Virus record (IMG/VR): IMGVR_UViG_3300043219_000566
Coordinates: 62,001 to 126,000 of that record
Reading direction: 5' to 3' (one strand)
Length of the DNA stretch: 64,000 nucleotides
This document shows, one piece after another, positions 1 through 64,000 of this stretch (its first letter is position 1; each line of letters begins with the position of its first letter). Both the position numbers and the translations under genes were made by a program. The notes under the pieces were generated by a model. That model saw only the letters and a list, made by a program, of their open reading frames with translations. It had not been told where the DNA came from and did no database searches.

Positions 1-1
1 G

Positions 2-1264
2 CGCGGATTTGGCCGCGTCCGAGAACTCGACGTTCGTCATTCGCGCCTCGGAAGTATCGACCGTTTTGGTATCCAGCGGGCGACAGGTCCGCCAAGGCGC
101 GCGCAGGTTTTTCATCCACGGGAAAAGCGGAATCAGCTGCTCGACGTCGATGCTGCCGCGAGAAGAACCCACCTCGCGCAACACCTGGTACTGCCAGGGC
201 TCGATACCCGTGCGCCGCTTGTCGATTGCGCATTGAACTTCATTTGCGAGCGCAGGGCCACGGCAACGGTCAGGGCGCGTGCCGCAATCGTAACGACCGT
301 AGTGGAGAGGATCTCTGTTATTGCTGTAAAGGAAGCACGACGGGCAGAGCAGTCGGCGAAGCCGCCGGAGTCGCCCGCCCTGTTGCGCAGATAAACTCCG
401 AGCTTCCCGCAGACTCTCGTTGTTTTCCACATCGTTGCTGAGGTTATTGGCCAGGTAGGGCTCGAAGTGCATCCGCAATATAGCAGTTCGCGGCTCGCCG
501 TACGTTTGGCTCGGCAACAAAGCCTCCAACAACGGCTCGGCGCAAGTGAGCATTTTCGGAAACAGATCTGTCCCAGCGATGCAGTTGTACGTCATAAACT
601 GACACTCGCCGATCGACCAGTTTATCCGCCGCGGGCAGCTCTGCATGCACACGTCTCGGTAAGTAAGTATTCGAGACTGGTGCGCAACAATGGTGCGGCG
701 CGGATAGATCACATCGACTGCCTTAGCCTCGTGCGCACGAGCTGTACGTACTGCGCGACGCCACCAGTGCGCAGAACTGATTCGGCGGCCGTAGACGTAA
801 TAAGCCCGGAAATCGGACTGGTTGTAACCACCCGGCTGGATGAGCAGCCGCGCCGCCGCGGCTAATATCGGCAACGGGTAGATGTGTACAGCTAGTTCGT
901 TGGGATCTGCTCGCAAATCGTAGTGGGTGTGCTGATCCATGTTGCTGCGCGGCAGCACGAAAACCGCGGCGTTGACGAGCTTTTCCCAAGGAATCCGGTC
1001 TAACTCCTCCTTCTTGATGTAAGTTACGCCCAGTTCCCCGCGAGACAAGCCAGCTCCCAGCGCAGTGCGGAGCAGCGGAAAAATATCCTTTACCGGCTGG
1101 TGGTCTTCGATCTCGACGCACGTGTTTTTTAGATCTACGAGATCGTTCACAACCGGCAACGTTAGCGGGTTGCTGTTGGGTCCCCGAACACAAGTCGACA
1201 TGCTCCAGCTGCGCTTGTCCATACTAGCCAGAGGCAAGCACGTCCAAATAGGAAATCGGCTCAT
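2..1264 (-). CDS. Hypothetical Cys-cluster protein, 3'-truncated by the window edge (>421 aa); paralog of 1261..2952; absent from the ORF track
   Basis: Manual translation from ATG 1264 (ATGA overlap with the upstream stop) stays open to base 2. It contains YRDVCMQSCPRRINWSIGECQFMTYNCIAGTDLFP, which matches YRSYCLTCERKAEWSVGSCAFGRYNCVLGTDLVP in the neighbouring gene. Confidence 0.85.
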   Translation of the reverse strand, partial: MSRFPIWTCLPLASMDKRSWSMSTCVRGPNSNPLTLPVVNDLVDLKNTCVEIEDHQPVKDIFPLLRTALGAGLSRGELGVTYIKKEELDRIPWEKLVNAAVFVLPRSNMDQHTHYDLRADPNELAVHIYPLPILAAAARLLIQPGGYNQSDFRAYYVYGRRISSAHWWRRAVRTARAHEAKAVDVIYPRRTIVAHQSRILTYRDVCMQSCPRRINWSIGECQFMTYNCIAGTDLFPKMLTCAEPLLEALLPSQTYGEPRTAILRMHFEPYLANNLSNDVENNESLREARSLSAQQGGRLRRLRRLLCPSCFLYSNNRDPLHYGRYDCGTRPDRCRGPALANEVQCAIDKRRTGIEPWQYQVLREVGSSRGSIDVEQLIPLFPWMKNLRAPWRTCRPLDTKTVDTSEARMTNVEFSDAAKSA

Positions 1265-2952
1265 TCTAGGTACTCTTGTAAGGCTTGGTTCGTACCGATT
1301 TGGCGACAGCGCTCGAAGAAGCGCTGCGTATCGAGTCTGGTGAACTTCTTCTTGGTAGGCTCGACAATCACGCGCTTGAGCGCAGCATTCTGCGCACGGC
1401 GCTCGCGCGGTATCAGATTGCGCTTGCAGTACGCATAGAACTCGTCGGAGCTGGTAAGCCGCCAAGTATAGCGATTGTGCGGACCGGTGTAGTGCCTGGT
1501 CATCGAGTCGTCTTTGATCGTGTAGAACGTTGATAACCAGCGCCCCACGAAATTGAGCAGTTCCAAGTTGATCGCGAGGCGAACGCGCATACTCCACTTG
1601 CGGACCTGCGGAAAGACCTTGACAACTTCGGCTTCGGAGTCCATTTGCGCGCAGCCTCGCATCTCGCACAACTCGGCATACGTGATCATGTAGCCCCGAT
1701 GCGGATACTTGCTGCGCACAAGCCATACCCACTGGTCTGAGTACTGTATGTCCGGGCTATAGCGCACCGTCTTCATCCACTTCTCTTTTCTGGTCTGCGC
1801 GTCGAGCGCCAGCAGCGGCCGGACGATGTAATCCGGGCACTTGGAGCGCGCATGTCCGCTGAACCAGCGCTCCAGATCGCAAGTGTCTACCTCTGTTTTG
1901 GACAATGCGAACACGTGTAATATCCAGGGGTCAGGCAATGCTACGGGAATATCGGTCTCGCTGAACGGCCCAGCGCAGCTCTCCGCCACCCGCTTGCAGT
2001 AGGGCGTGCTATCGCGACCGATGATGCACGAGCGGCACTGAACATTGCGTATGCGTATGCGCGCGCCCGACTCTATCGCTGATTGTCTGTGCTCCGCGCG
2101 CGTCTGCCTAAACTCTTCGCGCAGCGTGGCCCTAACGCAGCCTACGCTGTAGGGCTCGAAAGCGTAGCGCTCGACGCAGTCTTCCTTCTGGCGAAAAGGC
2201 GTTTCGGCGAAAATCGCTTCCAGCCGCGGCAGCGGAGCAGAAAGTAACTCTGGCACCAGGTCGGTACCCAGCACGCAATTGTACCTGCCGAATGCGCAGG
2301 ACCCGACCGACCATTCGGCTTTGCGCTCGCACGTGAGGCAGTAGGACCGGTAGTCCAGTCGCTGGCCCTTGTGAATCAGGTAGAACTTGTTGCACGGCAC
2401 TGGTCTGGTACGCCAAATCTGCGTAATCAGCTCAGCTTGCTTGGTATCGGCCTGCGCCAGCACGCGCTGCTGTGCTCGCCAGGCAGGAATAGCCCCGTAG
2501 AAAATCATGAGCCGGAAATCGAACAACTGCGGTCGAGCCAACGTCATCGTCGTGCGCATCATCCACGCGTACCAATGCAGCGGGAACACGACGGCGTAGT
2601 ACGACAGCTCCTCTTCCGGCGTGGGTTCCTTGAACCAGCGTAACGCCTCGCAACTAATCAGCCACACCGCGCCGTTCTCTACCAACTCTGGCGTTACGAT
2701 CGGCGGAATCGAGACACCGAGATCCGGCTGGAACCAGCCGACCCCGATCTCCAGAGTTTTCTTCTTCAGTTGACCGAGCAGCCGCGCGCGCTGCTCCACG
2801 AAAGTCTCGGGATTCTTGAGAGCGGGCTCGGTGTGCGGATAATACTGCAGCTTCTCGCGCAGCGGGCAGCCGCGGGTGTTGTCGCAGATGTTAACATACC
2901 ACGCGCCCTGCCGGACGCGTCCCAAAGGAAAGCGAGTCCAGAACGCGGGCAT
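1261..2952 (-). CDS. Hypothetical protein (563 aa) with two four-Cys clusters
   Basis: Long ORF with GGAGG RBS 6 nt upstream of the ATG; motifs C-x2-C-x10-C-x6-C and C-x2-C-x9-C-x6-C. Confidence 0.85.
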   Translation of the reverse strand: MPAFWTRFPLGRVRQGAWYVNICDNTRGCPLREKLQYYPHTEPALKNPETFVEQRARLLGQLKKKTLEIGVGWFQPDLGVSIPPIVTPELVENGAVWLISCEALRWFKEPTPEEELSYYAVVFPLHWYAWMMRTTMTLARPQLFDFRLMIFYGAIPAWRAQQRVLAQADTKQAELITQIWRTRPVPCNKFYLIHKGQRLDYRSYCLTCERKAEWSVGSCAFGRYNCVLGTDLVPELLSAPLPRLEAIFAETPFRQKEDCVERYAFEPYSVGCVRATLREEFRQTRAEHRQSAIESGARIRIRNVQCRSCIIGRDSTPYCKRVAESCAGPFSETDIPVALPDPWILHVFALSKTEVDTCDLERWFSGHARSKCPDYIVRPLLALDAQTRKEKWMKTVRYSPDIQYSDQWVWLVRSKYPHRGYMITYAELCEMRGCAQMDSEAEVVKVFPQVRKWSMRVRLAINLELLNFVGRWLSTFYTIKDDSMTRHYTGPHNRYTWRLTSSDEFYAYCKRNLIPRERRAQNAALKRVIVEPTKKKFTRLDTQRFFERCRQIGTNQALQEYLE

Positions 2953-2963
2953 CTGAACCTCCG

Positions 2964-2992
2964 AAAAGAAGCGGGCGGCTAATGCCGCCCGC
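2964..2992 (-). terminator. Intrinsic terminator
   Basis: Perfect 9-bp stem GCGGGCGGC/GCCGCCCGC, 4-nt loop, followed on the minus strand by TTCTTTT. Confidence 0.8.
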
Positions 2993-3113
2993 GTCGTCTG
3001 TTGTAGCCGGTCACTTCGACAGAGCGTTTAGCGCCCCCCGGCCTACAACGGCGGTGGGGCCGGACCCGCTCGCGTGACCAGGAAAAAATTAGCCTAAACA
3101 GCCATGCCAACAT
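2979..3113 (-). CDS. 44-aa peptide MLAWLFRLIFSWSRERVRPHRRCRPGGAKRSVEVTGYNRRRGRH (candidate leader peptide or small membrane peptide); absent from the ORF track
   Basis: Near-perfect SD AAAGGAGGTG upstream of ATG 3113; the stop TAG (2979-2981) sits at the loop of the terminator hairpin. Confidence 0.65.
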   Translation of the reverse strand: MLAWLFRLIFSWSRERVRPHRRCRPGGAKRSVEVTGYNRRRGRH

Positions 3114-3128
3114 GACACTACACCTCCT

Positions 3129-4628
3129 TTAATTATCCTCTACCTCCAAAACTACAGAGTCGCCCCATTCGCACACTCTGCGGCGAAATTCCTCTTCGTC
3201 GTAGCCAGTGGAAGTCAGCACCCACAGCGTGTCGATCTCCGACTCTTCGTCGGGGGCCGTACCCATGCCGTCGGTAAAATACACGATGTAATCAGGCCGT
3301 GGGCACATGTCGTGCGCGTACTCGAAACCCGGACGAAAATCGGTGCCGCCGCGGCCGAAGAAGCGCTCCAGCTTGTCGAACCCGCTGTACTGCATCGGCT
3401 CGGTGCACACGCCTGCATCAACCTGAATGAGGAAAGTCACCGCGCCGTTTGCGCGCATGCCTCTCAATTCGGCTTCGATGCAGCGCAGCTCCTCCTCGCC
3501 CATCGAGCCCGAAGTATCGATGATCCACAGCGCCACCACGGTCTTGTCCCGCGAGCGACCCTTGTAGAACTCGAACAAGGAGCCGTCGGGCATCTGAACA
3601 GCGTCGCCGCGTCGCGAGGGCTTCCGCGGGTTGAACACCCGTTTGCGGCTTTCATGCTGACCATGCTTGCTGCGCAAAATGGACTGCCATCTAATTCGGG
3701 GCTGACGATTGAGAGCTTCGATGAACTGCTCAGCGTCGCCCGCCATAAACCCTTGGCTTTTGAGCGAGTGATTCGACGCTTGCAAGTTAACTTCGGCTTG
3801 GTTCATGAAGTCCCGCGAACAAGAGTCCATGTGCGCGCCGTCGCCCTGCGCGATGTCGTCCATCGAGTCGAACTTGGTTAGCCCGTGCTTGTCCAGCAGG
3901 TCCTGCAACGCGTCCTGCAGCTCAGGATCGTTGCACTTGGCGAAGAATTTGGCATTGCCTTGCCCATCGCCGGGGCGCTTGATCACGACCTTGATCGGAG
4001 AGGGCATGCTGCCTGCTCCGCCGCCTTGATCCCAGAGCTTGTCGGCGTACTCCTCCATGGTCAGGTTCCGATCGAACTCCCACATCTCTGGAACGGGCAG
4101 AATGATTCCCTCTTCGGCGAGAATCGACGGATCAATCACCTGGCTAAGCACGATTTGACCAGCGCGTTCCACAATCTCCTGTCCGTAACGCCTGACCAGA
4201 TCCTGCGCGCGTTGGCTGAAGTGCCCATACGGGATACGCAGCATCTGCTCCTTGAGAAATTCCTTACGCGCCAGGTGACTCAACCGGTCGTAAATTCCGA
4301 AATTGAGACCCAAAGTGAAGTCTCCGGTGCGCTCAGGCCGCACTACCGCAAGGACCTTGGGCTTTTCCCCGTCCTGTTCGGTCAGCTCCCGCGTATTCAC
4401 CATGTTCGCGAACGTCGCGTACCCAGCATCGTCGGTCGTCACCAAATCGTGGCGCACGTCCATCATCATGAGAGCGTGCTCGCTGCCCGGCACGAGCGGT
4501 TCCATTTTGAACTTGGGCCGGTGAGGAACGAGATAGATCTCGCCGATGATCTCGCCTCCGTCGTCGTTATTCGGCGGCAGGGGACTCGGAGGGTTCGGCA
4601 GAGGTGGTGTCGTCGGTTGATTGCTCAT
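3129..4628 (-). CDS. DUF2201-type protein: metallopeptidase-like N-domain plus C-terminal VWA domain
   Basis: VWA MIDAS motif IIDTSGSM, GRGGTDFRPGF and IVYFTDG; lies two genes from a MoxR-like AAA+ ATPase, the usual partner. Confidence 0.85.
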   Translation of the reverse strand: MSNQPTTPPLPNPPSPLPPNNDDGGEIIGEIYLVPHRPKFKMEPLVPGSEHALMMMDVRHDLVTTDDAGYATFANMVNTRELTEQDGEKPKVLAVVRPERTGDFTLGLNFGIYDRLSHLARKEFLKEQMLRIPYGHFSQRAQDLVRRYGQEIVERAGQIVLSQVIDPSILAEEGIILPVPEMWEFDRNLTMEEYADKLWDQGGGAGSMPSPIKVVIKRPGDGQGNAKFFAKCNDPELQDALQDLLDKHGLTKFDSMDDIAQGDGAHMDSCSRDFMNQAEVNLQASNHSLKSQGFMAGDAEQFIEALNRQPRIRWQSILRSKHGQHESRKRVFNPRKPSRRGDAVQMPDGSLFEFYKGRSRDKTVVALWIIDTSGSMGEEELRCIEAELRGMRANGAVTFLIQVDAGVCTEPMQYSGFDKLERFFGRGGTDFRPGFEYAHDMCPRPDYIVYFTDGMGTAPDEESEIDTLWVLTSTGYDEEEFRRRVCEWGDSVVLEVEDN

Positions 4629-5253
4629 CGCTCGTTTGTCCTTCCGCTTCTTCGGCTTCCAGTAACGCCGTAATCCGCCGCTGGCTCTCGTCCATGACGG
4701 TCGCCATCTGCTGAGCTACGTCGGAATGAGCCATTGCCTGCACCAGCGTAGCCGATACCGGGTCGCCGTCGGAATCTTTCTTGCCCGAAACCGCATCGGC
4801 TACGAACATGACGAGATCGATCGGGGTCAGCTCGGCCAGCTGTTTGCAAGCCTCCTTGATATCTTCCTTCTCGGGGAGATCTTGGCCGTCCGGAGCCGTC
4901 AGCTGCACCACCAGCGCGTGCGCCTGGTGCGCATTGCTTCCTGTCTTTACGGCTGCGGCCAACCTGGGCGTCAGCGCTTCTTCCGGAAAGAGTTTGGTTT
5001 TGCCTCGGTGCTCCAACTCCAATAGCGCAAACGCCAGCAGTTCGATGGGCTGAAGCATGAGCAGCAGCTCCATGGTACGCGCCCTGACCTCGGCGGGCGT
5101 GTCGTCGTCTGTCACCAGACCCAGCGCGGTCGTTACGAACTGCAGGCGCTCGGAGATGATATTCTCATCGTTCCACCGCTGCACCTCAGCCTTGAATTCA
5201 TCCTGTCGGCTGCCGTCGTCTGCGAGCAGCTCTGAGACCGTGATCGTCAACAT
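4567..5253 (-). CDS. Hypothetical acidic alpha-helical protein
   Basis: GGAG RBS 7 nt before ATG 5253 (preferred to the track start at 5310); acidic C-terminal tail. Confidence 0.75.
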   Translation of the reverse strand: MLTITVSELLADDGSRQDEFKAEVQRWNDENIISERLQFVTTALGLVTDDDTPAEVRARTMELLLMLQPIELLAFALLELEHRGKTKLFPEEALTPRLAAAVKTGSNAHQAHALVVQLTAPDGQDLPEKEDIKEACKQLAELTPIDLVMFVADAVSGKKDSDGDPVSATLVQAMAHSDVAQQMATVMDESQRRITALLEAEEAEGQTSDEQSTDDTTSAEPSESPAAE

Positions 5254-5264
5254 TGTCGTTCTCC

Positions 5265-5294
5265 AAAAACCCGGGGCGGTAGAAACCGCCCCGG
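5265..5294 (-). terminator. Intrinsic terminator abutting the RBS of the next gene
   Basis: 10-bp stem CCGGGGCGGT/ACCGCCCCGG, 4-nt loop, then GTTTTT immediately followed by GGAG. Confidence 0.75.
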
Positions 5295-5334
5295 AAACCA
5301 CGTCAACCAAAAACTCCCGGCCGCCGCAGTACGC

Positions 5335-6582
5335 CTACATCCCGGCGGCTTGCTGGTGTTGCGTATGGCGGTCCATCAGCTTTGCCAGCTGCTCGGCCAC
5401 TGCGCGTGTCTTGAGGTGTTTCACCAGCAGCGGGCTTTTACCCGTTCCCGTCGCAGCGTCCAGAATCGTCTGGATCAAATCCGTCTTGGGAATCGTCTCG
5501 ATGACCCCAGCCATACGCTGAGTCTGGGAATCACCCATCTCGATGTCCGGGTCGCCGAAGTAGGACGCGATGTCGTAAGATGTGGCCCCGATCAGCGCCT
5601 CGCTGCCGTCTTTGGCCCAGCTGCGCATCCGCGCGATGTGCGCCTCGTGCTCTTTCTGTGTCGCAGCATCCATGATGTCCTTGGCAAGCATCGGGTACGC
5701 CGACGGATCGTTGCCGCGCTCCATGTACTTGCTGAGGCTCTCGACCATACCAGTTGGCATATTGAGCCGCATGGTGTTGAGAAACTGCGAGCGGTTGAGA
5801 CTACGCAGCTTGAGCCAGCGGAACGCGAATGCGCCGAGCATCTCCCACTTGCGCGGACTAATCAGATCGATCATGCCCTTGTTCATCATCATGAAACCGT
5901 AGATCAGATCCGGCAGTTTCTCAGTAGTGCCCAGGTAGTGCAGCACCTCCTCGGGCTTCGGCTTCACCCAGAGCGGGAACATGCGGTCGCGGACGCGCTT
6001 ATCGAGCTGCTGATTGAGGTGGTACTGTATTCCGTCTGGATTAGTAGCGGCGATCCAGAACCAGCCCTTTTCGACCTGGTGACCGTAGTAGCCGGTATCG
6101 TAGCCGTCGGTCAGCAGCGTCGCGATCATGTTCTGGTGCGTATGGGTACCGGTACCGCACTCATCGATGAAAGCAATGCCGCCCTTGCCCTTGGGCTCGT
6201 CAACCGGCATCCAGTTCGGTAGCGTGAACTGGTGGTGACCCTGATCGTCGTACTCGCGCTTGAACACGCCGAGATTGTCTTCCTCCATCGAGTCGCCCAT
6301 GCGGATGCGGCGCAGCTCGAACTCGTGCCGACGTGCCCACTGCTTAACGACAGTAGACTTGCCGACGCCTGCTTCGCCGATCAGAACCGGGCACCAGGCA
6401 GTATTAAAGTCCGGGTCCCAGACGTCCAGAAAACTGTCGCCCTTCACGGCGCGACAGAAGAAAATGTCCAGTAGAGCGTCCAGCTCGGCGAAATTGATCG
6501 GACGCTGTTTCGCCAGAAACTCTTTATCCCAGGACAATGACTCAAACGTCTTTTTGGCCTTGTCCTTCTGATCCTTCGCCAT
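5335..6582 (-). CDS. MoxR-like AAA+ ATPase (AAA_5 type)
   Basis: Walker A GEAGVGKS, Walker B IAFIDE, sensor-1 AATNP, arginine finger RVRDR. Confidence 0.88.
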   Translation of the reverse strand: MAKDQKDKAKKTFESLSWDKEFLAKQRPINFAELDALLDIFFCRAVKGDSFLDVWDPDFNTAWCPVLIGEAGVGKSTVVKQWARRHEFELRRIRMGDSMEEDNLGVFKREYDDQGHHQFTLPNWMPVDEPKGKGGIAFIDECGTGTHTHQNMIATLLTDGYDTGYYGHQVEKGWFWIAATNPDGIQYHLNQQLDKRVRDRMFPLWVKPKPEEVLHYLGTTEKLPDLIYGFMMMNKGMIDLISPRKWEMLGAFAFRWLKLRSLNRSQFLNTMRLNMPTGMVESLSKYMERGNDPSAYPMLAKDIMDAATQKEHEAHIARMRSWAKDGSEALIGATSYDIASYFGDPDIEMGDSQTQRMAGVIETIPKTDLIQTILDAATGTGKSPLLVKHLKTRAVAEQLAKLMDRHTQHQQAAGM

Positions 6583-6943
6583 CTAGTTTGTCCTCCGGCG
6601 GTTTGGATTGCGGCAGCTGCTGCTGCAACGCAGCGATTCGTTGTTCCAACTCCTGCATCCGTTTTCCGACAGCCAGATCGTGCTGGCTGCGGACCGCTAG
6701 ACCGAGTTTGTCGATCTGACGACAGGCTTGCAGGAGTTCGCTGAGCGTCAGTGCTCGCGACGAGAGCAAAGTTCCGGCTGGTAATGAGCCTGCATCGTCC
6801 AGGTGGTAATCGAAGACGATGGCAACTGTGCGGAGATCGGGAAATCGGCCCAGAAGGGCCTGGAGTATGGTTTGCGCCTCCTCAGTCAGACCCTGATCCA
6901 GCCGTTTTCTCTCGGTCGGTGGGTTGTTCGGTGATGCCGTCAT
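6542..6943 (-). CDS. Hypothetical protein with C-terminal coiled coil
   Basis: Open frame with a Gln/Leu/Glu-rich heptad segment (MQELEQRIAALQQQL); start codon uncertain. Confidence 0.6.
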   Translation of the reverse strand: MTASPNNPPTERKRLDQGLTEEAQTILQALLGRFPDLRTVAIVFDYHLDDAGSLPAGTLLSSRALTLSELLQACRQIDKLGLAVRSQHDLAVGKRMQELEQRIAALQQQLPQSKPPEDKLDGEGSEGQGQKDV

Positions 6944-7328
6944 GGGACAGGTCCTCCGGGTCCTCAGTAATTGTGACAGGATCAATTTCGATATCATCAC
7001 CCGAGGGGGACCTGCTCCACTGCTTGGTCAGATCGTTCAACAAGTTCGCCCCGCGGATCGCGCTTAGCCACAGCATTATGACCAGAAATGGGCTAAATGC
7101 GAGTCCAGCGGACGAGACTATCCAGTGCCCCGATAGAAGCAAGACCGCGATGGCCGCGGCCCAGTGGCTGAAGCAGAAGCCGCAGCCCACCAACTCTTCC
7201 CAAAAGGGACCACGAGATTCCACCCACGCGCGGAGACCACGCAAGAGGGAACTGTGCCGGAATGTTTCCGTGAGCTGGCACGTCGAGACAATTGCAAGAA
7301 CGAGCTGAAACCACAGCGAGGCATCCAT
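6882..7328 (-). CDS. DUF1360-like membrane protein with CxxC motif
   Basis: GGAGG RBS; about 3 hydrophobic segments; motif CGFCFSHW at the start of the second TM helix. Confidence 0.7.
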   Translation of the reverse strand: MDASLWFQLVLAIVSTCQLTETFRHSSLLRGLRAWVESRGPFWEELVGCGFCFSHWAAAIAVLLLSGHWIVSSAGLAFSPFLVIMLWLSAIRGANLLNDLTKQWSRSPSGDDIEIDPVTITEDPEDLSHDGITEQPTDREKTAGSGSD

Positions 7329-7335
7329 GCAGCTT

Positions 7336-7485
7336 TTAACCTCCGTGTCTATGTCGTGCCAAGCACGCAATTCCGGCTAATGTGCCGCCGCCCAGCAGCA
7401 AGGCCGCTAGCGGCGAAATCCGCGCTGCTCCGATGGCCGAAACCAACAAGAGCAACACGACGAGAACCTTCGGACCATCGTTCAT
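7336..7485 (-). CDS. 49-aa two-TM membrane protein MNDGPKVLVVLLLLVSAIGAARISPLAALLLGGGTLAGIACLARHRHGG; absent from the ORF track
   Basis: TAATG stop/start coupling with the upstream gene; two hydrophobic stretches and a basic C-terminus. Confidence 0.65.
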   Translation of the reverse strand: MNDGPKVLVVLLLLVSAIGAARISPLAALLLGGGTLAGIACLARHRHGG

Positions 7486-7688
7486 TAGACTGGTGTCTCG
7501 CTCCCTTCCAAACCTTTCCGGTCGGGAGACGGATCAGGCCAGCTTTCCGGCGCAGGTTCGCCAGCGTGGGTCCTTTCAACGTCTTCGTCGTGCGCGTGGT
7601 GCACGCCTTCCTGATATTGGTCGGCGCTACCCTTGACGTGTTTCCAGACGCCATGTCGCTTCAGATAGGTGGAAGGGGAGTTGGGCAT
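7485..7688 (-). CDS. Small hypothetical protein (67 aa)
   Basis: AGGAG RBS 9 nt upstream; divergent from the terminase. Confidence 0.6.
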   Translation of the reverse strand: MPNSPSTYLKRHGVWKHVKGSADQYQEGVHHAHDEDVERTHAGEPAPESWPDPSPDRKGLEGSETPV

Positions 7689-7716
7689 TTGTTTTCTCTC
7701 CTGCTAACCTTTACCG

Positions 7717-9912
7717 TTGCGTTCTTCGTCTGCCGCGTCGTCCTCCGGACGATCGCGCGGATGGACCAGCTCCCGCAAGGCGCGGAGAGCGTTCGTCACC
7801 GGTTCGATTATAAGAACCAGGACAAGCCGGAGCCAAGAGTCAAAGGGACTGTGCAAATTGGACATCGATGATCTGCTTTCGTTGATAGAGCAAGCCAAGG
7901 GCGTTCGCCCGCATCTGGACCCAGACATCGATAAGCTCACTACGCTAGCAAATGTGACCGAACGCCACATTGCAGCAGAGCGCGAAGCTGATCCCTTGTC
8001 CGAGCAGCGCTCGGACGACGAGATCGTCGCGCGGGTTGCAGATAGCGTAGAGCATGAACTCGACTTCTCCATGAAAGAAGCCTTACAGGCCTACGGGCGA
8101 GTCTTCGAGGACATTGCGCAGGGTTCCATCGTCAGCGCGCTCCCGATGATGCTGAAGCTGCGCGGACGGCCTTACACGCTCGAAGATCACTTTCCGATGG
8201 AGCCGATGTTTCGCACAGAACTGCCGGTGCAATTCCTATTGCGGTGCGGTCGGCAGGTTTCTAAGTCGACCACCCTAGCTGCTCAAGGGGTCATTCAAGC
8301 TGGTAGTACTCCATTTTTCAACTCCCTGTTTGTGACACCGCTGTTCGAGCAGTGCCGTAGGTTTTCCTCGAACTACGTCCGCCCCTTCGTCGTCGACAGT
8401 CCGATCTACCGAACAATCACAGACAACAGGTGCGAGCAATCGGTTCTTCAGCGCTCTTTCAAGAATCGTTCGATCATGTTCTTCAGCTACTGTTTGAAGG
8501 ACGCGGATCGCATTCGAGGTATTGCCGCGGATCGTGTCACGGTGGACGAGGTCCAAGATATCGACTGGGACCTGCTGCCCATCATCCTAGAGACCATGTC
8601 GGCCTCCAAATGGGCCGTAATGCAGGCGGCCGGGACGCCCAAGACGCTCGACAACACCATCGAGTATCTGTGGTCACGCAGCTCGCAGGCCGAGTGGATC
8701 ACCCGCTGCGAGGCGTGCAACCACTACAATATCGCCTGCACGTCTCACGATTTGCTCAAAATGATCGGAAAGCACACGGTGGTTTGCGCCAAGTGCGGAC
8801 GCCCGATCAACCCCCGTCCGGCTATGCACCCCAAGCCGTCTAAGCGCGGCACAGGGTTCTGGATGCACGCGTTCCCAGAGCGCGTCAGCGAATTTCCCGG
8901 TTACCACGCGTCCCAGATCATTTTCCCGATGCACTTTGCTTCGCAGCGCAAGTGGGAGATCTTGCGCCGGAAGATGGACCCGACGCACACGCCCCGGCAC
9001 GTGTTCATCAACGAGGTGCTAGGCGAAGGCGCGGATGCCGGGACCAAGCTCGTGACGCAGGCGGATTTGATCAACGCCTGCAAAATCTACGGGCGGCCCA
9101 ATAAGTACACCGAGGCGCTTTTAGCCAAAGGCGAGTACATCGACGTGGCGCTCGGCATCGACTGGGGTGGTTCAACCGCTCCATACGGAGCCGGGCGCGC
9201 TCATCTGCTGCTCAAGCCCGAGGAAGGGCAGTCCTACACTGCCATGGCAGTCGTGGGGCTCAAGAACGACGGGCGCATTGACGTGCTCTACGTCTACCGT
9301 TTCGACTTGATCGGCAACCACCTGGAAGAGGCTCGCGCCTGTTTGCGCGCCTGGAACGACGTCGACGACGGGCACGGGTCCACGTTGCTTTGCCACGACT
9401 ACGGCGGCGCAGGCAGCGTGCGTGAGACATTGCTCGTGCAGTCAGGGTTGCCGCTGCATAACGTCTGTGGCTGCCAATACGTGCATGCTCCGCAGCAGAA
9501 GATGATGGAATTCAAGCAGAAAGGTGCCCGCGGGTACTACGCTCTGGACAAAGCCAGATCGCTCATCTTCCTGGCCACTGCGATCAAAGCCGGATTCGTC
9601 GGATTTCCATCCTGGCTCACCTGTCGAGCGCGCATCAGCGATTTCCTGGCGTTGATGGAAGACATGCTGGAGCGTCCCGGCGGAGCCAACATCATCCGGG
9701 TTATCCGCAAGCCGGGAGTGCCGGACGACGTCGCGCACGCGGTAAACTTCGCTGCTTGTGGGCTGTGGCATCGCCACGGTTACCCCAACTTCAAGGACAT
9801 CCTCTCCCTCGAAGCCGTTATGGCGAAGCTCGACCGGTCAGCGGCCGCAGTCGACGCAGACGAAGCACTGCAGCAGTTTGTGCTCGACGACGACGCGATC
9901 CAAGGCGTGTAG
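7717..9912 (+). CDS. terL: Terminase large subunit, lambda gpA-like (true start may be downstream, e.g. TTG near 7858)
   Basis: ATPase motifs CGRQVSKST and RIRGIAADRVTVDEVQD; coupling motif GTPKT; Zn-ribbon CEAC...CAKC; nuclease-domain LGIDWGG. Confidence 0.88.
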   Translation: MRSSSAASSSGRSRGWTSSRKARRAFVTGSIIRTRTSRSQESKGLCKLDIDDLLSLIEQAKGVRPHLDPDIDKLTTLANVTERHIAAEREADPLSEQRSDDEIVARVADSVEHELDFSMKEALQAYGRVFEDIAQGSIVSALPMMLKLRGRPYTLEDHFPMEPMFRTELPVQFLLRCGRQVSKSTTLAAQGVIQAGSTPFFNSLFVTPLFEQCRRFSSNYVRPFVVDSPIYRTITDNRCEQSVLQRSFKNRSIMFFSYCLKDADRIRGIAADRVTVDEVQDIDWDLLPIILETMSASKWAVMQAAGTPKTLDNTIEYLWSRSSQAEWITRCEACNHYNIACTSHDLLKMIGKHTVVCAKCGRPINPRPAMHPKPSKRGTGFWMHAFPERVSEFPGYHASQIIFPMHFASQRKWEILRRKMDPTHTPRHVFINEVLGEGADAGTKLVTQADLINACKIYGRPNKYTEALLAKGEYIDVALGIDWGGSTAPYGAGRAHLLLKPEEGQSYTAMAVVGLKNDGRIDVLYVYRFDLIGNHLEEARACLRAWNDVDDGHGSTLLCHDYGGAGSVRETLLVQSGLPLHNVCGCQYVHAPQQKMMEFKQKGARGYYALDKARSLIFLATAIKAGFVGFPSWLTCRARISDFLALMEDMLERPGGANIIRVIRKPGVPDDVAHAVNFAACGLWHRHGYPNFKDILSLEAVMAKLDRSAAAVDADEALQQFVLDDDAIQGV

Positions 9913-9916
9913 CGCG

Positions 9917-10141
9917 CTACTCTATTAAGTCCGCGACATCGAAATCCAGGTCATCGCTATCCTCCTCGACGACGATATTTACGCCGGGCAGCGCATACGC
10001 CATTGTGATACCTGGCCAATCGGGCTCGCTGTTATTGTCCTCGATCCAGGCCCGTCGCTCAGAGTCCCAGTGCCAAGCCCAGCTGGTGAATTTCTCGCGA
10101 TGCGGGTACGTGTCGCCGGTAGCGACGTAGCGTTTGCTCAT
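9917..10141 (-). CDS. Small protein, DUF5710-like (TYPHREKF...WHWD...W)
   Basis: Resembles the phage motif T-Y-x2-K-E-x2-K-x2-G-x2-W-D-x4-W; convergent with the terminase. Confidence 0.55.
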   Translation of the reverse strand: MSKRYVATGDTYPHREKFTSWAWHWDSERRAWIEDNNSEPDWPGITMAYALPGVNIVVEEDSDDLDFDVADLIE

Positions 10142-10152
10142 GGGAAATTGTC

Positions 10153-10368
10153 CTAGATCCACACCTCGACGATTACCGGATCATCTTGCTCTTGCCGATT
10201 GATGCGGACCAAGCCCTCCGGGAGCGTATCGCGCGCTTCTTCCAGTGTGGCCTTGAGCGCGTGCGGCGGATCGTGCATGTGCACGCTTCTTAGGCGGATA
10301 GTAGCCCTGCGGACTACGAAATGGCTCGGGTAATCAGAAGGTCGTGCGTAGATAATGTACTGTTCCAT
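10153..10368 (-). CDS. Conserved phage hypothetical protein
   Basis: GGAG RBS; motifs IYARPSDYPSHFVVRR and LEEARDTLPEGL...DDPVIVEVW. Confidence 0.75.
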   Translation of the reverse strand: MEQYIIYARPSDYPSHFVVRRATIRLRSVHMHDPPHALKATLEEARDTLPEGLVRINRQEQDDPVIVEVWI

Positions 10369-10383
10369 CACTGTCTCCAGGCT

Positions 10384-10440
10384 GTATATATACTGCGCAA
10401 CCACTGCGTTTTCGAGGCAGTTTCAGCGCAGTATATATAC
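10384..10440. repeat. Perfect 15-bp inverted repeat GTATATATACTGCGC with a 27-nt spacer
   Basis: 10384-10398 and 10426-10440 are exact reverse complements; intergenic. Confidence 0.9.
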
Positions 10441-10443
10441 CGC

Positions 10444-10457
10444 CGTAGCGCGCTACG
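10444..10457. repeat. Palindrome CGTAGCGCGCTACG; the 12-bp core GTAGCGCGCTAC also occurs at 9909, 21546 and 37986
   Basis: Direct reading of four exact copies of the core. Confidence 0.9.
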
Positions 10458-10458
10458 A

Positions 10459-10860
10459 CTAGACGTGCATGGGAATAATGCACCCGTTGTCCAGCTGATC
10501 GGCGTCGTTGACGCACTCGTCGTAGTTGTCGTAGACTCGCTGGATCATGGTCTTGTCGTCGAAGTCGAAGATGGCCCAACGGTTCGGCGCAGGACGGCCG
10601 TTGATCGGGCAGTCGTCGTAGATCTTGTAGCCCTCGTCGTCGCGCTCGTCGAAATACGCCTTGATCGGCTTATCGCAGTCGCCCTCGGGCCAGTCCTCGC
10701 TGTGGAAACCGGTGCCGAACGTCTCATGCCAGAATTCTTTAGCATAGGCTAACAGCTCCTCCTTGGCAGAGATAGCATCGTCGGCAACGCGGATATCGTG
10801 GCCGTGCCGATGCCAGATACGTACGACCCAGACCCCTTTAGCCTGTGTCTGGTTGCTCAT
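10459..10860 (-). CDS. Hypothetical acidic protein
   Basis: AGGAG RBS before ATG 10860. Confidence 0.75.
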   Translation of the reverse strand: MSNQTQAKGVWVVRIWHRHGHDIRVADDAISAKEELLAYAKEFWHETFGTGFHSEDWPEGDCDKPIKAYFDERDDEGYKIYDDCPINGRPAPNRWAIFDFDDKTMIQRVYDNYDECVNDADQLDNGCIIPMHV

Positions 10861-11326
10861 CCTGTTTCTCCTCGTAATTGCTGCCGCAGTGCGAACAGAC
10901 CCCATCGGTCCCGAGTACACCGGGGCAGCCGTCGTCAGGGCAGTGACCCGCGCTCGGCACGCCCTCCTCGTCCATGGCTGTCATTTCCTGGCAATGGAAC
11001 AACCACTCCGCGTACCCGAGCTGAGTGTCTTTATTCGCGACTTCGTATCGCCAGTCGCTTCGCGGGTGCTTATCGTCTTCCTGGCTCGCGTGCGACAACG
11101 TCGGCCCCTCATCCTCTTCTTCCTCCAGGTCAGCTTCCTTAACGGTGCGTTCCAGCGGCACCACGTGCCAGCATTGACCAGACAGGTTCGTGACCGGGTT
11201 GTTCTGAGCCCAGTCGACTGCTTCGCCAGGGTCATTGAACGGAGGATCTCCGTATATCGTCATCCCAGTCGAAGGGTCCCAGACCACTACGACGTATTCA
11301 TTCGCCGGTATCGTTCGCTTCGCCAT
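10838..11326 (-). CDS. Hypothetical protein with DWRYEVANKDTQLGYAEW motif and C-terminal Zn ribbon
   Basis: AGGAG RBS; C-terminal CPDDGC...CSHC. Confidence 0.75.
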   Translation of the reverse strand: MAKRTIPANEYVVVVWDPSTGMTIYGDPPFNDPGEAVDWAQNNPVTNLSGQCWHVVPLERTVKEADLEEEEDEGPTLSHASQEDDKHPRSDWRYEVANKDTQLGYAEWLFHCQEMTAMDEEGVPSAGHCPDDGCPGVLGTDGVCSHCGSNYEEKQDEQPDTG

Positions 11327-11618
11327 CAGATTTCTCCTCCTTCAGTTCTGGATGCTCCTTCTCAACCTGGAGCCGGAATTTCTGATGCTGGAGATCGAAA
11401 TCGAACTCCTTGCTTTTGACCTTGGCGGTGAAGTCGCACTCCTCGCAGCGCAGCTCGGTGTCGTCGTCGATGTAATGCTCGGCTGCCTCCGGGACCTCGG
11501 TGCAAAAGTTGCTGGGGCACGGACCGCCGCTCAGCTCGTGCATGGTGACTTTCACCCATACCAGAGCGCGCGCGTACAGAGTCTCAGACGAATTGCATTT
11601 CGGACATCTGAATTCCAT
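11298..11618 (-). CDS. Zn-ribbon protein
   Basis: GGAG RBS; CPKC...CEEC. Confidence 0.7.
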   Translation of the reverse strand: MEFRCPKCNSSETLYARALVWVKVTMHELSGGPCPSNFCTEVPEAAEHYIDDDTELRCEECDFTAKVKSKEFDFDLQHQKFRLQVEKEHPELKEEKSDGEANDTGE

Positions 11619-11644
11619 CAGCAAAGCTCCTTGTAAGAACCAAC

Positions 11645-11683
11645 AAAAAGAAAGCACCGACGGTCCCGAAGGACCCCGGTGCT
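11645..11683 (-). terminator. Intrinsic terminator
   Basis: Stem AGCACCG..GGTCC/GGACC..CGGTGCT with a UUCG loop on the minus strand, followed by TTCTTTTT. Confidence 0.75.
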
Positions 11684-11814
11684 CTCCGGAGGGGAATTAA
11701 GCCGATTTTGAATAAACCAGTCGGCCGCCGCGGCGGCGACGACCGACCAGTCGGACAAAACGAGAACTCGGCGAGCACTCAACTAGCCTTGCCGGGCACT
11801 CAACTGCCAGAAGA

Positions 11815-12270
11815 TCAGTCTACTACGCCCGCAGCCCCAGGTACAGGGGTAAGCGGGCCAGGTAGCGCAGCCTCCTCAGACTGCATCCTGCGTCGTGACT
11901 CGTCCCATTCGCCCTTGAGGATACTGAACCAGCCCCGCTGACTCCAAATATAGCGCCGCGGGACTCGAAGCAGCTCGAACACCAACGTCTGCTGTTCGCG
12001 CGTGAGCCAGGTGATCTTGTCGTACTCGGTCAACGCATCCTTGACCGCTTGCGCTGCGGCGTCCGGGTCCTCGCCCGTCGCAGCCGCGCGTGCAGCGGCG
12101 CAATAGCGATCCGTGACCCCCTGCGTCGCCAGCATGTACAGGTCGTTGACGATCGTCTGTTGCTGAGCAACCGCGCGCCCGAAGGCCTCGTCGGCGATCT
12201 TGTTATGGTTCGACGTGCAGCTGCTGAGCAACATCAAGGGCAACGCGCACAGTAGAAACCATCGTCGCAT
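11815..12270 (-). CDS. Predicted lipoprotein
   Basis: Signal peptide MRRWFLLCALPLMLLSS-C with lipobox LSSC; AGGGG RBS. Confidence 0.7.
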   Translation of the reverse strand: MRRWFLLCALPLMLLSSCTSNHNKIADEAFGRAVAQQQTIVNDLYMLATQGVTDRYCAAARAAATGEDPDAAAQAVKDALTEYDKITWLTREQQTLVFELLRVPRRYIWSQRGWFSILKGEWDESRRRMQSEEAALPGPLTPVPGAAGVVD

Positions 12271-12271
12271 G

Positions 12272-12577
12272 TCAAATCCCCTTGAACATGACGCCGGAAA
12301 TGAAACCCCGTGCGTAAGCAGTAAACTTTTCGATGACATCCGCCTCGGCCGAGGCTTCGATCAACGCGTCCAGATCGGCTTGCGCCAATCCCGCAGTCGA
12401 AAGGTCGTGCTTCTCGCCCTCTTCCCAGGTGCGCGGTCCGGGCGTAGTGGGTGTTGCTCCGCCTGCAGGAATCTCGCCGTGGACGTCTAGCCACGCTTTG
12501 ACCATTCGGGCGAAGTCGGCCATAGCAGCCGGAGTTTTGCGCAAGAACTCGATGAACAGCTCGTTTACATCGGGCAT
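12272..12577 (-). CDS. Hypothetical protein (101 aa)
   Basis: GAGGAGG RBS; follows a candidate promoter. Confidence 0.75.
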   Translation of the reverse strand: MPDVNELFIEFLRKTPAAMADFARMVKAWLDVHGEIPAGGATPTTPGPRTWEEGEKHDLSTAGLAQADLDALIEASAEADVIEKFTAYARGFISGVMFKGI

Positions 12578-12604
12578 GACAGCCTCCTCTTAGATGTCGG
12601 TCTC

Positions 12605-12632
12605 ATTGTACGAGAGTAGTCAACTGGGGCAA
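12605..12632 (-). promoter_or_regulatory. Candidate host sigma70-type promoter
   Basis: TTGCCC-N16-TACAAT in the intergenic gap, about 15 nt upstream of the RBS of 12272..12577. Confidence 0.55.
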
Positions 12633-12633
12633 A

Positions 12634-15417
12634 TCAGCCGCTATGAGCCTCGTACGTCTTTGCCCATTTTCTAGCTCGGCGCTCCCAGAACTTGCCGTCG
12701 ATAACCCAGCCTGCCCGATCGGTACCGTGCTCGCCGATCAGCGCGCCTGCTTCACGTAACGCCACGGTTGTCGCCAGCGTATCCAGCAGAGGCAATTGCC
12801 TCCGGGCCAGAGCTTCGACGATCTTCTGCTTGGAGACGAAAACACGCTTGTTCTCGCTATCGATCACGACCGCGGAGCCGGAACCGTCTTCTTTCAATGC
12901 TATCCCGTATTCGCGCTTCAGGTAACCGTCGTGAAGCATCTGCGCCACGAGGTACACAAAGCGCGCAGCAAAGGGTTCGCGGCCGGAGTCCCGCAGCGCG
13001 TCGCTGGCGTATTTGAACACGAAAGCAGGGTCCTGTGTCCCGACGGACGTCGCCCACTCCTGCAAGCCCAAGAGCGTCGCGTGCGACGGGCTGGGAGCCT
13101 TTGGCAAGCGCCCGATGCCGCGCTGGTAATGTGCCAAGTAATGAACCAGCAACGCCGCGATCTCGCACTCCCGGTAGTAATCGCCTTCATCTTCGCCGGT
13201 ATCGACCACGATCCAATTGCCGCACATCACCGCCGTAGCGATCTGCATCGGCGATAGCGACATCAGCACGTTCTTGGCTTGGGGCAACGCCAGCCAGTCG
13301 GAAAGAACCAACGGCATGACACTTCTGGCTTCGGTATCTCGCACCAACACCGGTAAGTCGTGATCCCGCTGGGACTTGTCGAACTCGCCGAACTGCCCGC
13401 GCACCCGCTCCAAGTTGAAGTCCAGCAAGCCCATGTCCGCGGCCAACTTGTCCGCCGCAGCAGTAGCCAAATCGCCGACCAGGCCAATGCCGCGGGGCTG
13501 CTCGCGGTCCAGGCCGCCGAGCAAATTGGTGATCAGAGCTGCCAGCAACGCCCACATGGTTCCGTTGGCGTCGGTGGGCTCCAGCCAAGCGTCTACGACG
13601 GCGGTATCGAGCGCGCCCGGCCGGTCTACACGTAGCCCCGGGAGCACGTCGCCGGTCAGTCCCAGCGACGACTTCTCCTCGATCACCCCGCCCCGGATAG
13701 CAAAACGCGGGAACAAAAAGCCCTGTCGCCGATCGTCCCAGCCTACGCGGGTCAGGGCCTTGATAGTTTTCTCGATGTGGCTGAAGCGATGAGCCATGTC
13801 CCACAAGCGCTGCTGTTGCGAGTTCGAGACAAAAGGCGTGGTGCCTCCCGCGCTCTCGACCGTGTTGACGATAACGCCCAAGGCGTTGTTACGCAGCTCG
13901 CGCTGCGTAGTCGACATGGGATAACGGTGGCCCCGGTGGTGGATCACGCCGGTGTAGAACGTCTCCTTGCTCTCGTCATCACGGATACAGCGATCCAATT
14001 CGACAACGGCATCGGAGATCCGCTCCTCGACGCCGCGGCGGCGTAACGACCAATGGGACTCGTCGGGTCCGATATACTGAACCACGGTGCCGCCGAACAT
14101 GATAGTTTCCCGCACGCGGGTACGGTGCTCCAGGAGCTTTTCCAGGATCGCCCGCTCCTCGTAAGTGCGGCAAGTCTCCAGCAGACGAAGACGCTGATCG
14201 ATCGACAAGTCGACGGTGTCCAGGATCGCGCTGACGTCCTCCGGATTAGCCACCAACAGGAAGTCGCGGAAGGCCTCGTAGGCCGGGCGACGTCGTACAA
14301 TCAACTCCTCGACCCGCTGGCGAGCAGGCATACTCACGTCGAGCAGTTCGCGTAGCTCGCGCCAGGTCTGGTAAGTCTCGATGCTCTTTTCGAGATAGGT
14401 GATCGGGAAGCTGGGATTCTCCAGGTAAGATACGGAGGCGTCGGCCGTCGCGCTCAGAGCTTGTTTGAACAGCGCCGCGGTCGGAGCGTAATCCCAGAAA
14501 ACCACCTCTTCAACGCCGAGCTGCGCCCAGATCGTAGGGTCGGTGTCCTGGTGCCAAGCTACAAGCGGCAGGGGGTTATTATCCTCCTGGAACCGGCGGT
14601 ACTGCAGCCACAAAGCCAACCATGGGCTACTGAACGCTGCCACGCGTTTCGGGTTGCGCGGCAACGCGTCCATCAGCATCAGCCCAGGGTCTTTCTGATT
14701 CTCAGCATGAGCGGGGAACCACATGCGCACGCTGCGCCGCCAGCCCAGCAGTAACAACGAGCTGACGCGACCCAGCGTATTGCCCCACGGCAGCGCCAGA
14801 CAGGTGCGAAAGCTACTCTGGCTCAGCCCCGGCGGGATACCGTGGTTGAGCTGGTCCATGATGTCCTTGCGGCTCGTGGCGTGCAGCCAGCGGCCTACAC
14901 CCGCGGTAATCGCCTCTTGAGATTCCAGCAGGTGTACGGTGACACCGATGTTGTCAGACAGGATCGCGTGCAGATCGCGGTGCTCGGACCAATGCCGCCG
15001 AGCCTCGCGCGACCACCTGCGCACGCTTTTGCGCGGAGCCGAGTGATCCAAGATGTAATCGTTGATTGCGCGCTCGACCAGCATTTCCTGCGGTAAAAGA
15101 AACTCGGGTTCGCGCAGTACCTGTTGGATCGCGTCCCGCAGCTCGCCGCGGTGAAAAACCTCGGCCAGCAACTCCAGCGAATCCCAAGTGCGGTTGCACT
15201 CGTAACAATGCCACACGAGCCCGCCCTCCGGGGCGTTCATGACCCGCACGCAGAATTGCTTCTGTACCCCCGCGCTCGCCTTAGCATGCGCCAATCTTTT
15301 GCGTCGGCAAATAAGGCAAGGTACCATTGTCGGTATCGAACGGATCGGTATCGACTTTCCGAACAGCGCTCGGAATACCGGAGTGAACTGCAGGTACGAA
15401 TTTAAGGATGGACCCAT
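12634..15417 (-). CDS. Degenerate DnaG-type primase fusion (Zn-binding domain, TOPRIM-like, DUF927-like, helicase-like remnant)
   Basis: WHCYECNRTWDSLELLAEVF..LRDAIQQV resembles the DnaG CHC2 finger; LALPWGNTLGRV resembles DnaG FPIxxxxGxV; GWDDRRQGFLFP is DUF927-like; catalytic acidic residues and Walker A not evident. Confidence 0.55.
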   Translation of the reverse strand: MGPSLNSYLQFTPVFRALFGKSIPIRSIPTMVPCLICRRKRLAHAKASAGVQKQFCVRVMNAPEGGLVWHCYECNRTWDSLELLAEVFHRGELRDAIQQVLREPEFLLPQEMLVERAINDYILDHSAPRKSVRRWSREARRHWSEHRDLHAILSDNIGVTVHLLESQEAITAGVGRWLHATSRKDIMDQLNHGIPPGLSQSSFRTCLALPWGNTLGRVSSLLLLGWRRSVRMWFPAHAENQKDPGLMLMDALPRNPKRVAAFSSPWLALWLQYRRFQEDNNPLPLVAWHQDTDPTIWAQLGVEEVVFWDYAPTAALFKQALSATADASVSYLENPSFPITYLEKSIETYQTWRELRELLDVSMPARQRVEELIVRRRPAYEAFRDFLLVANPEDVSAILDTVDLSIDQRLRLLETCRTYEERAILEKLLEHRTRVRETIMFGGTVVQYIGPDESHWSLRRRGVEERISDAVVELDRCIRDDESKETFYTGVIHHRGHRYPMSTTQRELRNNALGVIVNTVESAGGTTPFVSNSQQQRLWDMAHRFSHIEKTIKALTRVGWDDRRQGFLFPRFAIRGGVIEEKSSLGLTGDVLPGLRVDRPGALDTAVVDAWLEPTDANGTMWALLAALITNLLGGLDREQPRGIGLVGDLATAAADKLAADMGLLDFNLERVRGQFGEFDKSQRDHDLPVLVRDTEARSVMPLVLSDWLALPQAKNVLMSLSPMQIATAVMCGNWIVVDTGEDEGDYYRECEIAALLVHYLAHYQRGIGRLPKAPSPSHATLLGLQEWATSVGTQDPAFVFKYASDALRDSGREPFAARFVYLVAQMLHDGYLKREYGIALKEDGSGSAVVIDSENKRVFVSKQKIVEALARRQLPLLDTLATTVALREAGALIGEHGTDRAGWVIDGKFWERRARKWAKTYEAHSG

Positions 15418-16588
15418 GGATCACGTTGCCGATGTCAATTTGACCACGTTCCACCAGATCAGCCAGCTGCATAAGCTACCCGACTTCGTCAAGTCGGCTG
15501 CGATCGATCGGGACGCTATTGCACAGCTCCCGCCGACCGCTTTCGCTGATCCGGCTCACCGCCAGTTCCCGTGCCACACACGCGCGGACACGTTTCTATC
15601 GTACGCGTACTTCTTGAAGAATGCGAGCCAACTCGACGGCTCTACCCGCCGGGTGGCTTGGGAGAATCTACGCAAGTTCGCTCATCACTGGGCGATCTTC
15701 ATGGAGTGCGAGAAGCTCCAGCGCGCCCACGAGAAGCAAGCCAGCAGTGATCTGGACGCCATGCCCAACGGCAAGTTCGCGATCGTCGAAGAGTACAACG
15801 ACGAGACCTACCGAGCGCTCCCGTTGCTCAACGGCGACTGCGTGAAAGCAGCCGCCGAGCACCTAGCGGAGTTCAAGGACCGCTACCCGTTGTCTTGGCG
15901 GCAGGCTGCTGCTGAGCGTGTTCTCTCCGCCGCAACCGAGTTCGGTGTCGAGCCGCCGCACCTGGGCTACTTGCACAAAGCTGCCCGCCGCAATACCTCG
16001 TCTTCCACGGACATCGCCCGCGGGATGCTCGATCGGGCGCTGCTGATCAACAAGGAACATCGCGGCGAAGACGAGCAAGTGAAGTTTGCTCAAGCTGCTC
16101 GCGTTATGGCAGACGCCCACGGCGACGTCTTGCTGTCCGAGAAAGCCGCGTTGCTCATCGATCAATTCGACGAGCACTACAACCTGCGGCGGTACTATGC
16201 GCGCGGCTTGCCCGCACCCGAGGAAATCTGTTTCAGCTCAGTTACGGCGAAGGAAGCCAGCGACCTGCGCGACACCCTGATCACGATGGCCAACGGCGAG
16301 ATCTTCAGCAAAGCCGCGCTGGAGCAAGCAGGGCTGACTCCATATCGCGCGTTGGGCGACGACTTCGTCAAGGAGATCAGCGACGGGCTCAGCGGCGTCA
16401 GCATCGACAAGATCGCTTCGCTGGTGCCCACGTTGCCGCGCGACGACGCCGATATTCTCGGCCGGGCGCTGAAAGCCGCTGGAGTAAGATCAGTGGTGCA
16501 GTTGCAGAAAGAAGCCAAGATCCCCGAGCACGTCTGCGACTGGACACGCGAGGATTGGGATCATATGGTCGCGGCCGTCACTACCTAA
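15416..16588 (+). CDS. Hypothetical protein with two DUF6582-like motifs (possible head/scaffold-associated protein)
   Basis: AAGGA RBS; LPPTAFADPAHRQFP and MPNGKFAIV...RALPL resemble the LPDSxFA...RKxP motif. Confidence 0.6.
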   Translation: MDHVADVNLTTFHQISQLHKLPDFVKSAAIDRDAIAQLPPTAFADPAHRQFPCHTRADTFLSYAYFLKNASQLDGSTRRVAWENLRKFAHHWAIFMECEKLQRAHEKQASSDLDAMPNGKFAIVEEYNDETYRALPLLNGDCVKAAAEHLAEFKDRYPLSWRQAAAERVLSAATEFGVEPPHLGYLHKAARRNTSSSTDIARGMLDRALLINKEHRGEDEQVKFAQAARVMADAHGDVLLSEKAALLIDQFDEHYNLRRYYARGLPAPEEICFSSVTAKEASDLRDTLITMANGEIFSKAALEQAGLTPYRALGDDFVKEISDGLSGVSIDKIASLVPTLPRDDADILGRALKAAGVRSVVQLQKEAKIPEHVCDWTREDWDHMVAAVTT

Positions 16589-16599
16589 CGGAGCACATT

Positions 16600-16956
16600 A
16601 TGGCCATTCTGGGAGCTTACGAAAACAAGGGCGAGGTCGTCATTGAGTTCCGCGACCACGGGCCTACTCGGCTATCGTGGCGCGCGGCGCTAACGCGCTG
16701 CGCAGCCGTTGCACAAGCTGAAACTGCCATGAGCACCGGTTGCCGCGAGCCAGGCATCCAGAACGCCGTCGAGCAGATTTTGGCAGCCGCCCGCGACGCG
16801 CGGAAGAAGGACCCTGAGCAAACTGGCTGGAGGCCACCGCGCAGCGTCAGCATGTACAAGCAGGGTAACCGCAAAGAGATCGCTTGCGATCGCAGACTGA
16901 GCGCGCTGGGTCTGTCCGCACCAGCATCCAGCGGGATCATCGTCCCCGGGCAGTAG
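16600..16956 (+). CDS. Hypothetical protein
   Basis: GGAG RBS immediately after the upstream stop; ATG 16600. Confidence 0.7.
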   Translation: MAILGAYENKGEVVIEFRDHGPTRLSWRAALTRCAAVAQAETAMSTGCREPGIQNAVEQILAAARDARKKDPEQTGWRPPRSVSMYKQGNRKEIACDRRLSALGLSAPASSGIIVPGQ

Positions 16957-17578
16957 TGTCGATTGATCCCAAACGGTCTGCGACCTGGTTGAGCAACCCT
17001 GCCACGAGACGGCACTTCTGGCCCAGGAGTCTCCAGGCCTTATGCTCGCGCGTAGGTAGCATTTCCAGGAATCCCAGCAACGCTTTGAAATAACGTTCGG
17101 TATCGTCCAGTAGCCGATCCGCACGCGTCCGTCGTTGCTCGCCGTCTGCGGCTACACGAGTTGTTACCGGTTTGCGCAGATACGCTCGGATATCGCGCTC
17201 AGTGCGGATCAACGGATCTCGTAACAATTCGCGAATGACAATGTTGGGGTCCTTGTGTTTTTTCAACTTGCCACAGCGCACCTCGTGCCCTTGCCGCGGC
17301 AGCACTAGACGTATTCCCGTCCAGCTGAACCCACGCGCGATCGCCCGCTTGAGCACGATAATGTGGACGAAAGCGAAACGATAGCAATCCTGCAGCAGGC
17401 TGATCGGTACACCGGCCTGCTGGCTGATACCTTTGAAGGAGTAGTTGTTGATGTCCACGAGCGTACGCACAAGCCGACCTAGCTGATGGCGCTCGGTTAG
17501 ATGCGGGTCCAAGATGACGTCGGCAAGCTGCTGTATTAGCCTCGTCGTCCTTCTCGGCAATTTGCGTGTGTGTGCCAT
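16937..17578 (-). CDS. Basic putative DNA-binding protein (HTH-like)
   Basis: GGAGG RBS; SFKGISQQAGVPISLLQDCYR is helix-turn-helix-like; Arg/Lys-rich. Confidence 0.55.
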   Translation of the reverse strand: MAHTRKLPRRTTRLIQQLADVILDPHLTERHQLGRLVRTLVDINNYSFKGISQQAGVPISLLQDCYRFAFVHIIVLKRAIARGFSWTGIRLVLPRQGHEVRCGKLKKHKDPNIVIRELLRDPLIRTERDIRAYLRKPVTTRVAADGEQRRTRADRLLDDTERYFKALLGFLEMLPTREHKAWRLLGQKCRLVAGLLNQVADRLGSIDTTARGR

Positions 17579-17628
17579 TTCAAATACCTCCACGGCGCGT
17601 CGATAGCTAAACGAAAGACGACGTGTTC

Positions 17629-17664
17629 AAAAAAGAAGCCGCCCCGGCACGAAGCCGGGGCGGC
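17629..17664 (-). terminator. Intrinsic terminator
   Basis: 11-bp stem GCCGCCCCGGC/GCCGGGGCGGC, then TTCTTTTTT. Confidence 0.85.
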
Positions 17665-17689
17665 ATTGTGTTTGGCAGTCGCGGATCGT

Positions 17690-17764
17690 CTAGCAAATCC
17701 AGCGGCCGATTGCATAGCAGATCAGCAAGAACAAGCCGAGCCCTTCGACTACTTTCGTTTTCAT
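17690..17764 (-). CDS. 24-aa single-TM peptide MKTKVVEGLGLFLLICYAIGRWIC
   Basis: GGGGAG RBS 5 nt upstream; followed directly by the terminator. Confidence 0.55.
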   Translation of the reverse strand: MKTKVVEGLGLFLLICYAIGRWIC

Positions 17765-17825
17765 GCTTGCTCCCCTTGTGTCAGCGCGATCATAACGTTG
17801 CTCAGGTTGGCGCGTTCTCGGTGCA

Positions 17826-18407
17826 CTACTTCTTCTGCCTCTTCTTCTTGGCCTCCGGTACCAGCTCGCCCGAAGGAGCCATGGGATCGGCAACGAGACC
17901 AATTTGAAATGGGAAGTAGAACTCAGCAAAGCTCCGTGCAATTTTGCGGCGCGTAGCTGGCGCGCGTCGGCTATCATCCCAGCTAGATAATGCAGTACAC
18001 ACGTCCATCCAGCGAGCTAGTGCGTTGGCCATCGAGCGATTTCTGATCTGTTTAACGAGCCCACACCCCGCTTCAGTGCCAGTAAGCTTGTCGAGAATGA
18101 AACTCGTGAATATAGCAAACTGCGGGTCCACTATATTCATAACCACGATACAGCTCTCTCTCACGCCGGACATCGAGCAGTGCGCCAAGCGCTCGAATTC
18201 GATGCCGACGTTGGCCAAGAACATTGCTAGGTGGTAATCGCTTTGCGCAGCGCACTCTCGGTAGCTTCTCTCGACTTGCTCAGGCTTCTGCTGGTACAAA
18301 GAACAAAACTCTTGCAGAGGCTGGCCAAACCTCAGCATGATTTCGTGAGTGTGCGCATTGAGCAATTCCACCGCGGTCTGAAGCGACTTCAACGAGTAGC
18401 TCTCCAT
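17826..18407 (-). CDS. Hypothetical protein with basic C-terminal tail
   Basis: AAAGGAGG RBS before ATG 18407; visibly lower GC than the flanks. Confidence 0.75.
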   Translation of the reverse strand: MESYSLKSLQTAVELLNAHTHEIMLRFGQPLQEFCSLYQQKPEQVERSYRECAAQSDYHLAMFLANVGIEFERLAHCSMSGVRESCIVVMNIVDPQFAIFTSFILDKLTGTEAGCGLVKQIRNRSMANALARWMDVCTALSSWDDSRRAPATRRKIARSFAEFYFPFQIGLVADPMAPSGELVPEAKKKRQKK

Positions 18408-18429
18408 GAAGGCCTCCTTTCTGAGATAG

Positions 18430-18678
18430 TCACAATGACATCTCGCTGACTCCCGCACCCAGAACGATGCTCTGCCCGTAGCCGAGCGCAGCTGTTTCGC
18501 GGAGAGCTTCAGCAGCCCGGCGCGGACTTGAGAACTGTCCGCCGAAGACAACCGTCTCCTGGTCGATAGCGACCTCCGGAAAGAACTTGCCCTTGGCGTC
18601 GTAATCGTCAGCGGCGCAGATCAACGCGGGCGGATTGACGGGACCGTCGTTTCGGAACCACAGTTCGATCATTGACAT
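18430..18678 (-). CDS. Small hypothetical protein
   Basis: GGGAG RBS. Confidence 0.65.
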   Translation of the reverse strand: MSMIELWFRNDGPVNPPALICAADDYDAKGKFFPEVAIDQETVVFGGQFSSPRRAAEALRETAALGYGQSIVLGAGVSEMSL

Positions 18679-18882
18679 TCTCCCGTTTTAGCTCCCCAGG
18701 TAAAAAAGTCATCAGCGGGCGAGGCATCTCGTCGATTCTCTGACTGGTCAAATGACCTAGATCGCCTGGGGTTAGTTGTGACTGGCGGATAAGTCGACAC
18801 ATGATCAATTCCTTTTCAGCATGTGAACGCGGATAGATAACTTGAGCCCGGCCGGAGCCGGGCCGCCTACCTTTTGCTGTAT

Positions 18883-19374
18883 TCAGAACGGATTGATCGA
18901 ATCCCAGAAACCAGGGTCGTCCCAGATCACGAGCCCGGCAGTCTCCCGGGCTTTCATCCAGTTCGCGCGTGCGTCCTGCGCGACTTCTTTGGCGTCGTAG
19001 AACGCCGTGCGTTTCTCTTCCACGAGCGTGCTGCCGACGGAGTCCTTGTTCATCTTCACGTAGCCGTAGACCAGCTGCGCGCTGATGAACCCGTCGAACG
19101 ACTCTCGGTACTTGCGCCCGGCCAGCGTAGACCTGCGCGTCAGCAGCTCATCGACATCTGCGATGTTGGACTCATCGAACGGCAACGGCGTGTCGCCGAA
19201 AGCGATCTGCACCTCGTCGATCAACTGCGCTAACGCAGTCTGCTGCTCCGCGGCTAGCTGCTCCGTGCTGCCATCGTCAGCCTGAACCGACTCCCCGCAG
19301 CCAGTGAGAAAGACTCCGCCGCAGCAGAGTGCAACAAAGAAACAGAACGCCAGTTTGAAAGTGTGAGATTTCAT
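18883..19374 (-). CDS. Predicted lipoprotein
   Basis: AAGGAG RBS; hydrophobic signal ending in lipobox LTGC. Confidence 0.72.
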   Translation of the reverse strand: MKSHTFKLAFCFFVALCCGGVFLTGCGESVQADDGSTEQLAAEQQTALAQLIDEVQIAFGDTPLPFDESNIADVDELLTRRSTLAGRKYRESFDGFISAQLVYGYVKMNKDSVGSTLVEEKRTAFYDAKEVAQDARANWMKARETAGLVIWDDPGFWDSINPF

Positions 19375-19400
19375 CGCGGTCTCCTTGCGGCCGCGTCCGG

Positions 19401-19435
19401 CCATTCAAAAAACAAGCCCCGGACCCGTCGGTCCG
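19401..19435 (-). terminator. Terminator, copy 1 of a 35-bp direct repeat
   Basis: CGGACC stem with 4-nt loop and GGGCTTGTTTTTT tail; 34/35 identical to 20038-20072. Confidence 0.75.
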
Positions 19436-19443
19436 GAGCAACT

Positions 19444-19806
19444 TCACGTGCTACTTTTTGTCGCGCAGAATCCTCTTTCGGCAGCTGCGTCTACTTGCTC
19501 CTGGATTATCTCCTTGTCGTGTTTACCAGCGTGCAGAGTGAGAACGACTTTCTCTTCGGGCAGCAACATCCGAACGGTCGAATTGACAAACTCGTCGTCG
19601 TTTCGCGCGGTTTTGCGCACGACGGTAGCGCTCAAAGGCTGGAGCCTGATCACCGTGAATCTGCTGTCCGGCACCAGCGAGTGGAGCGTGAACGCTACCT
19701 CACCGCGCAAAGGCCCGTCCAAGAATACGAACAGCTGACCGTTGGGCGTATAACGCAAAGGCAACACAACCTCTCCGCTGGTACATACCTCTACAGACGT
19801 GTGCAT
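19444..19806 (-). CDS. Hypothetical protein
   Basis: AGGAG RBS before ATG 19806. Confidence 0.65.
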   Translation of the reverse strand: MHTSVEVCTSGEVVLPLRYTPNGQLFVFLDGPLRGEVAFTLHSLVPDSRFTVIRLQPLSATVVRKTARNDDEFVNSTVRMLLPEEKVVLTLHAGKHDKEIIQEQVDAAAERGFCATKSST

Positions 19807-19819
19807 GACATCTCCTTCT

Positions 19820-20026
19820 TCACTGTGGACAGCGAATGTCGTCATCACCCAGGTCTTCTACGAACGAGTGGATGAGACAGAAATTGTCTTTTACGTCGGC
19901 GGGCAGACTTCCCCAGATCTCTTCCAGAATTCCACTGTACTTCATGCCTCCGCTGTCTATCTCTGGAAGGTTACGATAGATGCAGACAAGCGCGGTTCTC
20001 AGTCTGTCGAGTAGAATGCGATCCAT
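19820..20026 (-). CDS. Small hypothetical protein
   Basis: AAGGA RBS before ATG 20026. Confidence 0.55.
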   Translation of the reverse strand: MDRILLDRLRTALVCIYRNLPEIDSGGMKYSGILEEIWGSLPADVKDNFCLIHSFVEDLGDDDIRCPQ

Positions 20027-20037
20027 TCGTTTTCCTT

Positions 20038-20072
20038 CCATTCAAAAAACAAGCCCCGGACCCGACGGTCCG
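20038..20072 (-). terminator. Terminator, copy 2 of the 35-bp direct repeat
   Basis: Near-identical to 19401-19435. Confidence 0.75.
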
Positions 20073-20090
20073 AGGCAGTTTGTTAATTGC

Positions 20091-20126
20091 AAAAAGCGAC
20101 CCGTGCCGCGGCTGGGCGGCACGGGT
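20091..20126 (-). terminator. Intrinsic terminator
   Basis: 11-bp stem ACCCGTGCCGC/GCGGCACGGGT, then CGCTTTTT. Confidence 0.75.
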
Positions 20127-20420
20127 CCAATTCAAAGAACATTAAATTGGGGCTCAAGTGCTCATGACTAGTTCTCCCTTGAACATGGCCAGAAGCGACA
20201 CGCCAGTACTTGCGGCGCACGCTCGCATTTCAGCGAGTAAGTGGTGCCGCACTTTCGTGGCTGCCCAAGCGATGCTCGCGCTTGGACGCCAATCGCAGAA
20301 CCAGCTCACAGGCTAATCCAGGTGCTTAACGATAGCAATGGATCAAATCCGAGAGCTAATTCATTCTCAATCTATAGTACCACTTTTCCCCCAGAAATTA
20401 AGCATTTTGGGGGGTCTCGC

Positions 20421-20463
20421 AGAAGAGAAAAAGCACCCGCGCCGGGTGCGGTACCGGCGCGGG
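20421..20463 (-). terminator. Intrinsic terminator closing the morphogenesis operon
   Basis: 10-bp stem CCCGCGCCGG/CCGGCGCGGG, then TGCTTTTTCTCTTCT. Confidence 0.75.
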
Positions 20464-20548
20464 CGAAGTAGCGGAGGTAGAGAACGAGTAGCGGCAGTCT
20501 AAACCACCGCGCTCTGGTCCCCCAAATATCACTGTGACGTCGGCAAGC

Positions 20549-21292
20549 CTACGTTCGTGCCAACGCAGCTCGGCTCCGCTCCTCGCGGATCTTCGGGATG
20601 TTGGCTTCGACCGCGCGCGAGAACTTCTCCCAGCGCTTTTTGTCGTAGTTCTCCAAGACGGAAACCACGCTGTTCAGTTCCGTCATCATCTCCGCTAGCT
20701 GGTGAGCCAGGTGGCCCAGCAACGCAGAACGCTCCGTCTTAGCGTGGTCGTGCGCAGCATTGAACATGTCAGGGTCGTCGGCCCACTGATCCAACTCGGC
20801 CCGCTCAGGCATCTCGGCGATGCGCAGCACATCCGGCGGATCGAACACGCCGTCGTTGTCGAGCGCGATGCCGATGTAGCGCCGGACCTCGTGGCTGAAC
20901 TCTGGCAAGGACTCGTTGGGCTCGCGCTCCAACGACACGTTGAGCGCTACCTCGTAGATGCCCCAGATGATCTCCTCGGCATCGGCCGGATCGAAGCGCT
21001 TGAAATTGGCCTCGGCCCCGCTGAGCACGTTGCAAGTGGTGATGAAGAACTCAACCGAGATGTAGAACAGATCCGTGGTGTAGCAGGTGATCAACGCCTG
21101 GAGCTTGTCCTGGTTGATCCGGGGCGGAATGGCTCCGAAGTCCTCGGCAATCGCCATCCACAGCGACTCGGGGTCCCAAGCAAATAGCTCGGTGCCGTAC
21201 TTGTCGAACACGATCGCCAGCAGCGTGGTAGCAAATGAGTCGTCATTCTCCAGCGTGCTTGCCAGTAGCTTCCGACTCTGCGTCGTCGCCAT
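20549..21292 (-). CDS. Hypothetical protein (possibly structural), last gene of the late operon
   Basis: 247-aa ORF with GGAG RBS. Confidence 0.8.
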   Translation of the reverse strand: MATTQSRKLLASTLENDDSFATTLLAIVFDKYGTELFAWDPESLWMAIAEDFGAIPPRINQDKLQALITCYTTDLFYISVEFFITTCNVLSGAEANFKRFDPADAEEIIWGIYEVALNVSLEREPNESLPEFSHEVRRYIGIALDNDGVFDPPDVLRIAEMPERAELDQWADDPDMFNAAHDHAKTERSALLGHLAHQLAEMMTELNSVVSVLENYDKKRWEKFSRAVEANIPKIREERSRAALART

Positions 21293-21806
21293 CCGGTTTC
21301 TCCAAGGGGCAGAGCTGCAGGAACAAAGCCGCGAGGCAAAGGCTATGCGACCAGATTATCAGTCCACCGCCAGCCAGCAGATCGTCCGGTTTTGCCGCGC
21401 TCTGCGTCTCGATGTCGAAGATATTGCGCTCGCTACTCAGGCGCGCCCAGCGTCCATCGAGAATCTCCAGCATCGGCAACGGCAAGCGCGGGCGCTCGGA
21501 CGGGTCCGCACGGTGTTGTGCCACAGCTTGAGCGAACTCCAACCCGTAGCGCGCTACGGCTTCACGGAAGAAAGCCACCACCGAAAGCGCATCCGACTCC
21601 ATTATGACCCGGCGGTCGAGCAAATGCGCGACAATCACGACCCCCAATGCAGCGTCCGGGGCAACGTCGCTGCCGCGATTCAGCCCGTACCAATCTGCGC
21701 CCTTTGGAAAGAGCTGGCCTCCGTAGCGTTTGATGCTGCCGAGAGCCAGCCCAGTCCGGGTCAGATCGCGTGCCGAAATTAGAGCATGGATCTGGTCAGT
21801 TTCCAC
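21243..21806 (-). CDS. Hypothetical protein
   Basis: 187-aa ORF overlapping both neighbours; GGAGG upstream of the GTG. Confidence 0.7.
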   Translation of the reverse strand: METDQIHALISARDLTRTGLALGSIKRYGGQLFPKGADWYGLNRGSDVAPDAALGVVIVAHLLDRRVIMESDALSVVAFFREAVARYGLEFAQAVAQHRADPSERPRLPLPMLEILDGRWARLSSERNIFDIETQSAAKPDDLLAGGGLIIWSHSLCLAALFLQLCPLEKPDGDDAESEATGKHAGE

Positions 21807-22273
21807 GTCTGCCGGTACCTCCGAGAAGGTCCCGCATCACCGACCGGCTCGGGTCCACCATGCGACTCGACACCGGCGTTATCGAAGCCGTAGTGGAAGC
21901 GCGCGTCGTAAGCCAGCTTCCGGCCTTCAGCTCCATTCACATCTTCCACGTTTTCGCCCTCGACGACCAAAAACAGCTGCTGGCCGTCGCGCTCGGCGTC
22001 AACCACCGATAGCCCGAGTTCAGCCGCTTGCTTGGCGATCGTGCTTGTTACCGGCGGCAGATTACTGGCGCTCGGCGGAGGCGCGGTCTCGGCCGGAATC
22101 GGAGTTGCACGTGCAGGCTCCTCTCGCGGCAATACCGCCGGTGACGTTTGAGGCTGCTCCGCGGCTGGCGGCGCAACAGGCGGCATAGCGGGCGGCGCAG
22201 CCGCCGGATTGATCGAAGCGATCACTTGCACATTATCTTCACTTCCTACAGGACTGGTTGGCTGGTCAGCCAT
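21779..22273 (-). CDS. Hypothetical protein with Pro/Ala-rich N-terminus
   Basis: GAGGAG RBS. Confidence 0.8.
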   Translation of the reverse strand: MADQPTSPVGSEDNVQVIASINPAAAPPAMPPVAPPAAEQPQTSPAVLPREEPARATPIPAETAPPPSASNLPPVTSTIAKQAAELGLSVVDAERDGQQLFLVVEGENVEDVNGAEGRKLAYDARFHYGFDNAGVESHGGPEPVGDAGPSRRYRQTWKLTRSML

Positions 22274-22287
22274 GACATTCTCCTCTG

Positions 22288-22578
22288 CTAGAATTCGCGC
22301 ATGCGTTTGCCCACATACACCTTGATCTTATCGGCCTTGAGCACTTTTTTCAGCTGGTTCATCTGTGCAGGCGACCAGCCCCGAATCATCGCTTTGAACT
22401 CCTGGATCGCCTTCGAGCGAGCGTGCGCCCGGTTCGACGAGCAGCGACAGCCCTTGCCGCCCTTGATCTTCTTGGCCGGTCCTCGCAGTTGCGGCAAAGC
22501 CGCTACGACGTCGGGGCGCTGTAACAAGCTGACCAGCACTCCATTGGTAAGAGTTGTCGTCCGAGGTCCTTTAGGCAT
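22288..22578 (-). CDS. Small basic protein with GCRC motif
   Basis: Lys/Arg-rich 96-aa ORF coupled to the upstream stop. Confidence 0.75.
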   Translation of the reverse strand: MPKGPRTTTLTNGVLVSLLQRPDVVAALPQLRGPAKKIKGGKGCRCSSNRAHARSKAIQEFKAMIRGWSPAQMNQLKKVLKADKIKVYVGKRMREF

Positions 22579-23464
22579 CTGGCGTTACTCGTTCCACCGT
22601 GATGTCGGTAACGCTATTTAAGTGAACTGCTAGAGCAGCCGCAAGTTGCTCGACCTCGTGCTGGATGTTTTCCCACCCCTCCTGCAGCAACTCGGTCCGC
22701 CTGGTGACGTAGTCGAAGGTGCGTTTGCGGTAGAACGGCGGCCACTGCGCCTCGTCTGCGGCCCCCGCCGGATAGTCCACCAGATCGCCCGGACTACATA
22801 CCGCAATCGGACGGCTCTTGGTCTCGCGCCCACGATCCGGCAGGTCGTCCCGCCACAAGAAGATCTTTGCATCGGTGCCGTCGGCCGAGCAAGTCACGCG
22901 CATGCGGTAACCAACCGGGCTATCTTCCGGATAGGCTGCGACTGCGTCGCGCTGTAGCACGAAACGTCGCGCGCCCTGTAGCGAACTGGACGAGTCCAGG
23001 GACGTTGCCCCAGGCGAGAAATCGTAGATCTTCATTTCAGCTGCGCGCAACGGAGCCAAGATGCCCAGCGCGTTCGCTAGTTTCTGGATATCGGACAGCA
23101 GCAACTCCCAGAACTGATCCATGATGGTTTCGTTCCGGAACGTCCAGCTGCCCTGGTTGCTGCGGTAGAACCCCGTCGCCGGATCGGGAGTGCTCTGGGG
23201 CCAGGTCTCCATGTCCAACGGGCTGCAGATGCCGATGAAGTGCGTACGGCCGTTGCCGTCGAGCTTGTAGAGCAAGACGTCGTGGTCGGTGCCGCTGATC
23301 GACGATGAGCTGGGAAACGAGATCGTGGAAGACGAGGACTCGATGCCTTCGATCGGGTCCCACTCGCCCGGCATCCCGACTCGCACGTCCATCCGCGTGC
23401 CGTATTCCTGCAGATTCAGCGACTCGGGAACGGCGACCATCTTGCGGACAGCGTAGTCAGGCAT
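22571..23464 (-). CDS. Protein made of two copies of an unrecognised ~100-aa domain with Ser-rich linkers
   Basis: Repeats FIGICSPLDM...FYR...W...I..LA and PIAVCSPGDL...FYR...W..I....LA. Confidence 0.8.
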   Translation of the reverse strand: MPDYAVRKMVAVPESLNLQEYGTRMDVRVGMPGEWDPIEGIESSSSTISFPSSSSISGTDHDVLLYKLDGNGRTHFIGICSPLDMETWPQSTPDPATGFYRSNQGSWTFRNETIMDQFWELLLSDIQKLANALGILAPLRAAEMKIYDFSPGATSLDSSSSLQGARRFVLQRDAVAAYPEDSPVGYRMRVTCSADGTDAKIFLWRDDLPDRGRETKSRPIAVCSPGDLVDYPAGAADEAQWPPFYRKRTFDYVTRRTELLQEGWENIQHEVEQLAAALAVHLNSVTDITVERVTPDA

Positions 23465-23466
23465 CG

Positions 23467-25470
23467 CTAGCCTCCCGCCGAAGACGAGCTGCAGACGCTG
23501 TCGGTGCGGTAGCTTACTACCAGCGCCGGGGCAAGCAGACTTATGCTGCCGTCACGTCGCGCGCCGGGATCAGAGACGACTTCTTGAATCCACAAGCCGA
23601 AGTACTCGTTGCCACCGTCCGGGTCGTAATGCCAACGATCGACGAAGAACTGCATCATCGCAGTGATATTGGGAGGCAAGCTTACCACGCCATTCTGGAT
23701 CGTCGCCGCCAGACGGTCCCAAATTACGCCGTTGCGCGCCACAGCTGGGTCATCGACCCCAGAGAACTGGTCGACTGGCAAGTACCCAGGCTTGTAGATG
23801 TCGCGCACACGCAGCACTGCGTCCTCGCCTGTCTCGGAGGTATGCGCCGTCAAGAGCAAAGCCGCGCTCAGAATATGGGCGCAGCGCGGGATTGCTAGCG
23901 GGAAGCGCAAGAACGCATCCCAGTACTCGCCCGGGTCCAGGTTTCGGCCGAAGCGAATGAAGCCCAGGTCGTTGAATACAGTCTGAGTGCCGTGTTGGTT
24001 GAAGCGTGTTGCCGCGTCCTTGGTGTGCTCCAGGTAAATTAACACGGAGAACAGATCTGGATCGACCCAGTCCGACGACGAAGACACCGGTGCCAGAGAC
24101 GATGACGACAACGCCAACGGCGGCGGCACCGCAGAGAACGACGAAGACGAAGAAGACGGTCCGAACACTGGAGCTACCGAAGATGATTCCACTTCGATTG
24201 GCTCCGGGGCCGTAAACGTCTCGCTGTCTACAAACGCTGCCACTCCGGCCCCGCCGCGCAACACAGCGCCTCTACCAACCACCGGCACGCCGAACTCTAC
24301 CATGTCCAACGAGAGCGTAGCGCACTGCTGCTGGATCTCCTTCCAGGCGCGATCCAACAAAGCTGTCGTAGGCGCGAAAATCTCGGCCTGGCTCGTACGG
24401 AAAGCAAACGGGAATTGCGGCCTGGGCGTATCCTCGGGGATCAAAGTCAGATCATTGATATCGGCTACTCTCCGAAAAACCCGCTTGCGCAGCGTGATCC
24501 CGGGGTACGGTCGGCTGATCTCGTGAACGAAGATCTTGTTGATCACGCCTGAAGTCGACGTGCAGGCGATCAGCATGCGGAATAGGCTGCCCTCGAATCC
24601 CACCTTGTCGCGCAAGTTACCTTGGTCTAAGCGCTCGACCGTGAACGACGGGACTATAGCTGGAGTGAGCGACGAAGATGAAAGGAAAAAGACGCAGTAG
24701 CTAAATCCTGGCACTGGCCTAACGACGGAGTCGCCGCCCCAGTAGAACAAGCTCAGATCGATCGAGTCGCTATTGAACGTGCCATTCCGCCCGTTACCGG
24801 ACTCGTCGGCAATCAGCGCAGTTGGTACTCCACCAGCGTGCTCAGTGGAGCCGTCCCCCATGCGCCACCAACCCTCCAAGAAGGCAGATTTGGTGTAGCT
24901 GCCAGAATCGTCATCCAGCATCAAGCCATCGGCACCGTTGTACAGCGCGACAGCTTGCGCGAAGCTTAGCGTTGTGCTCCAGATACCGACCTCGTCGATC
25001 CAGCCGTCGAATTCCGTTTCGCTGTCGAAAAGCGTGGTGGAACGCACCGCGCCGATGAGAACGTCAGCTGCCTGCATCGTCGTGCCGGTGTACGCGTTCG
25101 TGGCCGCTTGCTGCCCATCGACGAAGACCCAGAGCTGAGACGCGCTGAACGAGATAACGATGTGGTGCCACTCGGCGTCGTTGAGCACGATGCCGAGCAG
25201 CCCGCCGATGTTGTAGTTGAAGATCTCCCCGCCGATGTACACGTCCAAGTCGATAGCGTTGATCGAAAATCCGTACTGGCAGACATTTTTGAACCCCTTG
25301 GCAACGACCATGTAGCTGCCGTTACCCGCAGCCCCAGTTTTGATCCAAGCCTGCATCGACCAGCTGTTCAATCCGGGCTGGAAGTTAAAAGCCGAATGCG
25401 CACCGACGGTAACGTATTCGTTTTCCAGTATCCGGAACTGCCCGGCCCAACAGTTTTGCAATGCACCCAT
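23467..25470 (-). CDS. LamG (concanavalin-like) domain protein, probable tail or receptor-binding protein
   Basis: SMQAWIK...WHHIVISF...LWVFVDG...FDGWIDEVGIWSTTLS is the Laminin_G_3 signature; C-terminal AFLRFPL..IP...ILSAALLLT (DNRLRE-like); poly-Ser linkers. Confidence 0.8.
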   Translation of the reverse strand: MGALQNCWAGQFRILENEYVTVGAHSAFNFQPGLNSWSMQAWIKTGAAGNGSYMVVAKGFKNVCQYGFSINAIDLDVYIGGEIFNYNIGGLLGIVLNDAEWHHIVISFSASQLWVFVDGQQAATNAYTGTTMQAADVLIGAVRSTTLFDSETEFDGWIDEVGIWSTTLSFAQAVALYNGADGLMLDDDSGSYTKSAFLEGWWRMGDGSTEHAGGVPTALIADESGNGRNGTFNSDSIDLSLFYWGGDSVVRPVPGFSYCVFFLSSSSLTPAIVPSFTVERLDQGNLRDKVGFEGSLFRMLIACTSTSGVINKIFVHEISRPYPGITLRKRVFRRVADINDLTLIPEDTPRPQFPFAFRTSQAEIFAPTTALLDRAWKEIQQQCATLSLDMVEFGVPVVGRGAVLRGGAGVAAFVDSETFTAPEPIEVESSSVAPVFGPSSSSSSFSAVPPPLALSSSSLAPVSSSSDWVDPDLFSVLIYLEHTKDAATRFNQHGTQTVFNDLGFIRFGRNLDPGEYWDAFLRFPLAIPRCAHILSAALLLTAHTSETGEDAVLRVRDIYKPGYLPVDQFSGVDDPAVARNGVIWDRLAATIQNGVVSLPPNITAMMQFFVDRWHYDPDGGNEYFGLWIQEVVSDPGARRDGSISLLAPALVVSYRTDSVCSSSSAGG

Positions 25471-25473
25471 GGG

Positions 25474-25878
25474 CTAATCCACGATTACGAACCGTTCGCG
25501 TTTCTTGGCTGCTTTCCCGGCGTACGCCAGGACGACGCGCTGAAACGGCTTGCGCTTCGCCGCGCTGACGAAGCCGCGGAGTTTTTGCAACTCCTGCATT
25601 CTATCGTGGTCGTAGAGCCACAGGAAAATCTGAGCGAATCCGTCCAGTATCGAGGCCTGAGCACGTAGAGCCTTGAGCCCGTCGCACTTGGTGCAGTCCG
25701 TATTCAGCGCAGACCCATCGAGCCCCTTCTTCTGCATGAACGTAGCCAGTTCCGTAACCGACGACAGCAGCTGAGCGAACGCCGGGCAGTGCTTGTAGAA
25801 GCCCTTGTGTCCCAGCAACCAGAGCACGTTGCTCTTGTTGCACAGGAAATCATCACTCGACACCCGCGATGTTCTCAT
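25474..25878 (-). CDS. Small basic protein with CTKC motif
   Basis: ORF coupled between the glycosyltransferase and LamG genes. Confidence 0.7.
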   Translation of the reverse strand: MRTSRVSSDDFLCNKSNVLWLLGHKGFYKHCPAFAQLLSSVTELATFMQKKGLDGSALNTDCTKCDGLKALRAQASILDGFAQIFLWLYDHDRMQELQKLRGFVSAAKRKPFQRVVLAYAGKAAKKRERFVIVD

Positions 25879-27817
25879 TGTACCCACGGAGATTAGCGTC
25901 ACTGATCTTGACCCCCTGATACGCCTGCGCAACCCCGTAACCTTGCTGTTGCAGCGCTACGCCCATCCAGATGTCGCCGCCGCGATGCTTGATGCGCGGG
26001 TCAGGCCAATTGGCTGCCTGGATCGCGTCGCGGGTCACCAGCCAGAACCCGCCGGTGCAGAAGTCACTTTTGTCCATCGGCGGACGCTTGGTTTTGTCCT
26101 GGTGAAGCGGGCGACCAGCATACCACCCAGCCTGTTTCAGCCAGTCCCACTGGTTGCCGCGCAGGTGCCAGTAGTACACCTTCCCGAACATGTGGTAGCC
26201 CCGGGGATAACGCGCGTCCTGCTGCAAAAACATCTCATCGACCTTGCTGCCGAGATGCAGCAGCCAGTTGCGATCGACGACATGCGAGTCGTCGTCGAAC
26301 CACATGACCCAGTCGGTCGTCAGCGGAGCCTCGGAGTCGTGGAACATGCGCCGCATCATCGGGTACTTGAAGACCTGCGGCGCGGCCTCGTAGATCCGCT
26401 CGACGTTGGGCTTGTCCTCCAGGAACGCCAGCACCTGCTTACGCGCGTCTTTGGTCGGTTCGTTGAGCGCGTAGCGCAGCTTGAACAAGTTGACGTCGAA
26501 GTGCGCGTAGAGGCTGTTCAGACAACGCAGCGCCAGGTCGGAATGCTTGCCGTAGGTCAAGCCGCACACGGTAATCGGGAACGTCAGGTGCTTGAATTTC
26601 ACCTCGTCCGGGCGCAGCGGAACCGTCGGCTCGCTGGGCCGCTTGCTCGGGCGTGCCTGCTTCGCCTTGGTCTTGGCGATTACAGGATGAGGATCTTGCA
26701 CCGGAGCCGGAGTACCCGCGTTCGGCACCTTCACAATCAAGTCTCTGATCGACGGCATCTGGTTCTCTCCGCAAGCGTGCTTTTCGTATTCCAGAATACT
26801 CTCAACGACTCGATCTACTGTAATCATGTCGAGACAACGCGGCAAAGGCACTCGGGCAGGAGTGTAAACGACGTTGCTGCAATTCTGCTCGGGCTTGCCC
26901 TCGGTAACCCGTGTTCGCCAGCAACCATGGTTCTTGCAGCACTTCAACGCGCCGACGGTGTGCAGGAACTTATGCGGCATGAATGGATGATCTACGAACC
27001 GCGCATCTTGATCCGGGTGCCAAGCCTCCCACTGCTTGGGAGTACCCGGCGGCTTCTTGATCCTCCCGCTAGCAAACGCCATGTTGCGCTGCAACGTCTC
27101 GACGTTGTAAGCCTCCCAGGTGTAGTGCTCGCGCCCGCCTGCGATCACCACAGTCGGCTTGCCGATCGCGGCCGCCAGGTGCATGAAGCAGGTAACCGGC
27201 GTCAGGACACCGCGGGCGTGCAAGCAAAGCCGAAACGCCTCGCGCAAGCTGGTTTTGCCCACCATGCTAAGCGCGCCGTTGAGCGGCGGGTGGTAGTGCC
27301 GCGCGCCGCCGCCGCTGGGCTTTCCGCCGATCTGCACGAAGTTGACTACGCCCTCCAGTCGCTGAATGACCTCCTGGTAACGCGCAGCGTCCCACCATTT
27401 GGTGGTAAAGTCGGCCTTGCCGCCCGAGACAACTACCCAGTAGTCGCCCTCGATCAACGGCTCGTTCAGTTCTTGCGGGCTCCAGTGCAGGTCGGGACGG
27501 AACTCGGTCAGCCGCACCTTCAGGTTGAGTTTCTTGTTCAGATCGTCGATGAAGCCCTGGATAAAATGCAGTCCGCACTGATTGGACCTGTGGATTAGCG
27601 GGTAACCCAGCTTGATTACGTTGGTCGTCTTGCGCGCCAAGTTCGCGATATACGGGTTGTTTTCCCAGACCTCTTTTGCCGTCGTTTCGACGCCGGTGAC
27701 GTACTGGTTGGGGTAACACCGATGCAGATCACGCAGGACCACCGACATCATCATGACGTCGCCTGGTGCTTGCGTATTGCGAAAAATCAGCGACCGGGGA
27801 CTACGTGCGCGCCGCAT
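25853..27817 (-). CDS. Bifunctional glycosyltransferase: N-terminal GT9 (GT-B, heptosyltransferase-like) plus C-terminal GT2-like (GT-A)
   Basis: GT9: APGDVMM...LRDLHRCYP, VWENNPYI, KWW, VGKTSLRE, FMHLAAAIGKPTVVI. GT-A: VMWFDDDSHV (DxD), CTGGFWLV, GGDIWMG. GAGGGAG RBS before ATG 27817. Confidence 0.85.
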   Translation of the reverse strand: MRRARSPRSLIFRNTQAPGDVMMMSVVLRDLHRCYPNQYVTGVETTAKEVWENNPYIANLARKTTNVIKLGYPLIHRSNQCGLHFIQGFIDDLNKKLNLKVRLTEFRPDLHWSPQELNEPLIEGDYWVVVSGGKADFTTKWWDAARYQEVIQRLEGVVNFVQIGGKPSGGGARHYHPPLNGALSMVGKTSLREAFRLCLHARGVLTPVTCFMHLAAAIGKPTVVIAGGREHYTWEAYNVETLQRNMAFASGRIKKPPGTPKQWEAWHPDQDARFVDHPFMPHKFLHTVGALKCCKNHGCWRTRVTEGKPEQNCSNVVYTPARVPLPRCLDMITVDRVVESILEYEKHACGENQMPSIRDLIVKVPNAGTPAPVQDPHPVIAKTKAKQARPSKRPSEPTVPLRPDEVKFKHLTFPITVCGLTYGKHSDLALRCLNSLYAHFDVNLFKLRYALNEPTKDARKQVLAFLEDKPNVERIYEAAPQVFKYPMMRRMFHDSEAPLTTDWVMWFDDDSHVVDRNWLLHLGSKVDEMFLQQDARYPRGYHMFGKVYYWHLRGNQWDWLKQAGWYAGRPLHQDKTKRPPMDKSDFCTGGFWLVTRDAIQAANWPDPRIKHRGGDIWMGVALQQQGYGVAQAYQGVKISDANLRGYNENIAGVE

Positions 27818-27827
27818 AGCTCCCTCG

Positions 27828-28373
27828 TTACTTACCGCAGCTGGAACAGCCCTTGTGCGGCGATCCCGCAGCAGCAGAAGACAACGAGGCCAGTTGACGT
27901 GCGGCCAGACCGTGCACCAGCGTAGCCGCAGCAGCATAAGCTACCGCAGATAGCATCATTGCGAATAGATGTTGCCGCCCGTTGACCGCCAACCAGAGAA
28001 GCAGCGCAGTCCAGAAAAACTGACAAAACGAGCAGCTCGTGAAGTAAATCAGCATGCGCGTTTTCCACGTGATCTGCATCAAGCTGGAGAGATGCCGGTG
28101 CTTGTGTTCGAGCACCGAGGGCTCCAGCGGTATCCGCGCAGCGTTCATATCACCCTGCGCTGCCTCGGGGTTCCACAGTATCTTGTGGCGTAGCTCCCAT
28201 TGCAGCTGTCGGATCAAAGCAGCATCGGTCGTATTGCGCAGCCTGAACCAGCGCAACAGCTCCGTGGCTAAAAACGACTGGAATAAAACCTTGGTCGCTC
28301 CAAGCGTGACGAAGACCCAAACTATCAACGGAACGACCTGATCCATTCCGCGTACATCAAGAACACTCATCAT
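27828..28373 (-). CDS. DUF1360-like three-TM membrane protein with two CxxC motifs
   Basis: CSFCQFFW before the second TM helix, and C-terminal GCSSCGK. Confidence 0.75.
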   Translation of the reverse strand: MMSVLDVRGMDQVVPLIVWVFVTLGATKVLFQSFLATELLRWFRLRNTTDAALIRQLQWELRHKILWNPEAAQGDMNAARIPLEPSVLEHKHRHLSSLMQITWKTRMLIYFTSCSFCQFFWTALLLWLAVNGRQHLFAMMLSAVAYAAAATLVHGLAARQLASLSSAAAGSPHKGCSSCGK

Positions 28374-28681
28374 GATCGCTGCTCCTGCATCTCGTGCCGC
28401 AGATGCGCAATAATCCGCACCTCCGGAGTAACGTTGTTGGGATCGACTGTGAAAGGATCATTCTTCCGTAATTGCCAGCCCGTGTCCAGTCGCTCCAAAA
28501 ATTCCGCGCCGCCGGGCTGCTCCGCGATCCACTTGCGCAGCTCCTCCATGGCTGTGTTGTCCAGCGCTTCGCGAGCTTTGTCCAACACAAAGTCACAGGC
28601 CAATAGCCCTAGCGCATCGTCGGGACAGTACGCCGTCAGATGCACGCGTTTCGTTCCCACGTTGATACTGATCACTGGCAC
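28370..28681 (-). CDS. Hypothetical protein
   Basis: GAGGAG RBS before GTG 28681, directly after the upstream stop. Confidence 0.7.
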   Translation of the reverse strand: MPVISINVGTKRVHLTAYCPDDALGLLACDFVLDKAREALDNTAMEELRKWIAEQPGGAEFLERLDTGWQLRKNDPFTVDPNNVTPEVRIIAHLRHEMQEQRS

Positions 28682-28692
28682 CGCACGCTCCT

Positions 28693-31600
28693 CTATTCGC
28701 AAGGATTGTAGGGAGAACAAGTTCCACCCTGCCAAACTCCGCCCATCAGATCGCACTCGCCCTCTCCGTCGACTAAAAAGCACGAGGCTCCCACGCAGCA
28801 AGCGCCCATGTTCTGCTCATCAGGTGACCAGCACGGAAGCGGATTGGTCCAGCTCTCGCACGGGCAGTCGCTGCCGTAATCCTGCCAACCCTGCGGGCTC
28901 AAGCTGTAACTCCGCAGCGTCGGAATACCAGGGCGTTCATCCGGGTATGGTGTGCTCAGCCAAAGATCGCCAGCGAACTCGTTCTCATGGCCCTCGAAAT
29001 ACCGGTAAGCCCGGCCGGAGCCATCGAGGTTCAAGTCCGTGGCAGCCCAGACCCTGTCGCCTTGACACACCGGTTGCATCCATACTGAGCACTCGCAAAC
29101 ATAGCCATCAGCGCAGGCCTGCGACCCCATCCCGCCCAAGTTACTATGGGTAGGTCCATAGTAAAAATTTAGTCCGCCGAGACGTGTTGTTTCGCATAAA
29201 CTTGGTTTTGAAGCGTTAGGATTAGGGTTATCGTACCCAAAGACCTCGACCGGCGGCGGCCAAGTTATCACCTCGGCCAAGGACCAACAGCAATTGTGGC
29301 AAACCCGGCAAGTACCGACAACATCCCACCACGACTGCGCGAGCCCCTCCCAGTAGACTCCCATCACCTCATGGAACCACATCCCGAGTTCCCCCACTGC
29401 CGGAAATAGCTCGCCGCACCCGTACATGTCGCCCAAGCAGTTGCCGCTTGCTTCCTTTCCAGGGGTGCCCGTGCTGACCTGGAACGGGCCTTCAAGCCAC
29501 TCGTGATCGAAGCGCGCTTTGCGAAACGGGCCGCCGTGGTTGCTATCGGGACCGCCGACGCAACGAGCGGGCGTACAGATGAATTTAGACCAGCCTTCGA
29601 CTTGCTCCATACGTACCTCAGCATACACATGTAGCAGGGGCGCATCGCATTCGTACGTCTCCAAATTCCGCCCGACGCAAAGCCTTGAGCGCGAAGACAT
29701 ACCGCACCCAGTGGTCGAACCTACGTTGCAAAACACGTTATGATGTACAGTCCACTCGTCAAAACTAGTTCCAGATACGAACCCTTCGCACGCCGAATAG
29801 CGATAGGCCACCATCCCGCACTGCCCCGCAGCTGGTCCGCCGTGTAATTCCCAGCATTCCGACCACGAAGGCCGACTCCAAGAATCGCAAATAAGCGTCG
29901 GCCACCATTCTTCATATACAACCTCTCCGTTTTCCGCTACTTTCATGTAGAAGCCCTGGTAGTATCCTTCACAGCACATGTGGGACGCGTCAATCGTCCA
30001 CGTTTCGACTTGCTCGATAGTATTCGCGCCGTATGAATGATAGTGCCCGCAGCCCAGTCCCATAAAGGTATCCGGCGTGCGCTTGCGGCTCTTGATTGTC
30101 GATTGAGTCCAAATGCCGTTGGTAATCAGGTATTCGACCGCGTTGATGATCTCCAAGATGTGGGTCGGCGCGATTACGTCACCCGGGCGTAATCCCACTT
30201 CGGCGTACCTGTTAAATATCCTCCCAGAGTTCGCGACAGCCGGTTCGTACCAGCAACGAAACAACGAAGGCATAACTTCCCAAGAATTGCCGCCACCGTA
30301 GAACGGATTCCGCGGTCCGGCTTCCGGGTCGTTGGGGACCCACGAGCGCGGCGGCGGCGCGCCGCTGCGAAAGAGCATGTCGATCCCGCGCCAAGACTTG
30401 CGCGCACGCTGCGAGCCGTGCGCGGGCTCGTCCGGGTGGTTGTGCAGCGGGCGTACGTCGTCCCACGCGGGCGGCTTCGGCTGAGTTACGCTGATCGGAG
30501 TCGGCCTAAAAGCGCCGCCAGGCGGATTAGGACTCGGGGGCGGATTGATTTCAATCTCATCGATCGGGTCCATACCCGCGCCGGTTTCGCCCCACTCGCC
30601 CTTGCCGCCGTGGATGTACTGCGGCCAAGGCGCGGAACCTGACCAGCGCCAGCGGATCGGCATATTCATACAGCAGTAACCATGGTTACTCGTGGGACTC
30701 GGGCGAGTTCGTGGGTTATGGTGCACGATCGTCTGGGCTTCCCAGATATCACCACAAAGATCCTGGTCTCCGCAAGTCTGTCCGACAATGAACGAGAGCG
30801 TAAAGCGCACCATGTTCAGCAACTCGGGCTGGATCGTCTCGGAACCATCGAAGTAGTAGCGGTCGGTTCCCTTGCGGCAGCTATTCAGCATCTCCGGCAG
30901 CCCGCGGCCGTACGGATTGTAGTGCGTAAACCAGGTTACCTTGTGGCGCTGCTCGTGAGACGGCGGAGACGAGCCGCCCGGCTCATAATACCACGTGCCG
31001 CCGACCCTGATTCGGATGTACCAATTCACTTCGGTACCTTGGCTGTACGGGCCAATCGTAGCCGAGTACTCCGGCCCCCCGGTCATCGGAGTCACTTCGC
31101 TGTCGTGAACCAACTCAACCTGCGAAGGTGTTGCCACGCCGCTGGGCTTGCTCCAATGAAACCGGATCTCCTCGCCGTTTACTTCAAAGATATCCGGCTC
31201 GGAACCGAACTCCCCATCCGCGCGCGGGTCACCTCCACCCCCACTGCCCTCTTCGCGCCCGTAGCTGCCGGGCGGAAAATAGGTCGTGTTGTGCTCGCCC
31301 CCAATCAACGCCATACCCGAGTCGCAACTCCGCGGAAGAATCGGGACCTGCGGCAGCGGATGCTGCCCAACACACGAGGGCGCTACATTTCCGATTGCCG
31401 CGTACTCCTTACCGCCGCCAGGAGCCGGGGGATACCCGGTCGGCGTAGCCTCCGCGTAGTCGGAGTAGTCGCAATCGACCAGACCGCCACTGTACGGATT
31501 CGGCTTTGGCGACTCCTCCCAGCTCTCTGGCCCCCACAGACAGCGCGGGTGCGTGCGAGCATGCCACTGCTGCTTCGGCTCGGTATCGTAACGCGGCCGC

Positions 31601-31857
31601 CCGCCCCACAGCGCGTACAGCAGCCCTTCGAGCTGCTCCATCGCTTTGGCGAATTGCCCACCCAGCGTTTCTTCCCAGTTGATCTCGTCCCCGCCCGCCG
31701 GAGGCGAGCCCGCCGGGAGAATGCGCTTGCCGGGGTGCATGTCCGACCACTTCATCGCGTAAGGCCGTTCAGCAACGTTCGGGTGAGCCAACCGCTCATC
31801 GATGTGCGAAGTGGTTCCGTACTGCGTGGGCTCCTCGAAGGTAACGTCGTGCGACAC
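28693..31857 (-). CDS. Large Cys/Trp/Gly-rich protein (1054 aa), probable tail fibre or receptor-binding protein
   Basis: About 40 Cys; Ig-like segment YSATIGPYSQGTEVNWYI; C-terminal GACC-type motif; located in the tail operon. Confidence 0.7.
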   Translation of the reverse strand: MSHDVTFEEPTQYGTTSHIDERLAHPNVAERPYAMKWSDMHPGKRILPAGSPPAGGDEINWEETLGGQFAKAMEQLEGLLYALWGGRPRYDTEPKQQWHARTHPRCLWGPESWEESPKPNPYSGGLVDCDYSDYAEATPTGYPPAPGGGKEYAAIGNVAPSCVGQHPLPQVPILPRSCDSGMALIGGEHNTTYFPPGSYGREEGSGGGGDPRADGEFGSEPDIFEVNGEEIRFHWSKPSGVATPSQVELVHDSEVTPMTGGPEYSATIGPYSQGTEVNWYIRIRVGGTWYYEPGGSSPPSHEQRHKVTWFTHYNPYGRGLPEMLNSCRKGTDRYYFDGSETIQPELLNMVRFTLSFIVGQTCGDQDLCGDIWEAQTIVHHNPRTRPSPTSNHGYCCMNMPIRWRWSGSAPWPQYIHGGKGEWGETGAGMDPIDEIEINPPPSPNPPGGAFRPTPISVTQPKPPAWDDVRPLHNHPDEPAHGSQRARKSWRGIDMLFRSGAPPPRSWVPNDPEAGPRNPFYGGGNSWEVMPSLFRCWYEPAVANSGRIFNRYAEVGLRPGDVIAPTHILEIINAVEYLITNGIWTQSTIKSRKRTPDTFMGLGCGHYHSYGANTIEQVETWTIDASHMCCEGYYQGFYMKVAENGEVVYEEWWPTLICDSWSRPSWSECWELHGGPAAGQCGMVAYRYSACEGFVSGTSFDEWTVHHNVFCNVGSTTGCGMSSRSRLCVGRNLETYECDAPLLHVYAEVRMEQVEGWSKFICTPARCVGGPDSNHGGPFRKARFDHEWLEGPFQVSTGTPGKEASGNCLGDMYGCGELFPAVGELGMWFHEVMGVYWEGLAQSWWDVVGTCRVCHNCCWSLAEVITWPPPVEVFGYDNPNPNASKPSLCETTRLGGLNFYYGPTHSNLGGMGSQACADGYVCECSVWMQPVCQGDRVWAATDLNLDGSGRAYRYFEGHENEFAGDLWLSTPYPDERPGIPTLRSYSLSPQGWQDYGSDCPCESWTNPLPCWSPDEQNMGACCVGASCFLVDGEGECDLMGGVWQGGTCSPYNPCE

Positions 31858-31859
31858 GG

Positions 31860-32258
31860 CTAGCCTCCGGGCGAACTCAGGGAAAATACGACTCCGGCTG
31901 GAACGCCTATGCTTTCTCCGGCAGGAATCAGGACACTCTGTTCCTGATACATGGCTAATTCAGTTCCCAGAAAAACGGCGATGTATCCTATGCGCCAGGT
32001 AACCGCTGGATCAACCGTCTGGTTCAAAAACGAGAACGCGCTGGATTGCACGTAAGGCGGAGCCCCGTCGTAGTACGTCCAGCTCAGCTGAACGAACACT
32101 GCCGTGAGTGGCACGTACTGCAGCAACCCGCCGAAGCTGCCGCCTTCCTTGGTCAAGCTCACGCCGCGCGTCAGCGGAATCGCAAGCCAGTTTCCCGCAG
32201 CTCCCGCATCACCGAAAGCCCGGTCAGCGATCTTCAGCGCAAAGTAGCTCGTAATCAC
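31860..32258 (-). CDS. Tail/baseplate-associated beta-sheet protein
   Basis: GTG start overlapping the upstream TGA with GAGG RBS; ends LIPAGESIGVPAGVVF, as seen in phage tail-associated proteins. Confidence 0.6.
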   Translation of the reverse strand: MITSYFALKIADRAFGDAGAAGNWLAIPLTRGVSLTKEGGSFGGLLQYVPLTAVFVQLSWTYYDGAPPYVQSSAFSFLNQTVDPAVTWRIGYIAVFLGTELAMYQEQSVLIPAGESIGVPAGVVFSLSSPGG

Positions 32259-33070
32259 CCAATTCGGCCTCGGTACTTGACGTAAATCGAGCTGCCCGGC
32301 CGCCAAAGAATCGGATGCACGAACCGAGAGTACGCGAGCAACGTATTGCTCGACTGGTCGACCACGAAAGCGATGGTCAACGGAAGCCCCCCGATTTTCC
32401 TGAAATCGCATAGCCATTGCAACTGCGGGTCGTCTTCCGGGTCGTCTTCCCAGGTGTCAAACCAACCCAGCCAGTCGTCCAGGTCTTCCCACGGCTCGGG
32501 GTAATAGCTAGTGCACTTGATCTGGGGCAAGTGCCAAGGGTACCCGAGAGTCACCGCACCCGACTCGGCATGCTCCCAGGGGTAATACCAGCCGCCGTAG
32601 TACGGATTACCGAGCCGCTCGACGATGTCGAGCGTAAAGATATTGTCCCAATCTCCGTGCGGACCCCACGACTGTCCGTTCTTGAACTTGGTCCAAGCCG
32701 ATTCAAAAACACCGCCGTGTGCTTCGCTGAACACGTTGAACCTTAGCGGCCGATGCCCCTCCGGATGACCGGCCGTTATATAGCCGAACGCCCGCCGCAT
32801 CATGTCGTTGAGCCCCGCGCCTTCTTGACAATCGTGCGTCACGTCAGCGTAAGTCAGCGACTCATTCAGCGCATGACCGATACAGCCCCCGTGATTAGGT
32901 CGATTTTCCCGCGAACTCAAATTCGGGCCAGCCAACCCCATTTCAAACGACATCTCGTCGCCGCCCGTGAACACGCGCTGCAGGATCTTGGTAGCCCCCT
33001 CGTACACCAGCGTGTTCGGCAACGTCTGCACCGGGCCGTCTTCGGTGAACTTGACCAAGAACTCGCCCAT
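32255..33070 (-). CDS. Tail/baseplate-associated protein
   Basis: N-terminal NTLVYEGATKILQRVF motif, similar to NTVQYEGFDALGKIM in 45510..46109. Confidence 0.65.
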   Translation of the reverse strand: MGEFLVKFTEDGPVQTLPNTLVYEGATKILQRVFTGGDEMSFEMGLAGPNLSSRENRPNHGGCIGHALNESLTYADVTHDCQEGAGLNDMMRRAFGYITAGHPEGHRPLRFNVFSEAHGGVFESAWTKFKNGQSWGPHGDWDNIFTLDIVERLGNPYYGGWYYPWEHAESGAVTLGYPWHLPQIKCTSYYPEPWEDLDDWLGWFDTWEDDPEDDPQLQWLCDFRKIGGLPLTIAFVVDQSSNTLLAYSRFVHPILWRPGSSIYVKYRGRIG

Positions 33071-35325
33071 TAGAACGTCCCGCGGTAGTGGCTGCGCGAG
33101 CAGGCATACAGGGTCTGGTTAGACGCGTTCGACACCGTCCAGAACACCACGACATCGCCAGTCACGAGCGCCGACACCCACTGTCCACCGTAGCCCTGCT
33201 CCTCAACGTTCAACATGTTGGAAGCGATTTGCGTACCGCCGGGCCGGTCGATCCATTCAAAATCGGCGTTCATCCAGACCTCGACTGCCGAGTACACAAA
33301 GGGCGGCAAGCAGCCGTACTTGTCCGTGATCCGAGCGAACCGCCCGCCGGTGCCGCCGCTGCCGCCGCCCGGCGTGATAAACAGCCGCAGTTCTTCGTTG
33401 AACGCGCAGTCCCCGGCAAACGGGCCGTCTACCCAGTCCTGCACCGGCAGCGCGCTGTACTCCAGCGAGTTGAGCGGCTCAGCTTCCGAGTTGCCGACAT
33501 CCGAAATGTGATAGAAGTTCACATCCGGGCTGCGCTTGCCGCAGGGAATGAACAAGCTGAGCTGCAGATCGAGATTGCAGTCGTCATCGAACTCGTTCTT
33601 GGCCCAGTGCCCATGCGCCCAGCTCGGTCCGTACGAGTCGCCCCACTGCAGCGAGTTGCGAAACCACTCCAAGTTCTGGTGGATGTTGACCGAGCCCGCT
33701 GGAAGCAAGCTGTAGTACGGATGGTACTCGTAACGATCCGGATCAGCTGTCTGGTAGCGCTCCTGGCGGTCTTTCATGATCAACGATACGAAGGGATTTG
33801 CGAGCAGATCGTCGTCGAGCGAGCGATGCGCGCCGCCTGTCGGACATGGCATATTCAACGACAGATCCAAAATCGGCAGGCACGGAGTTAGCTGCCCGGC
33901 GACTTTACCCTCGCGAACTCGAACAGTGATTTGCGGCCCACCGAAAGCCCAGCTGCGCTCGGGAAAGTCCAAGTCAGCCGGTAGCTCGGTGTAAAAGTAC
34001 GAATCGAGGAACGTCACGTCGCCCGGGACGCTGTCAGTCTCGACCGACACCGGACAAGGCAGATTCAACGCCAACTGCAAATCAGGCGAGCACAGCTCGG
34101 CTCCAGAGCCGGAGTCGTAGAAGTTCACTCGTAGATTGGCTGTTGGCTCCTGCGCCCAAGGCAGCAGACCACCCGAGCCCGAGAACTCGATCGCAACCTG
34201 ACTAGTGGCAGTGAACTCGACTGGGCAAGGGAAGTACAACCGCAGATCCAGACTGGGGTAGCAATCGTCGGCGCATTGCGAAGACGATCCCACTATGTAG
34301 AACGTACCGGACGGTGGCCCCGAGAGAGTATATCGCTTTACGACTTTGAGTTTAGGCGTGTGCCAGTCGACTGGGCAAGGAATATTCAAACTGAGGCCCA
34401 ATTGGAAATCGCAACTGCCGGGAGACTGTTCCGCCCACAGCTCGATCTCCGGTCGCCGGTCAGCCGGAATACAACTGATTTCCTTGCCGTAACTGGTTTC
34501 CTGGGGCGTGATAGTGCCAGGACACGGCAGCGCCATGTCGACTACAAGCTCGTAGTCGCAGCCGCCGGTCCCAGTGACTTGCAGCGTCGTGCCACCGGCA
34601 CCTAACCCAGGCTCATATACAGCAGTTCCGATTCCGCCCGTGAGTCCGGTTGGACACGGCAGACGCAAGTTGAAGGACAACACGAAGTCGCAGGGACCGA
34701 TGCCCGAGGAGCTGTAGTAGTCGTCAGCCGGGATCACCAGCAGCTCGGCCTCTCCTTCGTCGAGCGGGATACTTCCATCGAACTCGACGGTCCCTATGCC
34801 GCCGACCAAGTCGGTCGGACACGGCAAACCGATGCTGAGGCTGATCCCCAGATCACAATCGCCGCTGTCGATCGTCTCCGCTGTACCTCCGGCAGTCTCC
34901 AGCGCCGGGTCGTACTCGACGTCGATGTACGCTTCGGTAAACGAGACGAAACACGGGATCGACAGCTGAAAATCAATGTGGGGCTCGCAGTAGTCGCTCG
35001 TCGGGTAGGTAAGCACAACGCTGAAAGCGTCGGCTACCGCGCTGCTCTGGTTGGGCAAGAACACGCTGCCGGTAACGACCATCGGGTAGCAACCGAGATC
35101 AATCGGCGGAATCGGGATCGGCGGGTCGGTGGGTGTGACAATTGTGTCCGGCGGACCAGGGAAAGCGCACGAGTCGACGAATTCGTAATCGCCGATTTCC
35201 GGGTTGTCAGGCGCGCACTCTTTGTCGAACGCCGCGTCCCCGCGATCAGGACCTTCGCCGACCTCGCCAGCAACCGCGGACGATGACGATGATCCCACTC
35301 CGAGATTCAACGGCCACCAGGGCAT
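33070..35325 (-). CDS. Repeat protein with nine C-x10-P-C motifs, probable tail fibre or shaft
   Basis: Repeats read directly from the translation; about 25 Cys; N-terminal GSSSSSA. Confidence 0.75.
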   Translation of the reverse strand: MPWWPLNLGVGSSSSSAVAGEVGEGPDRGDAAFDKECAPDNPEIGDYEFVDSCAFPGPPDTIVTPTDPPIPIPPIDLGCYPMVVTGSVFLPNQSSAVADAFSVVLTYPTSDYCEPHIDFQLSIPCFVSFTEAYIDVEYDPALETAGGTAETIDSGDCDLGISLSIGLPCPTDLVGGIGTVEFDGSIPLDEGEAELLVIPADDYYSSSGIGPCDFVLSFNLRLPCPTGLTGGIGTAVYEPGLGAGGTTLQVTGTGGCDYELVVDMALPCPGTITPQETSYGKEISCIPADRRPEIELWAEQSPGSCDFQLGLSLNIPCPVDWHTPKLKVVKRYTLSGPPSGTFYIVGSSSQCADDCYPSLDLRLYFPCPVEFTATSQVAIEFSGSGGLLPWAQEPTANLRVNFYDSGSGAELCSPDLQLALNLPCPVSVETDSVPGDVTFLDSYFYTELPADLDFPERSWAFGGPQITVRVREGKVAGQLTPCLPILDLSLNMPCPTGGAHRSLDDDLLANPFVSLIMKDRQERYQTADPDRYEYHPYYSLLPAGSVNIHQNLEWFRNSLQWGDSYGPSWAHGHWAKNEFDDDCNLDLQLSLFIPCGKRSPDVNFYHISDVGNSEAEPLNSLEYSALPVQDWVDGPFAGDCAFNEELRLFITPGGGSGGTGGRFARITDKYGCLPPFVYSAVEVWMNADFEWIDRPGGTQIASNMLNVEEQGYGGQWVSALVTGDVVVFWTVSNASNQTLYACSRSHYRGTF

Positions 35326-35341
35326 TCATCACGTCCGTTTG

Positions 35342-36232
35342 CTAAGGCGCAGCTGCCGAGCTACTCAGCCCTTCTTTGTCGACCAAGATGAGGCAAAATC
35401 CGGCCGAGACCTCCGTGTCGCTGGCACTCATGTTGGCTCCGCGCACCTTGATATCGGTTCTCTCGTCGAACACGTGCGGAGGAGAGTAGTCATGTTGCCA
35501 TGCCGATACGCCCGCCGCAGCTAGCCCGACGTGCTCCAGCAACCGGAAAGTCTTGCCGAGGTCGCGACGGAATAGCTTGACATCGCCGGTCTTTGACCCG
35601 CCCTTCAAAATCGTCGCCCACCACATCGTCAGCAGAGCGATCTTGCCCGCCGGAACCGTGTAAATCGCCATCAACGTCTGCTGGTTCTCACTCGCGAAGT
35701 AAGCACGCGCATTAACCAGGTCTGTAGGCACGCCGCCGTTGCCCGTAGCCGTGCTATTGATAGCCGCGTAGACGTTGCCCGCGGTCGCCGCCGAGCCGTC
35801 GGAATACATGCGGAAGATACGCTTCCATAGCTTGCCGCTGACCTCGACTGCCGTCTGACCATCAAGCTGGACCGTCGCTTCTTGCGATTCCCAGTTCTCG
35901 TCCAGGCCGACAAGTGTGACCTGGTAAGTCGCGCCGCTATCGCCCGCCTCGTCACTGGAAACGTAGAGCGTCTGCGCTGTTGCATCGTACGTATAATCCT
36001 CAGCGGCACCGTTGATGCCCAGATCCCAGATATCGGCGTCGGTGCCAGTGTCGATTTCCGTGTTCAACCCGAACTTGTGGACCATCGACCAGCCGGAGAT
36101 GCTGTTCTGGCCTTCGATATGCGAGCGCGCGACCTCTATCAAAAAGGGAACGGTAACCTGGTATTGCTCACCACCAAGCTCTAGCCCCGCAATGATCTCT
36201 CCGCCTCTGCCGGGATTAAGTTGTATCGCCAT
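35342..36232 (-). CDS. Conserved phage virion-associated protein (KFGxN...DIW...Y...VSS...D family)
   Basis: AGGAG RBS; motifs HKFGLNTEIDT..DIWD, LDGQTAV, IYTVPAGK. Confidence 0.7.
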   Translation of the reverse strand: MAIQLNPGRGGEIIAGLELGGEQYQVTVPFLIEVARSHIEGQNSISGWSMVHKFGLNTEIDTGTDADIWDLGINGAAEDYTYDATAQTLYVSSDEAGDSGATYQVTLVGLDENWESQEATVQLDGQTAVEVSGKLWKRIFRMYSDGSAATAGNVYAAINSTATGNGGVPTDLVNARAYFASENQQTLMAIYTVPAGKIALLTMWWATILKGGSKTGDVKLFRRDLGKTFRLLEHVGLAAAGVSAWQHDYSPPHVFDERTDIKVRGANMSASDTEVSAGFCLILVDKEGLSSSAAAP

Positions 36233-36242
36233 CGATATGCTC

Positions 36243-37166
36243 CTACTCGCATTCTTCCATCGACTCACGCCCGGTAATCCGGATCGTATGCTCACTGGGC
36301 GAGACGACCTCTACCCCCCGCCCGCCCTGGATACGGAACGAGCCAGAAGCGTCGGCTTCGACACCGTTGATGTTGGTGATAACCTCATGGCAGCGCGTGG
36401 CACAATCGATGTCGATCGAAGCGGCCCGCCGTTTCAGCTCTGTGTAAGTCCGGGGAACCGCTTCGCACGGCTCGCCCAGCCCGGCCCCGCGCCGCGCGCT
36501 GAAGCGCATTGCGTTGTTGCGCGACAGCACGTTGATCTGGCAGTTGTATCCCTCACGGAAACGCACGTCACCCGCAACTGCTTCGCCGCCCGGCGCGAAC
36601 GGGTACTGCTCGGGGTTGATCGACACGCTGGACGAACTGGACCCCTGTTCCGATGTTGCACAATTCGCCGTGGTCCGCGGCTGATTAGCCACCAGGAACT
36701 TGTTGACGAAGTGGCCGTCGACTACCTGCAAGCAACGCTGCTCGATGTACGGCACCGTCAGTGGAGCCGAACCGATCAGCGCCGAGTAAGAATAAGACCC
36801 AGAAGAGTACGGATTACCGTGCACCACCCAGCCGTAGCCATGCTGCACGCCGTCGGCCACAAGCAGCAAGTCCGAACGTTGCCAGGGGTAGGTGCCCTTG
36901 TCCGTGGCCAAAGACACGCCGTCCACGGCAGCTCCGGCAGCGTAGATCTCGAAGGTAAGTTGGCTAGCGGGGCCGACCTGGCTTAGCAACACACGGTGCT
37001 CTGGATCGGTGGGATCGAAGCCGGAGCTGGAGAACAGCACCAACCCGAAATCCACGATGGTGAGTCGCTGATTGTCCGGGACCGCAACGATCCCGCTTAC
37101 CGACTCGTCGATCAGCGGGTAGTTGCGATTCAAGTTCCGGGCGTAGAAATCAGCGTCGGCCATCAA
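36243..37166 (-). CDS. Tail-associated protein, paralog family member 5
   Basis: NLNRNYPL; GDVRFREGYN; ITNINGVEADASG. Confidence 0.75.
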   Translation of the reverse strand: MMADADFYARNLNRNYPLIDESVSGIVAVPDNQRLTIVDFGLVLFSSSGFDPTDPEHRVLLSQVGPASQLTFEIYAAGAAVDGVSLATDKGTYPWQRSDLLLVADGVQHGYGWVVHGNPYSSGSYSYSALIGSAPLTVPYIEQRCLQVVDGHFVNKFLVANQPRTTANCATSEQGSSSSSVSINPEQYPFAPGGEAVAGDVRFREGYNCQINVLSRNNAMRFSARRGAGLGEPCEAVPRTYTELKRRAASIDIDCATRCHEVITNINGVEADASGSFRIQGGRGVEVVSPSEHTIRITGRESMEECE

Positions 37167-37984
37167 CCCTCTCCGAAGAAGAACATCCTGATCCCGTTCG
37201 GAATCGGGACAACTCGCAGCGCCGGTTCTTGCGCGTAATTCTCGATGTACCCGACTAAGAGCTGGACAGTCCCGGAACCATGCGGTCCGATATTCTCCTC
37301 GTCAAACTGGATTGTCTTGAGCAAGCGATCACGTTCTACCGGGGCACCTTCGGCTTCGCAGTCTCGGCGTACGAACAACGGATCGCCTACCACATCGACC
37401 CTGATGATCTCCTCCCAGCCGTGCCAGACGCCGAACTGACCACCCAACGACGAGGACGAGCCGTCCTGGTTCACAACGGTCAGCTGTACGCCGTTCTCGC
37501 CGACCAGGGGGACGTCGCCGTGAAAGATCTCGCCGGACTCCAGCCGCACGGTGCGTACGCAGGCTTGAGGCTGCGGTACAACCACCGTAGCTGCGAACCG
37601 CGTTTGTGGCATCTGGAAGGTGTAGGTCCCGTCGGGCCAGCCAGCGAGCTTGGACAACCCGCGGTCGCCCACCGGGTAGCCCAGCAAGCAACCTAGATAG
37701 ATCTCCCCGTCGGCGAAGAAATCGACCCAACTCGGTGGAGCATTGCGAGTGAAAGATCCGCTGCCGAGCGCCCCGCGTCCGTCGGACAAAGAGATTGTGA
37801 CCTGTTCGCCGACTTCGATAGACGCGATGAACAGATCGTGTCGTCCGCCCGGCGGGTAGAGACGCCCGTCGATAAAGACATCGTTCTCGATAGCAACCTG
37901 CCCGTTGGTGCGCGTAGCGCTAGGGTCAAACGGGTAGGCCGTATCGACGGACTCGTCATAATACGTTGGCAGCGTGACTCGCAT
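37163..37984 (-). CDS. Tail-associated protein, paralog family member 4
   Basis: DTAYPF; GDVPLVGENG. Confidence 0.75.
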   Translation of the reverse strand: MRVTLPTYYDESVDTAYPFDPSATRTNGQVAIENDVFIDGRLYPPGGRHDLFIASIEVGEQVTISLSDGRGALGSGSFTRNAPPSWVDFFADGEIYLGCLLGYPVGDRGLSKLAGWPDGTYTFQMPQTRFAATVVVPQPQACVRTVRLESGEIFHGDVPLVGENGVQLTVVNQDGSSSSLGGQFGVWHGWEEIIRVDVVGDPLFVRRDCEAEGAPVERDRLLKTIQFDEENIGPHGSGTVQLLVGYIENYAQEPALRVVPIPNGIRMFFFGEG

Positions 37985-37993
37985 CGTAGCGCG

Positions 37994-38230
37994 CTACGCT
38001 TTCTTTCCTTTCTTCGCTACTGGCGGAGGCGCAGTCTTGTACGGCACGGCTTCCTCGGACGTCACCGAGTTGTCGCGCGCGACCAGGAAACCCGACCCGG
38101 TGAGCGCGACCATGACGGCCTCGATACTGAAGGTCGTGTCAGCGTTCCCGTCCATCAAGTAGTAGACCTGCAAGGCTACTGCGCTGATGATCAACAAGAC
38201 GCCTGCTAGCGTAGTTCTCCAACTTTTCAT
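37994..38230 (-). CDS. Holin-like two-TM protein
   Basis: MKSWRTTLAGVLLII...GFLVARDNSVTSE; two TM helices, basic C-tail; GGAG RBS. Confidence 0.55.
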   Translation of the reverse strand: MKSWRTTLAGVLLIISAVALQVYYLMDGNADTTFSIEAVMVALTGSGFLVARDNSVTSEEAVPYKTAPPPVAKKGKKA

Positions 38231-38241
38231 GATTTCTCCAA

Positions 38242-41139
38242 TCAACAGTCGAGCCACGGCAGCTTGTTCGCCACAACGATGTTCAGCTCTCCCGCGGTAG
38301 GTGATGCCGTGAACTCCGTCATGCGAACCTCGCCACCAAAGACGTATAATCCTGGCGGACCGTCAGCGAAGTAGAGCGACGAAACTGAGGAGCCGTCCCA
38401 CTCGCTTTTGTTGGTCACCAGCAACGTAGGTTCACCATACTCGACAGGTATCGTTTTTGTCAGATAACCGCCTGACGACGATAACAGCGGACCGAGGTCA
38501 ACAGGATTCAGCCACGCCGCAATGCTGTACTTGCCCGCGGCCTCCGTAACCCGCACCACCAACCGATGCCACGCTGTCAGCCAATCGGCTCCTGCGTAAG
38601 CGCTGATGTCTTCCCACTGGGCATTGAACACATGCGGCGTACTGTGCATGCCGTAACCGAGCCGCCGACCGACGATGTCGACCAGCATGGCCCAGAAACT
38701 GTGGCGCGTGTCGCCCTGAAATCCAATCGCTAGCCCCACCCTGGGATTGCCCGTCGCGTACTTGAACGCCAGCGAGAACAGGTAGTCGTCGACGACGGTG
38801 CTCTCGCACTTGAGAATCGCGTACTGATGATTCGCGCCGCCGCCCGCGGTGTCGAGATACTGGCGGCCGAAACGCAACACGTCGCTGCCGTCCACGTAGA
38901 ACAGCTGCGGGCTGAAGAAGTTGTTGCCGGACGGCAGCCGATTGAACTGGTCGTTGGCTCGGCCGGTACCGAAATCGTTCGACCAGCCTTCTTGATCCGC
39001 GTCGTACTTGAGCGCGTAGGCCACATCGCCGGGATCGTGGTTGAAGTCTTCCTCCAAGCAGGCTTGCTTCTCCCACTTGTTGCTCTGCAAAAAGATCTCG
39101 CTCAAGTGCAATCGCACCGGGTCCAACGCATGCAGCCCAGCCGAGCTGCTGCTACTACTGCTACCCTGGCCGCGCTGGCACGAGAGATCCACGGAGAAGA
39201 ACCGCATCTCGGTTTCCAGCAAATTCCGCGGCGCAGAAAAATGCCCGCCCCACGCATGTCCATCCCACTGCTCCCACAGCGGGTGATACGTCGTCAGTTC
39301 CCAGCACCACATAGTCTGCGAGCCCGCAGCACTGCTGCTGCTCCCGCGAGTGCTGCTGGACGAAGACCCTTGCGTCGGTTGTGTCGACGACGAACTACCG
39401 TACCGGTTGCACTTCCAAATCCGGAAGCTGAAATGCTGTTCGAGCCAGCCGGTGTCGCGCGGGACCGGAAATTCCCAGCGAGAGCTGGACGAGTTGTACG
39501 GGAATCCGTACCAGCTAGAGCTGGACAAAGCGTAATACTGCTCCAAGCACGGCCGCCACTCTCCGCTCGGTGGAACCCAATCGCACCAAGCCGGGCTGTA
39601 GCTCATCGAGCGCGGCCACGAGACCGGGTCACCCCCGTGACCGTAGTCGACTAGTTCGGTAGGAACGTCTTCCCAGCCGTTGCCGATGTTGTACTGCGGT
39701 ACCCACTTCACGACAGCAGCATTGAGGTTCGGCAATCCGGTGTGCTGGTACTCCAGCTTGAGACGAAAGCCTCGCTCCGCGGAGTCGCCAAACTGCTCGT
39801 TGCCCAACATGAGATAGAGAACACGCGCTTCGTCGTTCGACGCGGCAGGCTGCTCCGCTAGCGCCAAGATCTCATCCCAGCTCAACCGCCAGTAACCCTC
39901 GAACTCGAAGGAATCGCCTATCTCGGTGAGTTCGCACTTCCAGCGGTTATTGCGCAACGCACGCGGGTATGCCTCTGCAGCACTGACTCGCCGCCAGGGA
40001 ATCTCAAGGTAGTCGTCCACGATCTTGAAGTCTTCGGCGGGCTCGCTGAACGGGACCGGCTCCCCGACGATCAGACGATGAGGCTTCCAGTGCAGTTCAT
40101 GGACTCCGTCCTCGAACAACGAGAAATCAGCCACCTCGTCCGGGCTGGAGAAATCGTAATGCCGCGTCGTCGGACCAGCTGTGCTGGACTCCGCCGGAGG
40201 CGATGGTCCACTGCCCGACGACCCGGGCTCTGGCTCCTCTCCGGCACCCGACAGCGACGAGTCGCACTGGTCATACGGTATGGGCTCGGGTTGACCGACT
40301 GGCGCGCACACGTCGTCGTAATCGATCGGCGTCATCAGCACGATACCCAACGCGCCCTCGTCGTCGTCGGGCGGGTTATCCAGCTCGCCATGCAGCACGC
40401 CGTTGGTATCGTCGATCTCGATCGTAATGACCCCGGCATCATCCGGCGTGACACCGTTGATATCTCGGATCGCAGGACGATCACAGGTGTCGCTCTCCGG
40501 ACGCTTGCCGCAAGGTCCCATGAAGAACGAGTACAACCCCGGCAGTTGCTCGGGATCGAGTCCGAAAATCACGCAACGCTGATACTCGTTGCCCGCGTAA
40601 CGATAGCCTGCCTCGATGGACAGATTGCTGCCCGCCAGGAACCTGACGTTTCCAGTCAACTCGGCCGAGGAATTCTCTTTTCCCAACGAGCGCACCGGAT
40701 ATGCCTGATAGGCTTGCGCGACGCGCGGAAGCAATTGAGCATTTTCGTAGTTGTCGAACCGCCAGGTATTCACGCCCGTTAAGCTGGCGGGAATCTCGCC
40801 AACGGCCGCCCAGCCTCCTACCCCCGGTTGCATGGCCTGCAATTCCTGGCTTTTGTAAGCAACTTCGGGACGCGAGACCTGAAGCACTGCTAGCACAGTT
40901 ACGACGTCGGTGACGGTGTTCCTCGCGGCAAACGTCATGGTGACCAAGCCGGGGCTCACGGTAACGGTGGAGACGAACCCGACGTCTCCGTAGCTGTCCG
41001 GCCACCACAGGTGACAGTCGTTCAGGACGAACTCGGGCAGCACTCTGCCGTCGGCATCCCGCAACGATGCAAGGTCCGCGAACGGATAGACGCGCACGTC
41101 GTTGAGATTTCCAAAATCGTGTTGCACGATACCGGGCAT
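38242..41139 (-). CDS. Large tail-associated protein, paralog family member 3, with long C-terminal extension and many poly-Ser tracts
   Basis: NDVRVYPF; GNVRFLAGSN; IRDINGVTPDDAG. Confidence 0.8.
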   Translation of the reverse strand: MPGIVQHDFGNLNDVRVYPFADLASLRDADGRVLPEFVLNDCHLWWPDSYGDVGFVSTVTVSPGLVTMTFAARNTVTDVVTVLAVLQVSRPEVAYKSQELQAMQPGVGGWAAVGEIPASLTGVNTWRFDNYENAQLLPRVAQAYQAYPVRSLGKENSSAELTGNVRFLAGSNLSIEAGYRYAGNEYQRCVIFGLDPEQLPGLYSFFMGPCGKRPESDTCDRPAIRDINGVTPDDAGVITIEIDDTNGVLHGELDNPPDDDEGALGIVLMTPIDYDDVCAPVGQPEPIPYDQCDSSLSGAGEEPEPGSSGSGPSPPAESSTAGPTTRHYDFSSPDEVADFSLFEDGVHELHWKPHRLIVGEPVPFSEPAEDFKIVDDYLEIPWRRVSAAEAYPRALRNNRWKCELTEIGDSFEFEGYWRLSWDEILALAEQPAASNDEARVLYLMLGNEQFGDSAERGFRLKLEYQHTGLPNLNAAVVKWVPQYNIGNGWEDVPTELVDYGHGGDPVSWPRSMSYSPAWCDWVPPSGEWRPCLEQYYALSSSSWYGFPYNSSSSRWEFPVPRDTGWLEQHFSFRIWKCNRYGSSSSTQPTQGSSSSSTRGSSSSAAGSQTMWCWELTTYHPLWEQWDGHAWGGHFSAPRNLLETEMRFFSVDLSCQRGQGSSSSSSSAGLHALDPVRLHLSEIFLQSNKWEKQACLEEDFNHDPGDVAYALKYDADQEGWSNDFGTGRANDQFNRLPSGNNFFSPQLFYVDGSDVLRFGRQYLDTAGGGANHQYAILKCESTVVDDYLFSLAFKYATGNPRVGLAIGFQGDTRHSFWAMLVDIVGRRLGYGMHSTPHVFNAQWEDISAYAGADWLTAWHRLVVRVTEAAGKYSIAAWLNPVDLGPLLSSSGGYLTKTIPVEYGEPTLLVTNKSEWDGSSVSSLYFADGPPGLYVFGGEVRMTEFTASPTAGELNIVVANKLPWLDC

Positions 41140-42530
41140 CAACTACCGCCTTTGTTCGTGTTGCTGATCAGCTGCACGTTTGCCTGCAGCACGGAAGGCT
41201 CCGTGGCCGCGCATGCCAGCACCGAAGCGTCGATTTGCACATTAGCGTCCTCGACCCGGTCAGGACCGCTGACGCGCACCGAGAACGTGAACAGCTTGTA
41301 ATGCCCGCCTTTGATGGCAGAGTTGTCCACGAAAGTGTAAGTCCCGTCGCCGTTGTCAGTCGGGTCTACCTGCCCGTAGTTGTCCTGGGTGTTGTAGACC
41401 ATCCCGCTGCCAGGAACGTACTCGAACGTGTAGTCGCCGCCCGCGAACGAGATATCGACCGTCGCGCCTTCCTGCAGACAATCCTCCATGTTGCCGACCC
41501 AGACCTGGATAGTGACCAGCCAGCCAGTGAAGGCGTAGCCGAACAGCTGCGATACGCAACCTTCGCCCACGCACGCGACCCGCAGGTCCCATTCGGCCTT
41601 AGTAGTTTCGTAGGCCGCGAGCACGTCCGCCCAGATATCCTTGATAGCCAGGCCCTCATCCTTCAGCTGCCGGATGTGTTCCAGCAACTCAGAGAAATCG
41701 TCGCACTGACAGCAAGCCCGGCAGTCGTTGTGGATCTTGATCACGAAGGGCCGCGGCTCATTTCCGACGATGCGACGATGAATTCGGTAGCAGTCGTCAC
41801 CGGCGATAAAGAAGTTCCCCTCGTCACCAGCGATCTGATTGATCGTACGAATCTCGGCCAACGAACCGCCGCAATCCGTTTCGAGTTTGCCAGTACCCGC
41901 GCCAGGAATAGCGCTGATCTTGATCCTCCGAACGTCCGGGCGCAGCACAGACTTGGTTAAATCGCGCGCGGTAGTCAACGGCGTAGACGGGTCTACTTCG
42001 AGCTGGATATTGGTCCCCTCGATCAGCTCGCCGATCTCGCCCAGATTCACCCAAGTTCCGGCCGTAAGCCCGATGGAATTCACCCGGGCGGGTTGACGAC
42101 CGATGCAGCGAGGCACGAACTCCGGATAGGGCGAGGAGAACTCGATTGGCGAAGACGCGGTAGACAGCGGGCTGTAATCGTGATTCAAGACGAGCGTAAG
42201 TGCCAGACCTTCGTCCTCGTCGGTGTAAACCAGCACTCGGTAGTCGCCGATTACGCTGTTGGAAGTCGGCGTAACATCGAGAAGCGCGCCAGTTTCGGTG
42301 TTGTAGAGCACCAAGTCCCAGGACGACGCCGGGTCCAGGCTCACGAAGCGCCAATGATAATCGTGGTCCTCGTCGGCGTTGTCCGATCGAAAAGTCAGGT
42401 AGGCGTCCAGGAAAAACGGTCGGGGATCGTTGGCCTGGTAGGGCGCACTGAGAGTTAGGTCCGCGGCATCCGTAAACGGATACGCGCGGCTCTTGTTGCG
42501 CTCCAGCCACTCGCCTTCCATGCCCGGCAC
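41139..42530 (-). CDS. Tail-associated protein, paralog family member 2
   Basis: NKSRAYPF; LIEGTN; IRTINQIAGDEG; CRACCQC then a coiled coil. Confidence 0.8.
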   Translation of the reverse strand: MPGMEGEWLERNKSRAYPFTDAADLTLSAPYQANDPRPFFLDAYLTFRSDNADEDHDYHWRFVSLDPASSWDLVLYNTETGALLDVTPTSNSVIGDYRVLVYTDEDEGLALTLVLNHDYSPLSTASSPIEFSSPYPEFVPRCIGRQPARVNSIGLTAGTWVNLGEIGELIEGTNIQLEVDPSTPLTTARDLTKSVLRPDVRRIKISAIPGAGTGKLETDCGGSLAEIRTINQIAGDEGNFFIAGDDCYRIHRRIVGNEPRPFVIKIHNDCRACCQCDDFSELLEHIRQLKDEGLAIKDIWADVLAAYETTKAEWDLRVACVGEGCVSQLFGYAFTGWLVTIQVWVGNMEDCLQEGATVDISFAGGDYTFEYVPGSGMVYNTQDNYGQVDPTDNGDGTYTFVDNSAIKGGHYKLFTFSVRVSGPDRVEDANVQIDASVLACAATEPSVLQANVQLISNTNKGGS

Positions 42531-42540
42531 GTAATTTCCT

Positions 42541-43482
42541 CTAATCGCATGGGACGATGTTCCCCAGCTTAGAGGCCAGGATCACATCCCGCATTTGTTC
42601 CACATTGCCCAGCGCGCGCTCAGCGTACGCGCGCTGTGTGGCGATCTGTGACGCCAGGCGCGCTAGCTCGTCGCGCAACACCTGCAGTTCGTTGCATCCA
42701 CAACAGGGATCGGCGCAGGTGTCCTCTAGTTCAATGCCGTGCGAGATCCCGGCCCAGTTAATGCAGTTCGCCGTCCGCACCAGAAAATCACCGGTGTTCG
42801 GATCGGGTCCAATGCCGTTGATAGTCTCGATGCACCGCCCGCCGGGGGCGTCCGGGCATTCGCACTCTGCTTCGTAATCTGTGCTCGGGACAGCAGAGAT
42901 CCGCAACTGCTTCGCACCGGACGGCGGCGTAATCAGGGTCAGTCCAATGTTGTCGCCTGCCAGGATCTCGACGTCACCCTGGATCAGATCGCTTTCCTCG
43001 TTGTCCGCGTTGACGATACGCAACGCTGACACGCCCTGGAGACTGGGGCGAAAGACCGTGGGTAACAAGCGGGCATTTCCCACGCTGAAGCTGTACGAGC
43101 CTCCGTACTTCTTGATCTCGTCGAAACGCCCGATAGCGATGCGCCCCACGCTGTCGGCAAAGTCGCCGGTGCCCTCGATGTAGTAAGCCGCGTTCTCGGT
43201 GTGACCGGCCTCGGTGATCGCGCGAGTCGCAATAGCGGCAGCCTCACCGTCGTAGCCGATGGAGATGATGACCCCACCCGCGAAAACCGTCAGCTGCTTG
43301 AGGTAGAACTTCGACACGTCGTACGTTTGGGCAGGCACCGGAAAGATCAGATCAACGATCAGCTCCCTGGGGATCTCCAGCGAGTCGGAGTCGTCCTTCA
43401 AGGAGACATCGTCCATGAACGGAAACCGCCGGTTGCGGTTGTTGTTCAACCAGTCTTCATGGATGACGCCGCCAGCAACCAT
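42541..43482 (-). CDS. Tail-associated protein, paralog family member 1
   Basis: NRNRRFPF; GDVEILAGDN; IETINGIGPD; CADPCCGC then a coiled coil. Confidence 0.8.
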   Translation of the reverse strand: MVAGGVIHEDWLNNNRNRRFPFMDDVSLKDDSDSLEIPRELIVDLIFPVPAQTYDVSKFYLKQLTVFAGGVIISIGYDGEAAAIATRAITEAGHTENAAYYIEGTGDFADSVGRIAIGRFDEIKKYGGSYSFSVGNARLLPTVFRPSLQGVSALRIVNADNEESDLIQGDVEILAGDNIGLTLITPPSGAKQLRISAVPSTDYEAECECPDAPGGRCIETINGIGPDPNTGDFLVRTANCINWAGISHGIELEDTCADPCCGCNELQVLRDELARLASQIATQRAYAERALGNVEQMRDVILASKLGNIVPCD

Positions 43483-43670
43483 TAATTCCTACTTTTTTCC
43501 AGCGCGCAAAGCATGCACCCGGCTGTTTTCCCCAGCTTCGGTTGGCGGCCGACCCGCTCGTCGTACACCCGACGATGCCCGCACGCCAGCGTAAAGACGA
43601 GCTTGCCGTACGTGTGACAATGCCGCAGTCCCACGATCTTCCGGTTCAGCGGACTAACTCTCTTATCCAT
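43482..43670 (-). CDS. Small Zn-finger-like protein (DUF3565-like)
   Basis: LACGH...CMLC; TAATG coupling to the next gene. Confidence 0.6.
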   Translation of the reverse strand: MDKRVSPLNRKIVGLRHCHTYGKLVFTLACGHRRVYDERVGRQPKLGKTAGCMLCALEKSRN

Positions 43671-43671
43671 A

Positions 43672-45498
43672 TCACGCCCCGTCGTAGATGGTGGCTACCA
43701 TGTTCACCACCGCTAGTTCTCCTGCGTAACTGTCGGAGTCCGAGCGCGTCACCCGGAACATCAACAACTGGTTGCTGCTGACTGGCACGTCTAAAGCCAG
43801 CTTGGCAAAGTAGTTACCGATATCCATCGCTCCGGCATCTTCCAGATCGAGCTGAGCCGCGGAAGAAAGCGAGGTCGGCAACGTCGGGAACGGGCTACCA
43901 GGATGCCCAGAAGACGACGACAACCCCACGAACTCCGTGTCGTTAATCAAGGCGTACTCGATAGTTACGCCCGCAGGCGGGGTACCCGCCGTCGGAGTAG
44001 CGAACCAGAGGTCCAGCTGCAACCGCGGCTGCGTCATCAAGACGTGCGGCACCCGCACCCGGCCGATGTAACTGGTCTCGCGGCCGCTGGGCAAACCGAC
44101 GTAGGGGAGAACCGACTGGTAAATGCTCTCAGACGCCCCAGAGAGCGCTACAAGGCCCACGTCGACCTTCCGCGACACTTGGGTCGGGTCGAGACCGTTA
44201 ATCGTCACAGACCCCGCAGAATAGCCGCCTGCGAGTATCTGTGACCCAGTCACGACCGCTAAACCGGTTCCGCGGATGCCTTCGACCATGTGACCGACCA
44301 GAAGATTCCCGTAACCGGTCACGTTCTTGACGACCTGCGAACCAGCCTGCCCGCCCGTACGATCCCAAGGCAGCTCGATGTCGAGGATGACCTTGCTCTG
44401 ACAGTAGCCCTCGGCGTCTGGAGACGCGCACCCGCTTACCACGAGCGGAGAGCCGTCGGCGGCCTTGATGCCCGTGACGGACGCCTGGGCGGTCTTGGAG
44501 ACCATCCGCGTGAACCAGAGCGTCAGACGCCGGTAGATCGACGCACACGGCGCGGGACGACCGGGCGCAGTGGTCCCGGACGAGGACGACGCGACCGGCG
44601 TGGACACTGAGCTGGAGATACAGGTGTCTTGCTCCCACGGAACGTCGGAATCGCAGCTGGTCATCCACCAGATACCGTTGCTGTCGATCAGAACGTGGTC
44701 CGGCGAGACCCCTGTGCCATTCAGATCCAGGTGAGCCCCGGACAGCGGCTGCGGGGGCCAGACGGCCGCAAGCAACGAGTTGCGGGTCCAGTTGTAGCCG
44801 AAGTACGCCCCGACCGGAGCTGTGTTGCCGAAGATCGGGTCAGCAGCCTCCAGCCAGCCCTCGCGCTCTGAGTCCCCGTGGACGATGTCGACTCGGCCGC
44901 TCTCCAGGCAGATCACCGTTCCGGCGGCTTCGGGCAGCAAGTCGAACTTGTAGTGAATGTGGTCTTCCAGCACCTCGCGGGGCGTCGGGTTGACGATCAA
45001 GCCGTCTTCGGTGACCTGCGCTACGTAGACCGCCGCTGCCGGGCGCGCTGATACCAGGCGGCCCTGGTCAACGGCGCTCAGCCAGTAGTGCCCCTCGGGC
45101 AGATCCGTGCCGCTGGCGTCCTGAACCGTCAGACCCTTGTACCGCCCGCGGATCAGGATATCGGCTGCCACGGCGCTCAGCTTGCGCGCTACGACGCCTA
45201 TCACGTAGCCCGAGTCTGCCAGCTTGAGCATGCCGTTGACGTCGTCGGTCGTGCTGGCGAGCGCGGGCTTGAACTGCTGGTCCGTTTCGTCGTAGTAGAC
45301 TGCCATATCGGCGCTGACTGCGGACGAGATCGCCTGGCTGAACAGGATCAACCCCTCGCCGATAGCCGAAGCGTCCAGGCGGTCCTTCAGATACTGCGTA
45401 CGCTCAGCAAGCTGCGTAACCGGCAGACCAACCGTCTGCTCGTTTACGTCATCGCCGTTGCGAATCATGCTGATGTTTTCACGCCAAGTCGATGCCAT
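43672..45498 (-). CDS. Tail fibre-like protein
   Basis: N-terminal GDDVNEQTVGLPVTQLAERTQYLK resembles myophage tail-fibre baseplate-attachment ends; follows the baseplate genes. Confidence 0.65.
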   Translation of the reverse strand: MASTWRENISMIRNGDDVNEQTVGLPVTQLAERTQYLKDRLDASAIGEGLILFSQAISSAVSADMAVYYDETDQQFKPALASTTDDVNGMLKLADSGYVIGVVARKLSAVAADILIRGRYKGLTVQDASGTDLPEGHYWLSAVDQGRLVSARPAAAVYVAQVTEDGLIVNPTPREVLEDHIHYKFDLLPEAAGTVICLESGRVDIVHGDSEREGWLEAADPIFGNTAPVGAYFGYNWTRNSLLAAVWPPQPLSGAHLDLNGTGVSPDHVLIDSNGIWWMTSCDSDVPWEQDTCISSSVSTPVASSSSGTTAPGRPAPCASIYRRLTLWFTRMVSKTAQASVTGIKAADGSPLVVSGCASPDAEGYCQSKVILDIELPWDRTGGQAGSQVVKNVTGYGNLLVGHMVEGIRGTGLAVVTGSQILAGGYSAGSVTINGLDPTQVSRKVDVGLVALSGASESIYQSVLPYVGLPSGRETSYIGRVRVPHVLMTQPRLQLDLWFATPTAGTPPAGVTIEYALINDTEFVGLSSSSGHPGSPFPTLPTSLSSAAQLDLEDAGAMDIGNYFAKLALDVPVSSNQLLMFRVTRSDSDSYAGELAVVNMVATIYDGA

Positions 45499-45509
45499 GG
45501 CTTATCTCA

Positions 45510-46109
45510 CTAGGTCCACGAGTGCGCGAAGATAACCGTCCACCGCAAACCGAAACCACCAGTAGCCGGTACAACCAGCGGGGCTCCCGGTGCCCAGGCG
45601 GCGTAGACCATGTCCTGGGTGTTGTCGTCCCAGTCCGGCGCGACGACCAGCGCCGCCATCTCGACGGCGTCGCCCGCGTTGAAAACCAGGCTGTTGGCCT
45701 CGCCGACATCCCCCGAAGCCGCGATCCCGGAGAAGACTATCTGGTTCGAGTTGTAGAGACCCGGATGCGCTACTTCCGTTGCGCTGGTAATGCCCTCACC
45801 CAGCCTTGTCCGAACGAAATCCAGCCCGGCCCCGAGATTGAGGAACTGAGCTGCCGTGATCTCGCGGCTGGCGACGCTGCGCCCGGTACCCGCTCCGCCG
45901 TCCTCGAACTGGAAGTACATCCCGTTGATGCCGACGCTCAACTCGCCGGACATGATCTTGCCCAACGCGTCGAAGCCTTCGTACTGCACCGTATTGTGCT
46001 CGCGCAGCAAAATGCGCTCACGACCGTGCTCGTCGATAGTGAACGCCTCGATCCGGCCGAGCACCAGTGGAGGTCGTGCGATCAAGTTCATAGCTGCATC
46101 CCTAATCAC
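45510..46109 (-). CDS. Baseplate/tail-associated protein
   Basis: Position after the baseplate wedge genes; HNTVQYEG motif. Confidence 0.6.
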   Translation of the reverse strand: MIRDAAMNLIARPPLVLGRIEAFTIDEHGRERILLREHNTVQYEGFDALGKIMSGELSVGINGMYFQFEDGGAGTGRSVASREITAAQFLNLGAGLDFVRTRLGEGITSATEVAHPGLYNSNQIVFSGIAASGDVGEANSLVFNAGDAVEMAALVVAPDWDDNTQDMVYAAWAPGAPLVVPATGGFGLRWTVIFAHSWT

Positions 46110-47934
46110 AATTCACTGCCGGATAGAAGACCGTCGGCTCCAGATCACCGAGGTATCCGTACAGCTCCGTAGCCGGGTCAATCACATCCTCGGTTGCCAA
46201 AGCATCCGCAACAGCCACCGCACACCCGGACGCGAACGATGACGATGACGACGACGTATTGTCGCCACACGCCGTTACGTCGGTGTGAACGCTGTCCGTT
46301 GTCTCAGCTTCAGCCTCTACCAGGAAGATGATTGCTTTGCCAGGCAGCAACGTGCTGCGCAGCAGCTCCAGCAATTCAAGTCCCAACGCGTCTTTACCGA
46401 AGCGCGTATAACGCAGGTATACCACAAGAGTGTTGTTGCGCAGAAAATGTTCGATGACCCAGCCCGCCGGGTTCACGTACGCCGGTGTGATTCCCAGCTG
46501 CTCCAGCCACGTCCGCCCGGCAGTAACGCCGTTGGCGTGTGCAGTAGACCAGAATAGAGCCACATCTTCGTCAGCGCCGTCCAACGGCACGACTTTCGCA
46601 TGCACCCGCCCGCCGCTGTCGACCGTCGCGGTATCGATGCTGCCAAGCTGGTTGCGGAAACCAAGCGATCCGTAGTAGCCGCTCCCGAGCAGCGCTCGGT
46701 TGATAGGCAAGGCCGTCAGCAACGGCATTTCGTTCACAGGCGGCTTGATCTTCGACGGTGAGCGTTGCCTGCTGTAGACCCGCTGCCGCGCGCCCGAAGA
46801 TGACGACGACTCGCCGGGAGTGTAGCGCGTTACGATTTGTCCCGTGTCGTCGACTCGAACTGCCTGTAGCAGCGCTACGATGTCGTCGTAATTGGCCAAG
46901 TCGAACACGCTGACCGTGTCGACCAGCGCTTGCCCCGCGTAAACCGTCTGTCCGATAGAGACGTTGGCCTGGCTCTGAGCCGGGTAGATGTAGCAGTGCT
47001 GATCGGTGCAGACGACGGTCTTGTAAGCGTAGCCCAAGACGCCCTCGACAACTTCCGAGGTCTCGCGCACCATCGGGATACCTACGATAGCAGCTAGTGC
47101 CCAATCGAGGTCCCGCGCACTCAACCCGCCCACGAATCCGTTCCATAGCGAGTTAATCAGATTCGCGTAGCTCTCCGAGCTGGCCAGCTTGCGCCGAATG
47201 ACGTAACCGTAATGCTCGTAGAGGTACTCCCAGTCCTCGTGCGAGTTGAACGCCCACAGCACAACCTCGCGGTCGGTGACGTTGCCACGGTCGTCCAAGA
47301 TGCTGGTCACGGTAAGTCGCGCGTCGTTGAACGGATCGTCCCGCAGATAGATCGAACCGTCTTCGACAAAAAAGTCGCTGCCGTTTACCCAAGCCAGCGT
47401 GGGATCGAGCATCCGGTTCAGAAGCACGCCGATGTGCTTGATATCTGTTAGATCCGCGGTGTGAAACTGATTGCCGACAGGGACGCCGTAGCGGTAGCTG
47501 CCGTCGTAGTACGCCCCGTCGCCGTACTTCAGCACCGCTGCCCGGCCAGTATCGATCTCGCTTTCCTTGATAACCAGCGCGTGCCAGATCCGGCGGTGAA
47601 AGATCGGGCACGAGAAACGACTAACGCAGGCGACAGCTTCCAGGTAGTCCAGATACGCCTGCAGAAATTGCTGCGAGTTGGCCCGCTCCAGCCCCAGCAG
47701 CTGCCCGCGATCCTCGAAGTGCCGCGACCAGAACGAACCCAGCGCCGCGACGATCGGCCAGCCAGTCGACATGTCTCCGCGGGGATGCTTCGGCAGAAAC
47801 GTGTTGCCCGACAGCGTGTACCCGGTCGGGGTCACCAGCAGAGTATCGTCCCTTTCCCGTGGAGGAAGCACAGTTTGCTCCTCGGGATCATGGGGGCCGT
47901 CCCACTGGAAAATGTCGTCGAGTGCGTCTCCCAT
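46102..47934 (-). CDS. Probable baseplate wedge protein
   Basis: Immediately downstream of baseplate J; 610 aa; Ser tracts. Confidence 0.6.
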   Translation of the reverse strand: MGDALDDIFQWDGPHDPEEQTVLPPRERDDTLLVTPTGYTLSGNTFLPKHPRGDMSTGWPIVAALGSFWSRHFEDRGQLLGLERANSQQFLQAYLDYLEAVACVSRFSCPIFHRRIWHALVIKESEIDTGRAAVLKYGDGAYYDGSYRYGVPVGNQFHTADLTDIKHIGVLLNRMLDPTLAWVNGSDFFVEDGSIYLRDDPFNDARLTVTSILDDRGNVTDREVVLWAFNSHEDWEYLYEHYGYVIRRKLASSESYANLINSLWNGFVGGLSARDLDWALAAIVGIPMVRETSEVVEGVLGYAYKTVVCTDQHCYIYPAQSQANVSIGQTVYAGQALVDTVSVFDLANYDDIVALLQAVRVDDTGQIVTRYTPGESSSSSGARQRVYSRQRSPSKIKPPVNEMPLLTALPINRALLGSGYYGSLGFRNQLGSIDTATVDSGGRVHAKVVPLDGADEDVALFWSTAHANGVTAGRTWLEQLGITPAYVNPAGWVIEHFLRNNTLVVYLRYTRFGKDALGLELLELLRSTLLPGKAIIFLVEAEAETTDSVHTDVTACGDNTSSSSSSFASGCAVAVADALATEDVIDPATELYGYLGDLEPTVFYPAVNCD

Positions 47935-49593
47935 TTATACCTCGGGCGTCTGCAGTTCGCTTACGCTGACGTCAACGTTACTGGTGCGCAGGAAAAAGCC
48001 GACGGTACGTGCCGATACCGAAGGATCACTTAGGTTGTCCGGTACACGTAACTCGTCGGTGCCGGTGATGTTTTGCGTCGTCCCGTCCGGCATGTAGATC
48101 GTGGCGACCAGCGTCAACGGCAAATCTAACACCGCGTCACTGGTTAATTGGCCTTGAGCAGCGTCGATAACTACCGAACCAGGCAAATGACCCACGTCGA
48201 AGCCCAACGCGTTCACCGCATTCACCACGGCGTTCTTGACCGCATCGGTATCTACCTCACCCGTGTTGCGAGCCTCGATCTTGATACCCACGCTGCATAT
48301 CGCCGGAATCGGCGCGCGAACCAGGTAGTCCGTCGCTGGGCCACGCCGGTCCCGGGCGTTGACGAAGTCCTGGATATCGGCGATCTCCGGCATCTTCAAC
48401 AAGTAAAGCTGATAGGTAGCAGTTTGCCCGGCTGTCAGCGTTGACTGCCCGTCCGTGAACTGCATCACCAGCGTGCGGTAGCGCGTGAAAGCCGCTTCGC
48501 TGGCAGTCTCCAGGTCCGGGACGAACTCGTCGCCGGTTTGAGTGGCGTTGTACGACCAGACCTTGCTGAGGATAGCCAGAGAATCGAGCAACGTCGGTTC
48601 GCTCTCGCCCTGCAACTGAAACGGCGTGGCTCCCGCGCGATAAACCGCCAGCGCATCGTAGACCCCGGCCGCCACATCCCGATCGAGCGCGATAGTCAGC
48701 GTCTTGACAGCCACATCCGTCATCGTGGCAGTAACGTTGACCAGCACGCGCTCCGGCGAAAGTGCCGTGCGAGCGTAGATGTCGGCTTTCCCACCCATGC
48801 TCATCTCGAACAAGTTGTGCTTGTCCCGCAGCATTTCGGAATCGGCGAAACCGATGATTGAAACAGCCGACAGGTCAGCAAAATTCTCGCGCAGCAAAGC
48901 CTCGATGTGCGAGCGTCCGCTCAAGACCCGCGGGGACAGTCCGCTCTGCGCCCGCGCAGCCAACGTGGCATTGTCCTCAGTGGCTCGTCCACCAGAGAAA
49001 TCACCTGCAGCGATCGCGTCCACCAGCCGCGGAATGGTTGCCGTAGTCGTGAAGCGCGTGCCTGCGGCGACGTTGTACTCGGTGCCCGTTGCTACAGCTT
49101 CCACATCGATCAGGAATTCGTAGTTGCCGTCATTGCGCGCCGTGATCAAGCGCGAGCCGGTGTTTATCACGTTGTTGGCAGCAGTCACGCCGACGAACGA
49201 CTGAGTCGCAGTGAACTCCAACCCGTTGGCAGTGAAGGTTGCGCCGGAGTCTACCGGCGTCACCACCTGGTCCGTGACGATGATCCTGATTTGCCCAGTT
49301 GCCTCAGCACCAGTGTCACGCGTAAGCAACAGATTGCTCAACACGGACGTCACGATATCGTCCGTCGCCAACGCCGGGTTCTGAGAGATGTCGTAGAGGC
49401 TCATGGACCGCCGCAGCTCGTCCATATTGGCTTCGTTGAGCGCGTGGAACATCGCCGCCGGACGGATCAGCAACTCGCGCAAAACCCGCCCGCGCGCCAG
49501 GTCCATGCTAGGGAACTCGTCCTGCAGCATCTGCACCAAGGCCAACTCGGCCTGAGTGACGTCCGCTTCGGTTAGATTCGACAAACTCAGCAT
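47935..49593 (-). CDS. Baseplate J-like protein
   Basis: TRDTGAEATGQI, VEAVATGTEYNV and FSGGRATEDNATLAAR are typical Baseplate_J motifs. Confidence 0.88.
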   Translation of the reverse strand: MLSLSNLTEADVTQAELALVQMLQDEFPSMDLARGRVLRELLIRPAAMFHALNEANMDELRRSMSLYDISQNPALATDDIVTSVLSNLLLTRDTGAEATGQIRIIVTDQVVTPVDSGATFTANGLEFTATQSFVGVTAANNVINTGSRLITARNDGNYEFLIDVEAVATGTEYNVAAGTRFTTTATIPRLVDAIAAGDFSGGRATEDNATLAARAQSGLSPRVLSGRSHIEALLRENFADLSAVSIIGFADSEMLRDKHNLFEMSMGGKADIYARTALSPERVLVNVTATMTDVAVKTLTIALDRDVAAGVYDALAVYRAGATPFQLQGESEPTLLDSLAILSKVWSYNATQTGDEFVPDLETASEAAFTRYRTLVMQFTDGQSTLTAGQTATYQLYLLKMPEIADIQDFVNARDRRGPATDYLVRAPIPAICSVGIKIEARNTGEVDTDAVKNAVVNAVNALGFDVGHLPGSVVIDAAQGQLTSDAVLDLPLTLVATIYMPDGTTQNITGTDELRVPDNLSDPSVSARTVGFFLRTSNVDVSVSELQTPEV

Positions 49594-49597
49594 AGTT

Positions 49598-50071
49598 CTA
49601 CCTGATCGCCAGTGTGACCGGAACGGTAATCTCGCGCGTCTCTCCGGCCAAGGTCTGTATCTGAATCACCAATGACAGTTGCGTCGGGTCCGGCGAAGCA
49701 AACGACACCAGCTCGATTTCGCTCAGCACTTCATCGTCACTGTCCTTGGTCTCCCGGTAGCGCTCTTGCTGCTCCAGGACAGCTTCAGCAGCTTCGCGGA
49801 ACGCCAATAGCACCTGGTTGTTGATCATGTTCGACAACCGGACTCGGGTGACGAAGCGCGAACCGAAGTCCGGGTCGTGTTCCCGGCTGCCTTTTTCCGT
49901 CAGAAACAACGTCAGAAACGTCTGCGCTGCTTTCTGGATGCCGGTAATCACGGCTCCGCCGTAGTCGGCTCCCCAACCCGTGGCAATCTGCCGCATGCCA
50001 GACACCTGCGCGCCTTGCATAGTAAACAGGTCGACGAATCGCCCAGTGTAATCAGTCGTTACCGTTGCCAT
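49598..50071 (-). CDS. gp25/GpW-like baseplate wedge protein
   Basis: ITGIQKAAQ...LTEKGSREHDPDFGS; adjacent to baseplate J. Confidence 0.82.
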   Translation of the reverse strand: MATVTTDYTGRFVDLFTMQGAQVSGMRQIATGWGADYGGAVITGIQKAAQTFLTLFLTEKGSREHDPDFGSRFVTRVRLSNMINNQVLLAFREAAEAVLEQQERYRETKDSDDEVLSEIELVSFASPDPTQLSLVIQIQTLAGETREITVPVTLAIR

Positions 50072-50549
50072 TACCACCACCGGAACCATTGCCGCCTGCT
50101 ACTCGGCTCAGTTGATATTCCACGTAAGTCAGCAGGCTCGACTGCACCATCCCGTGTACTGAGCCTCCGTGCCGCTTGGCTGTGGCCTCGTGAGCCAACC
50201 TTCGTATCCGCGTGCGGTGCCGCGCCAGGAAGTCACGCTCCAGTCCAGACAGCACGTCGCTCTGGTTGGACGCGAGCGCCAGGTCTTGCTTGATCGGCCC
50301 GTCGCCATCGTTACCACCTTCGCCGGTAATCGCCTGGACGTACGCTTCCTCGGCCTCGGAACGATCGAACAAGTCGTGGATGCCGTCGAAGTCGAATTTG
50401 CCGGGCTTGTCGCTTGCCGCAGCGCCCTCGGCTTTCTCCAACAGCATCCAGGGCAACTGGTCTTGCCCACGCAAGCCTTGGCCGACCAATTTACACTGCG
50501 CCTTCAGCTCATCCATGCGCTCTTGAAATCGCTTGATTACTGCTCCCAT
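50052..50549 (-). CDS. Hypothetical protein
   Basis: GGAGG RBS before ATG 50549. Confidence 0.7.
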   Translation of the reverse strand: MGAVIKRFQERMDELKAQCKLVGQGLRGQDQLPWMLLEKAEGAAASDKPGKFDFDGIHDLFDRSEAEEAYVQAITGEGGNDGDGPIKQDLALASNQSDVLSGLERDFLARHRTRIRRLAHEATAKRHGGSVHGMVQSSLLTYVEYQLSRVAGGNGSGGGNGNGND

Positions 50550-51286
50550 GCCGACACCTCCGTCCCGGCCAGCAACTTCTGCTGAATGCGCGCGGTACGC
50601 TGCGTAATCGCCGACGGGCTCATGTCCAGCCGCCGAGCGATCTCGACGTTCCGCAGCACCGGTTGCTCGTTGCGCCCCAGCTTCCAGTCGAGAATGCGTC
50701 GATCGATCGGAGCGAGATCGTGGTAGACATAGTTCAGCCAAATCTCCTGCGGGTCCACCTGGCTCACCACAGGATCGGGAAGCGAACTGCCTACGGGCGC
50801 GTCGAGACTGATCACCGGGTTGGCGTAAGCACGGATCTTGCCGAGGCGCGTGGGACTAAGCCCCATCCGGTCAGATAGCTCAGCATCGGAGGGATCACGA
50901 CCCAGTTCCTCGTACATTTGGCTCGAAGTGCGCTCCATGTCGTGCAATTGCCGCAGCCGTCGCTCGGACATCTTCATCGGCGTGACCGCCTGCTGCGTGT
51001 AGCGTCTCAAGGGCTGCAGCTGGAGCATGACGTGCGATTCCAGCTTGGTGCCGCGCGCCGCGTCGTAACCACGCACGGCTTTGATCGCCAGAGTCTTGGC
51101 TCGGCCACGAGTAATAGGAGAGATATTACCGCTCGCGTAGGTAGTCAACGCCGAGTCGATTGTCGGGCGCAAATGATCCAATACCCGACGTAGATTCGGC
51201 TGCGTGGGGCTAGCTGACCACACGCTGTACGGATCTTTGAGCTGATCCGGCGCTTTGACGAGATTGTCGGCTTTAGGCAACTTCAT
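50537..51286 (-). CDS. Sigma-70 family factor (FliA/SigF-like architecture)
   Basis: Region 2 AIKAVRGYDAARGTKLESH; region 3 ELGRDPSDAELSDRMGLS plus ISLDAP; region 4 EIARRLDMSPSAITQ. Confidence 0.8.
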   Translation of the reverse strand: MKLPKADNLVKAPDQLKDPYSVWSASPTQPNLRRVLDHLRPTIDSALTTYASGNISPITRGRAKTLAIKAVRGYDAARGTKLESHVMLQLQPLRRYTQQAVTPMKMSERRLRQLHDMERTSSQMYEELGRDPSDAELSDRMGLSPTRLGKIRAYANPVISLDAPVGSSLPDPVVSQVDPQEIWLNYVYHDLAPIDRRILDWKLGRNEQPVLRNVEIARRLDMSPSAITQRTARIQQKLLAGTEVSAWEQ

Positions 51287-53066
51287 GCTGACCCGGCTCA
51301 GGAACAAAGGTACTCGCGACCGACGCGGCATTCGCGCCGCCGCTAACCATTTGAAGGCGCTGAAGCACCGTACCGACCCAGCGCTCTCCAGCACTACTTT
51401 TGTACAGCGGATGACCGCTTGTGCCGTAGAGCTTTTCGCCCTCGCGACGAATGTGACTTAACGTCAAACTCGTCGACGCGCTGGCATTTACCGCGTCGAT
51501 CTGAAAGCGGACCGACGTCACCATCGCGTACAGATACCCGAAGTCAGCCGGGTCATCGTAGAGTTTACCGTCGATATCTTCGATCCTCACAATCGAGCCC
51601 GGCGCGATGTCGAAGCGCAGCTTGCCAGTCAGCTCCCCGGTACGCGGCAGAAACTGATGTACCCAGTACCACCACTTCGCGTAAGCGTCGCCCAGCCGCT
51701 TAGCCAGCGCCGCGTCTCGCTTCGGCTCGGCGTCCCTCGCCGCGGGCTCAGCAGTTTCGTCCTCGGCTTCCGGCCCCTCTTCGACGTCGCGCATCGAGTT
51801 ATTCATACCATCGATACTCAGCCGCGCGTTCAACGCGGCTTCCATCGACTTGTCCATCACCCAGTCCGGCGCTTCCACGAACTGCACCATGCCTCTGGCC
51901 GCGCGTGCGCGCACGTCGTCCGGTAGAGACTCGTCTTGATCGGCTAAGTAGCATCCCGAGCTGGTCAGGAATTCGTAATCCTGCACGACGTTCTCGTCCG
52001 CCGAACGCAGCGGGCATGAGAAGTGCCCGCTAACCGACACTCCGCGCCACACGCGGAACAGCGCTTCGCTCGGCTTGAACGTGTGATACTCGCTGGCCTT
52101 GATAGTAACGTGGCGCGGCGAGATCTCTCCCGCCAAACACGGCGAGATCGGCGCGCAGACCGCAGTGTCTACCGTTGGAACGATAGAGAACTGAAACAGG
52201 TGCGCTACCTCCAGTAACTTGTCCCACAGCGTCGAGGTGCCCAGCGAGCCGTTGTAAAGACGCTTAGAAGTAGCTTGCGAAATCGACCCACGTAGAGCTA
52301 AGTCTAGCGCCTCCACCATCTCCATCTTCGGTACGTCGACCAACGCGCTGATATCGAACGCCCCAGCCGCGCTGCCGTCGGCCAACCGGGGCAAAGCTGT
52401 ATCGTTCGTAGCACGACGATCCGTCCGCAGCTCCGGTGGCCCGCACGCTAGCTGAGTCAGGATCGAACCGCCGGTGCAGATCTCGACGAACTTGGGCTTG
52501 AGCGCCGCAATCCACAAGTCTTCGCCCATCTTCTTCAAAAGCGGGTCTTCAGGATCGCGTCCGCTACTAGCCAGGTTGCCAGTTACCGCGGGGAGTTTCA
52601 ATGCTACCGGCGCGCCGGTTACCACGTCGTCGCTAAGCGCGCTGCTGGCGTCCAGGTCGATCAGCCAGTGCGTAGCGTGTACCACGACGCTGATCGTGCC
52701 CAGCGAGCGAACCGTACTGGTTCCCGTTACCAGCCCATTGAAGACCTTGAACGGCGCGGTAGGCCAGCTCACCCCGGGCGCGAACTCGCCTTCCAGCTGC
52801 ACCCAGGCCTCGATGACTTTGAACTGCTTCAGGCTCTCGGCCAGCGCCCTGGCCCGCTGGACGTTTTCCTCGGATGCTTCATCAGCAGGCTTACCAACCG
52901 GGATGACCATCTGCGCCCACGGAAACGAGTTCAGCATGAACGAACCCTGAATCGCCGACAGTGGCAACTTCTCCGCAGCGGAATCATCGTCCTGGCCCAG
53001 TATCACGTAGCCCGTGACCCTGGTATGGACCGTAGTAGCTTCAGCTTGTCCCGTTACCGAAGGCAT
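51273..53066 (-). CDS. Baseplate hub (gp27/GpD/Mu gp44-like)
   Basis: C-terminal GKLRFDIAPGSIVRI...VTSVRFQI; position in the tail operon. Confidence 0.6.
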   Translation of the reverse strand: MPSVTGQAEATTVHTRVTGYVILGQDDDSAAEKLPLSAIQGSFMLNSFPWAQMVIPVGKPADEASEENVQRARALAESLKQFKVIEAWVQLEGEFAPGVSWPTAPFKVFNGLVTGTSTVRSLGTISVVVHATHWLIDLDASSALSDDVVTGAPVALKLPAVTGNLASSGRDPEDPLLKKMGEDLWIAALKPKFVEICTGGSILTQLACGPPELRTDRRATNDTALPRLADGSAAGAFDISALVDVPKMEMVEALDLALRGSISQATSKRLYNGSLGTSTLWDKLLEVAHLFQFSIVPTVDTAVCAPISPCLAGEISPRHVTIKASEYHTFKPSEALFRVWRGVSVSGHFSCPLRSADENVVQDYEFLTSSGCYLADQDESLPDDVRARAARGMVQFVEAPDWVMDKSMEAALNARLSIDGMNNSMRDVEEGPEAEDETAEPAARDAEPKRDAALAKRLGDAYAKWWYWVHQFLPRTGELTGKLRFDIAPGSIVRIEDIDGKLYDDPADFGYLYAMVTSVRFQIDAVNASASTSLTLSHIRREGEKLYGTSGHPLYKSSAGERWVGTVLQRLQMVSGGANAASVASTFVPEPGQHEVA

Positions 53067-53088
53067 CGTCAGATATCACTCTAGTTCG

Positions 53089-53970
53089 CTAAGCAGTTCC
53101 AATAGGCGACCGCTGCGACCCATTTCCCTGGGAGGAACCAGACGGGCTAGATAGCGTCGCCGCGCGGGCTCCTAGCGCAGAGCGCCAAATATCGTGGATG
53201 CGGCAGATCATCGCCAGCACTAGCCCAGCGACGCGATCCGGTAGCTGGCTCTGCCGCCACAGTCCGTATAACGTGAGATAGGGCTCCACCGCTTCCCGGC
53301 CGAATAACGTGTGCGCGTGTCCCTGCAACTGATCGCACGTCGCGATCTTGGCAGACAAATCCAGCACGGGACGAGCCAACGTCGACAACGTCATGGTACC
53401 AGTCCAGTCAGACGAAACCGCGCTGCCGAAAAACATCCGCAACTTCATATCGGTGTCGGGAAGCGCGATGTCTTTCGACAGATTCGCGCTCTCGTACACG
53501 TTGCGCTCCGTGATATTTTGCGTCCGCAAATTGGTGACCGTAACCACTCCGCTTGACCAGCTCAGGTGGTAGTTAACCGCCATGATGCCGACCTTCTCGT
53601 CGGCGGCTAGCGTGCCGAGAATGTCGACGGACTGCAAGTGAGTCAGCCCAGTAGCTACTGTCCAACTTAGCTGGTAAGCCGCATCAGCGAACGGGCCTGC
53701 AGCCATGGGGTCGTAGGTAATTCGACAATCTTCCGTCAGCAAATAACCACCGTAGTCGGTAGCGTGCACGACCCGCAGCAACCGGTCGATCACGAAATTG
53801 CGATAGGTATTATCCGGAGCAGTACCGAGCAGCGTCTCCCAGTAAGCTCGCAACCACACCGGTAACGACACAGCTCTGAACGGCTCGGGAATGTACTCTT
53901 CTCCCAGCGCGTGCAGCGATTGCCCACCACCCGAGCGGTTCAACAGCAACGTGCGTGAGTGGTTAACCAT
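53089..53970 (-). CDS. Hypothetical baseplate-region protein
   Basis: AGGAG RBS before ATG 53970. Confidence 0.7.
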   Translation of the reverse strand: MVNHSRTLLLNRSGGGQSLHALGEEYIPEPFRAVSLPVWLRAYWETLLGTAPDNTYRNFVIDRLLRVVHATDYGGYLLTEDCRITYDPMAAGPFADAAYQLSWTVATGLTHLQSVDILGTLAADEKVGIMAVNYHLSWSSGVVTVTNLRTQNITERNVYESANLSKDIALPDTDMKLRMFFGSAVSSDWTGTMTLSTLARPVLDLSAKIATCDQLQGHAHTLFGREAVEPYLTLYGLWRQSQLPDRVAGLVLAMICRIHDIWRSALGARAATLSSPSGSSQGNGSQRSPIGTA

Positions 53971-54478
53971 ACAGAGTGCTCCTGGGTGCCGATTGACTCC
54001 TCCGAAATGCAGCTGGAAGCGTCTTGAGCAGCAGGTTGAAATTGTGCGCGCCCGAGGACGCATCAACTGTTGACAGCGCCATGCCAACGATGAAGCCGTT
54101 AATCACCTCGTTCGCGAAAGTTATTTGCACGCGCTGCACACGACGAGACACCCGATGCTCGCGGTAGAACTTTATCAACTCCTGGATGCCGTTCTTGTCG
54201 TCTTTACAGCGCCGCGGGAAAGCCAGACCGCTGATCTGCAAGTCCCCGATTTGATCGCCGAACGAATAGACGTAGATGACATTTTCCAAGCTCTGCTGGA
54301 ACTGCGTGTTGGTGCGCTGCTCCGAGTTGATACGCGTGATAATCACGCCATCCACGAAAGTCTCGCCCTGTGGGGCCGGGTCCGTGAATACGAACAGGTT
54401 GGCTTGTCCCCGGATGTTCGGGAGCGTGAAGACTACCAGCGTCCCGGCGTTGATCGTATCTTCGTAGAACAAGTCCAT
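53963..54478 (-). CDS. Probable tail tube initiator (tube-fold) protein
   Basis: Directly after the tape measure; YVYSFGDQIGDLQISG beta-rich pattern; TGATG coupling. Confidence 0.6.
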   Translation of the reverse strand: MDLFYEDTINAGTLVVFTLPNIRGQANLFVFTDPAPQGETFVDGVIITRINSEQRTNTQFQQSLENVIYVYSFGDQIGDLQISGLAFPRRCKDDKNGIQELIKFYREHRVSRRVQRVQITFANEVINGFIVGMALSTVDASSGAHNFNLLLKTLPAAFRRSQSAPRSTLYG

Positions 54479-57400
54479 CAGGCTACCTGTGTATTGCCAA
54501 TCCACGTTGAACCAGGACCGCCGGGCATCACACGCTGGCTGGCCTCGCGCCCGCGGTTCACCGTGGGTCCGTTCACCTCGATCGTTACACCACTGCCGAG
54601 TTCCTCGCCGGTCTTGGCATCCTTGAAGGTCACGGTAATTGCGCCGTCGGCCGCCTCGCCCCCGCCCGCCGACTGCCCTTTCGTCCGTGCTTCCGTATCT
54701 GCCTTTTCCCGCTCCTTGGCTATCTCCACTGCTTGCTTAATCGCATCGGGACCCTTGCTAGACGCTGCGGCCATTTCACCTAGCGTCTTGAGCGTAGACG
54801 TTCCGCGGTCCAAGCCCTCGGTAGCAAGAACCATACGAGCGGTGTCAACTGTGACTTCCCCGTCCTCAAACAGCGGGCTCTCTCTCAGGGTTCGGCCCAG
54901 ATCCGCCATCACGCGCTTCTGCCCGCGCTCGCCCAGCGTTGAAGTATCCGTATCGAGTCCACTGCGGATTTTCTGCAGCGCTTCCCACTGTTCAGACAGC
55001 TTGTACGTTTTTCGGAATTGCTCAGAACCAACCCGCTTCTTTTCGCGCGCGATATCCCGCGGGTCCATGTCCAGATACGCCCCGCTGGTAACAAGCGCGT
55101 GGTCGGTTGTCGACAGCGGTTTGATCCCAATCAGGCGCTCAGTATCGAAGCGGACATTGTCGTAACCGCTCTCCCGCAGGTCCTCTTGCAGCTCTTTCAT
55201 TTGCTCGTCGGTCATGCTCGATTCTTCGTGGAAGGTCCCTAGAGCGCGGTCGTCGAGTCTGCCCTGCCAGAACTCAGTGAGTTCTTTCACCCGCTCCTCA
55301 CGTTTCTCGGGGTCGGAAAGAAAGCGCTCGTCCAACATGACCAGCTGGCGGATAAGATCCTGTGGAGGTACCAGCTTCCCGCTAGCCCGATCGACTCCGT
55401 ACAACAGATCGGTTGCGCCCAGCTCTAGGCCCTGCCACTCCGAAAGCGCATCCCGCCGTTCCTTCTCGGTTTTAGCCCCGACGAAACGAGCGCGTGCTGC
55501 TTGTATGCGATTGGACGTTTCTGCCGCGGCCGCTGGCGTACGGGTGCGCCCACGCGGCATCTCGGAACGCTCGGCCCGCCGCAACTGACGATAGAGCGGA
55601 CCTACGTCAGCTAGCCCTTCCGTCGTGGCCTCTACAGCCAACATCTCTTCCTGAATTTCCTGAACTCGCGCAGTGTCACCGGCCGCCTTGGCCTCGTCTA
55701 GCTCAACCAGCTTGCCTTCCATCCAGCGGGCGTCGCTCCGGTACATGGCGGCCGATTGCTTGAAGCCCCGCGCGTCTCCGGGCGACATCGAGGCAGCGGC
55801 CAGATTCACCTGATCCGCTGTCCATTGCCCAGCGGCTCCCACAACCGTGCGAATGGCCCCGATGCGCTCGGCATCTCCAAGACTGCGGTCTGCGATCCGC
55901 GGCGCAGCCCGCAACACTTGCGGGTCCAACGTCCCCAGTATGGCCTGAATGGATTCAGTGCCGCCTACGCCTGCGTGTCGGTCCCAAAGCTCAGCTTGAG
56001 CGCGTGCATCAATTTCGAGTTGGCGTTGAATGCGCGCGGCTCCCGCGGTATCCCCGGACTCGCGCGCGACTTGCAGTAGTTGATGGTTCTCCGAAATGCG
56101 CTTCAACGCCTTCTCGTCGACTTGCTGGAGCAGTTCTTCGCTAGGCATAAACCCGAACGCCGTCATCATCACGTCGCCGACGTCGGTTTTCCCAGCTGCC
56201 AGCGCGCCCATCACGCGCTCGAAGGCTCCGCCGCGCGCCGTGACGTTGATATCAGCCAGCATCTCCTGTCCGGCAACCCCGACCGCGACAGTGTCCAGCA
56301 TGGCGCGCTGCGCCTGGAGCTTCTCGTCGTTATAGATCTGGCCTAGCTCCTGCGTACTCTTGAAGCCCCGCCCAATGAGATGGCCCTGTATCTGGCGATC
56401 CATTTCCAGATTGCGGTACAGCGCCTCACCGTTCAGCCCAGAGACATCAACGCCCTGGTCACGCAGCCAGCGCATACGCTCGCCAGTCGTGCCGCGCGGA
56501 GAGTGGAAGTAAGACTGCGAGACCTTGTCCAGCACGTCTGGGACGCTCATGCCACTAGCAGCCGCCGTAGCTTGGATCTGCTTCACCATGCGGTCGTTGC
56601 TGCCTCCGGCTCTTTCAATGTAGCCGTAGAAGTCACCGACCGCAGTACCGATAGCTGACTGAGTCTCGACCATCTGCCCCCGCTGAATAGCTGCTAGCAA
56701 CTCAGGACGCTGTTCTAGTTCTTCCTGCACCCCTACCATGCTCATCAACGCGGTGTACGACCGTGCGTGCCCGATACCCAGACCGCTCAGCTCGTCCTGC
56801 AACTCAGTTATGTTCCGTTCGTTCCAGCCCATCGCGTCTGCACGCTGCTGAACACGCTGGTAGATGGCTTGCTGCCCCGGCGATAGCGTCGTGCGGTCGA
56901 TGTCTTGCAACAGCAACCCAGCCTGCACGCTGACTCGCGCGCCCTCCGACGTCGTCCCGCGAGTCAGCGTTTGCATTCGCAGATCGGCCTCGCGAGTGGG
57001 AGACAAGCGATGTCGAAAGGCCCCGGTCACCATGGTCTGCGAAGCCACCGTGGCCGCGTATGCCTCGGTTGCTACCCGCCCCCCTAGTAGCGGCGACAGG
57101 CCCATCTGGTCGTACATCGTCGCGCCGGTCTTGACGATCTCCATCATCGCGTCCATAGAGATGTTTGCTGTACGTGCCATCTCCTTGACGCGGTAGAGCA
57201 ACTGCTGAATCTGGTTGGGGTCCATCTGTTGCATCGAGCCGCCGGTGAGCTGCTGCAGCTGGTCGATGATGCGCGGGATCGGCGCATCCGGTTTTCCCAT
57301 GATCTCGCGCATAGTGCCGACGATGTCGGCATACGACTGCAGCTGACGGCCGACACTGAGAGTTTGCGCAGCCCCTCGCAAGGACTCGATAGAGCGATCC

Positions 57401-58206
57401 GAAAGTTGTTCGGCATCCATCCCGAGCTTCTCAGCAAAAGCACGCACTTCCCGCTGCGGCATCTCGGTCGTGATTAACCCCTTTCGGGTTAGCTCTCCGG
57501 CCATTTCACCGAGGTCGCCGAACTTCATCCCGCGTGCGCGTTGCGCGTCCCACTGGCCCTGCGGAGCGAAGAAGTCGAGCAGGCGGCGGATCATGCCCTG
57601 CGCGTCTTTGTCCTCCATGCCCAGGGCATAACGGTCACGCGTGGTGTCGCGCATGTTCTGAGTTGCTACAAACATCTGGCGAGCGAAATCTTGTGCCGAG
57701 CCGCCCGGCATCTGCTGGAAGAAACCCAGCCCGGTCATTAGCGGAGTGAACTGCTGCGCCAGCGTGTTGGCATGAGCAGCCGTAGCCGGACTGGTATACC
57801 CGAGCGCGGCTTTGAAGCCCTGTTCAATCGCCCGGGACAGCTGCTCCTCGTCCATTCGTGCGCCGATACCGACTGCGCCTTCCAGGCCGCGCTCGAACTC
57901 GCGCCCACGCATGACGTCCATAACGTTGACGCCAGTGGGCATGTACTGGTAACCCCGCCGGGCAGCGAGCTGCTCGAACATGCGCCCGCCCATCTGACCC
58001 AGCGGCCCCTGACCGAGCGACAAGTGATGCGGATTCGGTAGCTGCGGACCGAAAAACGACTGCCCCTGCATAAAACTGTAGCCAGGAGCCATTTGTTGCT
58101 GCTGGGGAAGTTGGCCGAACGCCGGACTAAACCCGGGCGTACCGAAGGACTGCTGCCCGAGAGCGGCCTGGAGAGCCTCAAGTGTCTGCTGATCCACCAG
58201 ATTCAT
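54478..58206 (-). CDS. Tape measure protein
   Basis: 1242 aa, Ala/Gln/Met/Arg-rich helical composition; lies after the chaperone genes and before the tube initiator. Confidence 0.8.
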   Translation of the reverse strand: MNLVDQQTLEALQAALGQQSFGTPGFSPAFGQLPQQQQMAPGYSFMQGQSFFGPQLPNPHHLSLGQGPLGQMGGRMFEQLAARRGYQYMPTGVNVMDVMRGREFERGLEGAVGIGARMDEEQLSRAIEQGFKAALGYTSPATAAHANTLAQQFTPLMTGLGFFQQMPGGSAQDFARQMFVATQNMRDTTRDRYALGMEDKDAQGMIRRLLDFFAPQGQWDAQRARGMKFGDLGEMAGELTRKGLITTEMPQREVRAFAEKLGMDAEQLSDRSIESLRGAAQTLSVGRQLQSYADIVGTMREIMGKPDAPIPRIIDQLQQLTGGSMQQMDPNQIQQLLYRVKEMARTANISMDAMMEIVKTGATMYDQMGLSPLLGGRVATEAYAATVASQTMVTGAFRHRLSPTREADLRMQTLTRGTTSEGARVSVQAGLLLQDIDRTTLSPGQQAIYQRVQQRADAMGWNERNITELQDELSGLGIGHARSYTALMSMVGVQEELEQRPELLAAIQRGQMVETQSAIGTAVGDFYGYIERAGGSNDRMVKQIQATAAASGMSVPDVLDKVSQSYFHSPRGTTGERMRWLRDQGVDVSGLNGEALYRNLEMDRQIQGHLIGRGFKSTQELGQIYNDEKLQAQRAMLDTVAVGVAGQEMLADINVTARGGAFERVMGALAAGKTDVGDVMMTAFGFMPSEELLQQVDEKALKRISENHQLLQVARESGDTAGAARIQRQLEIDARAQAELWDRHAGVGGTESIQAILGTLDPQVLRAAPRIADRSLGDAERIGAIRTVVGAAGQWTADQVNLAAASMSPGDARGFKQSAAMYRSDARWMEGKLVELDEAKAAGDTARVQEIQEEMLAVEATTEGLADVGPLYRQLRRAERSEMPRGRTRTPAAAAETSNRIQAARARFVGAKTEKERRDALSEWQGLELGATDLLYGVDRASGKLVPPQDLIRQLVMLDERFLSDPEKREERVKELTEFWQGRLDDRALGTFHEESSMTDEQMKELQEDLRESGYDNVRFDTERLIGIKPLSTTDHALVTSGAYLDMDPRDIAREKKRVGSEQFRKTYKLSEQWEALQKIRSGLDTDTSTLGERGQKRVMADLGRTLRESPLFEDGEVTVDTARMVLATEGLDRGTSTLKTLGEMAAASSKGPDAIKQAVEIAKEREKADTEARTKGQSAGGGEAADGAITVTFKDAKTGEELGSGVTIEVNGPTVNRGREASQRVMPGGPGSTWIGNTQVA

Positions 58207-58651
58207 TCTGCGCTCGCTGTACCTTTATCTGCTCGAACCGCTTGATCATCTCGACGATACCGCGATCTGTCAGCCCTGTGTCTCCGATCTCGTTGGTACG
58301 CTCGTACAAGCGAGCCCGAGTCTCTTCGATCTTCTTGCGCCAGCTTTCGTCCCACGGATGCAACAAGCTGCCCAAGCGCTGGTACGTCAGCAAGGCCTCG
58401 TCGCGGCAGTTGTTGAACATCTGCCAGTCCACCCGGTCGAAATGCGGGCTGTAAACCAGTGGCTGCGCGCTGCTGGAATGGAACCCGATCATTGACATAC
58501 CCAGTCTGACCGATTCCTCGCGCGACAGTTCCTGTAGGACCAGTGTCTCCTTTATCAAATAGCGCCGCGTTACCGGGCAGCCTTCCGCGGTATCGATCAG
58601 CCGACGGGCGGCAGCCCGAACTAAGAGTGAGCCCCATCGGCTGCTTTCCAA
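58178..58651 (-). CDS. Second tail assembly chaperone ORF (lambda gpT-like position)
   Basis: Overlaps the end of the upstream chaperone in the -1 frame; only a TTG start without a clear RBS. Confidence 0.6.
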   Translation of the reverse strand: MESSRWGSLLVRAAARRLIDTAEGCPVTRRYLIKETLVLQELSREESVRLGMSMIGFHSSSAQPLVYSPHFDRVDWQMFNNCRDEALLTYQRLGSLLHPWDESWRKKIEETRARLYERTNEIGDTGLTDRGIVEMIKRFEQIKVQRAQNESGGSADT

Positions 58652-59598
58652 AAATCCGGTTCATGCGCTCGCGATGCGAACCAACCGTAGAGCCGCTCGA
58701 ATTCCATCCATAACGCCGTCACGATGTTGTACAGCCCGGCGGCCTGCTCCCCGCCGAAGACCGCTTTGTCCAGTGCCTCTACGGGATGCAGTGTCTCGCT
58801 TGAGACCTGCTTGTCGTAATCTTGCAGCGCCTTGAACTCCTGCGTCCCGTCGTCATTCGTGATCTTGTGGATCGAAGCAGCAACGTGGTAGCGCTGCAAC
58901 TGGGCTTGCATATCACCCATCCCGAGCAACTTCTCGTTCTTGAGCAATCCCCGCGTGTACTCCAACGCCATGTCCACTTCACGTTGGGTACGCGAACGCA
59001 GCGTTACCTTCGCGCTGCCGCCGAATAACGAGTAGGTCTTGAAGAAGCGGCCTTTGGCGCTCATCACATGGCGAATGAACGCCATCTTGTCTTCTTCCCC
59101 GAAGCGCGGATTCTGAAACGAATCGCGCTGATCCCACCCGCAGTGGTGACAACGCACCGGCTCTTTGGCTTTGCGCAACAGATCGCCGATGTCGATCGTA
59201 GCCGAAGCCATCGGCTCGGGCGGCGGACCAGGACCGATATCCTGCTCGCTGTCGCTGAACTCTGGAGCAGGCAACCCGCTCTCTTCGAGCTGCAGATCAG
59301 AGTCGACTTCGGCTGCAGGAGCGTGCTCGCCCTGAACATCGCGTACTGCGTCCTCGACGCCAGCCACCTTGTCCGGGGCCAGGTCTTCCAGCGACGTCAC
59401 GCCGCCGAACCCGGACGGCATTTCCAGGGGCTTCGGTTTGAGCGCTTCCTCAGAGAGTTTTCCTTCGTCGGTAAGCAGTCCCTGGTGCTTGGCGACCGCA
59501 CGCTCAAGCTCAGTCAGAGACTGATCGGCGCTGGTAAATCTGCCCTTTAACGAGGGCGCGGTCTCCAGCTGCTCTTGGGTAAATTCGTTCTCCGGCAT
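58621..59598 (-). CDS. Probable tail assembly chaperone with CHHC Zn site
   Basis: Acidic N-terminus; position just upstream of the tape measure; GAGGAG RBS. Confidence 0.6.
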   Translation of the reverse strand: MPENEFTQEQLETAPSLKGRFTSADQSLTELERAVAKHQGLLTDEGKLSEEALKPKPLEMPSGFGGVTSLEDLAPDKVAGVEDAVRDVQGEHAPAAEVDSDLQLEESGLPAPEFSDSEQDIGPGPPPEPMASATIDIGDLLRKAKEPVRCHHCGWDQRDSFQNPRFGEEDKMAFIRHVMSAKGRFFKTYSLFGGSAKVTLRSRTQREVDMALEYTRGLLKNEKLLGMGDMQAQLQRYHVAASIHKITNDDGTQEFKALQDYDKQVSSETLHPVEALDKAVFGGEQAAGLYNIVTALWMEFERLYGWFASRAHEPDFWKAADGAHS

Positions 59599-59604
59599 CT
59601 GCGT

Positions 59605-62433
59605 CTAGCTCCTCTGCTGTACTGTCACGTTATAGCCTTCCTTGAAAGTCTTCCGCGTAGTCTTGCCCAGTTCAGGTTCATCCTCATCGTCCTCAATCTG
59701 CGTGCGTGCATCGGACACGCCCATCGTGAAATCGAACAGCTTGTTCTCAAGTGTAACGAACGCGTCTTCCTCTTCCCAAATCTCGAAGCCGGGATAAGGC
59801 ATCGTCTCCTGGCCAACGCTGGGAGCGAGCAAGGGAACCTCGACCCAGGGCGTCGTCTTGCTGAACAGCTTGCGATTCATCTCCTGCCAGCGAGCCTCGT
59901 ACCATACGAAATTCTGATCTGTGCCGTACTGCTCGGGCGTGCGGAAACTGAAGACCGCGTCGCTGATTAGCATCTCGCCAGCGAGCTGGCTCGTCGCGTC
60001 GTACAGCTCCGTGGTCAGCACTTCCACCAGCGCGTTATCTGCCGCGCGCTCAGCCTCCAGCACGCGCTGAGTGATGAGCTGCATGGAATCCAAATGCTCT
60101 TTGGCTCGCGTCGGATGCTCCTCGATCACCGGGAAAGTCCCGTCGCTGGGAGCCCCCATCGGTACCGTTGCCCGGTCCTCGGTAACCTGGTATAGCAACC
60201 CGCCCGTGAACACCCCGCTGCCCCTGACCAGCAAGCTGTTCTGCAAAACGAGCATCCCGCCGCCCTGGATAGTGCTACCAATCTCAGCAGATCCCGCCGT
60301 GAGAAAATCCCTCGCAACGAACAGCGTCCCCAGGACAGAGAACACCGTATTTTCTTGTTCCTCGTGCCCGAAAGAGAAAACGTTGGCACCGAAAGTCATG
60401 GATTGCAAAGCACGCCCGCCGAGCACAAACGCATGCTTCCGCAAGTCGAGCGAAGCGGTATCGTCGTTCTCGCCGGTTGAACCAATGATTGCCTGCAGCC
60501 GGTTCTGCGCGCGCAACGTGATGTCCTGCCCGTGCACGAAAGCCAGGCCGAGCCCACCCCCGGCGTCGACGTGAATCTGTCCGGAACTCCTGTCTTGCTC
60601 ACGAGTTCCGGCGCGCAGGTACGTGTGCTTGCTCATGCTGATGACGTTCGAGGCCAGAGCCTTGATCAACACGCCGCGGCTCTCGACGTTTTCGCCCAAC
60701 TGTGACCAGTCGGGCTCCTCGGATTCGCCAGCAGCCGGATCGAACTGCGACTCGATCAACACGCCCTTGTCGACCGCGACCATCATCAGATTGCCCTGAG
60801 CCTTGATGCGCACGTCCCCCTGACTCGCGGATAGATCCGCTGAGTTACCTGCTTTCAGGATCAGATCGTGCGGTGCCCAGGCCTGGACGTTGCGGCCGGG
60901 CTGTAGCACAACATCGTTACGCGCAGACAGGAAGATGTTGCCGCCTTCCATCCGGATCTGGCTGCCGTAGGCGTCCTCCAGCACGATGCTGCCATCGTCC
61001 TCGATGGCAAAGCTGGCCTTGCCGGAGAAGTACTGTGTGCTACCGCGGTGGTCGACCTGCAACGTAACCTTCTTTGGCAACGGCATCCAGAACGGCAGGT
61101 CCTGTACCTCGGTTACCGGGTCATAGATCGCCTTGCTGAGCCCGAACTGCTCGACTGCTTCACGCTCCTCGGGCAATAGCCAGTCTTTCTCGTGGCGAAT
61201 GAAGCCGATGTTGTCGTAGTAGCCGTAGAGCAACGCATGCCGCTCGTACGCCATCAGCGCGCGCAGCCCAGCCTGGTCATCCGGCAGCGTAGGATCGTGC
61301 TTCGTGTGTAGCTTCTCGCCGTCGCCCAGCACCCCGGCGGCCTTGTAGTTCTTTTTGCTGTCGCCAAGCGGGTCCTCCGGCAGGATCAGCTCCTTCGGCA
61401 CCGGGATCGCCACTGTCTTCTCGATCAGTATGCCCTTGGCGCTACGCAGCCGGATGCGCCCGTCGGTATGAATGCCGGTCTCGGCGACGCCCGGGAAAAC
61501 TGTCTCGTTCTGTAATTGCTCAACCTGCGTCTCGCCGCTAGCCTCCCCGCGCACCGGCAGCGCAATGATGACGCGCTCCAGATCGCCGAGATAGCCGCGG
61601 AAGCGCTGCGCTCGCCAGATCCCCATCTGGTCGTCTTCGATCGGCTCGCGCCCCGCGCGCCCCGGCGTACCGTTCCAGCTATCGGCTGCGTGCTTGGTGA
61701 AGTCTTCGCTGGAGCCGAAAACTCCCACGGTCTCCCAGGGCAAATGCCCATAACGAAAGACTTCGGACCACTCGCCTTCGTCGTTGAGCGCCCGCAGATC
61801 ACTAGCCGCAGTTTGAATCTCCAAGTTGTAGCCGGTCAGGCGCAGCAGATTATCGAGCCAGAAAGCCTCGATCCCGCAGAAATGACTGGCCCGCAGCCAC
61901 GCCATCAAACGACCGATGCCGTAACCGACTCCGAGGTCGTTGATGTACCCGCAGTCGCCGGGTAACTCATCGCAAGGGCTACCTGCGGAGAAATTGATGT
62001 CTCCGGAGATGCCGTTAACGCGCTCCAGAGAACCGCTGTGCACTCGATCGAAACCAATTCCGCTGCGGCAAGCAGGCACGAGCCAGTCGGGCACTCGGTT
62101 GAACTCCGACGAAGTGATCCATTCCGGGATACTACCCAGCACGTAGCAATACGGCACACCGTTCGGCTGGTAACAGATCACCTTGGTATGCGCCGGGTAG
62201 CAACTGCCGATCTGGCGCGGGCCAATAACACTGTTGCCCGCGCGTGACATGGGCACGCCGATAACGACGGTGTTGTTTGCCGCAGCAACCTTCATGATCC
62301 CGAAGTGCGCGATGTTGTCGACAACTTCGGAGATGAAGAACGCGTCGCTCAGCAGCTTGACCGGTGGATCAGGTCGGCGGTCTTGCGCCTCGGCCGCGAC
62401 GCCCAGAGGCTGGTCCTCGAAGAACGATGGCAT
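59605..62433 (-). CDS. gp5/VgrG-like central spike protein
   Basis: OB-fold-like YPAHTKVICY...YCYVLGSIP; beta-helix repeats GSIVLEDAYGSQIRMEGGNIFLSARNDVVLQ...DVRIKAQG. Confidence 0.7.
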   Translation of the reverse strand: MPSFFEDQPLGVAAEAQDRRPDPPVKLLSDAFFISEVVDNIAHFGIMKVAAANNTVVIGVPMSRAGNSVIGPRQIGSCYPAHTKVICYQPNGVPYCYVLGSIPEWITSSEFNRVPDWLVPACRSGIGFDRVHSGSLERVNGISGDINFSAGSPCDELPGDCGYINDLGVGYGIGRLMAWLRASHFCGIEAFWLDNLLRLTGYNLEIQTAASDLRALNDEGEWSEVFRYGHLPWETVGVFGSSEDFTKHAADSWNGTPGRAGREPIEDDQMGIWRAQRFRGYLGDLERVIIALPVRGEASGETQVEQLQNETVFPGVAETGIHTDGRIRLRSAKGILIEKTVAIPVPKELILPEDPLGDSKKNYKAAGVLGDGEKLHTKHDPTLPDDQAGLRALMAYERHALLYGYYDNIGFIRHEKDWLLPEEREAVEQFGLSKAIYDPVTEVQDLPFWMPLPKKVTLQVDHRGSTQYFSGKASFAIEDDGSIVLEDAYGSQIRMEGGNIFLSARNDVVLQPGRNVQAWAPHDLILKAGNSADLSASQGDVRIKAQGNLMMVAVDKGVLIESQFDPAAGESEEPDWSQLGENVESRGVLIKALASNVISMSKHTYLRAGTREQDRSSGQIHVDAGGGLGLAFVHGQDITLRAQNRLQAIIGSTGENDDTASLDLRKHAFVLGGRALQSMTFGANVFSFGHEEQENTVFSVLGTLFVARDFLTAGSAEIGSTIQGGGMLVLQNSLLVRGSGVFTGGLLYQVTEDRATVPMGAPSDGTFPVIEEHPTRAKEHLDSMQLITQRVLEAERAADNALVEVLTTELYDATSQLAGEMLISDAVFSFRTPEQYGTDQNFVWYEARWQEMNRKLFSKTTPWVEVPLLAPSVGQETMPYPGFEIWEEEDAFVTLENKLFDFTMGVSDARTQIEDDEDEPELGKTTRKTFKEGYNVTVQQRS

Positions 62434-62450
62434 GGCTGACCCTTAATCAA

Positions 62451-62485
62451 AGCGGCGACAGCGGGTCACCCACGCTGTCGCCGCT
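62451..62485 (-). terminator. Strong hairpin between the tube and spike genes (weak terminator or mRNA stabiliser)
   Basis: Perfect 13-bp stem AGCGGCGACAGCG/CGCTGTCGCCGCT, followed by TTGATT and then the AAGGG RBS. Confidence 0.6.
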
Positions 62486-62513
62486 GCTGTTCAACGCGCT
62501 GGCGATTTTCGGG

Positions 62514-63017
62514 TTAGGTGGTTCCCGAGGTTCGCCCGCCGCTGGCAGCGCTCGCGAAGATAAGCGCCATGTTGTTGTTCACGATGTAGTCGGCCACGGC
62601 AATCGACATCGCAGTCGAGATCAACACCGGCTGGCTGAACGAAATCGATCCGCCCTGTTTCTGGCAGATGCCCTGCTCGTTCTCGCGGCCCTGAATCTCT
62701 ATCGTGATGTTCTTGCCTTCCGCTGCTGTGCAGGGATCGCCGTACTTCTGGAGGAACGTGATGAGATTGTCCAGGTCGGTGACTACGTTGGACAACGTCA
62801 TCTGGCCCTGCGGGCGGCTGGCGACGTACGCCTGAAAGTCCGCGTTCTCCAGGTCGAATAACCGGGTGACGTTCTGAGCGTAGTTGAAGTTCAGGTTCTG
62901 GACCAACATGAAAGACTGGTCCTGACCTGCAATCACGATCTGGAACGCGTCCGAGCTATACGCCTGCCCGATGACCTGGGGTCTGCGCCCCAGAATGTCG
63001 AGAGTGGCATCAGCCAT
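62514..63017 (-). CDS. Tail tube protein
   Basis: 167 aa immediately after the sheath; LVQNLNFNYAQNVTRLFDL pattern; AGGAG RBS. Confidence 0.75.
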   Translation of the reverse strand: MADATLDILGRRPQVIGQAYSSDAFQIVIAGQDQSFMLVQNLNFNYAQNVTRLFDLENADFQAYVASRPQGQMTLSNVVTDLDNLITFLQKYGDPCTAAEGKNITIEIQGRENEQGICQKQGGSISFSQPVLISTAMSIAVADYIVNNNMALIFASAASGGRTSGTT

Positions 63018-63045
63018 GGGTGAGTCTCCTTAACGTAAGTCACTG

Positions 63046-63999
63046 TTAGACAATCAGCTTGAGTTCGATGACATTCGCCGGGTACGGAATCGTAATCGAG
63101 AGCACCGCGACCACCTGGTCGAGGTTAACAACGTGCTGGCGCAGCTCGACGATCTCCGCCGTAAGCAACTGCCCGCCCAGCGTTGGTGTCGAGCCGTTGG
63201 CCTTGAGGTAATCCACCGTCGACAGAATCTGCCGCCGGAGCTGAGCCAGGAAGCGCGGCGTGATATTCGACCGCCCGATGTACGGCTTGAGCTGGTTCAG
63301 GAAAACGTAGCTGACGGCGTCGACATTCTTGACTACCATCAGTTCCTTGCAGTTCAGGTCCGTAGTGCAGGTCGATACCTCGTGCCGCGTGAAGATCTCC
63401 CCGGTATTCGGGTCCTGATCGATGATCCAGATGCCAGCTTCCGCCATCGTGTTCAACTGCGACTCACCGAAGTACTCAGTAGTGCGCGTCACGGCGGTGA
63501 AGCCTTCGATGGCGATGTTGGTCAGGCCTTGCTGCGGAACGACACCCGAGACCAGCCCAGCGATCGCTGCGCAAGCGTAGATACCCGAGATCTGTACACC
63601 CGCGGCATCCTCGATCACGTCCGGCCAAACGTAGTAGACCCGGCGAGCCGCGAAAGCTCCGCCCAGGATGCCGAACGCCGCAGCTTCCTCGTTCTTGGTC
63701 TGCGACTTCTGGATCGAGAACAACTTGGCGATATTGACCCCTGCGCTTGGACCAGATACCAGCCGCAACCGCTGATTCGAGATCACCGCGTCGATGACGT
63801 AATCGTCGTAGGCCAGCCCACCAAAGCCGTCACCCACGTAGTTGGTGCGGAACAGGTCACCAGCGCGCACTGCCATGTCGACGAACCCACCACCGGCCGG
63901 ATAAGCCGTCGGGTCCCAATTGACGATGGTGTACTGCGTACCAGTGGTATCCACGTCGTCGTCGACGGTGGCGAGCAGATCGTCGGCCTCGTACGTGTT
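63046..63999 (-). CDS. Tail sheath protein, C-terminal part (5'-truncated by the window edge)
   Basis: Frame open to the window edge; AAIAGLVSG, QLNTMAEAGIWII, ELMVVKNVDAVSYVF...YIG and ITIPYPANVIELKLIV are sheath C-terminal motifs. Confidence 0.88.
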   Translation of the reverse strand, partial: NTYEADDLLATVDDDVDTTGTQYTIVNWDPTAYPAGGGFVDMAVRAGDLFRTNYVGDGFGGLAYDDYVIDAVISNQRLRLVSGPSAGVNIAKLFSIQKSQTKNEEAAAFGILGGAFAARRVYYVWPDVIEDAAGVQISGIYACAAIAGLVSGVVPQQGLTNIAIEGFTAVTRTTEYFGESQLNTMAEAGIWIIDQDPNTGEIFTRHEVSTCTTDLNCKELMVVKNVDAVSYVFLNQLKPYIGRSNITPRFLAQLRRQILSTVDYLKANGSTPTLGGQLLTAEIVELRQHVVNLDQVVAVLSITIPYPANVIELKLIV

Positions 64000-64000
64000 G

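What the first reader, a model, noticed from the sequence alone, without database searches (positions are those of the whole stretch)
9909..37998. Four exact copies of the palindrome GTAGCGCGCTAC, three at gene ends; it reads TAG on both strands
Seen: the 12-bp core occurs at 9909-9920, 10445-10456, 21546-21557 and 37986-37997, and extends to 14-16 bp in three of them. At 9909 the two TAGs are the actual stop codons of the convergent terminase and 9917..10141 genes. At 37986 one TAG is the holin-like gene's stop and the next ATG follows directly. At 10445 it starts 2 nt after a stop. At 21546 it is in-frame Val-Ala-Arg-Tyr. A rough expectation for one given 12-mer at about 62% GC is about 0.007 copies per 64 kb (the motif was chosen post hoc). 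Inference: an operator for a dimeric phage regulator, a recombination site used to insert genes at gene ends, or an RNA hairpin signal.
Basis: partly seen in the sequence, partly recalled or inferred. Interest (0 to 1): 0.6.

Follow-up and report, generated by a model that had tools for sequence, protein, structure and literature searches.

The report
Dispersed 10–12-bp palindrome of a jumbo phage
The four palindromes are real and belong to about 24 evenly spaced copies of one exact word spread over a 216-kb uncultivated phage genome and kept in its relatives, most likely landing sites on the DNA for a two-fold symmetric protein rather than stop, hairpin or recombination signals.

Summary
The window is part of a 216,501-bp IMG/VR phage record from a marine sediment metagenome. 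GTAGCGCGCTAC occurs 20 times in it, against about 0.03 expected, and is its most over-represented 12-mer.

The conserved core is the 10-mer TARCGCGYTA:
- 24 sites in this genome;
- 37 sites in a syntenic relative that has 45% GC and is about 39% identical at protein level;
- present in 7 of 8 sampled genomes (this one included) of the sub-clade, which spans 39-60% GC;
- absent from 21 records of the wider clade.

Site positions are almost never orthologous. Sites inside genes arise by substitution. Spacing is more even than random in both complete genomes. This points to selection on the DNA word and its density, not on its position.

The gene-end and stop-codon pattern is significant only in this GC-rich genome (13 of 24 sites, P=6e-9). 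There the codons GTA and CTA are rare, so I read the pattern as a way of avoiding a coding cost. In the relative, 30 of 37 sites lie inside ORFs.

As an RNA hairpin the word is very weak, and the genome's ordinary terminators look different.

My best reading is a dispersed binding site for a symmetric dimer. One candidate binder is a predicted homodimeric protein with a ParB/Noc/KorB-type DNA-binding domain. That link is only circumstantial, because the same protein family also occurs in relatives that lack the motif.

The parts
9909..9920 (.). Exact palindrome GTAGCGCGCTAC. It supplies the TAG stop of the terminase gene (+) and of the convergent 74-aa ORF (-).
10445..10456 (.). Exact palindrome (14 bp with its C/G flanks). 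It lies 2 nt downstream of the stop of ORF 10459..10860(-) and next to a 15-bp-arm inverted repeat.
21546..21557 (.). Exact palindrome (16 bp with flanks), inside ORF 21243..21806(-), read as Val-Ala-Arg-Tyr.
37986..37997 (.). Exact palindrome (14 bp with flanks). It supplies the TAG stop of ORF 37994..38230(-). The next ORF (37163..37984, -) starts 1 nt after it.
46822..46833 (.). Hybrid site GTAGCGCGTTAC (TARCGCGYTA class), inside ORF 46102..47934(-), read as Val-Thr-Arg-Tyr.
7858..9912 (+). Large terminase subunit (GpA-type ATPase). It is one of the few + strand genes, and its stop codon lies in the motif.
9917..10141 (-). 74-aa ORF of unknown function. Its stop is the second TAG of the motif at 9909. 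It is shared only with the closest relative (L006).
10459..10860 (-). 133-aa ORF of unknown function that ends 2 nt before the motif at 10445.
21243..21806 (-). 187-aa ORF of unknown function that carries the intragenic site at 21546.
37994..38230 (-). Its stop lies in the motif at 37986.
37163..37984 (-). 273-aa ORF of unknown function. Its ATG follows the motif at 37986 by 1 nt.

Best explanation
The palindrome is a cis-acting DNA word: core TARCGCGYTA, in this genome almost always GTAGCGCGCTAC. It is maintained across the whole phage chromosome at about one copy per 5-10 kb. I propose that it is the landing site of a two-fold symmetric, sequence-specific DNA-binding protein, and that its function depends on the number and even spread of sites rather than on where each one sits. 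In manner it resembles Noc-binding sites on the Bacillus chromosome or KorB operators on plasmid RK2, which mark, organise or coat a replicon.

Shown:
- extreme over-representation;
- sharply bounded, exact sequence;
- conservation across very divergent relatives of different GC content;
- rapid positional turnover;
- origin by substitution inside genes;
- even spacing.

Inferred:
- Protein binding itself.
- The stop-codon pattern in this GC-rich genome as a by-product. Here the codons GTA and CTA that the word needs inside an ORF are rare. Sites are therefore cheapest at gene ends, where the TAG in the word can serve as the stop.

Candidate binder (weakly supported): the 242-aa basic protein at G000 33088-33816(-), which lies outside the window. 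It has a ParB/Noc/KorB-type DNA-binding domain, lacks the CTPase domain, and is predicted to form a symmetric homodimer.
For: Abundance:
- 20 exact 12-mers against 0.03 expected; it is the top k-mer.
- No conserved flank beyond +-1.
- Only 6 one-mismatch variants, 3 of them the R/Y hybrids.

The relative G001 (202,582 bp, 44.9% GC, median 39% protein identity):
- 34 TAGCGCGCTA plus 3 hybrids.

Partial loci of 6 further relatives (39-58% GC):
- 10 sites in 115 kb against about 0.45 expected;
- the sites include TAACGCGTTA and hybrid forms;
- one of the six loci has none.
- Two further loci, L212 (a second stretch of the contig that holds L006) and L213 (not placed by terminase), hold 1 site each.

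Wider clade: 21 records of 144-211 kb hold 0-1 copies, the same as the control word.

Turnover:
- No strictly orthologous sites between G000 and G001.
- Intragenic sites align to near-compatible peptides (VxRY, xSAL) without indels, sometimes to identical residues encoded differently.

Spacing is more even than random: CV 0.57 (P=0.0026) and 0.60 (P=0.0005).

Codon cost: GTA is 11% of Val codons and CTA 6% of Leu codons in G000, against 36% and 21% in G001. This matches the gene-end bias, which is present only in G000.

Candidate protein:
- The family profile hits the Noc DNA-binding domain at E=1.1e-6.
- The AF2 model has pLDDT 93.9.
- The top 12 VIA rows are all Noc/ParB DNA-binding domains, with Z 8.3-7.2, rmsd about 3 A and about 100 residues aligned; KorB 6.5, SopB 6.0.
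- The homodimer model scores 0.77 against a best control of 0.00. That mark was reached by 20 of 30 proteins solved as pairs of one chain and by 1 of 23 solved as single chains. Runs agree in at least 85% of contacts, and the partner's pLDDT is at least 81.
Against: No binding was or could be tested here.

The candidate protein family is also encoded by motif-less relatives (G004 E=9e-46, G016 5e-40, and 16 others). Those genomes have no dispersed palindrome. So presence of the protein does not predict presence of the motif.

The G000 and G001 orthologues are only 22% identical, and their recognition helices differ, yet the site is identical.

No ParB_N CTPase domain is present, so sliding in the ParB/KorB manner is not expected.

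Such exactness (few degenerate copies) is more typical of nuclease or modification sites than of transcription-factor sites.

The gene calls behind the position statistics come from my own simple codon-usage caller.
Confidence: 0.5

Rival explanations
1. Target of a sequence-specific nuclease, nickase or DNA-modifying enzyme: programmed nicks as in phage T5, or a modification motif. The phage would keep regularly spaced copies as entry or marking points.
For: The word is exact and sharply bounded, with few degenerate copies. It has a GCGC-rich core. Spacing is even. The sub-clade shares a block of genes, some of them read here as possibly nucleotide- or DNA-modifying: ThyX-like, dTMP-kinase-like, MazG-like and several glycosyltransferases. 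tblastn does not find these in the motif-less G004 and G016.
Against: Neither G000 nor G001 has a C5 or N4/N6 methyltransferase family. HNH domains occur only in G000, not in G001. A symmetric cut at 24-37 sites would fragment the genome. The only run that holds the sequence is kept as contigs, so ends cannot be seen.
Confidence: 0.13
2. Transcriptional operator or roadblock at gene junctions, stoperator-like. A repressor dimer bound between genes would stop or gate read-through, including at the convergent terminase junction.
For: In G000, 13 of 24 sites lie in the stop-codon zone (P=6e-9). One sits between convergent genes. Several lie 1-40 nt upstream of start codons. The word is palindromic.
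Against: In G001, 30 of 37 sites are inside ORFs, often in the middle of long genes, and the junction bias is not significant. Sites are not positionally conserved even between close relatives. Even spacing along the whole genome is not expected of operators.
Confidence: 0.12
3. RNA-level signal: a bidirectional terminator, a stabilising 3' hairpin or a processing site.
For: The sites sit at gene ends in G000. Three sites (G000 144907, 159813, 174495) are followed within 2-4 nt by ATTTTTG. The site at 9909 lies between convergent genes.
Against: The hairpin energy is -1.1 kcal/mol (12-mer) to -3.5 (14-mer). Canonical terminators in the same window are 9-11-bp GC stems with T runs. Most G001 sites are inside ORFs. 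17 of 20 exact sites have no T run.
Confidence: 0.08
4. Site for a conserved host factor, for example Chi-like protection against RecBCD/AddAB that works from either end because the word is palindromic, or a gyrase site.
For: Selection dependent on density and spacing and fast turnover of positions are what Chi-like words show.
Against: The same word is kept in phages of 39-60% GC, which presumably infect different hosts. Known Chi words are short, asymmetric and host-specific (established knowledge). Hosts are unknown here.
Confidence: 0.07
5. Recombination or insertion junction for gene cassettes, or a REP-like miniature mobile element (GTAG...CTAC ends).
For: Sites 9909 and 10445 bracket two small accessory genes that are shared only with the nearest relative. 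The GTAG/CTAC ends recall GTAG-tagged REPs (PMC3733652).
Against: The relative with those two genes lacks both flanking sites. Intragenic sites arise by substitution, not insertion. No Y1/RAYT transposase is present. The word is 10-12 bp and perfectly paired, not 20-40 bp with an unpaired tag.
Confidence: 0.04

Closest known systems
17-bp dyad repeat of Cluster O mycobacteriophages (TGTTCGGNNNCCGAACA; PMC4351075, PMC6439249)
   Same: An invariant short inverted repeat present more than 30 times throughout a phage genome, both between and inside ORFs, without orientation. Its function is unknown.
   Different: The phages, host range and sequence are unrelated. Those genomes are about 70 kb. That repeat has a 3-bp spacer. 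No evidence was reported there for even spacing, positional turnover or conservation across very divergent genomes of different GC content.
Noc-NBS, ParB-parS and KorB-OB systems (OB core TTTAGCGGCTAAA, PMC11790492; Noc structures 6y93, 7ol9)
   Same: Exact palindromic sites, often intragenic and scattered over a replicon, bound by dimers with the ParB-type helix-turn-helix domain. This phage encodes a predicted dimeric protein with that domain. The OB site and this word share TAGC...GCTA arms.
   Different: No ParB_N/CTPase domain is found in the phage. The site is shorter (10-12 bp). Binding is untested. The protein family also occurs in relatives without the motif.
Stoperators of Cluster A mycobacteriophages (L5 gp71 sites; from established knowledge)
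   Same: Tens of copies of one short word across a phage genome, many at gene junctions, bound by a phage protein.
   Different: Stoperators are asymmetric, oriented with transcription and intergenic. This word is palindromic and, in G001, mostly intragenic.
GTAG-tagged REP elements with RAYT transposases (PMC3733652)
   Same: GTAG...CTAC ends; located after genes and between convergent genes in G000.
   Different: REPs are 20-40 bp imperfect hairpins with an unpaired tag and an associated Y1 transposase. Here the word is a perfect 10-12-mer and no RAYT is present.
Density-selected genomic words (Chi, Neisseria DUS; from established knowledge)
   Same: Selection for the number and spread of an exact word, with turnover of individual positions.
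   Different: Those words are asymmetric and tied to a host machine. This one is palindromic and follows a phage lineage across GC contents.

Membership tests
REP / RAYT elements | A 20-40 bp imperfect palindrome with an unpaired GTAG tag | tested here: not met
   The word is a perfect 10-12 bp palindrome and its GTAG is paired with CTAC. There is no conserved flank.
REP / RAYT elements | An associated Y1 (RAYT) transposase gene | tested here: not met
   PF01797 has no match in G000 or G001.
Intrinsic (Rho-independent) terminator | A stable GC-rich stem followed by a U run | tested here: not met
   Folding energy is -1.1 to -3.5 kcal/mol. A T run follows only 3 of 20 sites. The genome's own terminators have 9-11-bp stems.
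ParB/Noc/KorB-type site-and-binder system | An exact palindromic site repeated on the replicon | tested here: met
   24 sites in G000 and 37 in G001.
ParB/Noc/KorB-type site-and-binder system | An encoded protein with the ParB-type HTH DNA-binding domain that forms a dimer | tested here: met
   HMM E=1.1e-6 to the Noc DNA-binding domain. VIA Z 8.3-7.2 to Noc/ParB, 6.5 to KorB. Dimer model score 0.77 against a best control of 0.00. These are predictions only.
ParB/Noc/KorB-type site-and-binder system | An N-terminal ParB_N CTPase domain (clamp and sliding) | tested here: not met
   PF02195 is absent from G000 and G001 in six frames.
ParB/Noc/KorB-type site-and-binder system | The protein binds this site, and protein and site co-occur | tested here: inconclusive
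   Binding cannot be tested with these tools. The family is present in 18 of 21 motif-less relatives, so co-occurrence is not specific.
Stoperator system | An asymmetric site, oriented with transcription and intergenic | tested here: not met
   The word is palindromic, and 30 of 37 G001 sites are intragenic.
Methylation / restriction-modification motif | A cognate DNA methyltransferase is encoded | tested here: not met
   PF00145 and PF01555 are absent. Other modification enzymes are not excluded.
Dispersed dyad repeats of phages (Cluster O type) | Invariant inverted-repeat arms, tens of copies, both inter- and intragenic, no orientation | tested here: met
   compared with PMC4351075. This is a resemblance in kind, not homology.

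The most novel reading that the evidence does not exclude
A sub-clade of uncultivated ~200-kb phages marks its own chromosome with 25-40 evenly spaced copies of one exact palindrome. These copies would serve as loading or anchoring points for a CTPase-less ParB/Noc-like dimer, or another phage protein, that organises, segregates or shields the genome. This would be a phage counterpart of nucleoid-occlusion or KorB-type site networks, with sites continually re-created by point mutation wherever coding cost is lowest.
Probability: 0.15. Interest if true: 0.8.

Novelty: new variant of a known kind. Interest (0 to 1): 0.55.

Why it matters
Dispersed invariant palindromes have been noted in a few phage groups but never explained. 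This case adds evolutionary evidence that such a word is under selection as DNA:
- the same 10-mer is kept in genomes that share almost no nucleotide similarity and differ by 20 points of GC;
- individual positions are constantly replaced;
- spacing stays even.

That narrows the possible mechanisms to ones that depend on genome-wide coverage. It gives a precise, cheap test: a 10-bp duplex against a short list of candidate proteins, or end and modification mapping on virion DNA.

It also shows how a genome-wide DNA word can shape gene ends. In the GC-rich member a third of the sites double as TAG stop codons.

Tried and rejected
- Phage databases. megablast of the region found nothing. The terminase has only 28% identity at best to cultured phages.
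- Single-protein locus search in IMG/VR found nothing. A locus search with the candidate binder's alignment also found nothing.
- Literature search for the motif strings found no relevant paper.
- The 14-mer scan of IMG/VR gave 76 single-copy background contigs. One of them led to the relative G001.
- The genome search cannot read Logan/ENA contigs and draws no relatives for a virus record. Whole-genome counts therefore exist only for G000, G001 and the IMG/VR outgroups.
- Reads. The only holder is one marine-sediment DNA run kept as contigs. It could not show ends, nicks or RNA.
- Pfam on the whole proteome, using nonsense alignments as containers. The lists that were shown hold no ParB_N and no methyltransferase.
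- PHROGs on sub-clade-specific unknowns gave only a Holliday-junction resolvase.
- My tblastn-based list of 45 'sub-clade-specific' genes proved too insensitive for fast-evolving proteins. The candidate binder was on it but is in fact clade-wide.
- Outgroups have no alternative dispersed palindrome. An apparent GTGAC-N4-GTCAC enrichment in G016 is a Gly-Val-Thr coding repeat.
- HNH nickase idea: HNH domains occur only in G000.
- Apparent shared positions between G000 and G001 (136878/62259 and 196742/148498) are offset by 10 and 4 alignment columns and lie in different frames. They are independent gains.
- TRF does not see the 36-nt array noted in passing, because most of each unit is variable.
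Full report
**Observation.** The four exact copies of GTAGCGCGCTAC are at the stated coordinates, and a one-mismatch copy (GTAGCGCGTTAC) lies at 46822. Dinucleotide shuffles of the window give 0.30 matches on average, and none of 100 reaches five. The flanks extend the palindrome to 14 bp at 10445 and 37986 and to 16 bp at 21546.

**Whole genome.**
- The window is bases 62001-126000 of a 216,501-bp IMG/VR virus record (G000, 59.7% GC). The only public run that holds it is a marine sediment metagenome.
- In my rough gene calls, 258 of 271 genes are on the - strand.
- G000 holds 20 exact copies, against 0.03 expected in third-order Markov simulations.
- It is the most over-represented 12-mer, and TAGCGCGCTA is the most over-represented 10-mer.
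- There are only six one-mismatch variants, three of them the symmetric R/Y hybrids.
- Nothing is conserved beyond one base on either side.

**Relatives.**
- The terminase has homologues of 50-79% identity on metagenomic contigs.
- The 12-23-kb stretches that could be fetched from six of them (38.7-57.8% GC) hold 10 copies of TARCGCGYTA in 115 kb, against about 0.45 expected. These copies include TAACGCGTTA and hybrid forms. One of the six loci has none.
- A 14-mer scan of IMG/VR led to G001, a 202,582-bp record of 44.9% GC. It is collinear with G000, but only about 5.7 kb is alignable as DNA, and median protein identity is 39% over 106 shared genes.
- G001 carries 34 TAGCGCGCTA plus 3 hybrids. 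Nineteen of them have the G...C flanks. The conserved unit is therefore the 10-mer: 24 sites in G000 and 37 in G001.
- Twenty-one records of the wider clade (terminase 39-44% identical, 144-211 kb) hold 0-1 copies, no more than a control word.

**Position relative to genes.**
- In G000 the TAG inside the word is the stop codon of a - strand gene at 8 sites. Three more sites lie 2-5 nt after a stop, and two lie in the last 14 codons.
- Thirteen of 24 sites fall in a stop-codon zone that covers 8% of the genome (P=6e-9).
- In G001 only 5 of 37 do (P=0.23), and 30 of 37 are inside ORFs.
- Intragenic sites use both open frames, Val-Ala-Arg-Tyr or x-Ser-Ala-Leu-x.
- They align without gaps to orthologous peptides that are merely similar (VDRY, VAAY, RAL and the like), or identical but encoded differently.
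- No site is strictly orthologous between G000 and G001. Two near-coincidences are offset and in different frames.
- Even the closest relative lacks the two sites around the small genes after the terminase, although it has those genes.
- Sites are thus created and lost by point substitution while the word and its density persist.
- GTA is 11% of Val codons and CTA 6% of Leu codons in G000, against 36% and 21% in G001. Placing the word inside an ORF is therefore costlier in G000. This is a sufficient reason for its shift to gene ends, where the embedded TAG can be the stop. That last step is inference.

**Spacing.** Treating the genomes as circular, the gaps between sites have a coefficient of variation of 0.57 in G000 (P=0.0026 against random placement) and 0.60 in G001 (P=0.0005). 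The largest gaps are unusually small. Even coverage together with positional turnover indicates a function that depends on density.

**What it is not.**
- As RNA, the 12-mer folds with -1.1 kcal/mol and the 14-mer with -3.5. The obvious terminators in the window are 9-11-bp GC stems with T runs. Three G000 sites are followed by ATTTTTG, which remains a minor unexplained point.
- No ParB_N, C5 or N4/N6 methyltransferase or Y1 transposase family is found in G000 or G001 in six frames.
- HNH domains occur only in G000.

**Proteome context.** The proteome includes multisubunit RNA polymerase domains, sigma-like proteins, a PolA-UDG fusion, SbcCD, DnaB, RNR and ThyX. The phage therefore probably runs its own transcription. 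A GC-rich palindrome is a poor promoter candidate, and sites in mid-ORF would be pointless as promoters.

**Candidate binder.**
- G000 33088-33816(-), outside the window, encodes a basic 242-aa protein with an HTH-like stretch.
- ESM-Atlas look-alikes point to ParB-HTH/DUF1016_N proteins.
- An exhaustive HMM search found 111 relatives.
- The 44-sequence profile matches the DNA-binding domain of Noc at E=1.1e-6. Eighteen members match DUF1016_N.
- The AF2 model has mean pLDDT 93.9.
- Foldseek E-values are not significant, but ParB-superfamily DNA-binding domains head the list.
- VIA-align gives Z 8.3-7.2 (rmsd about 3 A, about 100 residues) to Noc and ParB, 6.5 to KorB-operator and 6.0 to SopB. 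Z near 8 for a helical domain is not decisive by itself.
- A homodimer model scores 0.77 against a best control of 0.00. That mark was reached by 20 of 30 proteins solved as pairs of one chain and by 1 of 23 solved as single chains. Runs agree in at least 85% of contacts, and pLDDT is at least 81.
- So the phage encodes a probably dimeric protein of the kind that reads palindromes such as NBS, parS and OB. The OB core TTTAGCGGCTAAA (PMC11790492) shares TAGC...GCTA arms with the word.

**Against this link.**
- The family is also present in 18 of 21 motif-less relatives.
- Those relatives have no dispersed palindrome.
- The G000 and G001 orthologues are only 22% identical.
- I therefore give about 0.2 to this protein being the binder, and about 0.5 to the general reading of a dispersed site for a symmetric DNA-binding protein selected for coverage.

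**Comparison with the known.**
- The nearest described thing is the invariant 17-bp dyad repeat of Cluster O mycobacteriophages. It has 34 copies, both inter- and intragenic, and its function is unknown (PMC4351075).
- In mechanism the word most resembles Noc/KorB-type site networks, but a defining feature, the CTPase domain, is missing.
- It fails the tests for REP/RAYT, intrinsic terminators and stoperators.
- I rate it a new variant of a known kind. The novelty lies in the evolutionary evidence and in the lineage, not in the existence of such repeats.

**Limits.**
- Gene calls are from a home-made codon-usage caller.
- Only two complete motif-bearing genomes were available.
- No reads or RNA could be examined.

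Noticed in passing
G000 8,979-14,300 (locus L096, outside the window); G004 about 12,400-14,000: A multi-kilobase, strictly 36-nt-periodic array of about 113 units in two blocks flanking ORF 10520-11644. Each unit is GGCRCGCT-N10-GGRTRACT-N10. There are many stops in all frames. The motif-less relative G004 has an array of the same period but different sequence at a similar map position. It may be iteron- or centromere-like. It is unexplained.
   Followed up: partly
G016 4,390-5,880 (loci L198-L208): About 17-19 copies of a roughly 23-nt repeat (starting CCCACGCGTATAGGG) at a 61-nt period. The geometry is CRISPR-array-like, in an outgroup phage genome.
   Followed up: no
window 10384-10398 and 10426-10440: A perfect 15-bp inverted repeat (GTATATATACTGCGC / GCGCAGTATATATAC) with a 27-nt spacer. 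It lies in the intergenic gap directly beside the palindrome at 10445.
   Followed up: no
G000 144907, 159813, 174495 (outside the window): Three palindrome copies are followed within 2-4 nt by ATTTTTG and then by a -10-like hexamer about 25-35 nt downstream. This subset may take part in termination or re-initiation.
   Followed up: partly
G000 whole genome; window 50537-51286 (sigma-like gene): The phage encodes multisubunit RNA polymerase domains (Rpb1/Rpb2 types), sigma-70 region 3/4 proteins (phrog_351), a DNA PolA fused to a UDG domain, a RuBisCO large-chain-like protein, a Tad2-like anti-Thoeris domain, and a cluster that I read as heptose-type sugar-nucleotide and glycosyl/sulfotransferase genes.
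   Followed up: partly
window 7858-9912 and relatives L005-L211: The terminase is one of very few genes on the opposite strand from the rest of the genome, and this arrangement is conserved in all relatives. One relative's terminase (P0004, L005) carries a LAGLIDADG intein.
   Followed up: no
L007 20085-21692: A relative encodes a Ro60/TROVE protein with a vWA domain, which suggests a phage-borne Ro/Y-RNA-type system.
   Followed up: no
G000 33832-35328 (outside the window): The gene next to the ParB-HTH-like gene resembles DUF932 phage proteins (Atlas TM 0.60-0.67). It carries a palindrome copy (G000 34816), and so does its orthologue in the closest relative (L212 9004).
   Followed up: partly
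G000, several places: Other repeated 16-18-mers occur 4-5 times each, for example words containing GAGATCATCGATGC and CTGCTGAGGAAAGC. They were not examined.
   Followed up: no

What the first reader, a model, noticed from the sequence alone, without database searches (positions are those of the whole stretch)
22571..46812. Candidate virion O-glycosylation system: GT9+GT2 fusion co-transcribed with at least nine structural proteins carrying poly-serine tracts
Seen: short Ser runs (about 3-7 residues) recur in the genes at 22571, 23467, 33070, 35342, 36243, 37163, 38242, 43672 and 46102 (e.g. GPSSSSSSF, QGSSSSSTRGSSSSAAGS, NTSSSSSSF). They are essentially absent from the accessory genes, tube, hub and baseplate J. 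They use mixed codons (TCT/TCG in one tract, AGC/AGT/TCG in another), which points to protein-level selection rather than slippage. A two-domain glycosyltransferase (25853..27817) sits inside the same operon. Established: some mycobacteriophages O-glycosylate virion proteins on Ser using their own glycosyltransferases. Inference: the Ser tracts are glycan acceptor sites and the GT-B + GT-A fusion builds a glycan coat on the tail apparatus; GT9 normally transfers ADP-heptose-type sugars in LPS core synthesis.
Basis: partly seen in the sequence, partly recalled or inferred. Interest (0 to 1): 0.78.

Follow-up and report, generated by a model that had tools for sequence, protein, structure and literature searches.

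The report
Poly-serine virion proteins beside a phage glycosyltransferase
An uncultivated 216-kb marine-sediment phage has short, strongly conserved serine runs in its tail, baseplate and neck proteins and a two-domain sugar-transferring enzyme in the same operon, but whether the enzyme puts sugars on those serines is plausible and unproven, because close cousins keep the enzyme without the serine runs.

Summary
In the whole 216.5-kb phage genome, ORFs of the structural module (window about 22.5-70.5 kb) carry 31 runs of four or more Ser, against 0.64 expected. The rest of the genome has 3 against 3.0 expected. Codons are mixed. The runs sit at the same alignment positions in relatives whose GC ranges from 40 to 60%, so selection acts on the protein.

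The gene at 25853-27817(-) is a real GT9 (GT-B) + GT-A fusion. It lies in one long minus-strand operon that ends at strong terminators near 20.4 kb.

More than 150 IMG/VR jumbo-phage contigs carry this enzyme in the same baseplate/fibre operon. In several it sits next to mucin-like fibre proteins with 21-53% Ser or with Thr runs.

The link between enzyme and tracts is not obligatory. Complete relatives keep the GT and have no Ser-run excess. Phages with identical or near-identical GTs differ in whether they have Ser/Thr-rich fibres. GT9-less relatives form a single clade, so the co-occurrence test has no power.

Verdict: virion O-glycosylation on Ser tracts is the best single explanation (about 0.4). 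Unmodified poly-Ser spacers are a close rival.

The parts
20434..20465 (-). Strong intrinsic-terminator hairpin, first of four between 19.4 and 20.5 kb, marking the end of the long minus-strand structural operon
   Evidence: 12-bp stem with 11 GC pairs and a T tract. No comparably strong minus-strand terminator lies between 38.9 kb and here.
20549..21292 (-). 247-aa protein, last gene of the operon and the most conserved neighbour of the GT
   Evidence: Homologues found in 67 of 85 GT-centred loci. No Pfam hit.
22571..23464 (-). 297-aa virion-module protein with three SSSS tracts (23327-23338, 23300-23311, 22982-22993)
   Evidence: Its C-terminal domain occurs as a separate about 160-aa ORF just after the GT in distant relatives, often beginning with a Ser-rich stretch.
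23467..25470 (-). 667-aa Laminin_G_3 (concanavalin-like lectin) fibre-type protein with six Ser tracts
   Evidence: PF13385 E 8.9e-15. PHROG 'virion structural protein' hits. SSSS at residues 264-267 is invariant in 5 relatives with GC 40-60%; tracts in the 429-466 linker and at the C-terminus are retained. In the weak AF2 model the tracts fall in unstructured segments between domains.
25474..25932 (-). Small ORF (about 140-150 aa) just downstream of and overlapping the GT
   Evidence: Conserved in 7 close loci. No family hit.
25853..27817 (-). 654-aa two-domain glycosyltransferase: N-terminal GT9 (GT-B), disordered linker, C-terminal GT-A with a DDD motif
   Evidence: PF01075 42 bits against a cut-off of 22. 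AF2 pLDDT 89.9. VIA Z 20.1 to 3TOV, 18.7 to WaaF, 17.3 to TibC, and about 15 to GT-A enzymes. Invariant DDD 487-489 and a Cys/His cluster at 261-307. Start codon set.
27828..28373 (-). 181-aa small protein with hydrophobic, membrane-like segments, immediately upstream of the GT
   Evidence: Sequence read. Homologues only in the closest relatives. No Pfam or PHROG hit.
28693..31857 (-). 1054-aa protein without any Ser run; present in some relatives and absent in L001
33070..35325 (-). 751-aa protein with S5 near the N-terminus and two S3 tracts
   Evidence: Homologues in 13 loci.
35342..36295 (-). 317-aa protein (phrog_8198) with SSS at the C-terminus
   Evidence: E 4.7e-38.
36243..37166 (-). 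307-aa protein with an S5 tract at 36627-36641
   Evidence: The tract is retained in L001, L002 and L008. Homologues in 37 loci.
37163..37984 (-). 273-aa protein with SSSS at 37448-37459
   Evidence: Homologues in 34 loci. G001-G003 have no run at this position.
38242..41142 (-). 966-aa protein with six S4-S7 tracts in residues 540-667 and one S3
   Evidence: The conserved N-terminal half is found in 36 loci. The tract-bearing C-terminal half is missing in G001-G003. The G005 homologue carries (S6-8 + W/D/N/Y)n arrays.
43672..45498 (-). 608-aa protein with three Ser tracts
   Evidence: Tracts lie at the same alignment positions in G004 and G005 and fall in gaps of G001-G003.
46102..47934 (-). 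610-aa protein with S5 and S6 tracts, next to baseplate J
47935..49593 (-). Baseplate J-like protein with no Ser run; anchors the module as baseplate
   Evidence: PF04865 E 2.2e-7.
49598..50089 (-). Baseplate wedge (gp25-like) protein with no Ser run
   Evidence: phrog_43 E 1.8e-5.
63046..64000 (-). C-terminal part of a 943-aa conserved virion protein that runs off the window to 65877. Its SSSS at residue 411 lies beyond the window end.
   Evidence: The run is shared with G004 and G005 and falls in a gap in G001 and G003.

Best explanation
The window is the late structural module of an uncultivated jumbo myovirus-like phage from marine sediment. Its peripheral virion proteins (lectin-like fibre proteins, outer baseplate proteins and small neck/head-proximal proteins) carry short homopolymeric Ser cassettes. 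These sit at loop insertions, domain boundaries and protein termini.

The most likely function of the cassettes is attachment of O-linked sugars in the infected cell's cytoplasm before or during assembly. The GT9 domain of the operon-encoded fusion enzyme would add the first sugar, probably a heptose from a nucleotide-heptose donor, to Ser hydroxyls, as TibC/AAH do on autotransporters. The GT-A domain, with its DDD motif, would extend the glycan. A second GT cluster elsewhere in the genome may add further sugars.

Shown: the tracts, their conservation, the enzyme's folds and motifs, and its fixed place in the fibre operon of more than 150 relatives.

Inferred: that the acceptor is protein, that the tracts are the sites, and the identity of the sugar.

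The GT predates the tracts. In relatives without tracts it must use other acceptors, so the tracts would be lineage-specific, high-density acceptor cassettes rather than the enzyme's defining substrate.
For: - The tracts are confined to the virion module: 31 vs 0.64 expected there, 3 vs 3.0 elsewhere.
- Selection acts on the protein: codons are mixed, and 47 of 60 ortholog-by-tract cells keep S3+ at the aligned site although identity is only 28-66% and GC ranges 40-60%.
- The GT sits in one terminator-free operon with these genes.
- It occupies the same baseplate/fibre operon in more than 80 fetched IMG/VR loci, out of 155 tblastn-confirmed.
- The GT9 domain is about as close in fold to the protein Ser-heptosyltransferase TibC (Z 17.3) as to WaaF/WaaC (18.7/16.5).
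- It scores far below the NCBIfam cut-offs for LPS heptosyltransferases: 22 against 134.6 bits.
- The 'GD' and K-x-W motifs are kept, as is the DDD motif of the GT-A domain.
- Bacterial copies are not in LPS clusters.
- In other lineages, mucin-like proteins lie 1-3 genes upstream of the GT. They have 21-53% Ser, (SSSSx)n repeats, or Thr runs mixed with Pro/Ala between Cys-rich modules (L020, L045, L081, L060).
- Other glycan-type genes abut the GT in relatives: Methyltransf_24, an MptE-like (PF01973) domain protein and a second GT9.
- The genome holds further GTs, a weak GmhA-like SIS protein and a sulfotransferase.
- Precedents exist: TibC/AAH (PMC4358343), serine-rich repeat glycoproteins (PMC7661464, PMC6973325) and mycobacteriophage virion glycosylation (ref. 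80 of PMC12582341).
Against: - There is no direct evidence of any glycan.
- Complete relatives carry the GT in the same operon without any Ser-run excess (G001-G003).
- L059/L060 share an identical GT9 domain and L014/L081/L020 near-identical ones, yet each group differs in having S/T-rich fibres.
- On the GT9 tree the tract trait changes at least 9 times.
- GT9-less relatives form one clade, so their lack of tracts carries no weight.
- Many tracts lie about 40 kb from the GT, in head-proximal genes.
- Poly-Ser linkers occur in marine bacteria with no demonstrated glycosylation (PMC2386152).
- All relatives, with or without tracts, are rich in GTs.
- Jumbo-phage GT clusters have been read in the literature as host-surface modification (PMC7824862).
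Confidence: 0.4

Rival explanations
1. The Ser tracts are unmodified hydrophilic spacers, either poly-Ser linkers or short loop cassettes. They give flexibility or solubility at domain boundaries and exposed turns of fibre, baseplate and neck proteins. The neighbouring GT has another job, and its proximity is a coincidence of both being in the fibre region.
For: - Tracts sit at indel-prone positions, domain boundaries and termini.
- In the LamG model they fall between folded domains.
- Tract length and number change quickly between relatives, up to long arrays.
- The GT persists without tracts.
- Poly-Ser linkers are a known 'dialect' of marine polysaccharide-degrading bacteria (PMC2386152), and this phage comes from marine sediment.
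Against: - Most tracts in this genome are only 4-7 Ser and are directly flanked by hydrophobic or aromatic residues, unlike typical long linkers.
- SSSS at LamG 264-267 is invariant while its flanks vary.
- The tracts are homopolymeric rather than a G/S/P/T mix.
- Non-virion multidomain proteins of the same genome show no excess.
- The hyper-Ser/Thr proteins cluster right beside the GT in several lineages.
Confidence: 0.33
2. The GT9+GT-A enzyme, together with the other GTs of the genome, modifies a non-protein target. Candidates are the host's LPS core or surface polysaccharide (superinfection exclusion, or preventing adsorption to debris) or phage DNA. The Ser tracts would be unrelated to it.
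For: - The GT9 C-lobe is most similar in sequence to WaaF/WaaC.
- A small membrane-like protein lies just upstream.
- The second GT cluster is interleaved with ThyX, dTMP kinase and a nucleoside-deoxyribosyltransferase-like gene.
- Iyer et al. interpret jumbo-phage GT clusters as surface-polysaccharide modification (PMC7824862).
- The GT is kept by phages without tracts.
Against: - The fusion gene has a fixed position inside the late baseplate/fibre operon across more than 150 divergent contigs, which is unlike seroconversion or DNA-modification genes.
- It fails the LPS heptosyltransferase equivalog cut-offs by a wide margin.
- Bacterial homologues are not in LPS loci.
- The membrane-like neighbour is not conserved beyond close relatives.
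Confidence: 0.17
3. The Ser tracts receive a different modification, such as phosphorylation or sulfation, or they bind metal or mineral surfaces. The GT is not involved.
For: A sulfotransferase-family gene is present in the genome. Poly-Ser stretches are phosphorylated in some eukaryotic proteins (the vitellogenin linker papers listed). The habitat is sediment.
Against: No kinase was found near the tracts. The sulfotransferase is absent from the tract-bearing relatives G004 and G005. Nothing links it to the structural operon.
Confidence: 0.07
4. The runs are a DNA-level artefact: trinucleotide slippage, a nucleotide motif, or mis-called reading frames.
For: TCG is over-represented in runs (42% vs 26%), and some runs are (TCR)n-like. 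Long arrays in G005 and L045 look like tandem expansions.
Against: - Codons mix TCN and AGY within single runs.
- The same positions are Ser runs in relatives with 40-60% GC.
- No matching excess of Arg or Val runs appears, as the other frames would give.
- The ORFs are long, co-oriented and tightly packed.
Confidence: 0.03

Closest known systems
Bacterial autotransporter heptosyltransferases (BAHT: TibC, AAH)
   Same: Both have a GT-B catalytic domain of GT9 type. The model aligns to TibC 4RAP residues 112-391 at Z 17.3. TibC is a cytoplasmic enzyme that puts heptose on Ser of a surface protein encoded next to it (PMC4358343). Both have a Cys-rich insertion in the C-lobe.
   Different: There is no counterpart of TibC's N-terminal beta-barrel. 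The Cys pattern differs (H-x3-H-x6-CC-x4-C-x13-C-x14-C against C339/342/358/370). This enzyme is fused to a GT-A domain. No sequence-level hit to TibC was found. The candidate acceptors are homopolymeric Ser runs, not beta-helix repeats. Activity is untested.
LPS core heptosyltransferases WaaC/WaaF/WaaQ (GT9)
   Same: Pfam PF01075 is above its cut-off. These are the best sequence and fold matches (1PSW E 3.9e-7, Z 18.7). The GD and K-x-W motifs are kept.
   Different: The enzyme scores 22 bits against equivalog cut-offs of 134-467. It is fused to a GT-A domain, encoded in a phage fibre operon, and its bacterial homologues lie outside LPS clusters.
Mycobacteriophage virion O-glycosylation (Che8-type; Freeman et al. 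2023)
   Same: Phage-encoded glycosyltransferases are proposed or shown to decorate virion proteins.
   Different: The phage lineage, host type and enzyme families are all different. Here the enzyme is a GT9+GT-A fusion inside the tail operon. The candidate acceptors are internal poly-Ser cassettes in many tail, baseplate and neck proteins. Nothing has been shown experimentally. I could not read that paper here, and it is cited through PMC12582341.
Serine-rich repeat glycoproteins of Gram-positive bacteria (Fap1, GspB, SRRPs)
   Same: Both involve Ser-dominated repeat regions in fibre-like surface proteins encoded beside dedicated cytoplasmic GTs, including two-domain GTs (PMC5207161, PMC7661464). 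The arrays in G005, L020 and L045 resemble SRR regions.
   Different: There is no GtfA/GtfB (GT4) pair next to the tracts and no accessory Sec system. In this window the tracts are short (4-7) and scattered over many proteins.
Poly-serine linkers (PSL) of marine carbohydrate-degrading bacteria
   Same: Both are homopolymeric Ser stretches encoded with mixed codons and placed between modules of lectin/CBM-containing proteins in marine organisms (PMC2386152).
   Different: The PSLs tabulated in PMC2386152 run to 25-58 residues and occur in secreted enzymes. Here most tracts are 4-7 residues, many are flanked by hydrophobic residues, and they are restricted to virion proteins.

Membership tests
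Glycosyltransferase family 9 (Pfam PF01075) | Profile match above the curated gathering score | tested here: met
   42 bits against a cut-off of 22, residues 173-280 of the 694-aa ORF. PF01075 is precomputed on nearly all of the 120 listed homologues.
Glycosyltransferase family 9 (Pfam PF01075) | GT-B fold with two Rossmann-like lobes | tested here: met
   AF2 model residues 1-328, pLDDT about 90 or higher. Z 20.1 to 3TOV, 18.7 to 1PSW, 16.5 to 2H1F.
Glycosyltransferase family 9 (Pfam PF01075) | N-terminal G-D motif and C-lobe K-x-W / G-x-T...MH-x-AAA nucleotide-sugar-binding motifs | tested here: met
   APGD is present at the true N-terminus. The TKvW and GkTSL...MHlAAA blocks align to WaaF/WaaC. 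That the Asp of the G-D motif is the catalytic base comes from my own knowledge of WaaC, not from a test here.
Glycosyltransferase family 9 (Pfam PF01075) | Uses ADP-heptose as donor | not testable with these tools
   The only indirect hint is a weak GmhA-like SIS protein in the genome: 23 bits against a cut-off of 265; PF13580 26.5 against 27.
LPS heptosyltransferase I/II/III (WaaC/WaaF/WaaQ equivalogs) | NCBIfam equivalog score above the curated cut-off | tested here: not met
   Best hit TIGR02195 at 22.1 bits against 134.6; the others are lower.
LPS heptosyltransferase I/II/III (WaaC/WaaF/WaaQ equivalogs) | Encoded in an LPS core (waa) gene cluster | tested here: not met
   The gene lies in a phage baseplate/fibre operon. 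The bacterial homologues P0097 and P0051 lie next to a kinase/sigma-factor gene and a transposase, not waa genes.
BAHT family (TibC/AAH) | GT-B catalytic domain of TibC type | tested here: met
   Z 17.3, rmsd 3.1 over 248 residues to 4RAP chain residues 112-391. This is no closer than the match to the LPS enzymes.
BAHT family (TibC/AAH) | N-terminal flattened beta-barrel (TibC residues 1-97) | tested here: not met
   The model's residue 1 aligns to TibC residue 112. No extra N-terminal domain is present.
BAHT family (TibC/AAH) | Four-Cys iron finger inserted in the C-lobe; dodecamer | tested here: inconclusive
   Invariant C272, C273, C278, C292 and C307 and near-invariant H261 and H265 lie in the C-lobe. 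Their spacing differs from TibC's C339/342/358/370 (PMC4358343). Metal binding and oligomeric state are not testable here.
BAHT family (TibC/AAH) | Transfers heptose to Ser of a protein substrate | not testable with these tools
   Requires biochemistry.
GT-A fold inverting/retaining transferases (GT2-like) | GT-A fold with a DxD motif | tested here: met
   Residues 382-633 score Z 13-15 to SpsA, BcsA, HAS and ppGalNAc-T. DDD 487-489 is invariant in 46 sequences.
GT-A fold inverting/retaining transferases (GT2-like) | Pfam PF00535/PF13641 match above cut-off on this protein | tested here: not met
   No GT2 family was reported for the window protein at E <= 0.01, but many homologues carry PF00535 or PF13641. 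The domain is a divergent GT-A, so the 'GT2' label is approximate.
Phage virion glycosylation systems | Glycan demonstrated on virion proteins and dependent on phage GTs | not testable with these tools
   The sequence is a metagenomic contig from marine sediment. No isolate and no proteomics are available.
Phage virion glycosylation systems | Presence of acceptor tracts co-varies with the GT across relatives | tested here: inconclusive
   Tracts were seen only in GT9-bearing genomes, but many GT9-bearing genomes lack them. GT9 loss maps to one clade, giving one independent contrast.
Serine-rich repeat glycoprotein systems | GtfA/GtfB pair and accessory Sec export | tested here: not met
   No such genes were seen in the operon. 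The single GT4-like gene lies about 90 kb away. This is an analogy only.
Poly-serine linkers | Long homopolymeric Ser stretch separating folded modules | tested here: inconclusive
   Some tracts lie between domains (LamG 429-466). Relatives have runs up to 22 Ser. Most tracts in the window are 4-7 Ser flanked by hydrophobic residues.

The most novel reading that the evidence does not exclude
A large, uncultivated family of about 200-kb phages found in marine-sediment and other metagenomes makes mucin-like O-glycoprotein fibres. A fibre-operon enzyme whose GT9 domain is a protein Ser/Thr O-heptosyltransferase, evolved independently of the autotransporter BAHTs, primes Ser/Thr cassettes. Its fused GT-A domain, with additional phage GTs, extends the glycan. 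The cassettes expand, contract and are swapped between lineages as evolvable glycan-density modules on the virion surface.
Probability: 0.25. Interest if true: 0.8.

Novelty: new variant of a known kind. Interest (0 to 1): 0.55.

Why it matters
Virion glycosylation by phage-encoded enzymes has so far been documented mainly in mycobacteriophages and, among other viruses, in giant eukaryotic viruses. If the link holds, it would show a second, unrelated enzymatic route: a GT9+GT-A fusion fixed in the tail-fibre operon, present in hundreds of environmental jumbo phages. It would extend protein Ser-heptosylation beyond enterobacterial autotransporters. It would also give a sequence-readable marker, Ser/Thr cassettes, for glycan-coated virion surfaces. 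That bears on phage stability, adsorption to particles or mucus, and immune or protease shielding.

Even if the tracts are unmodified, two things remain unexplained features of this phage family: a 50-fold, position-conserved poly-Ser enrichment restricted to peripheral virion proteins, and a GT conserved inside a baseplate operon.

Tried and rejected
- Close relatives in deposited phage genomes: none. megablast of 20 kb and tblastn of the GT found nothing. Baseplate J gave only 22-24% hits to Vibrio and Salmonella phages.
- Pfam and PHROGs on about 45 proteins of the module: almost all blank.
- DNA-level explanation of the runs: rejected.
- Co-occurrence test. Whole genomes of 8 relatives were fetched, and GT presence was checked in 21 more records. 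GT9 loss is a single event on the major-head-protein tree, so independent contrasts have no power.
- A gene that tracks the tract-bearing genomes. A phyletic profile gave 9 genes present in G004 and G005 only, including a MoxR AAA+/VWA pair and one GT2, none convincing. The second GT cluster is shared with G004 only. GT richness is family-wide.
- The search for related loci with the most conserved GT neighbour failed because it has no conserved stretch.
- AF2 of the LamG protein from 5 sequences gave pLDDT 46, too weak to place the tracts in 3D.
- The ESM Atlas look-up of the 966-aa protein was uninformative.
- Sequence comparison to TibC found no hit even with a profile. Only fold similarity was found.
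- A weak hit of the GT-A domain to the S/O-glycosyltransferase ThuS (7MSK, E 0.42) was not pursued, as it is not significant.
- Cys enrichment upstream of the tracts (11 of 31 vs 5.3 expected) led me to consider thioether or S-glycosylation ideas. The enrichment is better explained by Cys-rich modules that alternate with S/T linkers in relatives.
- Host identification was not attempted beyond the sample type.

Full report
**What the window is.** The 64-kb window is bases 62001-126000 of a single 216,501-bp virus contig with 59.7% GC. The only public sequencing run found to hold it is labelled a marine sediment metagenome.

Almost all genes from about 64 kb down to 20.5 kb lie on the minus strand with tiny gaps. 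In the scanned stretch (19.0-38.9 kb), no strong minus-strand terminator lies upstream of a cluster of GC-rich hairpins at 20465-19416. Recognisable markers are:
- baseplate J at 47935-49593 (PF04865);
- a gp25-like wedge protein at 49598-50089 (phrog_43);
- a weak VgrG-type DUF2345 signal in 59605-62433;
- a Laminin_G_3 'virion structural protein' at 23467-25470;
- the large terminase on the plus strand at 7717-9912;
- just beyond the window, the major head protein and the head protease.

Most other proteins match no Pfam or PHROG family. There is no near relative among deposited phages.

**The observation.** I count 28 runs of three or more Ser and 20 of four or more, and the quoted examples are present.

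Genome-wide, S4+ runs number 31 in ORFs of genome 84-133 kb, against 0.64 expected from shuffling each protein. Elsewhere they number 3 against 3.04 expected. No other amino acid behaves like this.

Single runs mix TCN and AGY codons.

Inner components have no run of four or more Ser: baseplate J, the wedge protein, the 1242-aa protein, the VgrG-like protein and the GT.

**Selection acts on the protein.** Six close relatives were recovered through the GT (L001-L004, L008, L009). Their GC ranges from 40 to 57%, and their orthologues are only 28-66% identical. They keep a run of three or more Ser at the aligned site in 47 of 60 ortholog-by-tract cells.

In the LamG protein, SSSS at residues 264-267 is invariant while its flanks vary. 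The 429-466 linker and the C-terminal tract are retained. A DNA-level origin is therefore rejected.

Compared with more distant genomes, tracts lie in small insertions, at domain boundaries or at termini. The only structural model I could make of a tract protein was poor (pLDDT 46). It places the tracts in unstructured segments between folded domains.

**The enzyme.**
- Pfam finds GT9 at 42 bits against a cut-off of 22.
- A 46-sequence alignment shows an invariant DDD and a Cys/His cluster at 261-307.
- The AF2 model (pLDDT 89.9) has two domains joined by a disordered linker at 341-375.
- Residues 1-328 are a GT-B fold. The best matches are a Veillonella GT9 (Z 20.1), WaaF (18.7), the protein Ser-heptosyltransferase TibC (17.3) and WaaC (16.5).
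- Residues 382-633 are a GT-A fold, Z about 15.
- The protein scores far below the NCBIfam cut-offs for LPS heptosyltransferases.
- Its rare bacterial homologues do not lie in LPS clusters.

The 'GT9 + GT2-like fusion' label is therefore correct. The enzyme is a distinct GT9 subfamily, not an LPS-core orthologue and not a BAHT member: it has no N-terminal beta-barrel and a different Cys pattern (PMC4358343).

**The family.** More than 700 homologues exist in the protein database, many on contigs of 170-260 kb. In IMG/VR, 155 stretches encode it, and 80 loci were fetched.

In these loci the GT is flanked by homologues of the window's genes at 20549 (67 loci), 22571 (44), 36243 (37), 37163 (34) and 38242 (36). 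Its place in the baseplate/fibre operon is therefore ancient.

The slot just upstream is hypervariable and encodes fibre-type proteins:
- a collagen-repeat protein (L056);
- Cys/Trp-rich modular proteins with Ser linkers (L024, L034);
- proteins with 21-53% Ser or (SSSSx)n arrays (L020, L045, L081, L005);
- a protein with Ser and Thr runs mixed with Pro/Ala between Cys-rich modules (L060).

In other loci the neighbours are a Methyltransf_24 enzyme, an MptE-like (PF01973) domain protein or a second GT9. The Pfam family PF01973 also covers Maf-type flagellin glycosylation proteins; that reading is from my own knowledge.

**The co-occurrence test.** S4+ runs, observed against expected, in whole genomes:

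| Genome | GT status | S4+ runs (observed vs expected) | Note |
|---|---|---|---|
| G000 | GT9 fusion | 34 vs 3.7 | the window's genome |
| G004 | GT9 fusion | 14 vs 2.2 | |
| G005 | GT9 and GT-A domains in separate ORFs | 51 vs 4.1 | long (S6-8 + W/D/N/Y)n arrays |
| G001 | GT9 fusion | 7 vs 2.9 | scattered |
| G002 | GT9 fusion | 1 vs 2.4 | |
| G003 | GT9 fusion | 0 vs 1.5 | |
| G010 | no GT match | 3 vs 1.6 | |
| G016 | no GT match | 2 vs 1.5 | |
| G011 | GT2-only paralogue | 7 vs 1.5 | scattered, outside the structural module |

So 'GT without tracts' is common. On the GT9 tree the tract trait changes at least 9 times. L059 and L060 share an identical GT9 domain, and L014, L081 and L020 have near-identical ones, yet each group differs in having S/T-rich fibres.

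'Tracts without GT' was not seen. However, all GT9-less genomes fall in one clade of the head-protein tree, whose GT-bearing neighbours also lack tracts. That gives one independent contrast and no power.

It shows that the enzyme does not need the tracts. It does not show that the tracts are not used by the enzyme.

**Further glycan genes.** Outside the window, at genome 176-187 kb, the phage encodes:
- two clear GT2s and one weak GT2;
- a second GT9;
- a GT4-type enzyme;
- a sulfotransferase;
- a SIS protein whose best but very weak matches are GmhA.

These are interleaved with ThyX, dTMP kinase and a nucleoside-deoxyribosyltransferase-like gene. This cluster is shared only with G004. All five relatives examined for GT families (G001-G005) are GT-rich whether or not they have tracts. 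Iyer et al. read such jumbo-phage clusters as host-surface modification (PMC7824862), which keeps that rival alive.

**Weighing.** A GT fixed in a fibre operon for this long is most simply an enzyme that matures fibre or baseplate proteins. Several lines fit O-glycosylation of exposed Ser/Thr cassettes:
- the fold kinship to TibC;
- the failure of the LPS-orthologue tests;
- mucin-like neighbours in several lineages, with Ser and Thr interchangeable;
- restriction of the tracts to peripheral virion proteins.

Against this stand the absence of any direct evidence, the many tract-less GT-bearing relatives, and the known existence of unglycosylated poly-Ser linkers in marine bacteria (PMC2386152).

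If true, it is a new variant of a known kind (phage virion glycosylation), with an enzyme architecture and acceptor style not described before. Two of my literature searches bear on this: one combining phage, heptosyltransferase, tail fiber and glycosylated found nothing, and a broader one on bacteriophage virion glycosylation (42 papers) listed nothing comparable.

Noticed in passing
genome 176.3-187 kb (locus L260:6292-16982; window-equivalent 114.3-125 kb, outside the window): A second glycan-gene cluster: two clear GT2s and one weak GT2, a 302-aa GT9, a GT4-type enzyme, a sulfotransferase and a weak GmhA-like SIS protein. They are interleaved with ThyX, dTMP kinase and a DUF4406/nucleoside-deoxyribosyltransferase-like gene. 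The cluster is syntenic in G004 only. It could serve glycan extension, host-surface modification or DNA modification.
   Followed up: partly
window 3129-4628 (-) and 5335-6582 (-): A VWA-like DUF2201 protein and a MoxR-type AAA_5 ATPase form a pair. It is present in the tract-bearing relatives G004 and G005 and was not detected in G001-G003.
   Followed up: partly
window 20053-20076 and 19416-19439 (-): Two nearly identical terminator hairpins (GC(C/T)(T/C)CGGACCG(T/A)CGGGTCCGGGGC followed by TTGTTTTTTG) lie about 640 bp apart. Two further strong hairpins lie at 20434-20465 and 20098-20127. This looks like a repeated terminator element at the operon end.
   Followed up: no
L006:4790-8510 (-) = window-equivalent 66.8-70.5 kb: Several small proteins between the tail genes and the major head protein carry Ser tracts near a terminus. 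Three of them (the 114-, 95- and 133-aa proteins) share a C-terminal motif P-C-x6-7-SSSS-hydrophobic-W/F. The 133-aa protein is 20% Ser, with tracts at both ends.
   Followed up: partly
window 38242-41142 (-) residues 530-680; L024:7860-9863; L034:8043-9749; L060:4991-7336: Ser/Thr tracts alternate with Cys- and Trp-rich modules (for example W-x-W-C-P-C ... G-P-P ... G-R-F-Y-G-E). Cys lies within 12 residues upstream of 11 of the 31 tracts, against 5.3 expected. This is an unclassified repeated fibre module.
   Followed up: partly
G005 (L136-L138), e.g. genome 66481-68982, 97750-100023, 100772-102415: Long arrays of S6-8 punctuated by single W, D, N or Y residues occur in homologues of the window's structural proteins. 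One 833-aa protein is 16% Ser and 14% Cys. In this genome the GT9 and GT-A domains are separate ORFs.
   Followed up: partly
window 27828-28373 (-): A small protein with apparent transmembrane segments and a C-terminal CSSCGK lies directly upstream of the GT. It is replaced in other clades by an unrelated about 177-aa Cys-rich soluble protein with a conserved motif (WDP-x-G-x-GTQLKKLL...CSCN).
   Followed up: partly
window 28693-31857 (-): A 1054-aa protein without a single Ser run is inserted between the fibre genes and the GT. It is present in L002-L004, L008 and L009 and absent from L001.
   Followed up: no
L056:7041-9569 (+): A collagen triple-helix repeat fibre protein with PCPQ-type repeats sits in the variable slot upstream of the GT in a tract-less relative.
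   Followed up: no
G001, G002, G003, G006-G009, G011-G018, G020-G023: A stand-alone paralogue of the fusion's GT-A domain (matches in open frames of about 236-360 aa) is present elsewhere in many relatives, including those that lack the GT9 domain. It is absent from G000, G004 and G005.
   Followed up: partly

What the first reader, a model, noticed from the sequence alone, without database searches (positions are those of the whole stretch)
22288..43482. Possible phage-encoded disulfide-formation relay for Cys-rich tail fibres
Seen: the tail block encodes unusually Cys-rich proteins (about 40 Cys in 28693..31857, about 25 in 33070..35325, CCxC clusters in 41139 and 42541). Two genes downstream of the 1054-aa fibre is a three-TM protein (27828..28373) with CSFC at the start of a TM helix and a second CSSC at its C-terminus. 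Small basic proteins with CTKC (25474) and CRC (22288) are nearby, and a paralogous CGFC membrane protein lies at 6882. By the positive-inside rule the Arg/Lys-rich first loop is cytoplasmic, which puts both CxxC pairs on the side where virions assemble. Established: DsbB and VKOR use a CxxC at a helix start, and poxviruses encode a cytoplasmic disulfide pathway for virion proteins. Inference: this may be a bacteriophage analogue, and a possible function for DUF1360-like proteins.
Basis: inference. Interest (0 to 1): 0.72.

Follow-up and report, generated by a model that had tools for sequence, protein, structure and literature searches.

The report
Cysteine-rich phage fibre with CxxC membrane partner
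Phages of planctomycete (Phycisphaerae) bacteria always encode a very cysteine-rich tail-tip protein together with a small cysteine-bearing protein and a membrane protein carrying an invariant CxxC motif, which suggests, but does not prove, a phage-encoded system that handles the fibre's cysteines, possibly by forming disulfide bonds.

Summary
The 1054-aa protein has 43 Cys and the 751-aa protein 26. The 181-aa protein at 27828..28373 has CSFC at the N-cap of its second TM helix and CSSC in a disordered C-terminal tail. It belongs to a divergent DUF1360 subfamily of about 127 clusters, and the first CxxC is invariant in 85 of 85 aligned members. Family-wide charge bias puts both Cys sites in the cytoplasm.

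The main new result is a translationally coupled three-gene cassette. It holds an 850-1054-aa fibre with 3.1-5.1% Cys, a roughly 103-aa soluble protein with an invariant Cys, and the DUF1360-like protein. It recurs in every related locus with context: two jumbo phages, siphophage-like contigs, and prophages in Phycisphaerae genomes. In five of those genomes, all six full-length fibre genes have both partners downstream.

No DsbB, VKOR, Erv/ALR or thioredoxin similarity exists in sequence or fold, and no electron acceptor is shown. My best reading is a fibre-maturation cassette acting through thiol chemistry, at about 0.4. Metal handling, superinfection exclusion and lysis remain rivals.

The parts
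28693..31857 (-). 1054-aa cysteine-rich putative tail-tip/fibre protein (43 Cys, also rich in Pro, Gly and Trp), first gene of the conserved cassette
   Evidence: Homologues of 841-1054 aa with 26-49 Cys (3.1-5.1%) occur in 19 of 19 aligned relatives, with 8 Cys columns invariant. In siphophage-like contigs and prophages it is the last large gene after the tape measure and distal tail genes. No Pfam, PHROG or PDB match.
28370..28681 (-). ~103-aa soluble partner protein with an invariant Cys (C27), a near-invariant Cys (AYCPDD) and often a C-terminal EQCG/EQCA tail, second gene of the cassette
   Evidence: AGGAG then a GTG start 12 nt after the fibre stop; its stop overlaps the start of the next gene (ATGA). 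101 clusters at 48-76% identity, many named from Phycisphaerae/Planctomycetota MAGs. Alignment A5. No 19-residue window reaches a TM-like hydropathy (maximum 1.15). No Pfam, PHROG or PDB match.
27828..28373 (-). 181-aa DUF1360-like membrane protein: TM1, long cytoplasmic helical hairpin, invariant CxxC at the N-cap of TM2, TM3, and a basic Gly-rich disordered tail bearing 1-2 Cys. Third gene of the cassette
33070..35325 (-). 751-aa cysteine-rich protein with nine units in which two Cys lie exactly 12 residues apart (C-x11-C, mostly ending PCP). These units hold 18 of its 26 Cys. Found only in the jumbo-phage lineage; a possible further client
   Evidence: 26 of 26 Cys conserved in L003. No family or PDB match.
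6882..7265 (-). Distant DUF1360-like paralog (CGFC at a TM helix start) without a C-terminal Cys tail. Not linked to the cassette
   Evidence: (PF07098 E=0.135).

Best explanation
The three genes 28693..31857, 28370..28681 and 27828..28373 form a fibre-maturation cassette of phages that infect Phycisphaerae (Planctomycetota). The large Cys-rich protein is the tail-tip or receptor-binding fibre. The two small proteins are its dedicated accessory factors. The DUF1360-like protein sits in the inner membrane with its N-terminus outside. Its invariant CxxC lies at the cytoplasmic end of TM2, and a flexible Gly-rich, Cys-bearing C-terminal arm reaches into the cytoplasm. The ~103-aa soluble protein, with its own invariant Cys, acts as adaptor between it and the fibre. 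Together they would carry out thiol-disulfide chemistry on the fibre's 26-49 cysteines before lysis, either introducing or proofreading disulfides. Electrons would probably pass from the arm Cys to the CxxC and on to a membrane acceptor such as a quinone. Shown: the anatomy, the invariance, the predicted topology and the obligate gene linkage. Inferred: the redox activity, the direction of electron flow, the acceptor, and that the fibre's cysteines end up as disulfides.
For: (1) Linkage. The same order of fibre, ~101-110-aa protein and ~178-190-aa DUF1360-like protein is seen in the window, L003, L004, L008-10, L011, L012, L013, L014 and L015. In five Phycisphaerae genomes, 12 of 12 full-length DUF1360-like hits have the partner directly upstream, 9 of 12 have the fibre, and 6 of 6 full-length fibres have both partners downstream. 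Among 201 genomes sampled, all 5 fibre-positive genomes are among the 7 DUF1360-like-positive ones. The cassette travels between jumbo myovirus-like and ~40-kb siphovirus-like genomes as a unit. (2) Coupling. The stop and start overlap (ATGA), there is an RBS directly after the fibre stop, and promoter- and terminator-like sites are not in excess of shuffled sequence. (3) Cysteine specificity. Fibres have 3.1-5.1% Cys, while the other tail proteins of the same loci have 0-2.2% and tape measures 0-0.3%. Cys is among the best-conserved residues of the fibre. (4) All three proteins carry constrained cysteines. CxxC is present in 85 of 85 members at 24% mean identity, with conserved R106, Y110, Q/H118 and W121 around it. 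Partner C27 is invariant. (5) 84 of 85 members keep at least one Cys in a disordered basic Gly-rich tail, with variable number and spacing. This recalls the variable shuttle cysteines of Erv-family oxidases (Erv2 CGC, Erv1 CxxC, plant Erv1 Cx4C; from my own knowledge, not tested here). (6) Topology by charge bias places both sites in the cytoplasm. (7) Precedent: disulfide-linked tail fibres and baseplate in cyanophage Pam3 (PMC9942802). (8) The source is a marine sediment metagenome, where air oxidation after lysis cannot be relied on (inference).
Against: There is no similarity to any known thiol oxidoreductase in sequence or fold. No cofactor or quinone site is demonstrated. 23 of 85 members have a single tail Cys and one has none, so a two-Cys shuttle is not universal. 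One intact partner+DUF1360-like pair in G135 lacks a fibre, although it lies in a rearranged prophage remnant. The bacterial cytoplasm is reducing, so a cytoplasmic oxidase would have to outcompete thioredoxin. Metal binding by the same cysteines is not excluded.
Confidence: 0.4

Rival explanations
1. Fibre-assembly cassette without redox catalysis. The CxxC plus tail cysteines bind a metal (Zn, Fe or an Fe-S cluster). The metal either forms a structural or redox-sensing site of a membrane-anchored chaperone, or is delivered to metal sites formed by the fibre's cysteines and histidines.
For: The same linkage evidence applies as for the best explanation. Many tails read CPxCG, the classic zinc-knuckle consensus. 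The sites are predicted cytoplasmic, where Cys clusters are usually metal-bound. The fibre also has invariant His residues. Tail-tip and fibre proteins with metal sites are known (lambda gpL Fe-S, T4 gp37 Fe, gp12 Zn; from my own knowledge).
Against: Tail Cys number and spacing are not conserved, and 24 of 85 members have one or none. AF2 leaves the tail disordered and away from the CxxC at pLDDT 42-54. The fibre's cysteines are mostly isolated with irregular spacing, or occur as fixed two-Cys units in the 751-aa protein, not as paired CxxC knuckles.
Confidence: 0.2
2. The two small genes protect the lysogen or infected cell. The membrane protein and its soluble partner block infection by related phages, for example by masking the receptor or blocking DNA entry, like the exclusion genes found next to receptor-binding genes in other phages.
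For: The pair lies at the very end of the tail module, and in prophages directly at the prophage-host junction. That is a typical place for moron or exclusion genes (HK97 gp15, T5 llp, phi80 cor; from my own knowledge). One intact pair persists without the fibre in G135.
Against: The pair is translationally coupled to the late fibre operon. It is conserved in order and content across jumbo and small phages down to 25-30% identity, and is never found with a different fibre type. It is also present in a 216-kb phage for which no sign of lysogeny was seen. The invariant CxxC and Cys-bearing tail have no role in this model.
Confidence: 0.12
3. The DUF1360-like protein is a holin-type lysis or lysis-timing protein (N-out, C-in, 3 TM, basic C-terminal tail), and the ~103-aa protein is its regulator.
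For: The topology and charged C-terminal tail resemble class I holins. Its position after the last tail gene is where many siphophages keep their lysis cassette. One of 85 members gives a weak Phage_holin_3_6 hit, E=0.0039.
Against: No endolysin-type Pfam domain is recorded next to it in any of nine loci. L008 has a separate run of small membrane and lipoprotein-like ORFs further downstream that could be the lysis genes. An 80-residue conserved cytoplasmic hairpin and an invariant CxxC are not holin traits. Strict linkage to one fibre family is unexplained.
Confidence: 0.08
4. The protein is a membrane-anchored anti-sigma-like regulator whose Cys site senses redox state.
For: A sigma-70 family gene directly follows the cassette in L011 and L012.
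Against: No sigma gene follows in the window, L003, L004, L008 or L013-L015. The HxxxCxxC motif of zinc anti-sigma factors is absent, since position 110 is Y, W or F. In L011 and L012 the sigma gene opens the next module, followed by YqaJ/RecT genes.
Confidence: 0.03

Closest known systems
DUF1360 (Pfam PF07098), uncharacterised small membrane proteins of Firmicutes, Actinobacteria and their phages
   Same: A conserved CxxC at the start of a TM helix followed by aromatic residues. 30 of 85 family members hit the Pfam model. The best fold matches in AFDB and BFVD are DUF1360 proteins, including those of Mycobacterium phages Badfish and Fortunato.
   Different: The window protein itself scores below the Pfam cut-off (15.4 vs 21 bits). 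This subfamily is longer (~180 aa), with an inserted ~80-residue cytoplasmic helical hairpin and a Cys-bearing Gly-rich tail. It is fixed in a cassette with a Cys-rich fibre. No function is known for DUF1360.
DsbB and VKOR, quinone-linked membrane disulfide generators
   Same: A membrane protein with CxxC at the N-terminus of a TM helix near the membrane surface, and further cysteines on a flexible segment on the same side.
   Different: No profile match and no structural match. It has 3 TM helices rather than a four-helix bundle. The active side is predicted cytoplasmic, not periplasmic. Quinone binding is unknown.
Poxvirus (and other large DNA virus) cytoplasmic disulfide pathway E10R-A2.5L-G4L, and the Erv/ALR sulfhydryl oxidases
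   Same: The concept is the same: virus-encoded proteins that would oxidise cysteines of virion proteins in the cytoplasm. Both are three-component and membrane-associated, with a small adaptor carrying few Cys and an invariant CxxC plus variable shuttle cysteines.
   Different: The genome has no Erv/ALR domain and no thioredoxin fold. No FAD motif is evident. The host is a bacterium. Activity is untested.
Tail-fibre assembly chaperone cassettes (lambda Tfa, T4 gp38/gp57A, Mu/P2 fibre chaperones)
   Same: Small genes immediately downstream of the fibre gene, co-inherited with it across unrelated phage backbones.
   Different: No sequence similarity. One component is an integral membrane protein, and all three proteins carry constrained cysteines.
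Cyanophage Pam3 disulfide-linked tail fibres and baseplate (PMC9942802)
   Same: It shows that tailed-phage fibres can depend on disulfides, since they are DTT-sensitive.
   Different: Pam3 has few cysteines and no dedicated catalyst was reported. Here there are 26-49 Cys per fibre plus two linked accessory genes.

Membership tests
DUF1360 (PF07098) | Score at or above the Pfam gathering threshold (21 bits) | tested here: inconclusive
   P0001 gets no hit by hmmscan and 15.4 bits, E=0.0027, in the six-frame search. However, 30 of 85 members of its family hit PF07098, best E=1.1e-6.
DUF1360 (PF07098) | Conserved CxxC at the start of a TM helix, and the shared fold | tested here: met
   C114 and C117 are invariant in 85 of 85 members. 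The Pfam match covers exactly this helix. DUF1360 models are the top fold hits (TM 0.47/0.59, probability 1.0).
DsbB (PF02600) / VKOR (PF07884) | Sequence-profile membership | tested here: not met
   No match at E<=1 anywhere in the 216.5-kb genome. No Pfam hit for P0001.
DsbB / VKOR | Four-TM helical bundle fold | tested here: not met
   The AF2 model has 3 TM helices plus a cytoplasmic hairpin. No DsbB or VKOR chain appears among the 50 listed Foldseek PDB matches (none at E<=0.001) or in the 48,161-chain VIA search.
DsbB / VKOR | CxxC at the N-terminus of a TM helix, plus a second cysteine set on a mobile segment on the same side | tested here: inconclusive
   The CxxC feature is met. The second set is a tail with 0-2 or more Cys of variable spacing.
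DsbB / VKOR | Quinone binding and reduction | not testable with these tools
Erv/ALR-based viral disulfide pathway (poxvirus E10R type) | FAD-binding Erv/ALR domain, and a thioredoxin-fold downstream component | tested here: not met
   PF04777 and PF00085 give no match in the genome.
Tail-fibre assembly chaperone cassette | Encoded directly downstream of the fibre gene and co-inherited with it | tested here: met
Tail-fibre assembly chaperone cassette | Similarity to known chaperone families | tested here: not met
   No Pfam, PHROG or PDB match for the partner or the membrane protein.
Tail-fibre assembly chaperone cassette | Needed for fibre folding or assembly | not testable with these tools
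   This needs expression or genetic experiments.
Holin | Small TM protein encoded with an endolysin | tested here: not met
   No lysozyme, amidase or peptidase domain is recorded in the neighbours of nine loci.

The most novel reading that the evidence does not exclude
DUF1360 proteins are a new, structurally unrelated class of membrane-embedded thiol oxidases whose active site faces the cytoplasm. Phages of Planctomycetes use one, with a small Cys adaptor, to build a heavily disulfide-bonded receptor-binding fibre inside a reducing cell. This would be a bacterial-virus counterpart of the poxvirus pathway. The same chemistry might then explain DUF1360 genes in actinophages and sporulating Firmicutes, which also assemble extracellular structures in the cytoplasm.
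Probability: 0.22. Interest if true: 0.88.

Novelty: new variant of a known kind. Interest (0 to 1): 0.62.

Why it matters
How tailed phages obtain correctly paired disulfides in virion proteins that fold in a reducing cytoplasm is essentially unaddressed, and no phage-encoded catalyst is known. This cassette gives a concrete, compact and testable candidate: three genes that can be expressed in E. coli. It offers the first functional lead for DUF1360. It assigns a previously unannotated 216-kb phage and many prophages to Phycisphaerae hosts. It also marks a receptor-binding protein family for a phylum whose phages are almost unknown. If the redox idea fails, the strict linkage still defines a new type of fibre accessory module with a membrane component.

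Tried and rejected
- Complex prediction of the membrane-protein alignment with the partner alignment gave no verdict (score 0.00). I do not use it as evidence either way.
- The first AF2 run with a two-sequence alignment was poor (pLDDT 63).
- The search for related loci failed with the family alignment, which had no conserved stretch. With the fibre alignment it found nothing in genome contigs or viral contigs.
- GenBank phage searches found nothing for an 8-kb stretch (window 27001..35000), the fibre, the membrane protein or the paralog.
- ESM Atlas feature searches gave no usable hits.
- PDB sequence and profile searches gave nothing significant for the fibre, the 751-aa protein, the partner or the membrane protein.
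- I considered and rejected a GtrA-like flippase or glycosylation role with the adjacent GT9 gene. GT9 follows the cassette only in the two jumbo phages, not in the seven other lineages.
- The CTKC and CRC proteins are not relay members. They are absent from the small-phage cassettes, and the CRC motif is not conserved.
- I also set aside the idea that Cys-richness is general for the tail block or merely genome-wide. Genome Cys is high (1.77%), but the fibre stands 2-3 times above it, while tape-measure-like proteins have none.
- The literature holds no functional data for DUF1360.
- I did not test whether canonical DUF1360 genes in other phages sit near Cys-rich proteins.


Full report
**What the window is.** The window is bases 62001-126000 of a 216.5-kb virus record rated complete by CheckV. 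It has about 60% G+C, and the only run found to hold it is a marine sediment metagenome. Phage hallmarks are present: a large terminase at 7717..9912, a baseplate-J protein at 47935..49593, and a weak, sub-threshold VgrG-type DUF2345 match at 59605..62433. Genes from about 47.9 kb down to 22 kb run on the minus strand below baseplate J, so calling them a tail block is reasonable. Most have no Pfam or PHROG match. GenBank phages hold nothing similar.

**Checking the observation.**
- The cysteine counts are right: 43 in the 1054-aa protein and 26 in the 751-aa protein.
- Against a crude genome-wide ORF background of 1.77% Cys, these two are enriched (P=7.5e-7 and 1.2e-3).
- The two proteins with 'CCxC clusters' are not enriched (P=0.2 and 0.11).
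- Many other proteins of this phage reach 3-5% Cys. The putative tape-measure-sized 1242-aa protein has none.
- Against the nearest relative, a 73.9-kb contig (L003), 41 of 43 and 26 of 26 cysteines are kept at 71% and 66% overall identity.
- The 751-aa protein has nine units with two Cys exactly 12 residues apart, holding 18 of its 26 Cys.

**The membrane protein.** 27828..28373 encodes 181 aa with CSFC at 114 and CSSC at 176.
- A whole-library profile search found 127 representatives of about 170-190 aa.
- In an 85-sequence alignment with 24% mean column identity, C114 and C117 are the only invariant columns. R106, Y/W/F110, Q/H118, F120 and W121 around them are strongly conserved.
- With that alignment AF2 gives pLDDT 92.9. 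The model has TM1 (10-31), a long helical hairpin (34-63 and 85-113), C114 at the N-cap of TM2 (115-131), TM3 (136-168) and a disordered tail.
- Family-wide K+R counts are 0.2, 15.5, 0.3 and 3.2 for the N-terminus, loop 1, loop 2 and the tail. This places the hairpin, the CxxC and the tail in the cytoplasm.
- 84 of 85 members keep at least one Cys in the last 30 residues, usually flanked by Gly and 0-6 residues from the end. Number and spacing vary: CxxC 25, Cx3-6C 25, CxC 4, other multiples 7, single 23, none 1.

**Family assignment.**
- P0001 itself is below the DUF1360 threshold, but 30 of 85 relatives hit PF07098.
- DUF1360 models are the best fold matches in AFDB and among viral proteins.
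- Nothing in the PDB matches. DsbB and VKOR do not appear by Foldseek or by an exhaustive structural scan; only generic helical hairpins with Z<=7.7 do.
- The genome has no DsbB, VKOR, Erv/ALR or thioredoxin domain.
- The CGFC protein at 6882 resembles the family only over the 22-residue CxxC helix.

**The conserved cassette.** In the window, the fibre stop is followed by AGGAG and a GTG start for a ~103-aa gene. That gene's stop overlaps the start of the membrane-protein gene (ATGA). The same three genes in the same order occur in every related locus with enough context:

| Locus | Type |
|---|---|
| L003 | jumbo-phage relative |
| L004 | prophage in a Phycisphaerae MAG |
| L008-10, L011, L012 | 14.6-49-kb siphophage-like contigs |
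| L013, L014, L015 | prophages |

- In the small phages and prophages the cassette follows the tape measure and distal tail genes and ends the tail module.
- Fibre homologues have 26-49 Cys (3.1-5.1%). Other tail proteins at the same loci have 0-2.2%.
- In five Phycisphaerae genomes, 12 of 12 full-length membrane-protein hits have the partner directly upstream and 9 of 12 have the fibre.
- The other three are decaying copies. Two carry in-frame stops, and one lies in a rearranged remnant next to a terminase.
- 6 of 6 full-length fibres have both partners downstream.
- Of 201 Phycisphaerae genomes sampled, 5 have the fibre, and all 5 are among the 7 with the membrane protein.
- The partner is the best conserved of the three (mostly 53-66% identity over about 100 clusters). 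It has an invariant Cys, a near-invariant second Cys, and often a C-terminal EQCG/EQCA tail.
- Source names and flanking genes point to Phycisphaerae/Planctomycetota hosts.

**Interpretation.** A unit that moves intact between unrelated phage backbones, is translationally coupled to a fibre gene, and is never seen with another fibre type behaves like a fibre with its dedicated accessory factors. All three proteins carry constrained cysteines, and the client is exceptionally Cys-rich. Cysteine chemistry is therefore the most economical common denominator.
- The layout is an invariant CxxC at a helix N-cap at the membrane surface, plus a mobile Cys-bearing arm of variable form. This is the logic of known disulfide generators (DsbB, VKOR, Erv family; from my own knowledge), although the fold is unrelated.
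- The variable tail argues against a fixed Zn(Cys)4 knuckle as the conserved feature.
- Disulfide-dependent fibres exist in cyanophage Pam3.
- Activity, electron acceptor and the final state of the fibre's cysteines are all inferred. Metal handling would fit much of the same evidence.
- I put the thiol-redox maturation model at about 0.4, and the broader claim of 'dedicated fibre accessory cassette' at about 0.65.

The DUF1360 and topology calls also hold. The DsbB/VKOR analogy is functional at most. The proposed extra relay members are not part of the unit, and the true middle component was missed.

**Novelty.** Fibre-plus-chaperone cassettes and viral disulfide pathways are both known kinds. 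A phage fibre cassette with an integral-membrane CxxC protein of the DUF1360 fold and a small Cys adaptor has not been described in the literature I could search. I rate it a new variant of a known kind. It would be categorically new as an enzyme class if the oxidase activity were shown.

Noticed in passing
window 33070..35325 (-): The 751-aa protein has nine units with two Cys exactly 12 residues apart around an alternating hydrophobic stretch (C-x11-C, mostly ending PCP). The units are spaced about 44-90 residues apart and look like a stack of Cys-stapled beta units. There is no database match.
   Followed up: partly
window 28693..28830 (-), residues ~1009-1054 of the fibre: An extra C-terminal module with 7 Cys (GACC..SC..C..C..C pattern) is present only in the two jumbo-phage fibres and absent from the prophage and siphophage homologues.
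   Followed up: partly
L013:9309-10010 and L014:9328-9987: A conserved ~220-233-aa ORF (39% identical between the two loci) sits between fibre and partner in some prophages. It has a weak precomputed Toprim Pfam hit in L014 and what reads as Toprim-like acidic motifs. It is absent from the window and L015, and may be a selfish insertion.
   Followed up: partly
window 25853..27817 (-) and 23467..25470 (-): A 654-aa protein with a family-9 glycosyltransferase (heptosyltransferase) domain and a 667-aa Laminin_G_3/ConA-like protein follow the cassette in the tail block. The true start of the GT9 gene is the ATG at 27817, not 27937. This raises possible virion or host-surface glycosylation.
   Followed up: partly
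window 54478..58206 (-): A 1242-aa protein has no cysteine at all and a weak sub-threshold KaiC/ATPase hit. It is possibly the tape measure or an internal protein.
   Followed up: no
G135 (4.85-Mb Phycisphaerae contig): C2:25350-26357, 67139-68003, 687555-687848, 3387667-3392184, 4769810-4772474: There are five copies or remnants of the cassette in one genome, one with an in-frame TAG, one with a truncated fibre, and one intact pair next to a terminase in a rearranged remnant. This indicates repeated lysogeny and decay.
   Followed up: partly
L011:10565-11422 and L012:10575-11435: A sigma-70 family gene directly follows the cassette in two siphophage-like contigs and opens a module with YqaJ/RecT recombination genes.
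   Followed up: no
L015:3809-4060 (-): A small Cys_rich_CPCC (PF14206) ORF lies on the opposite strand inside the tail module of the Phycisphaerales prophage.
   Followed up: no
whole genome G000, and window 1261..2952 (-): This phage has a high overall Cys content (1.77% in crude ORFs), with about 30 proteins of 200 aa or more above 2.5% Cys. They include a 563-aa protein with 20 Cys a few kb from the DUF1360-like paralog.
   Followed up: no
L012:6579-9596, residues 260-306: There is a weak, sub-threshold CBM_56 carbohydrate-binding-module hit in a fibre homologue (E=2.9e-4). It is consistent with a receptor-binding role for the N-terminal third.
   Followed up: no
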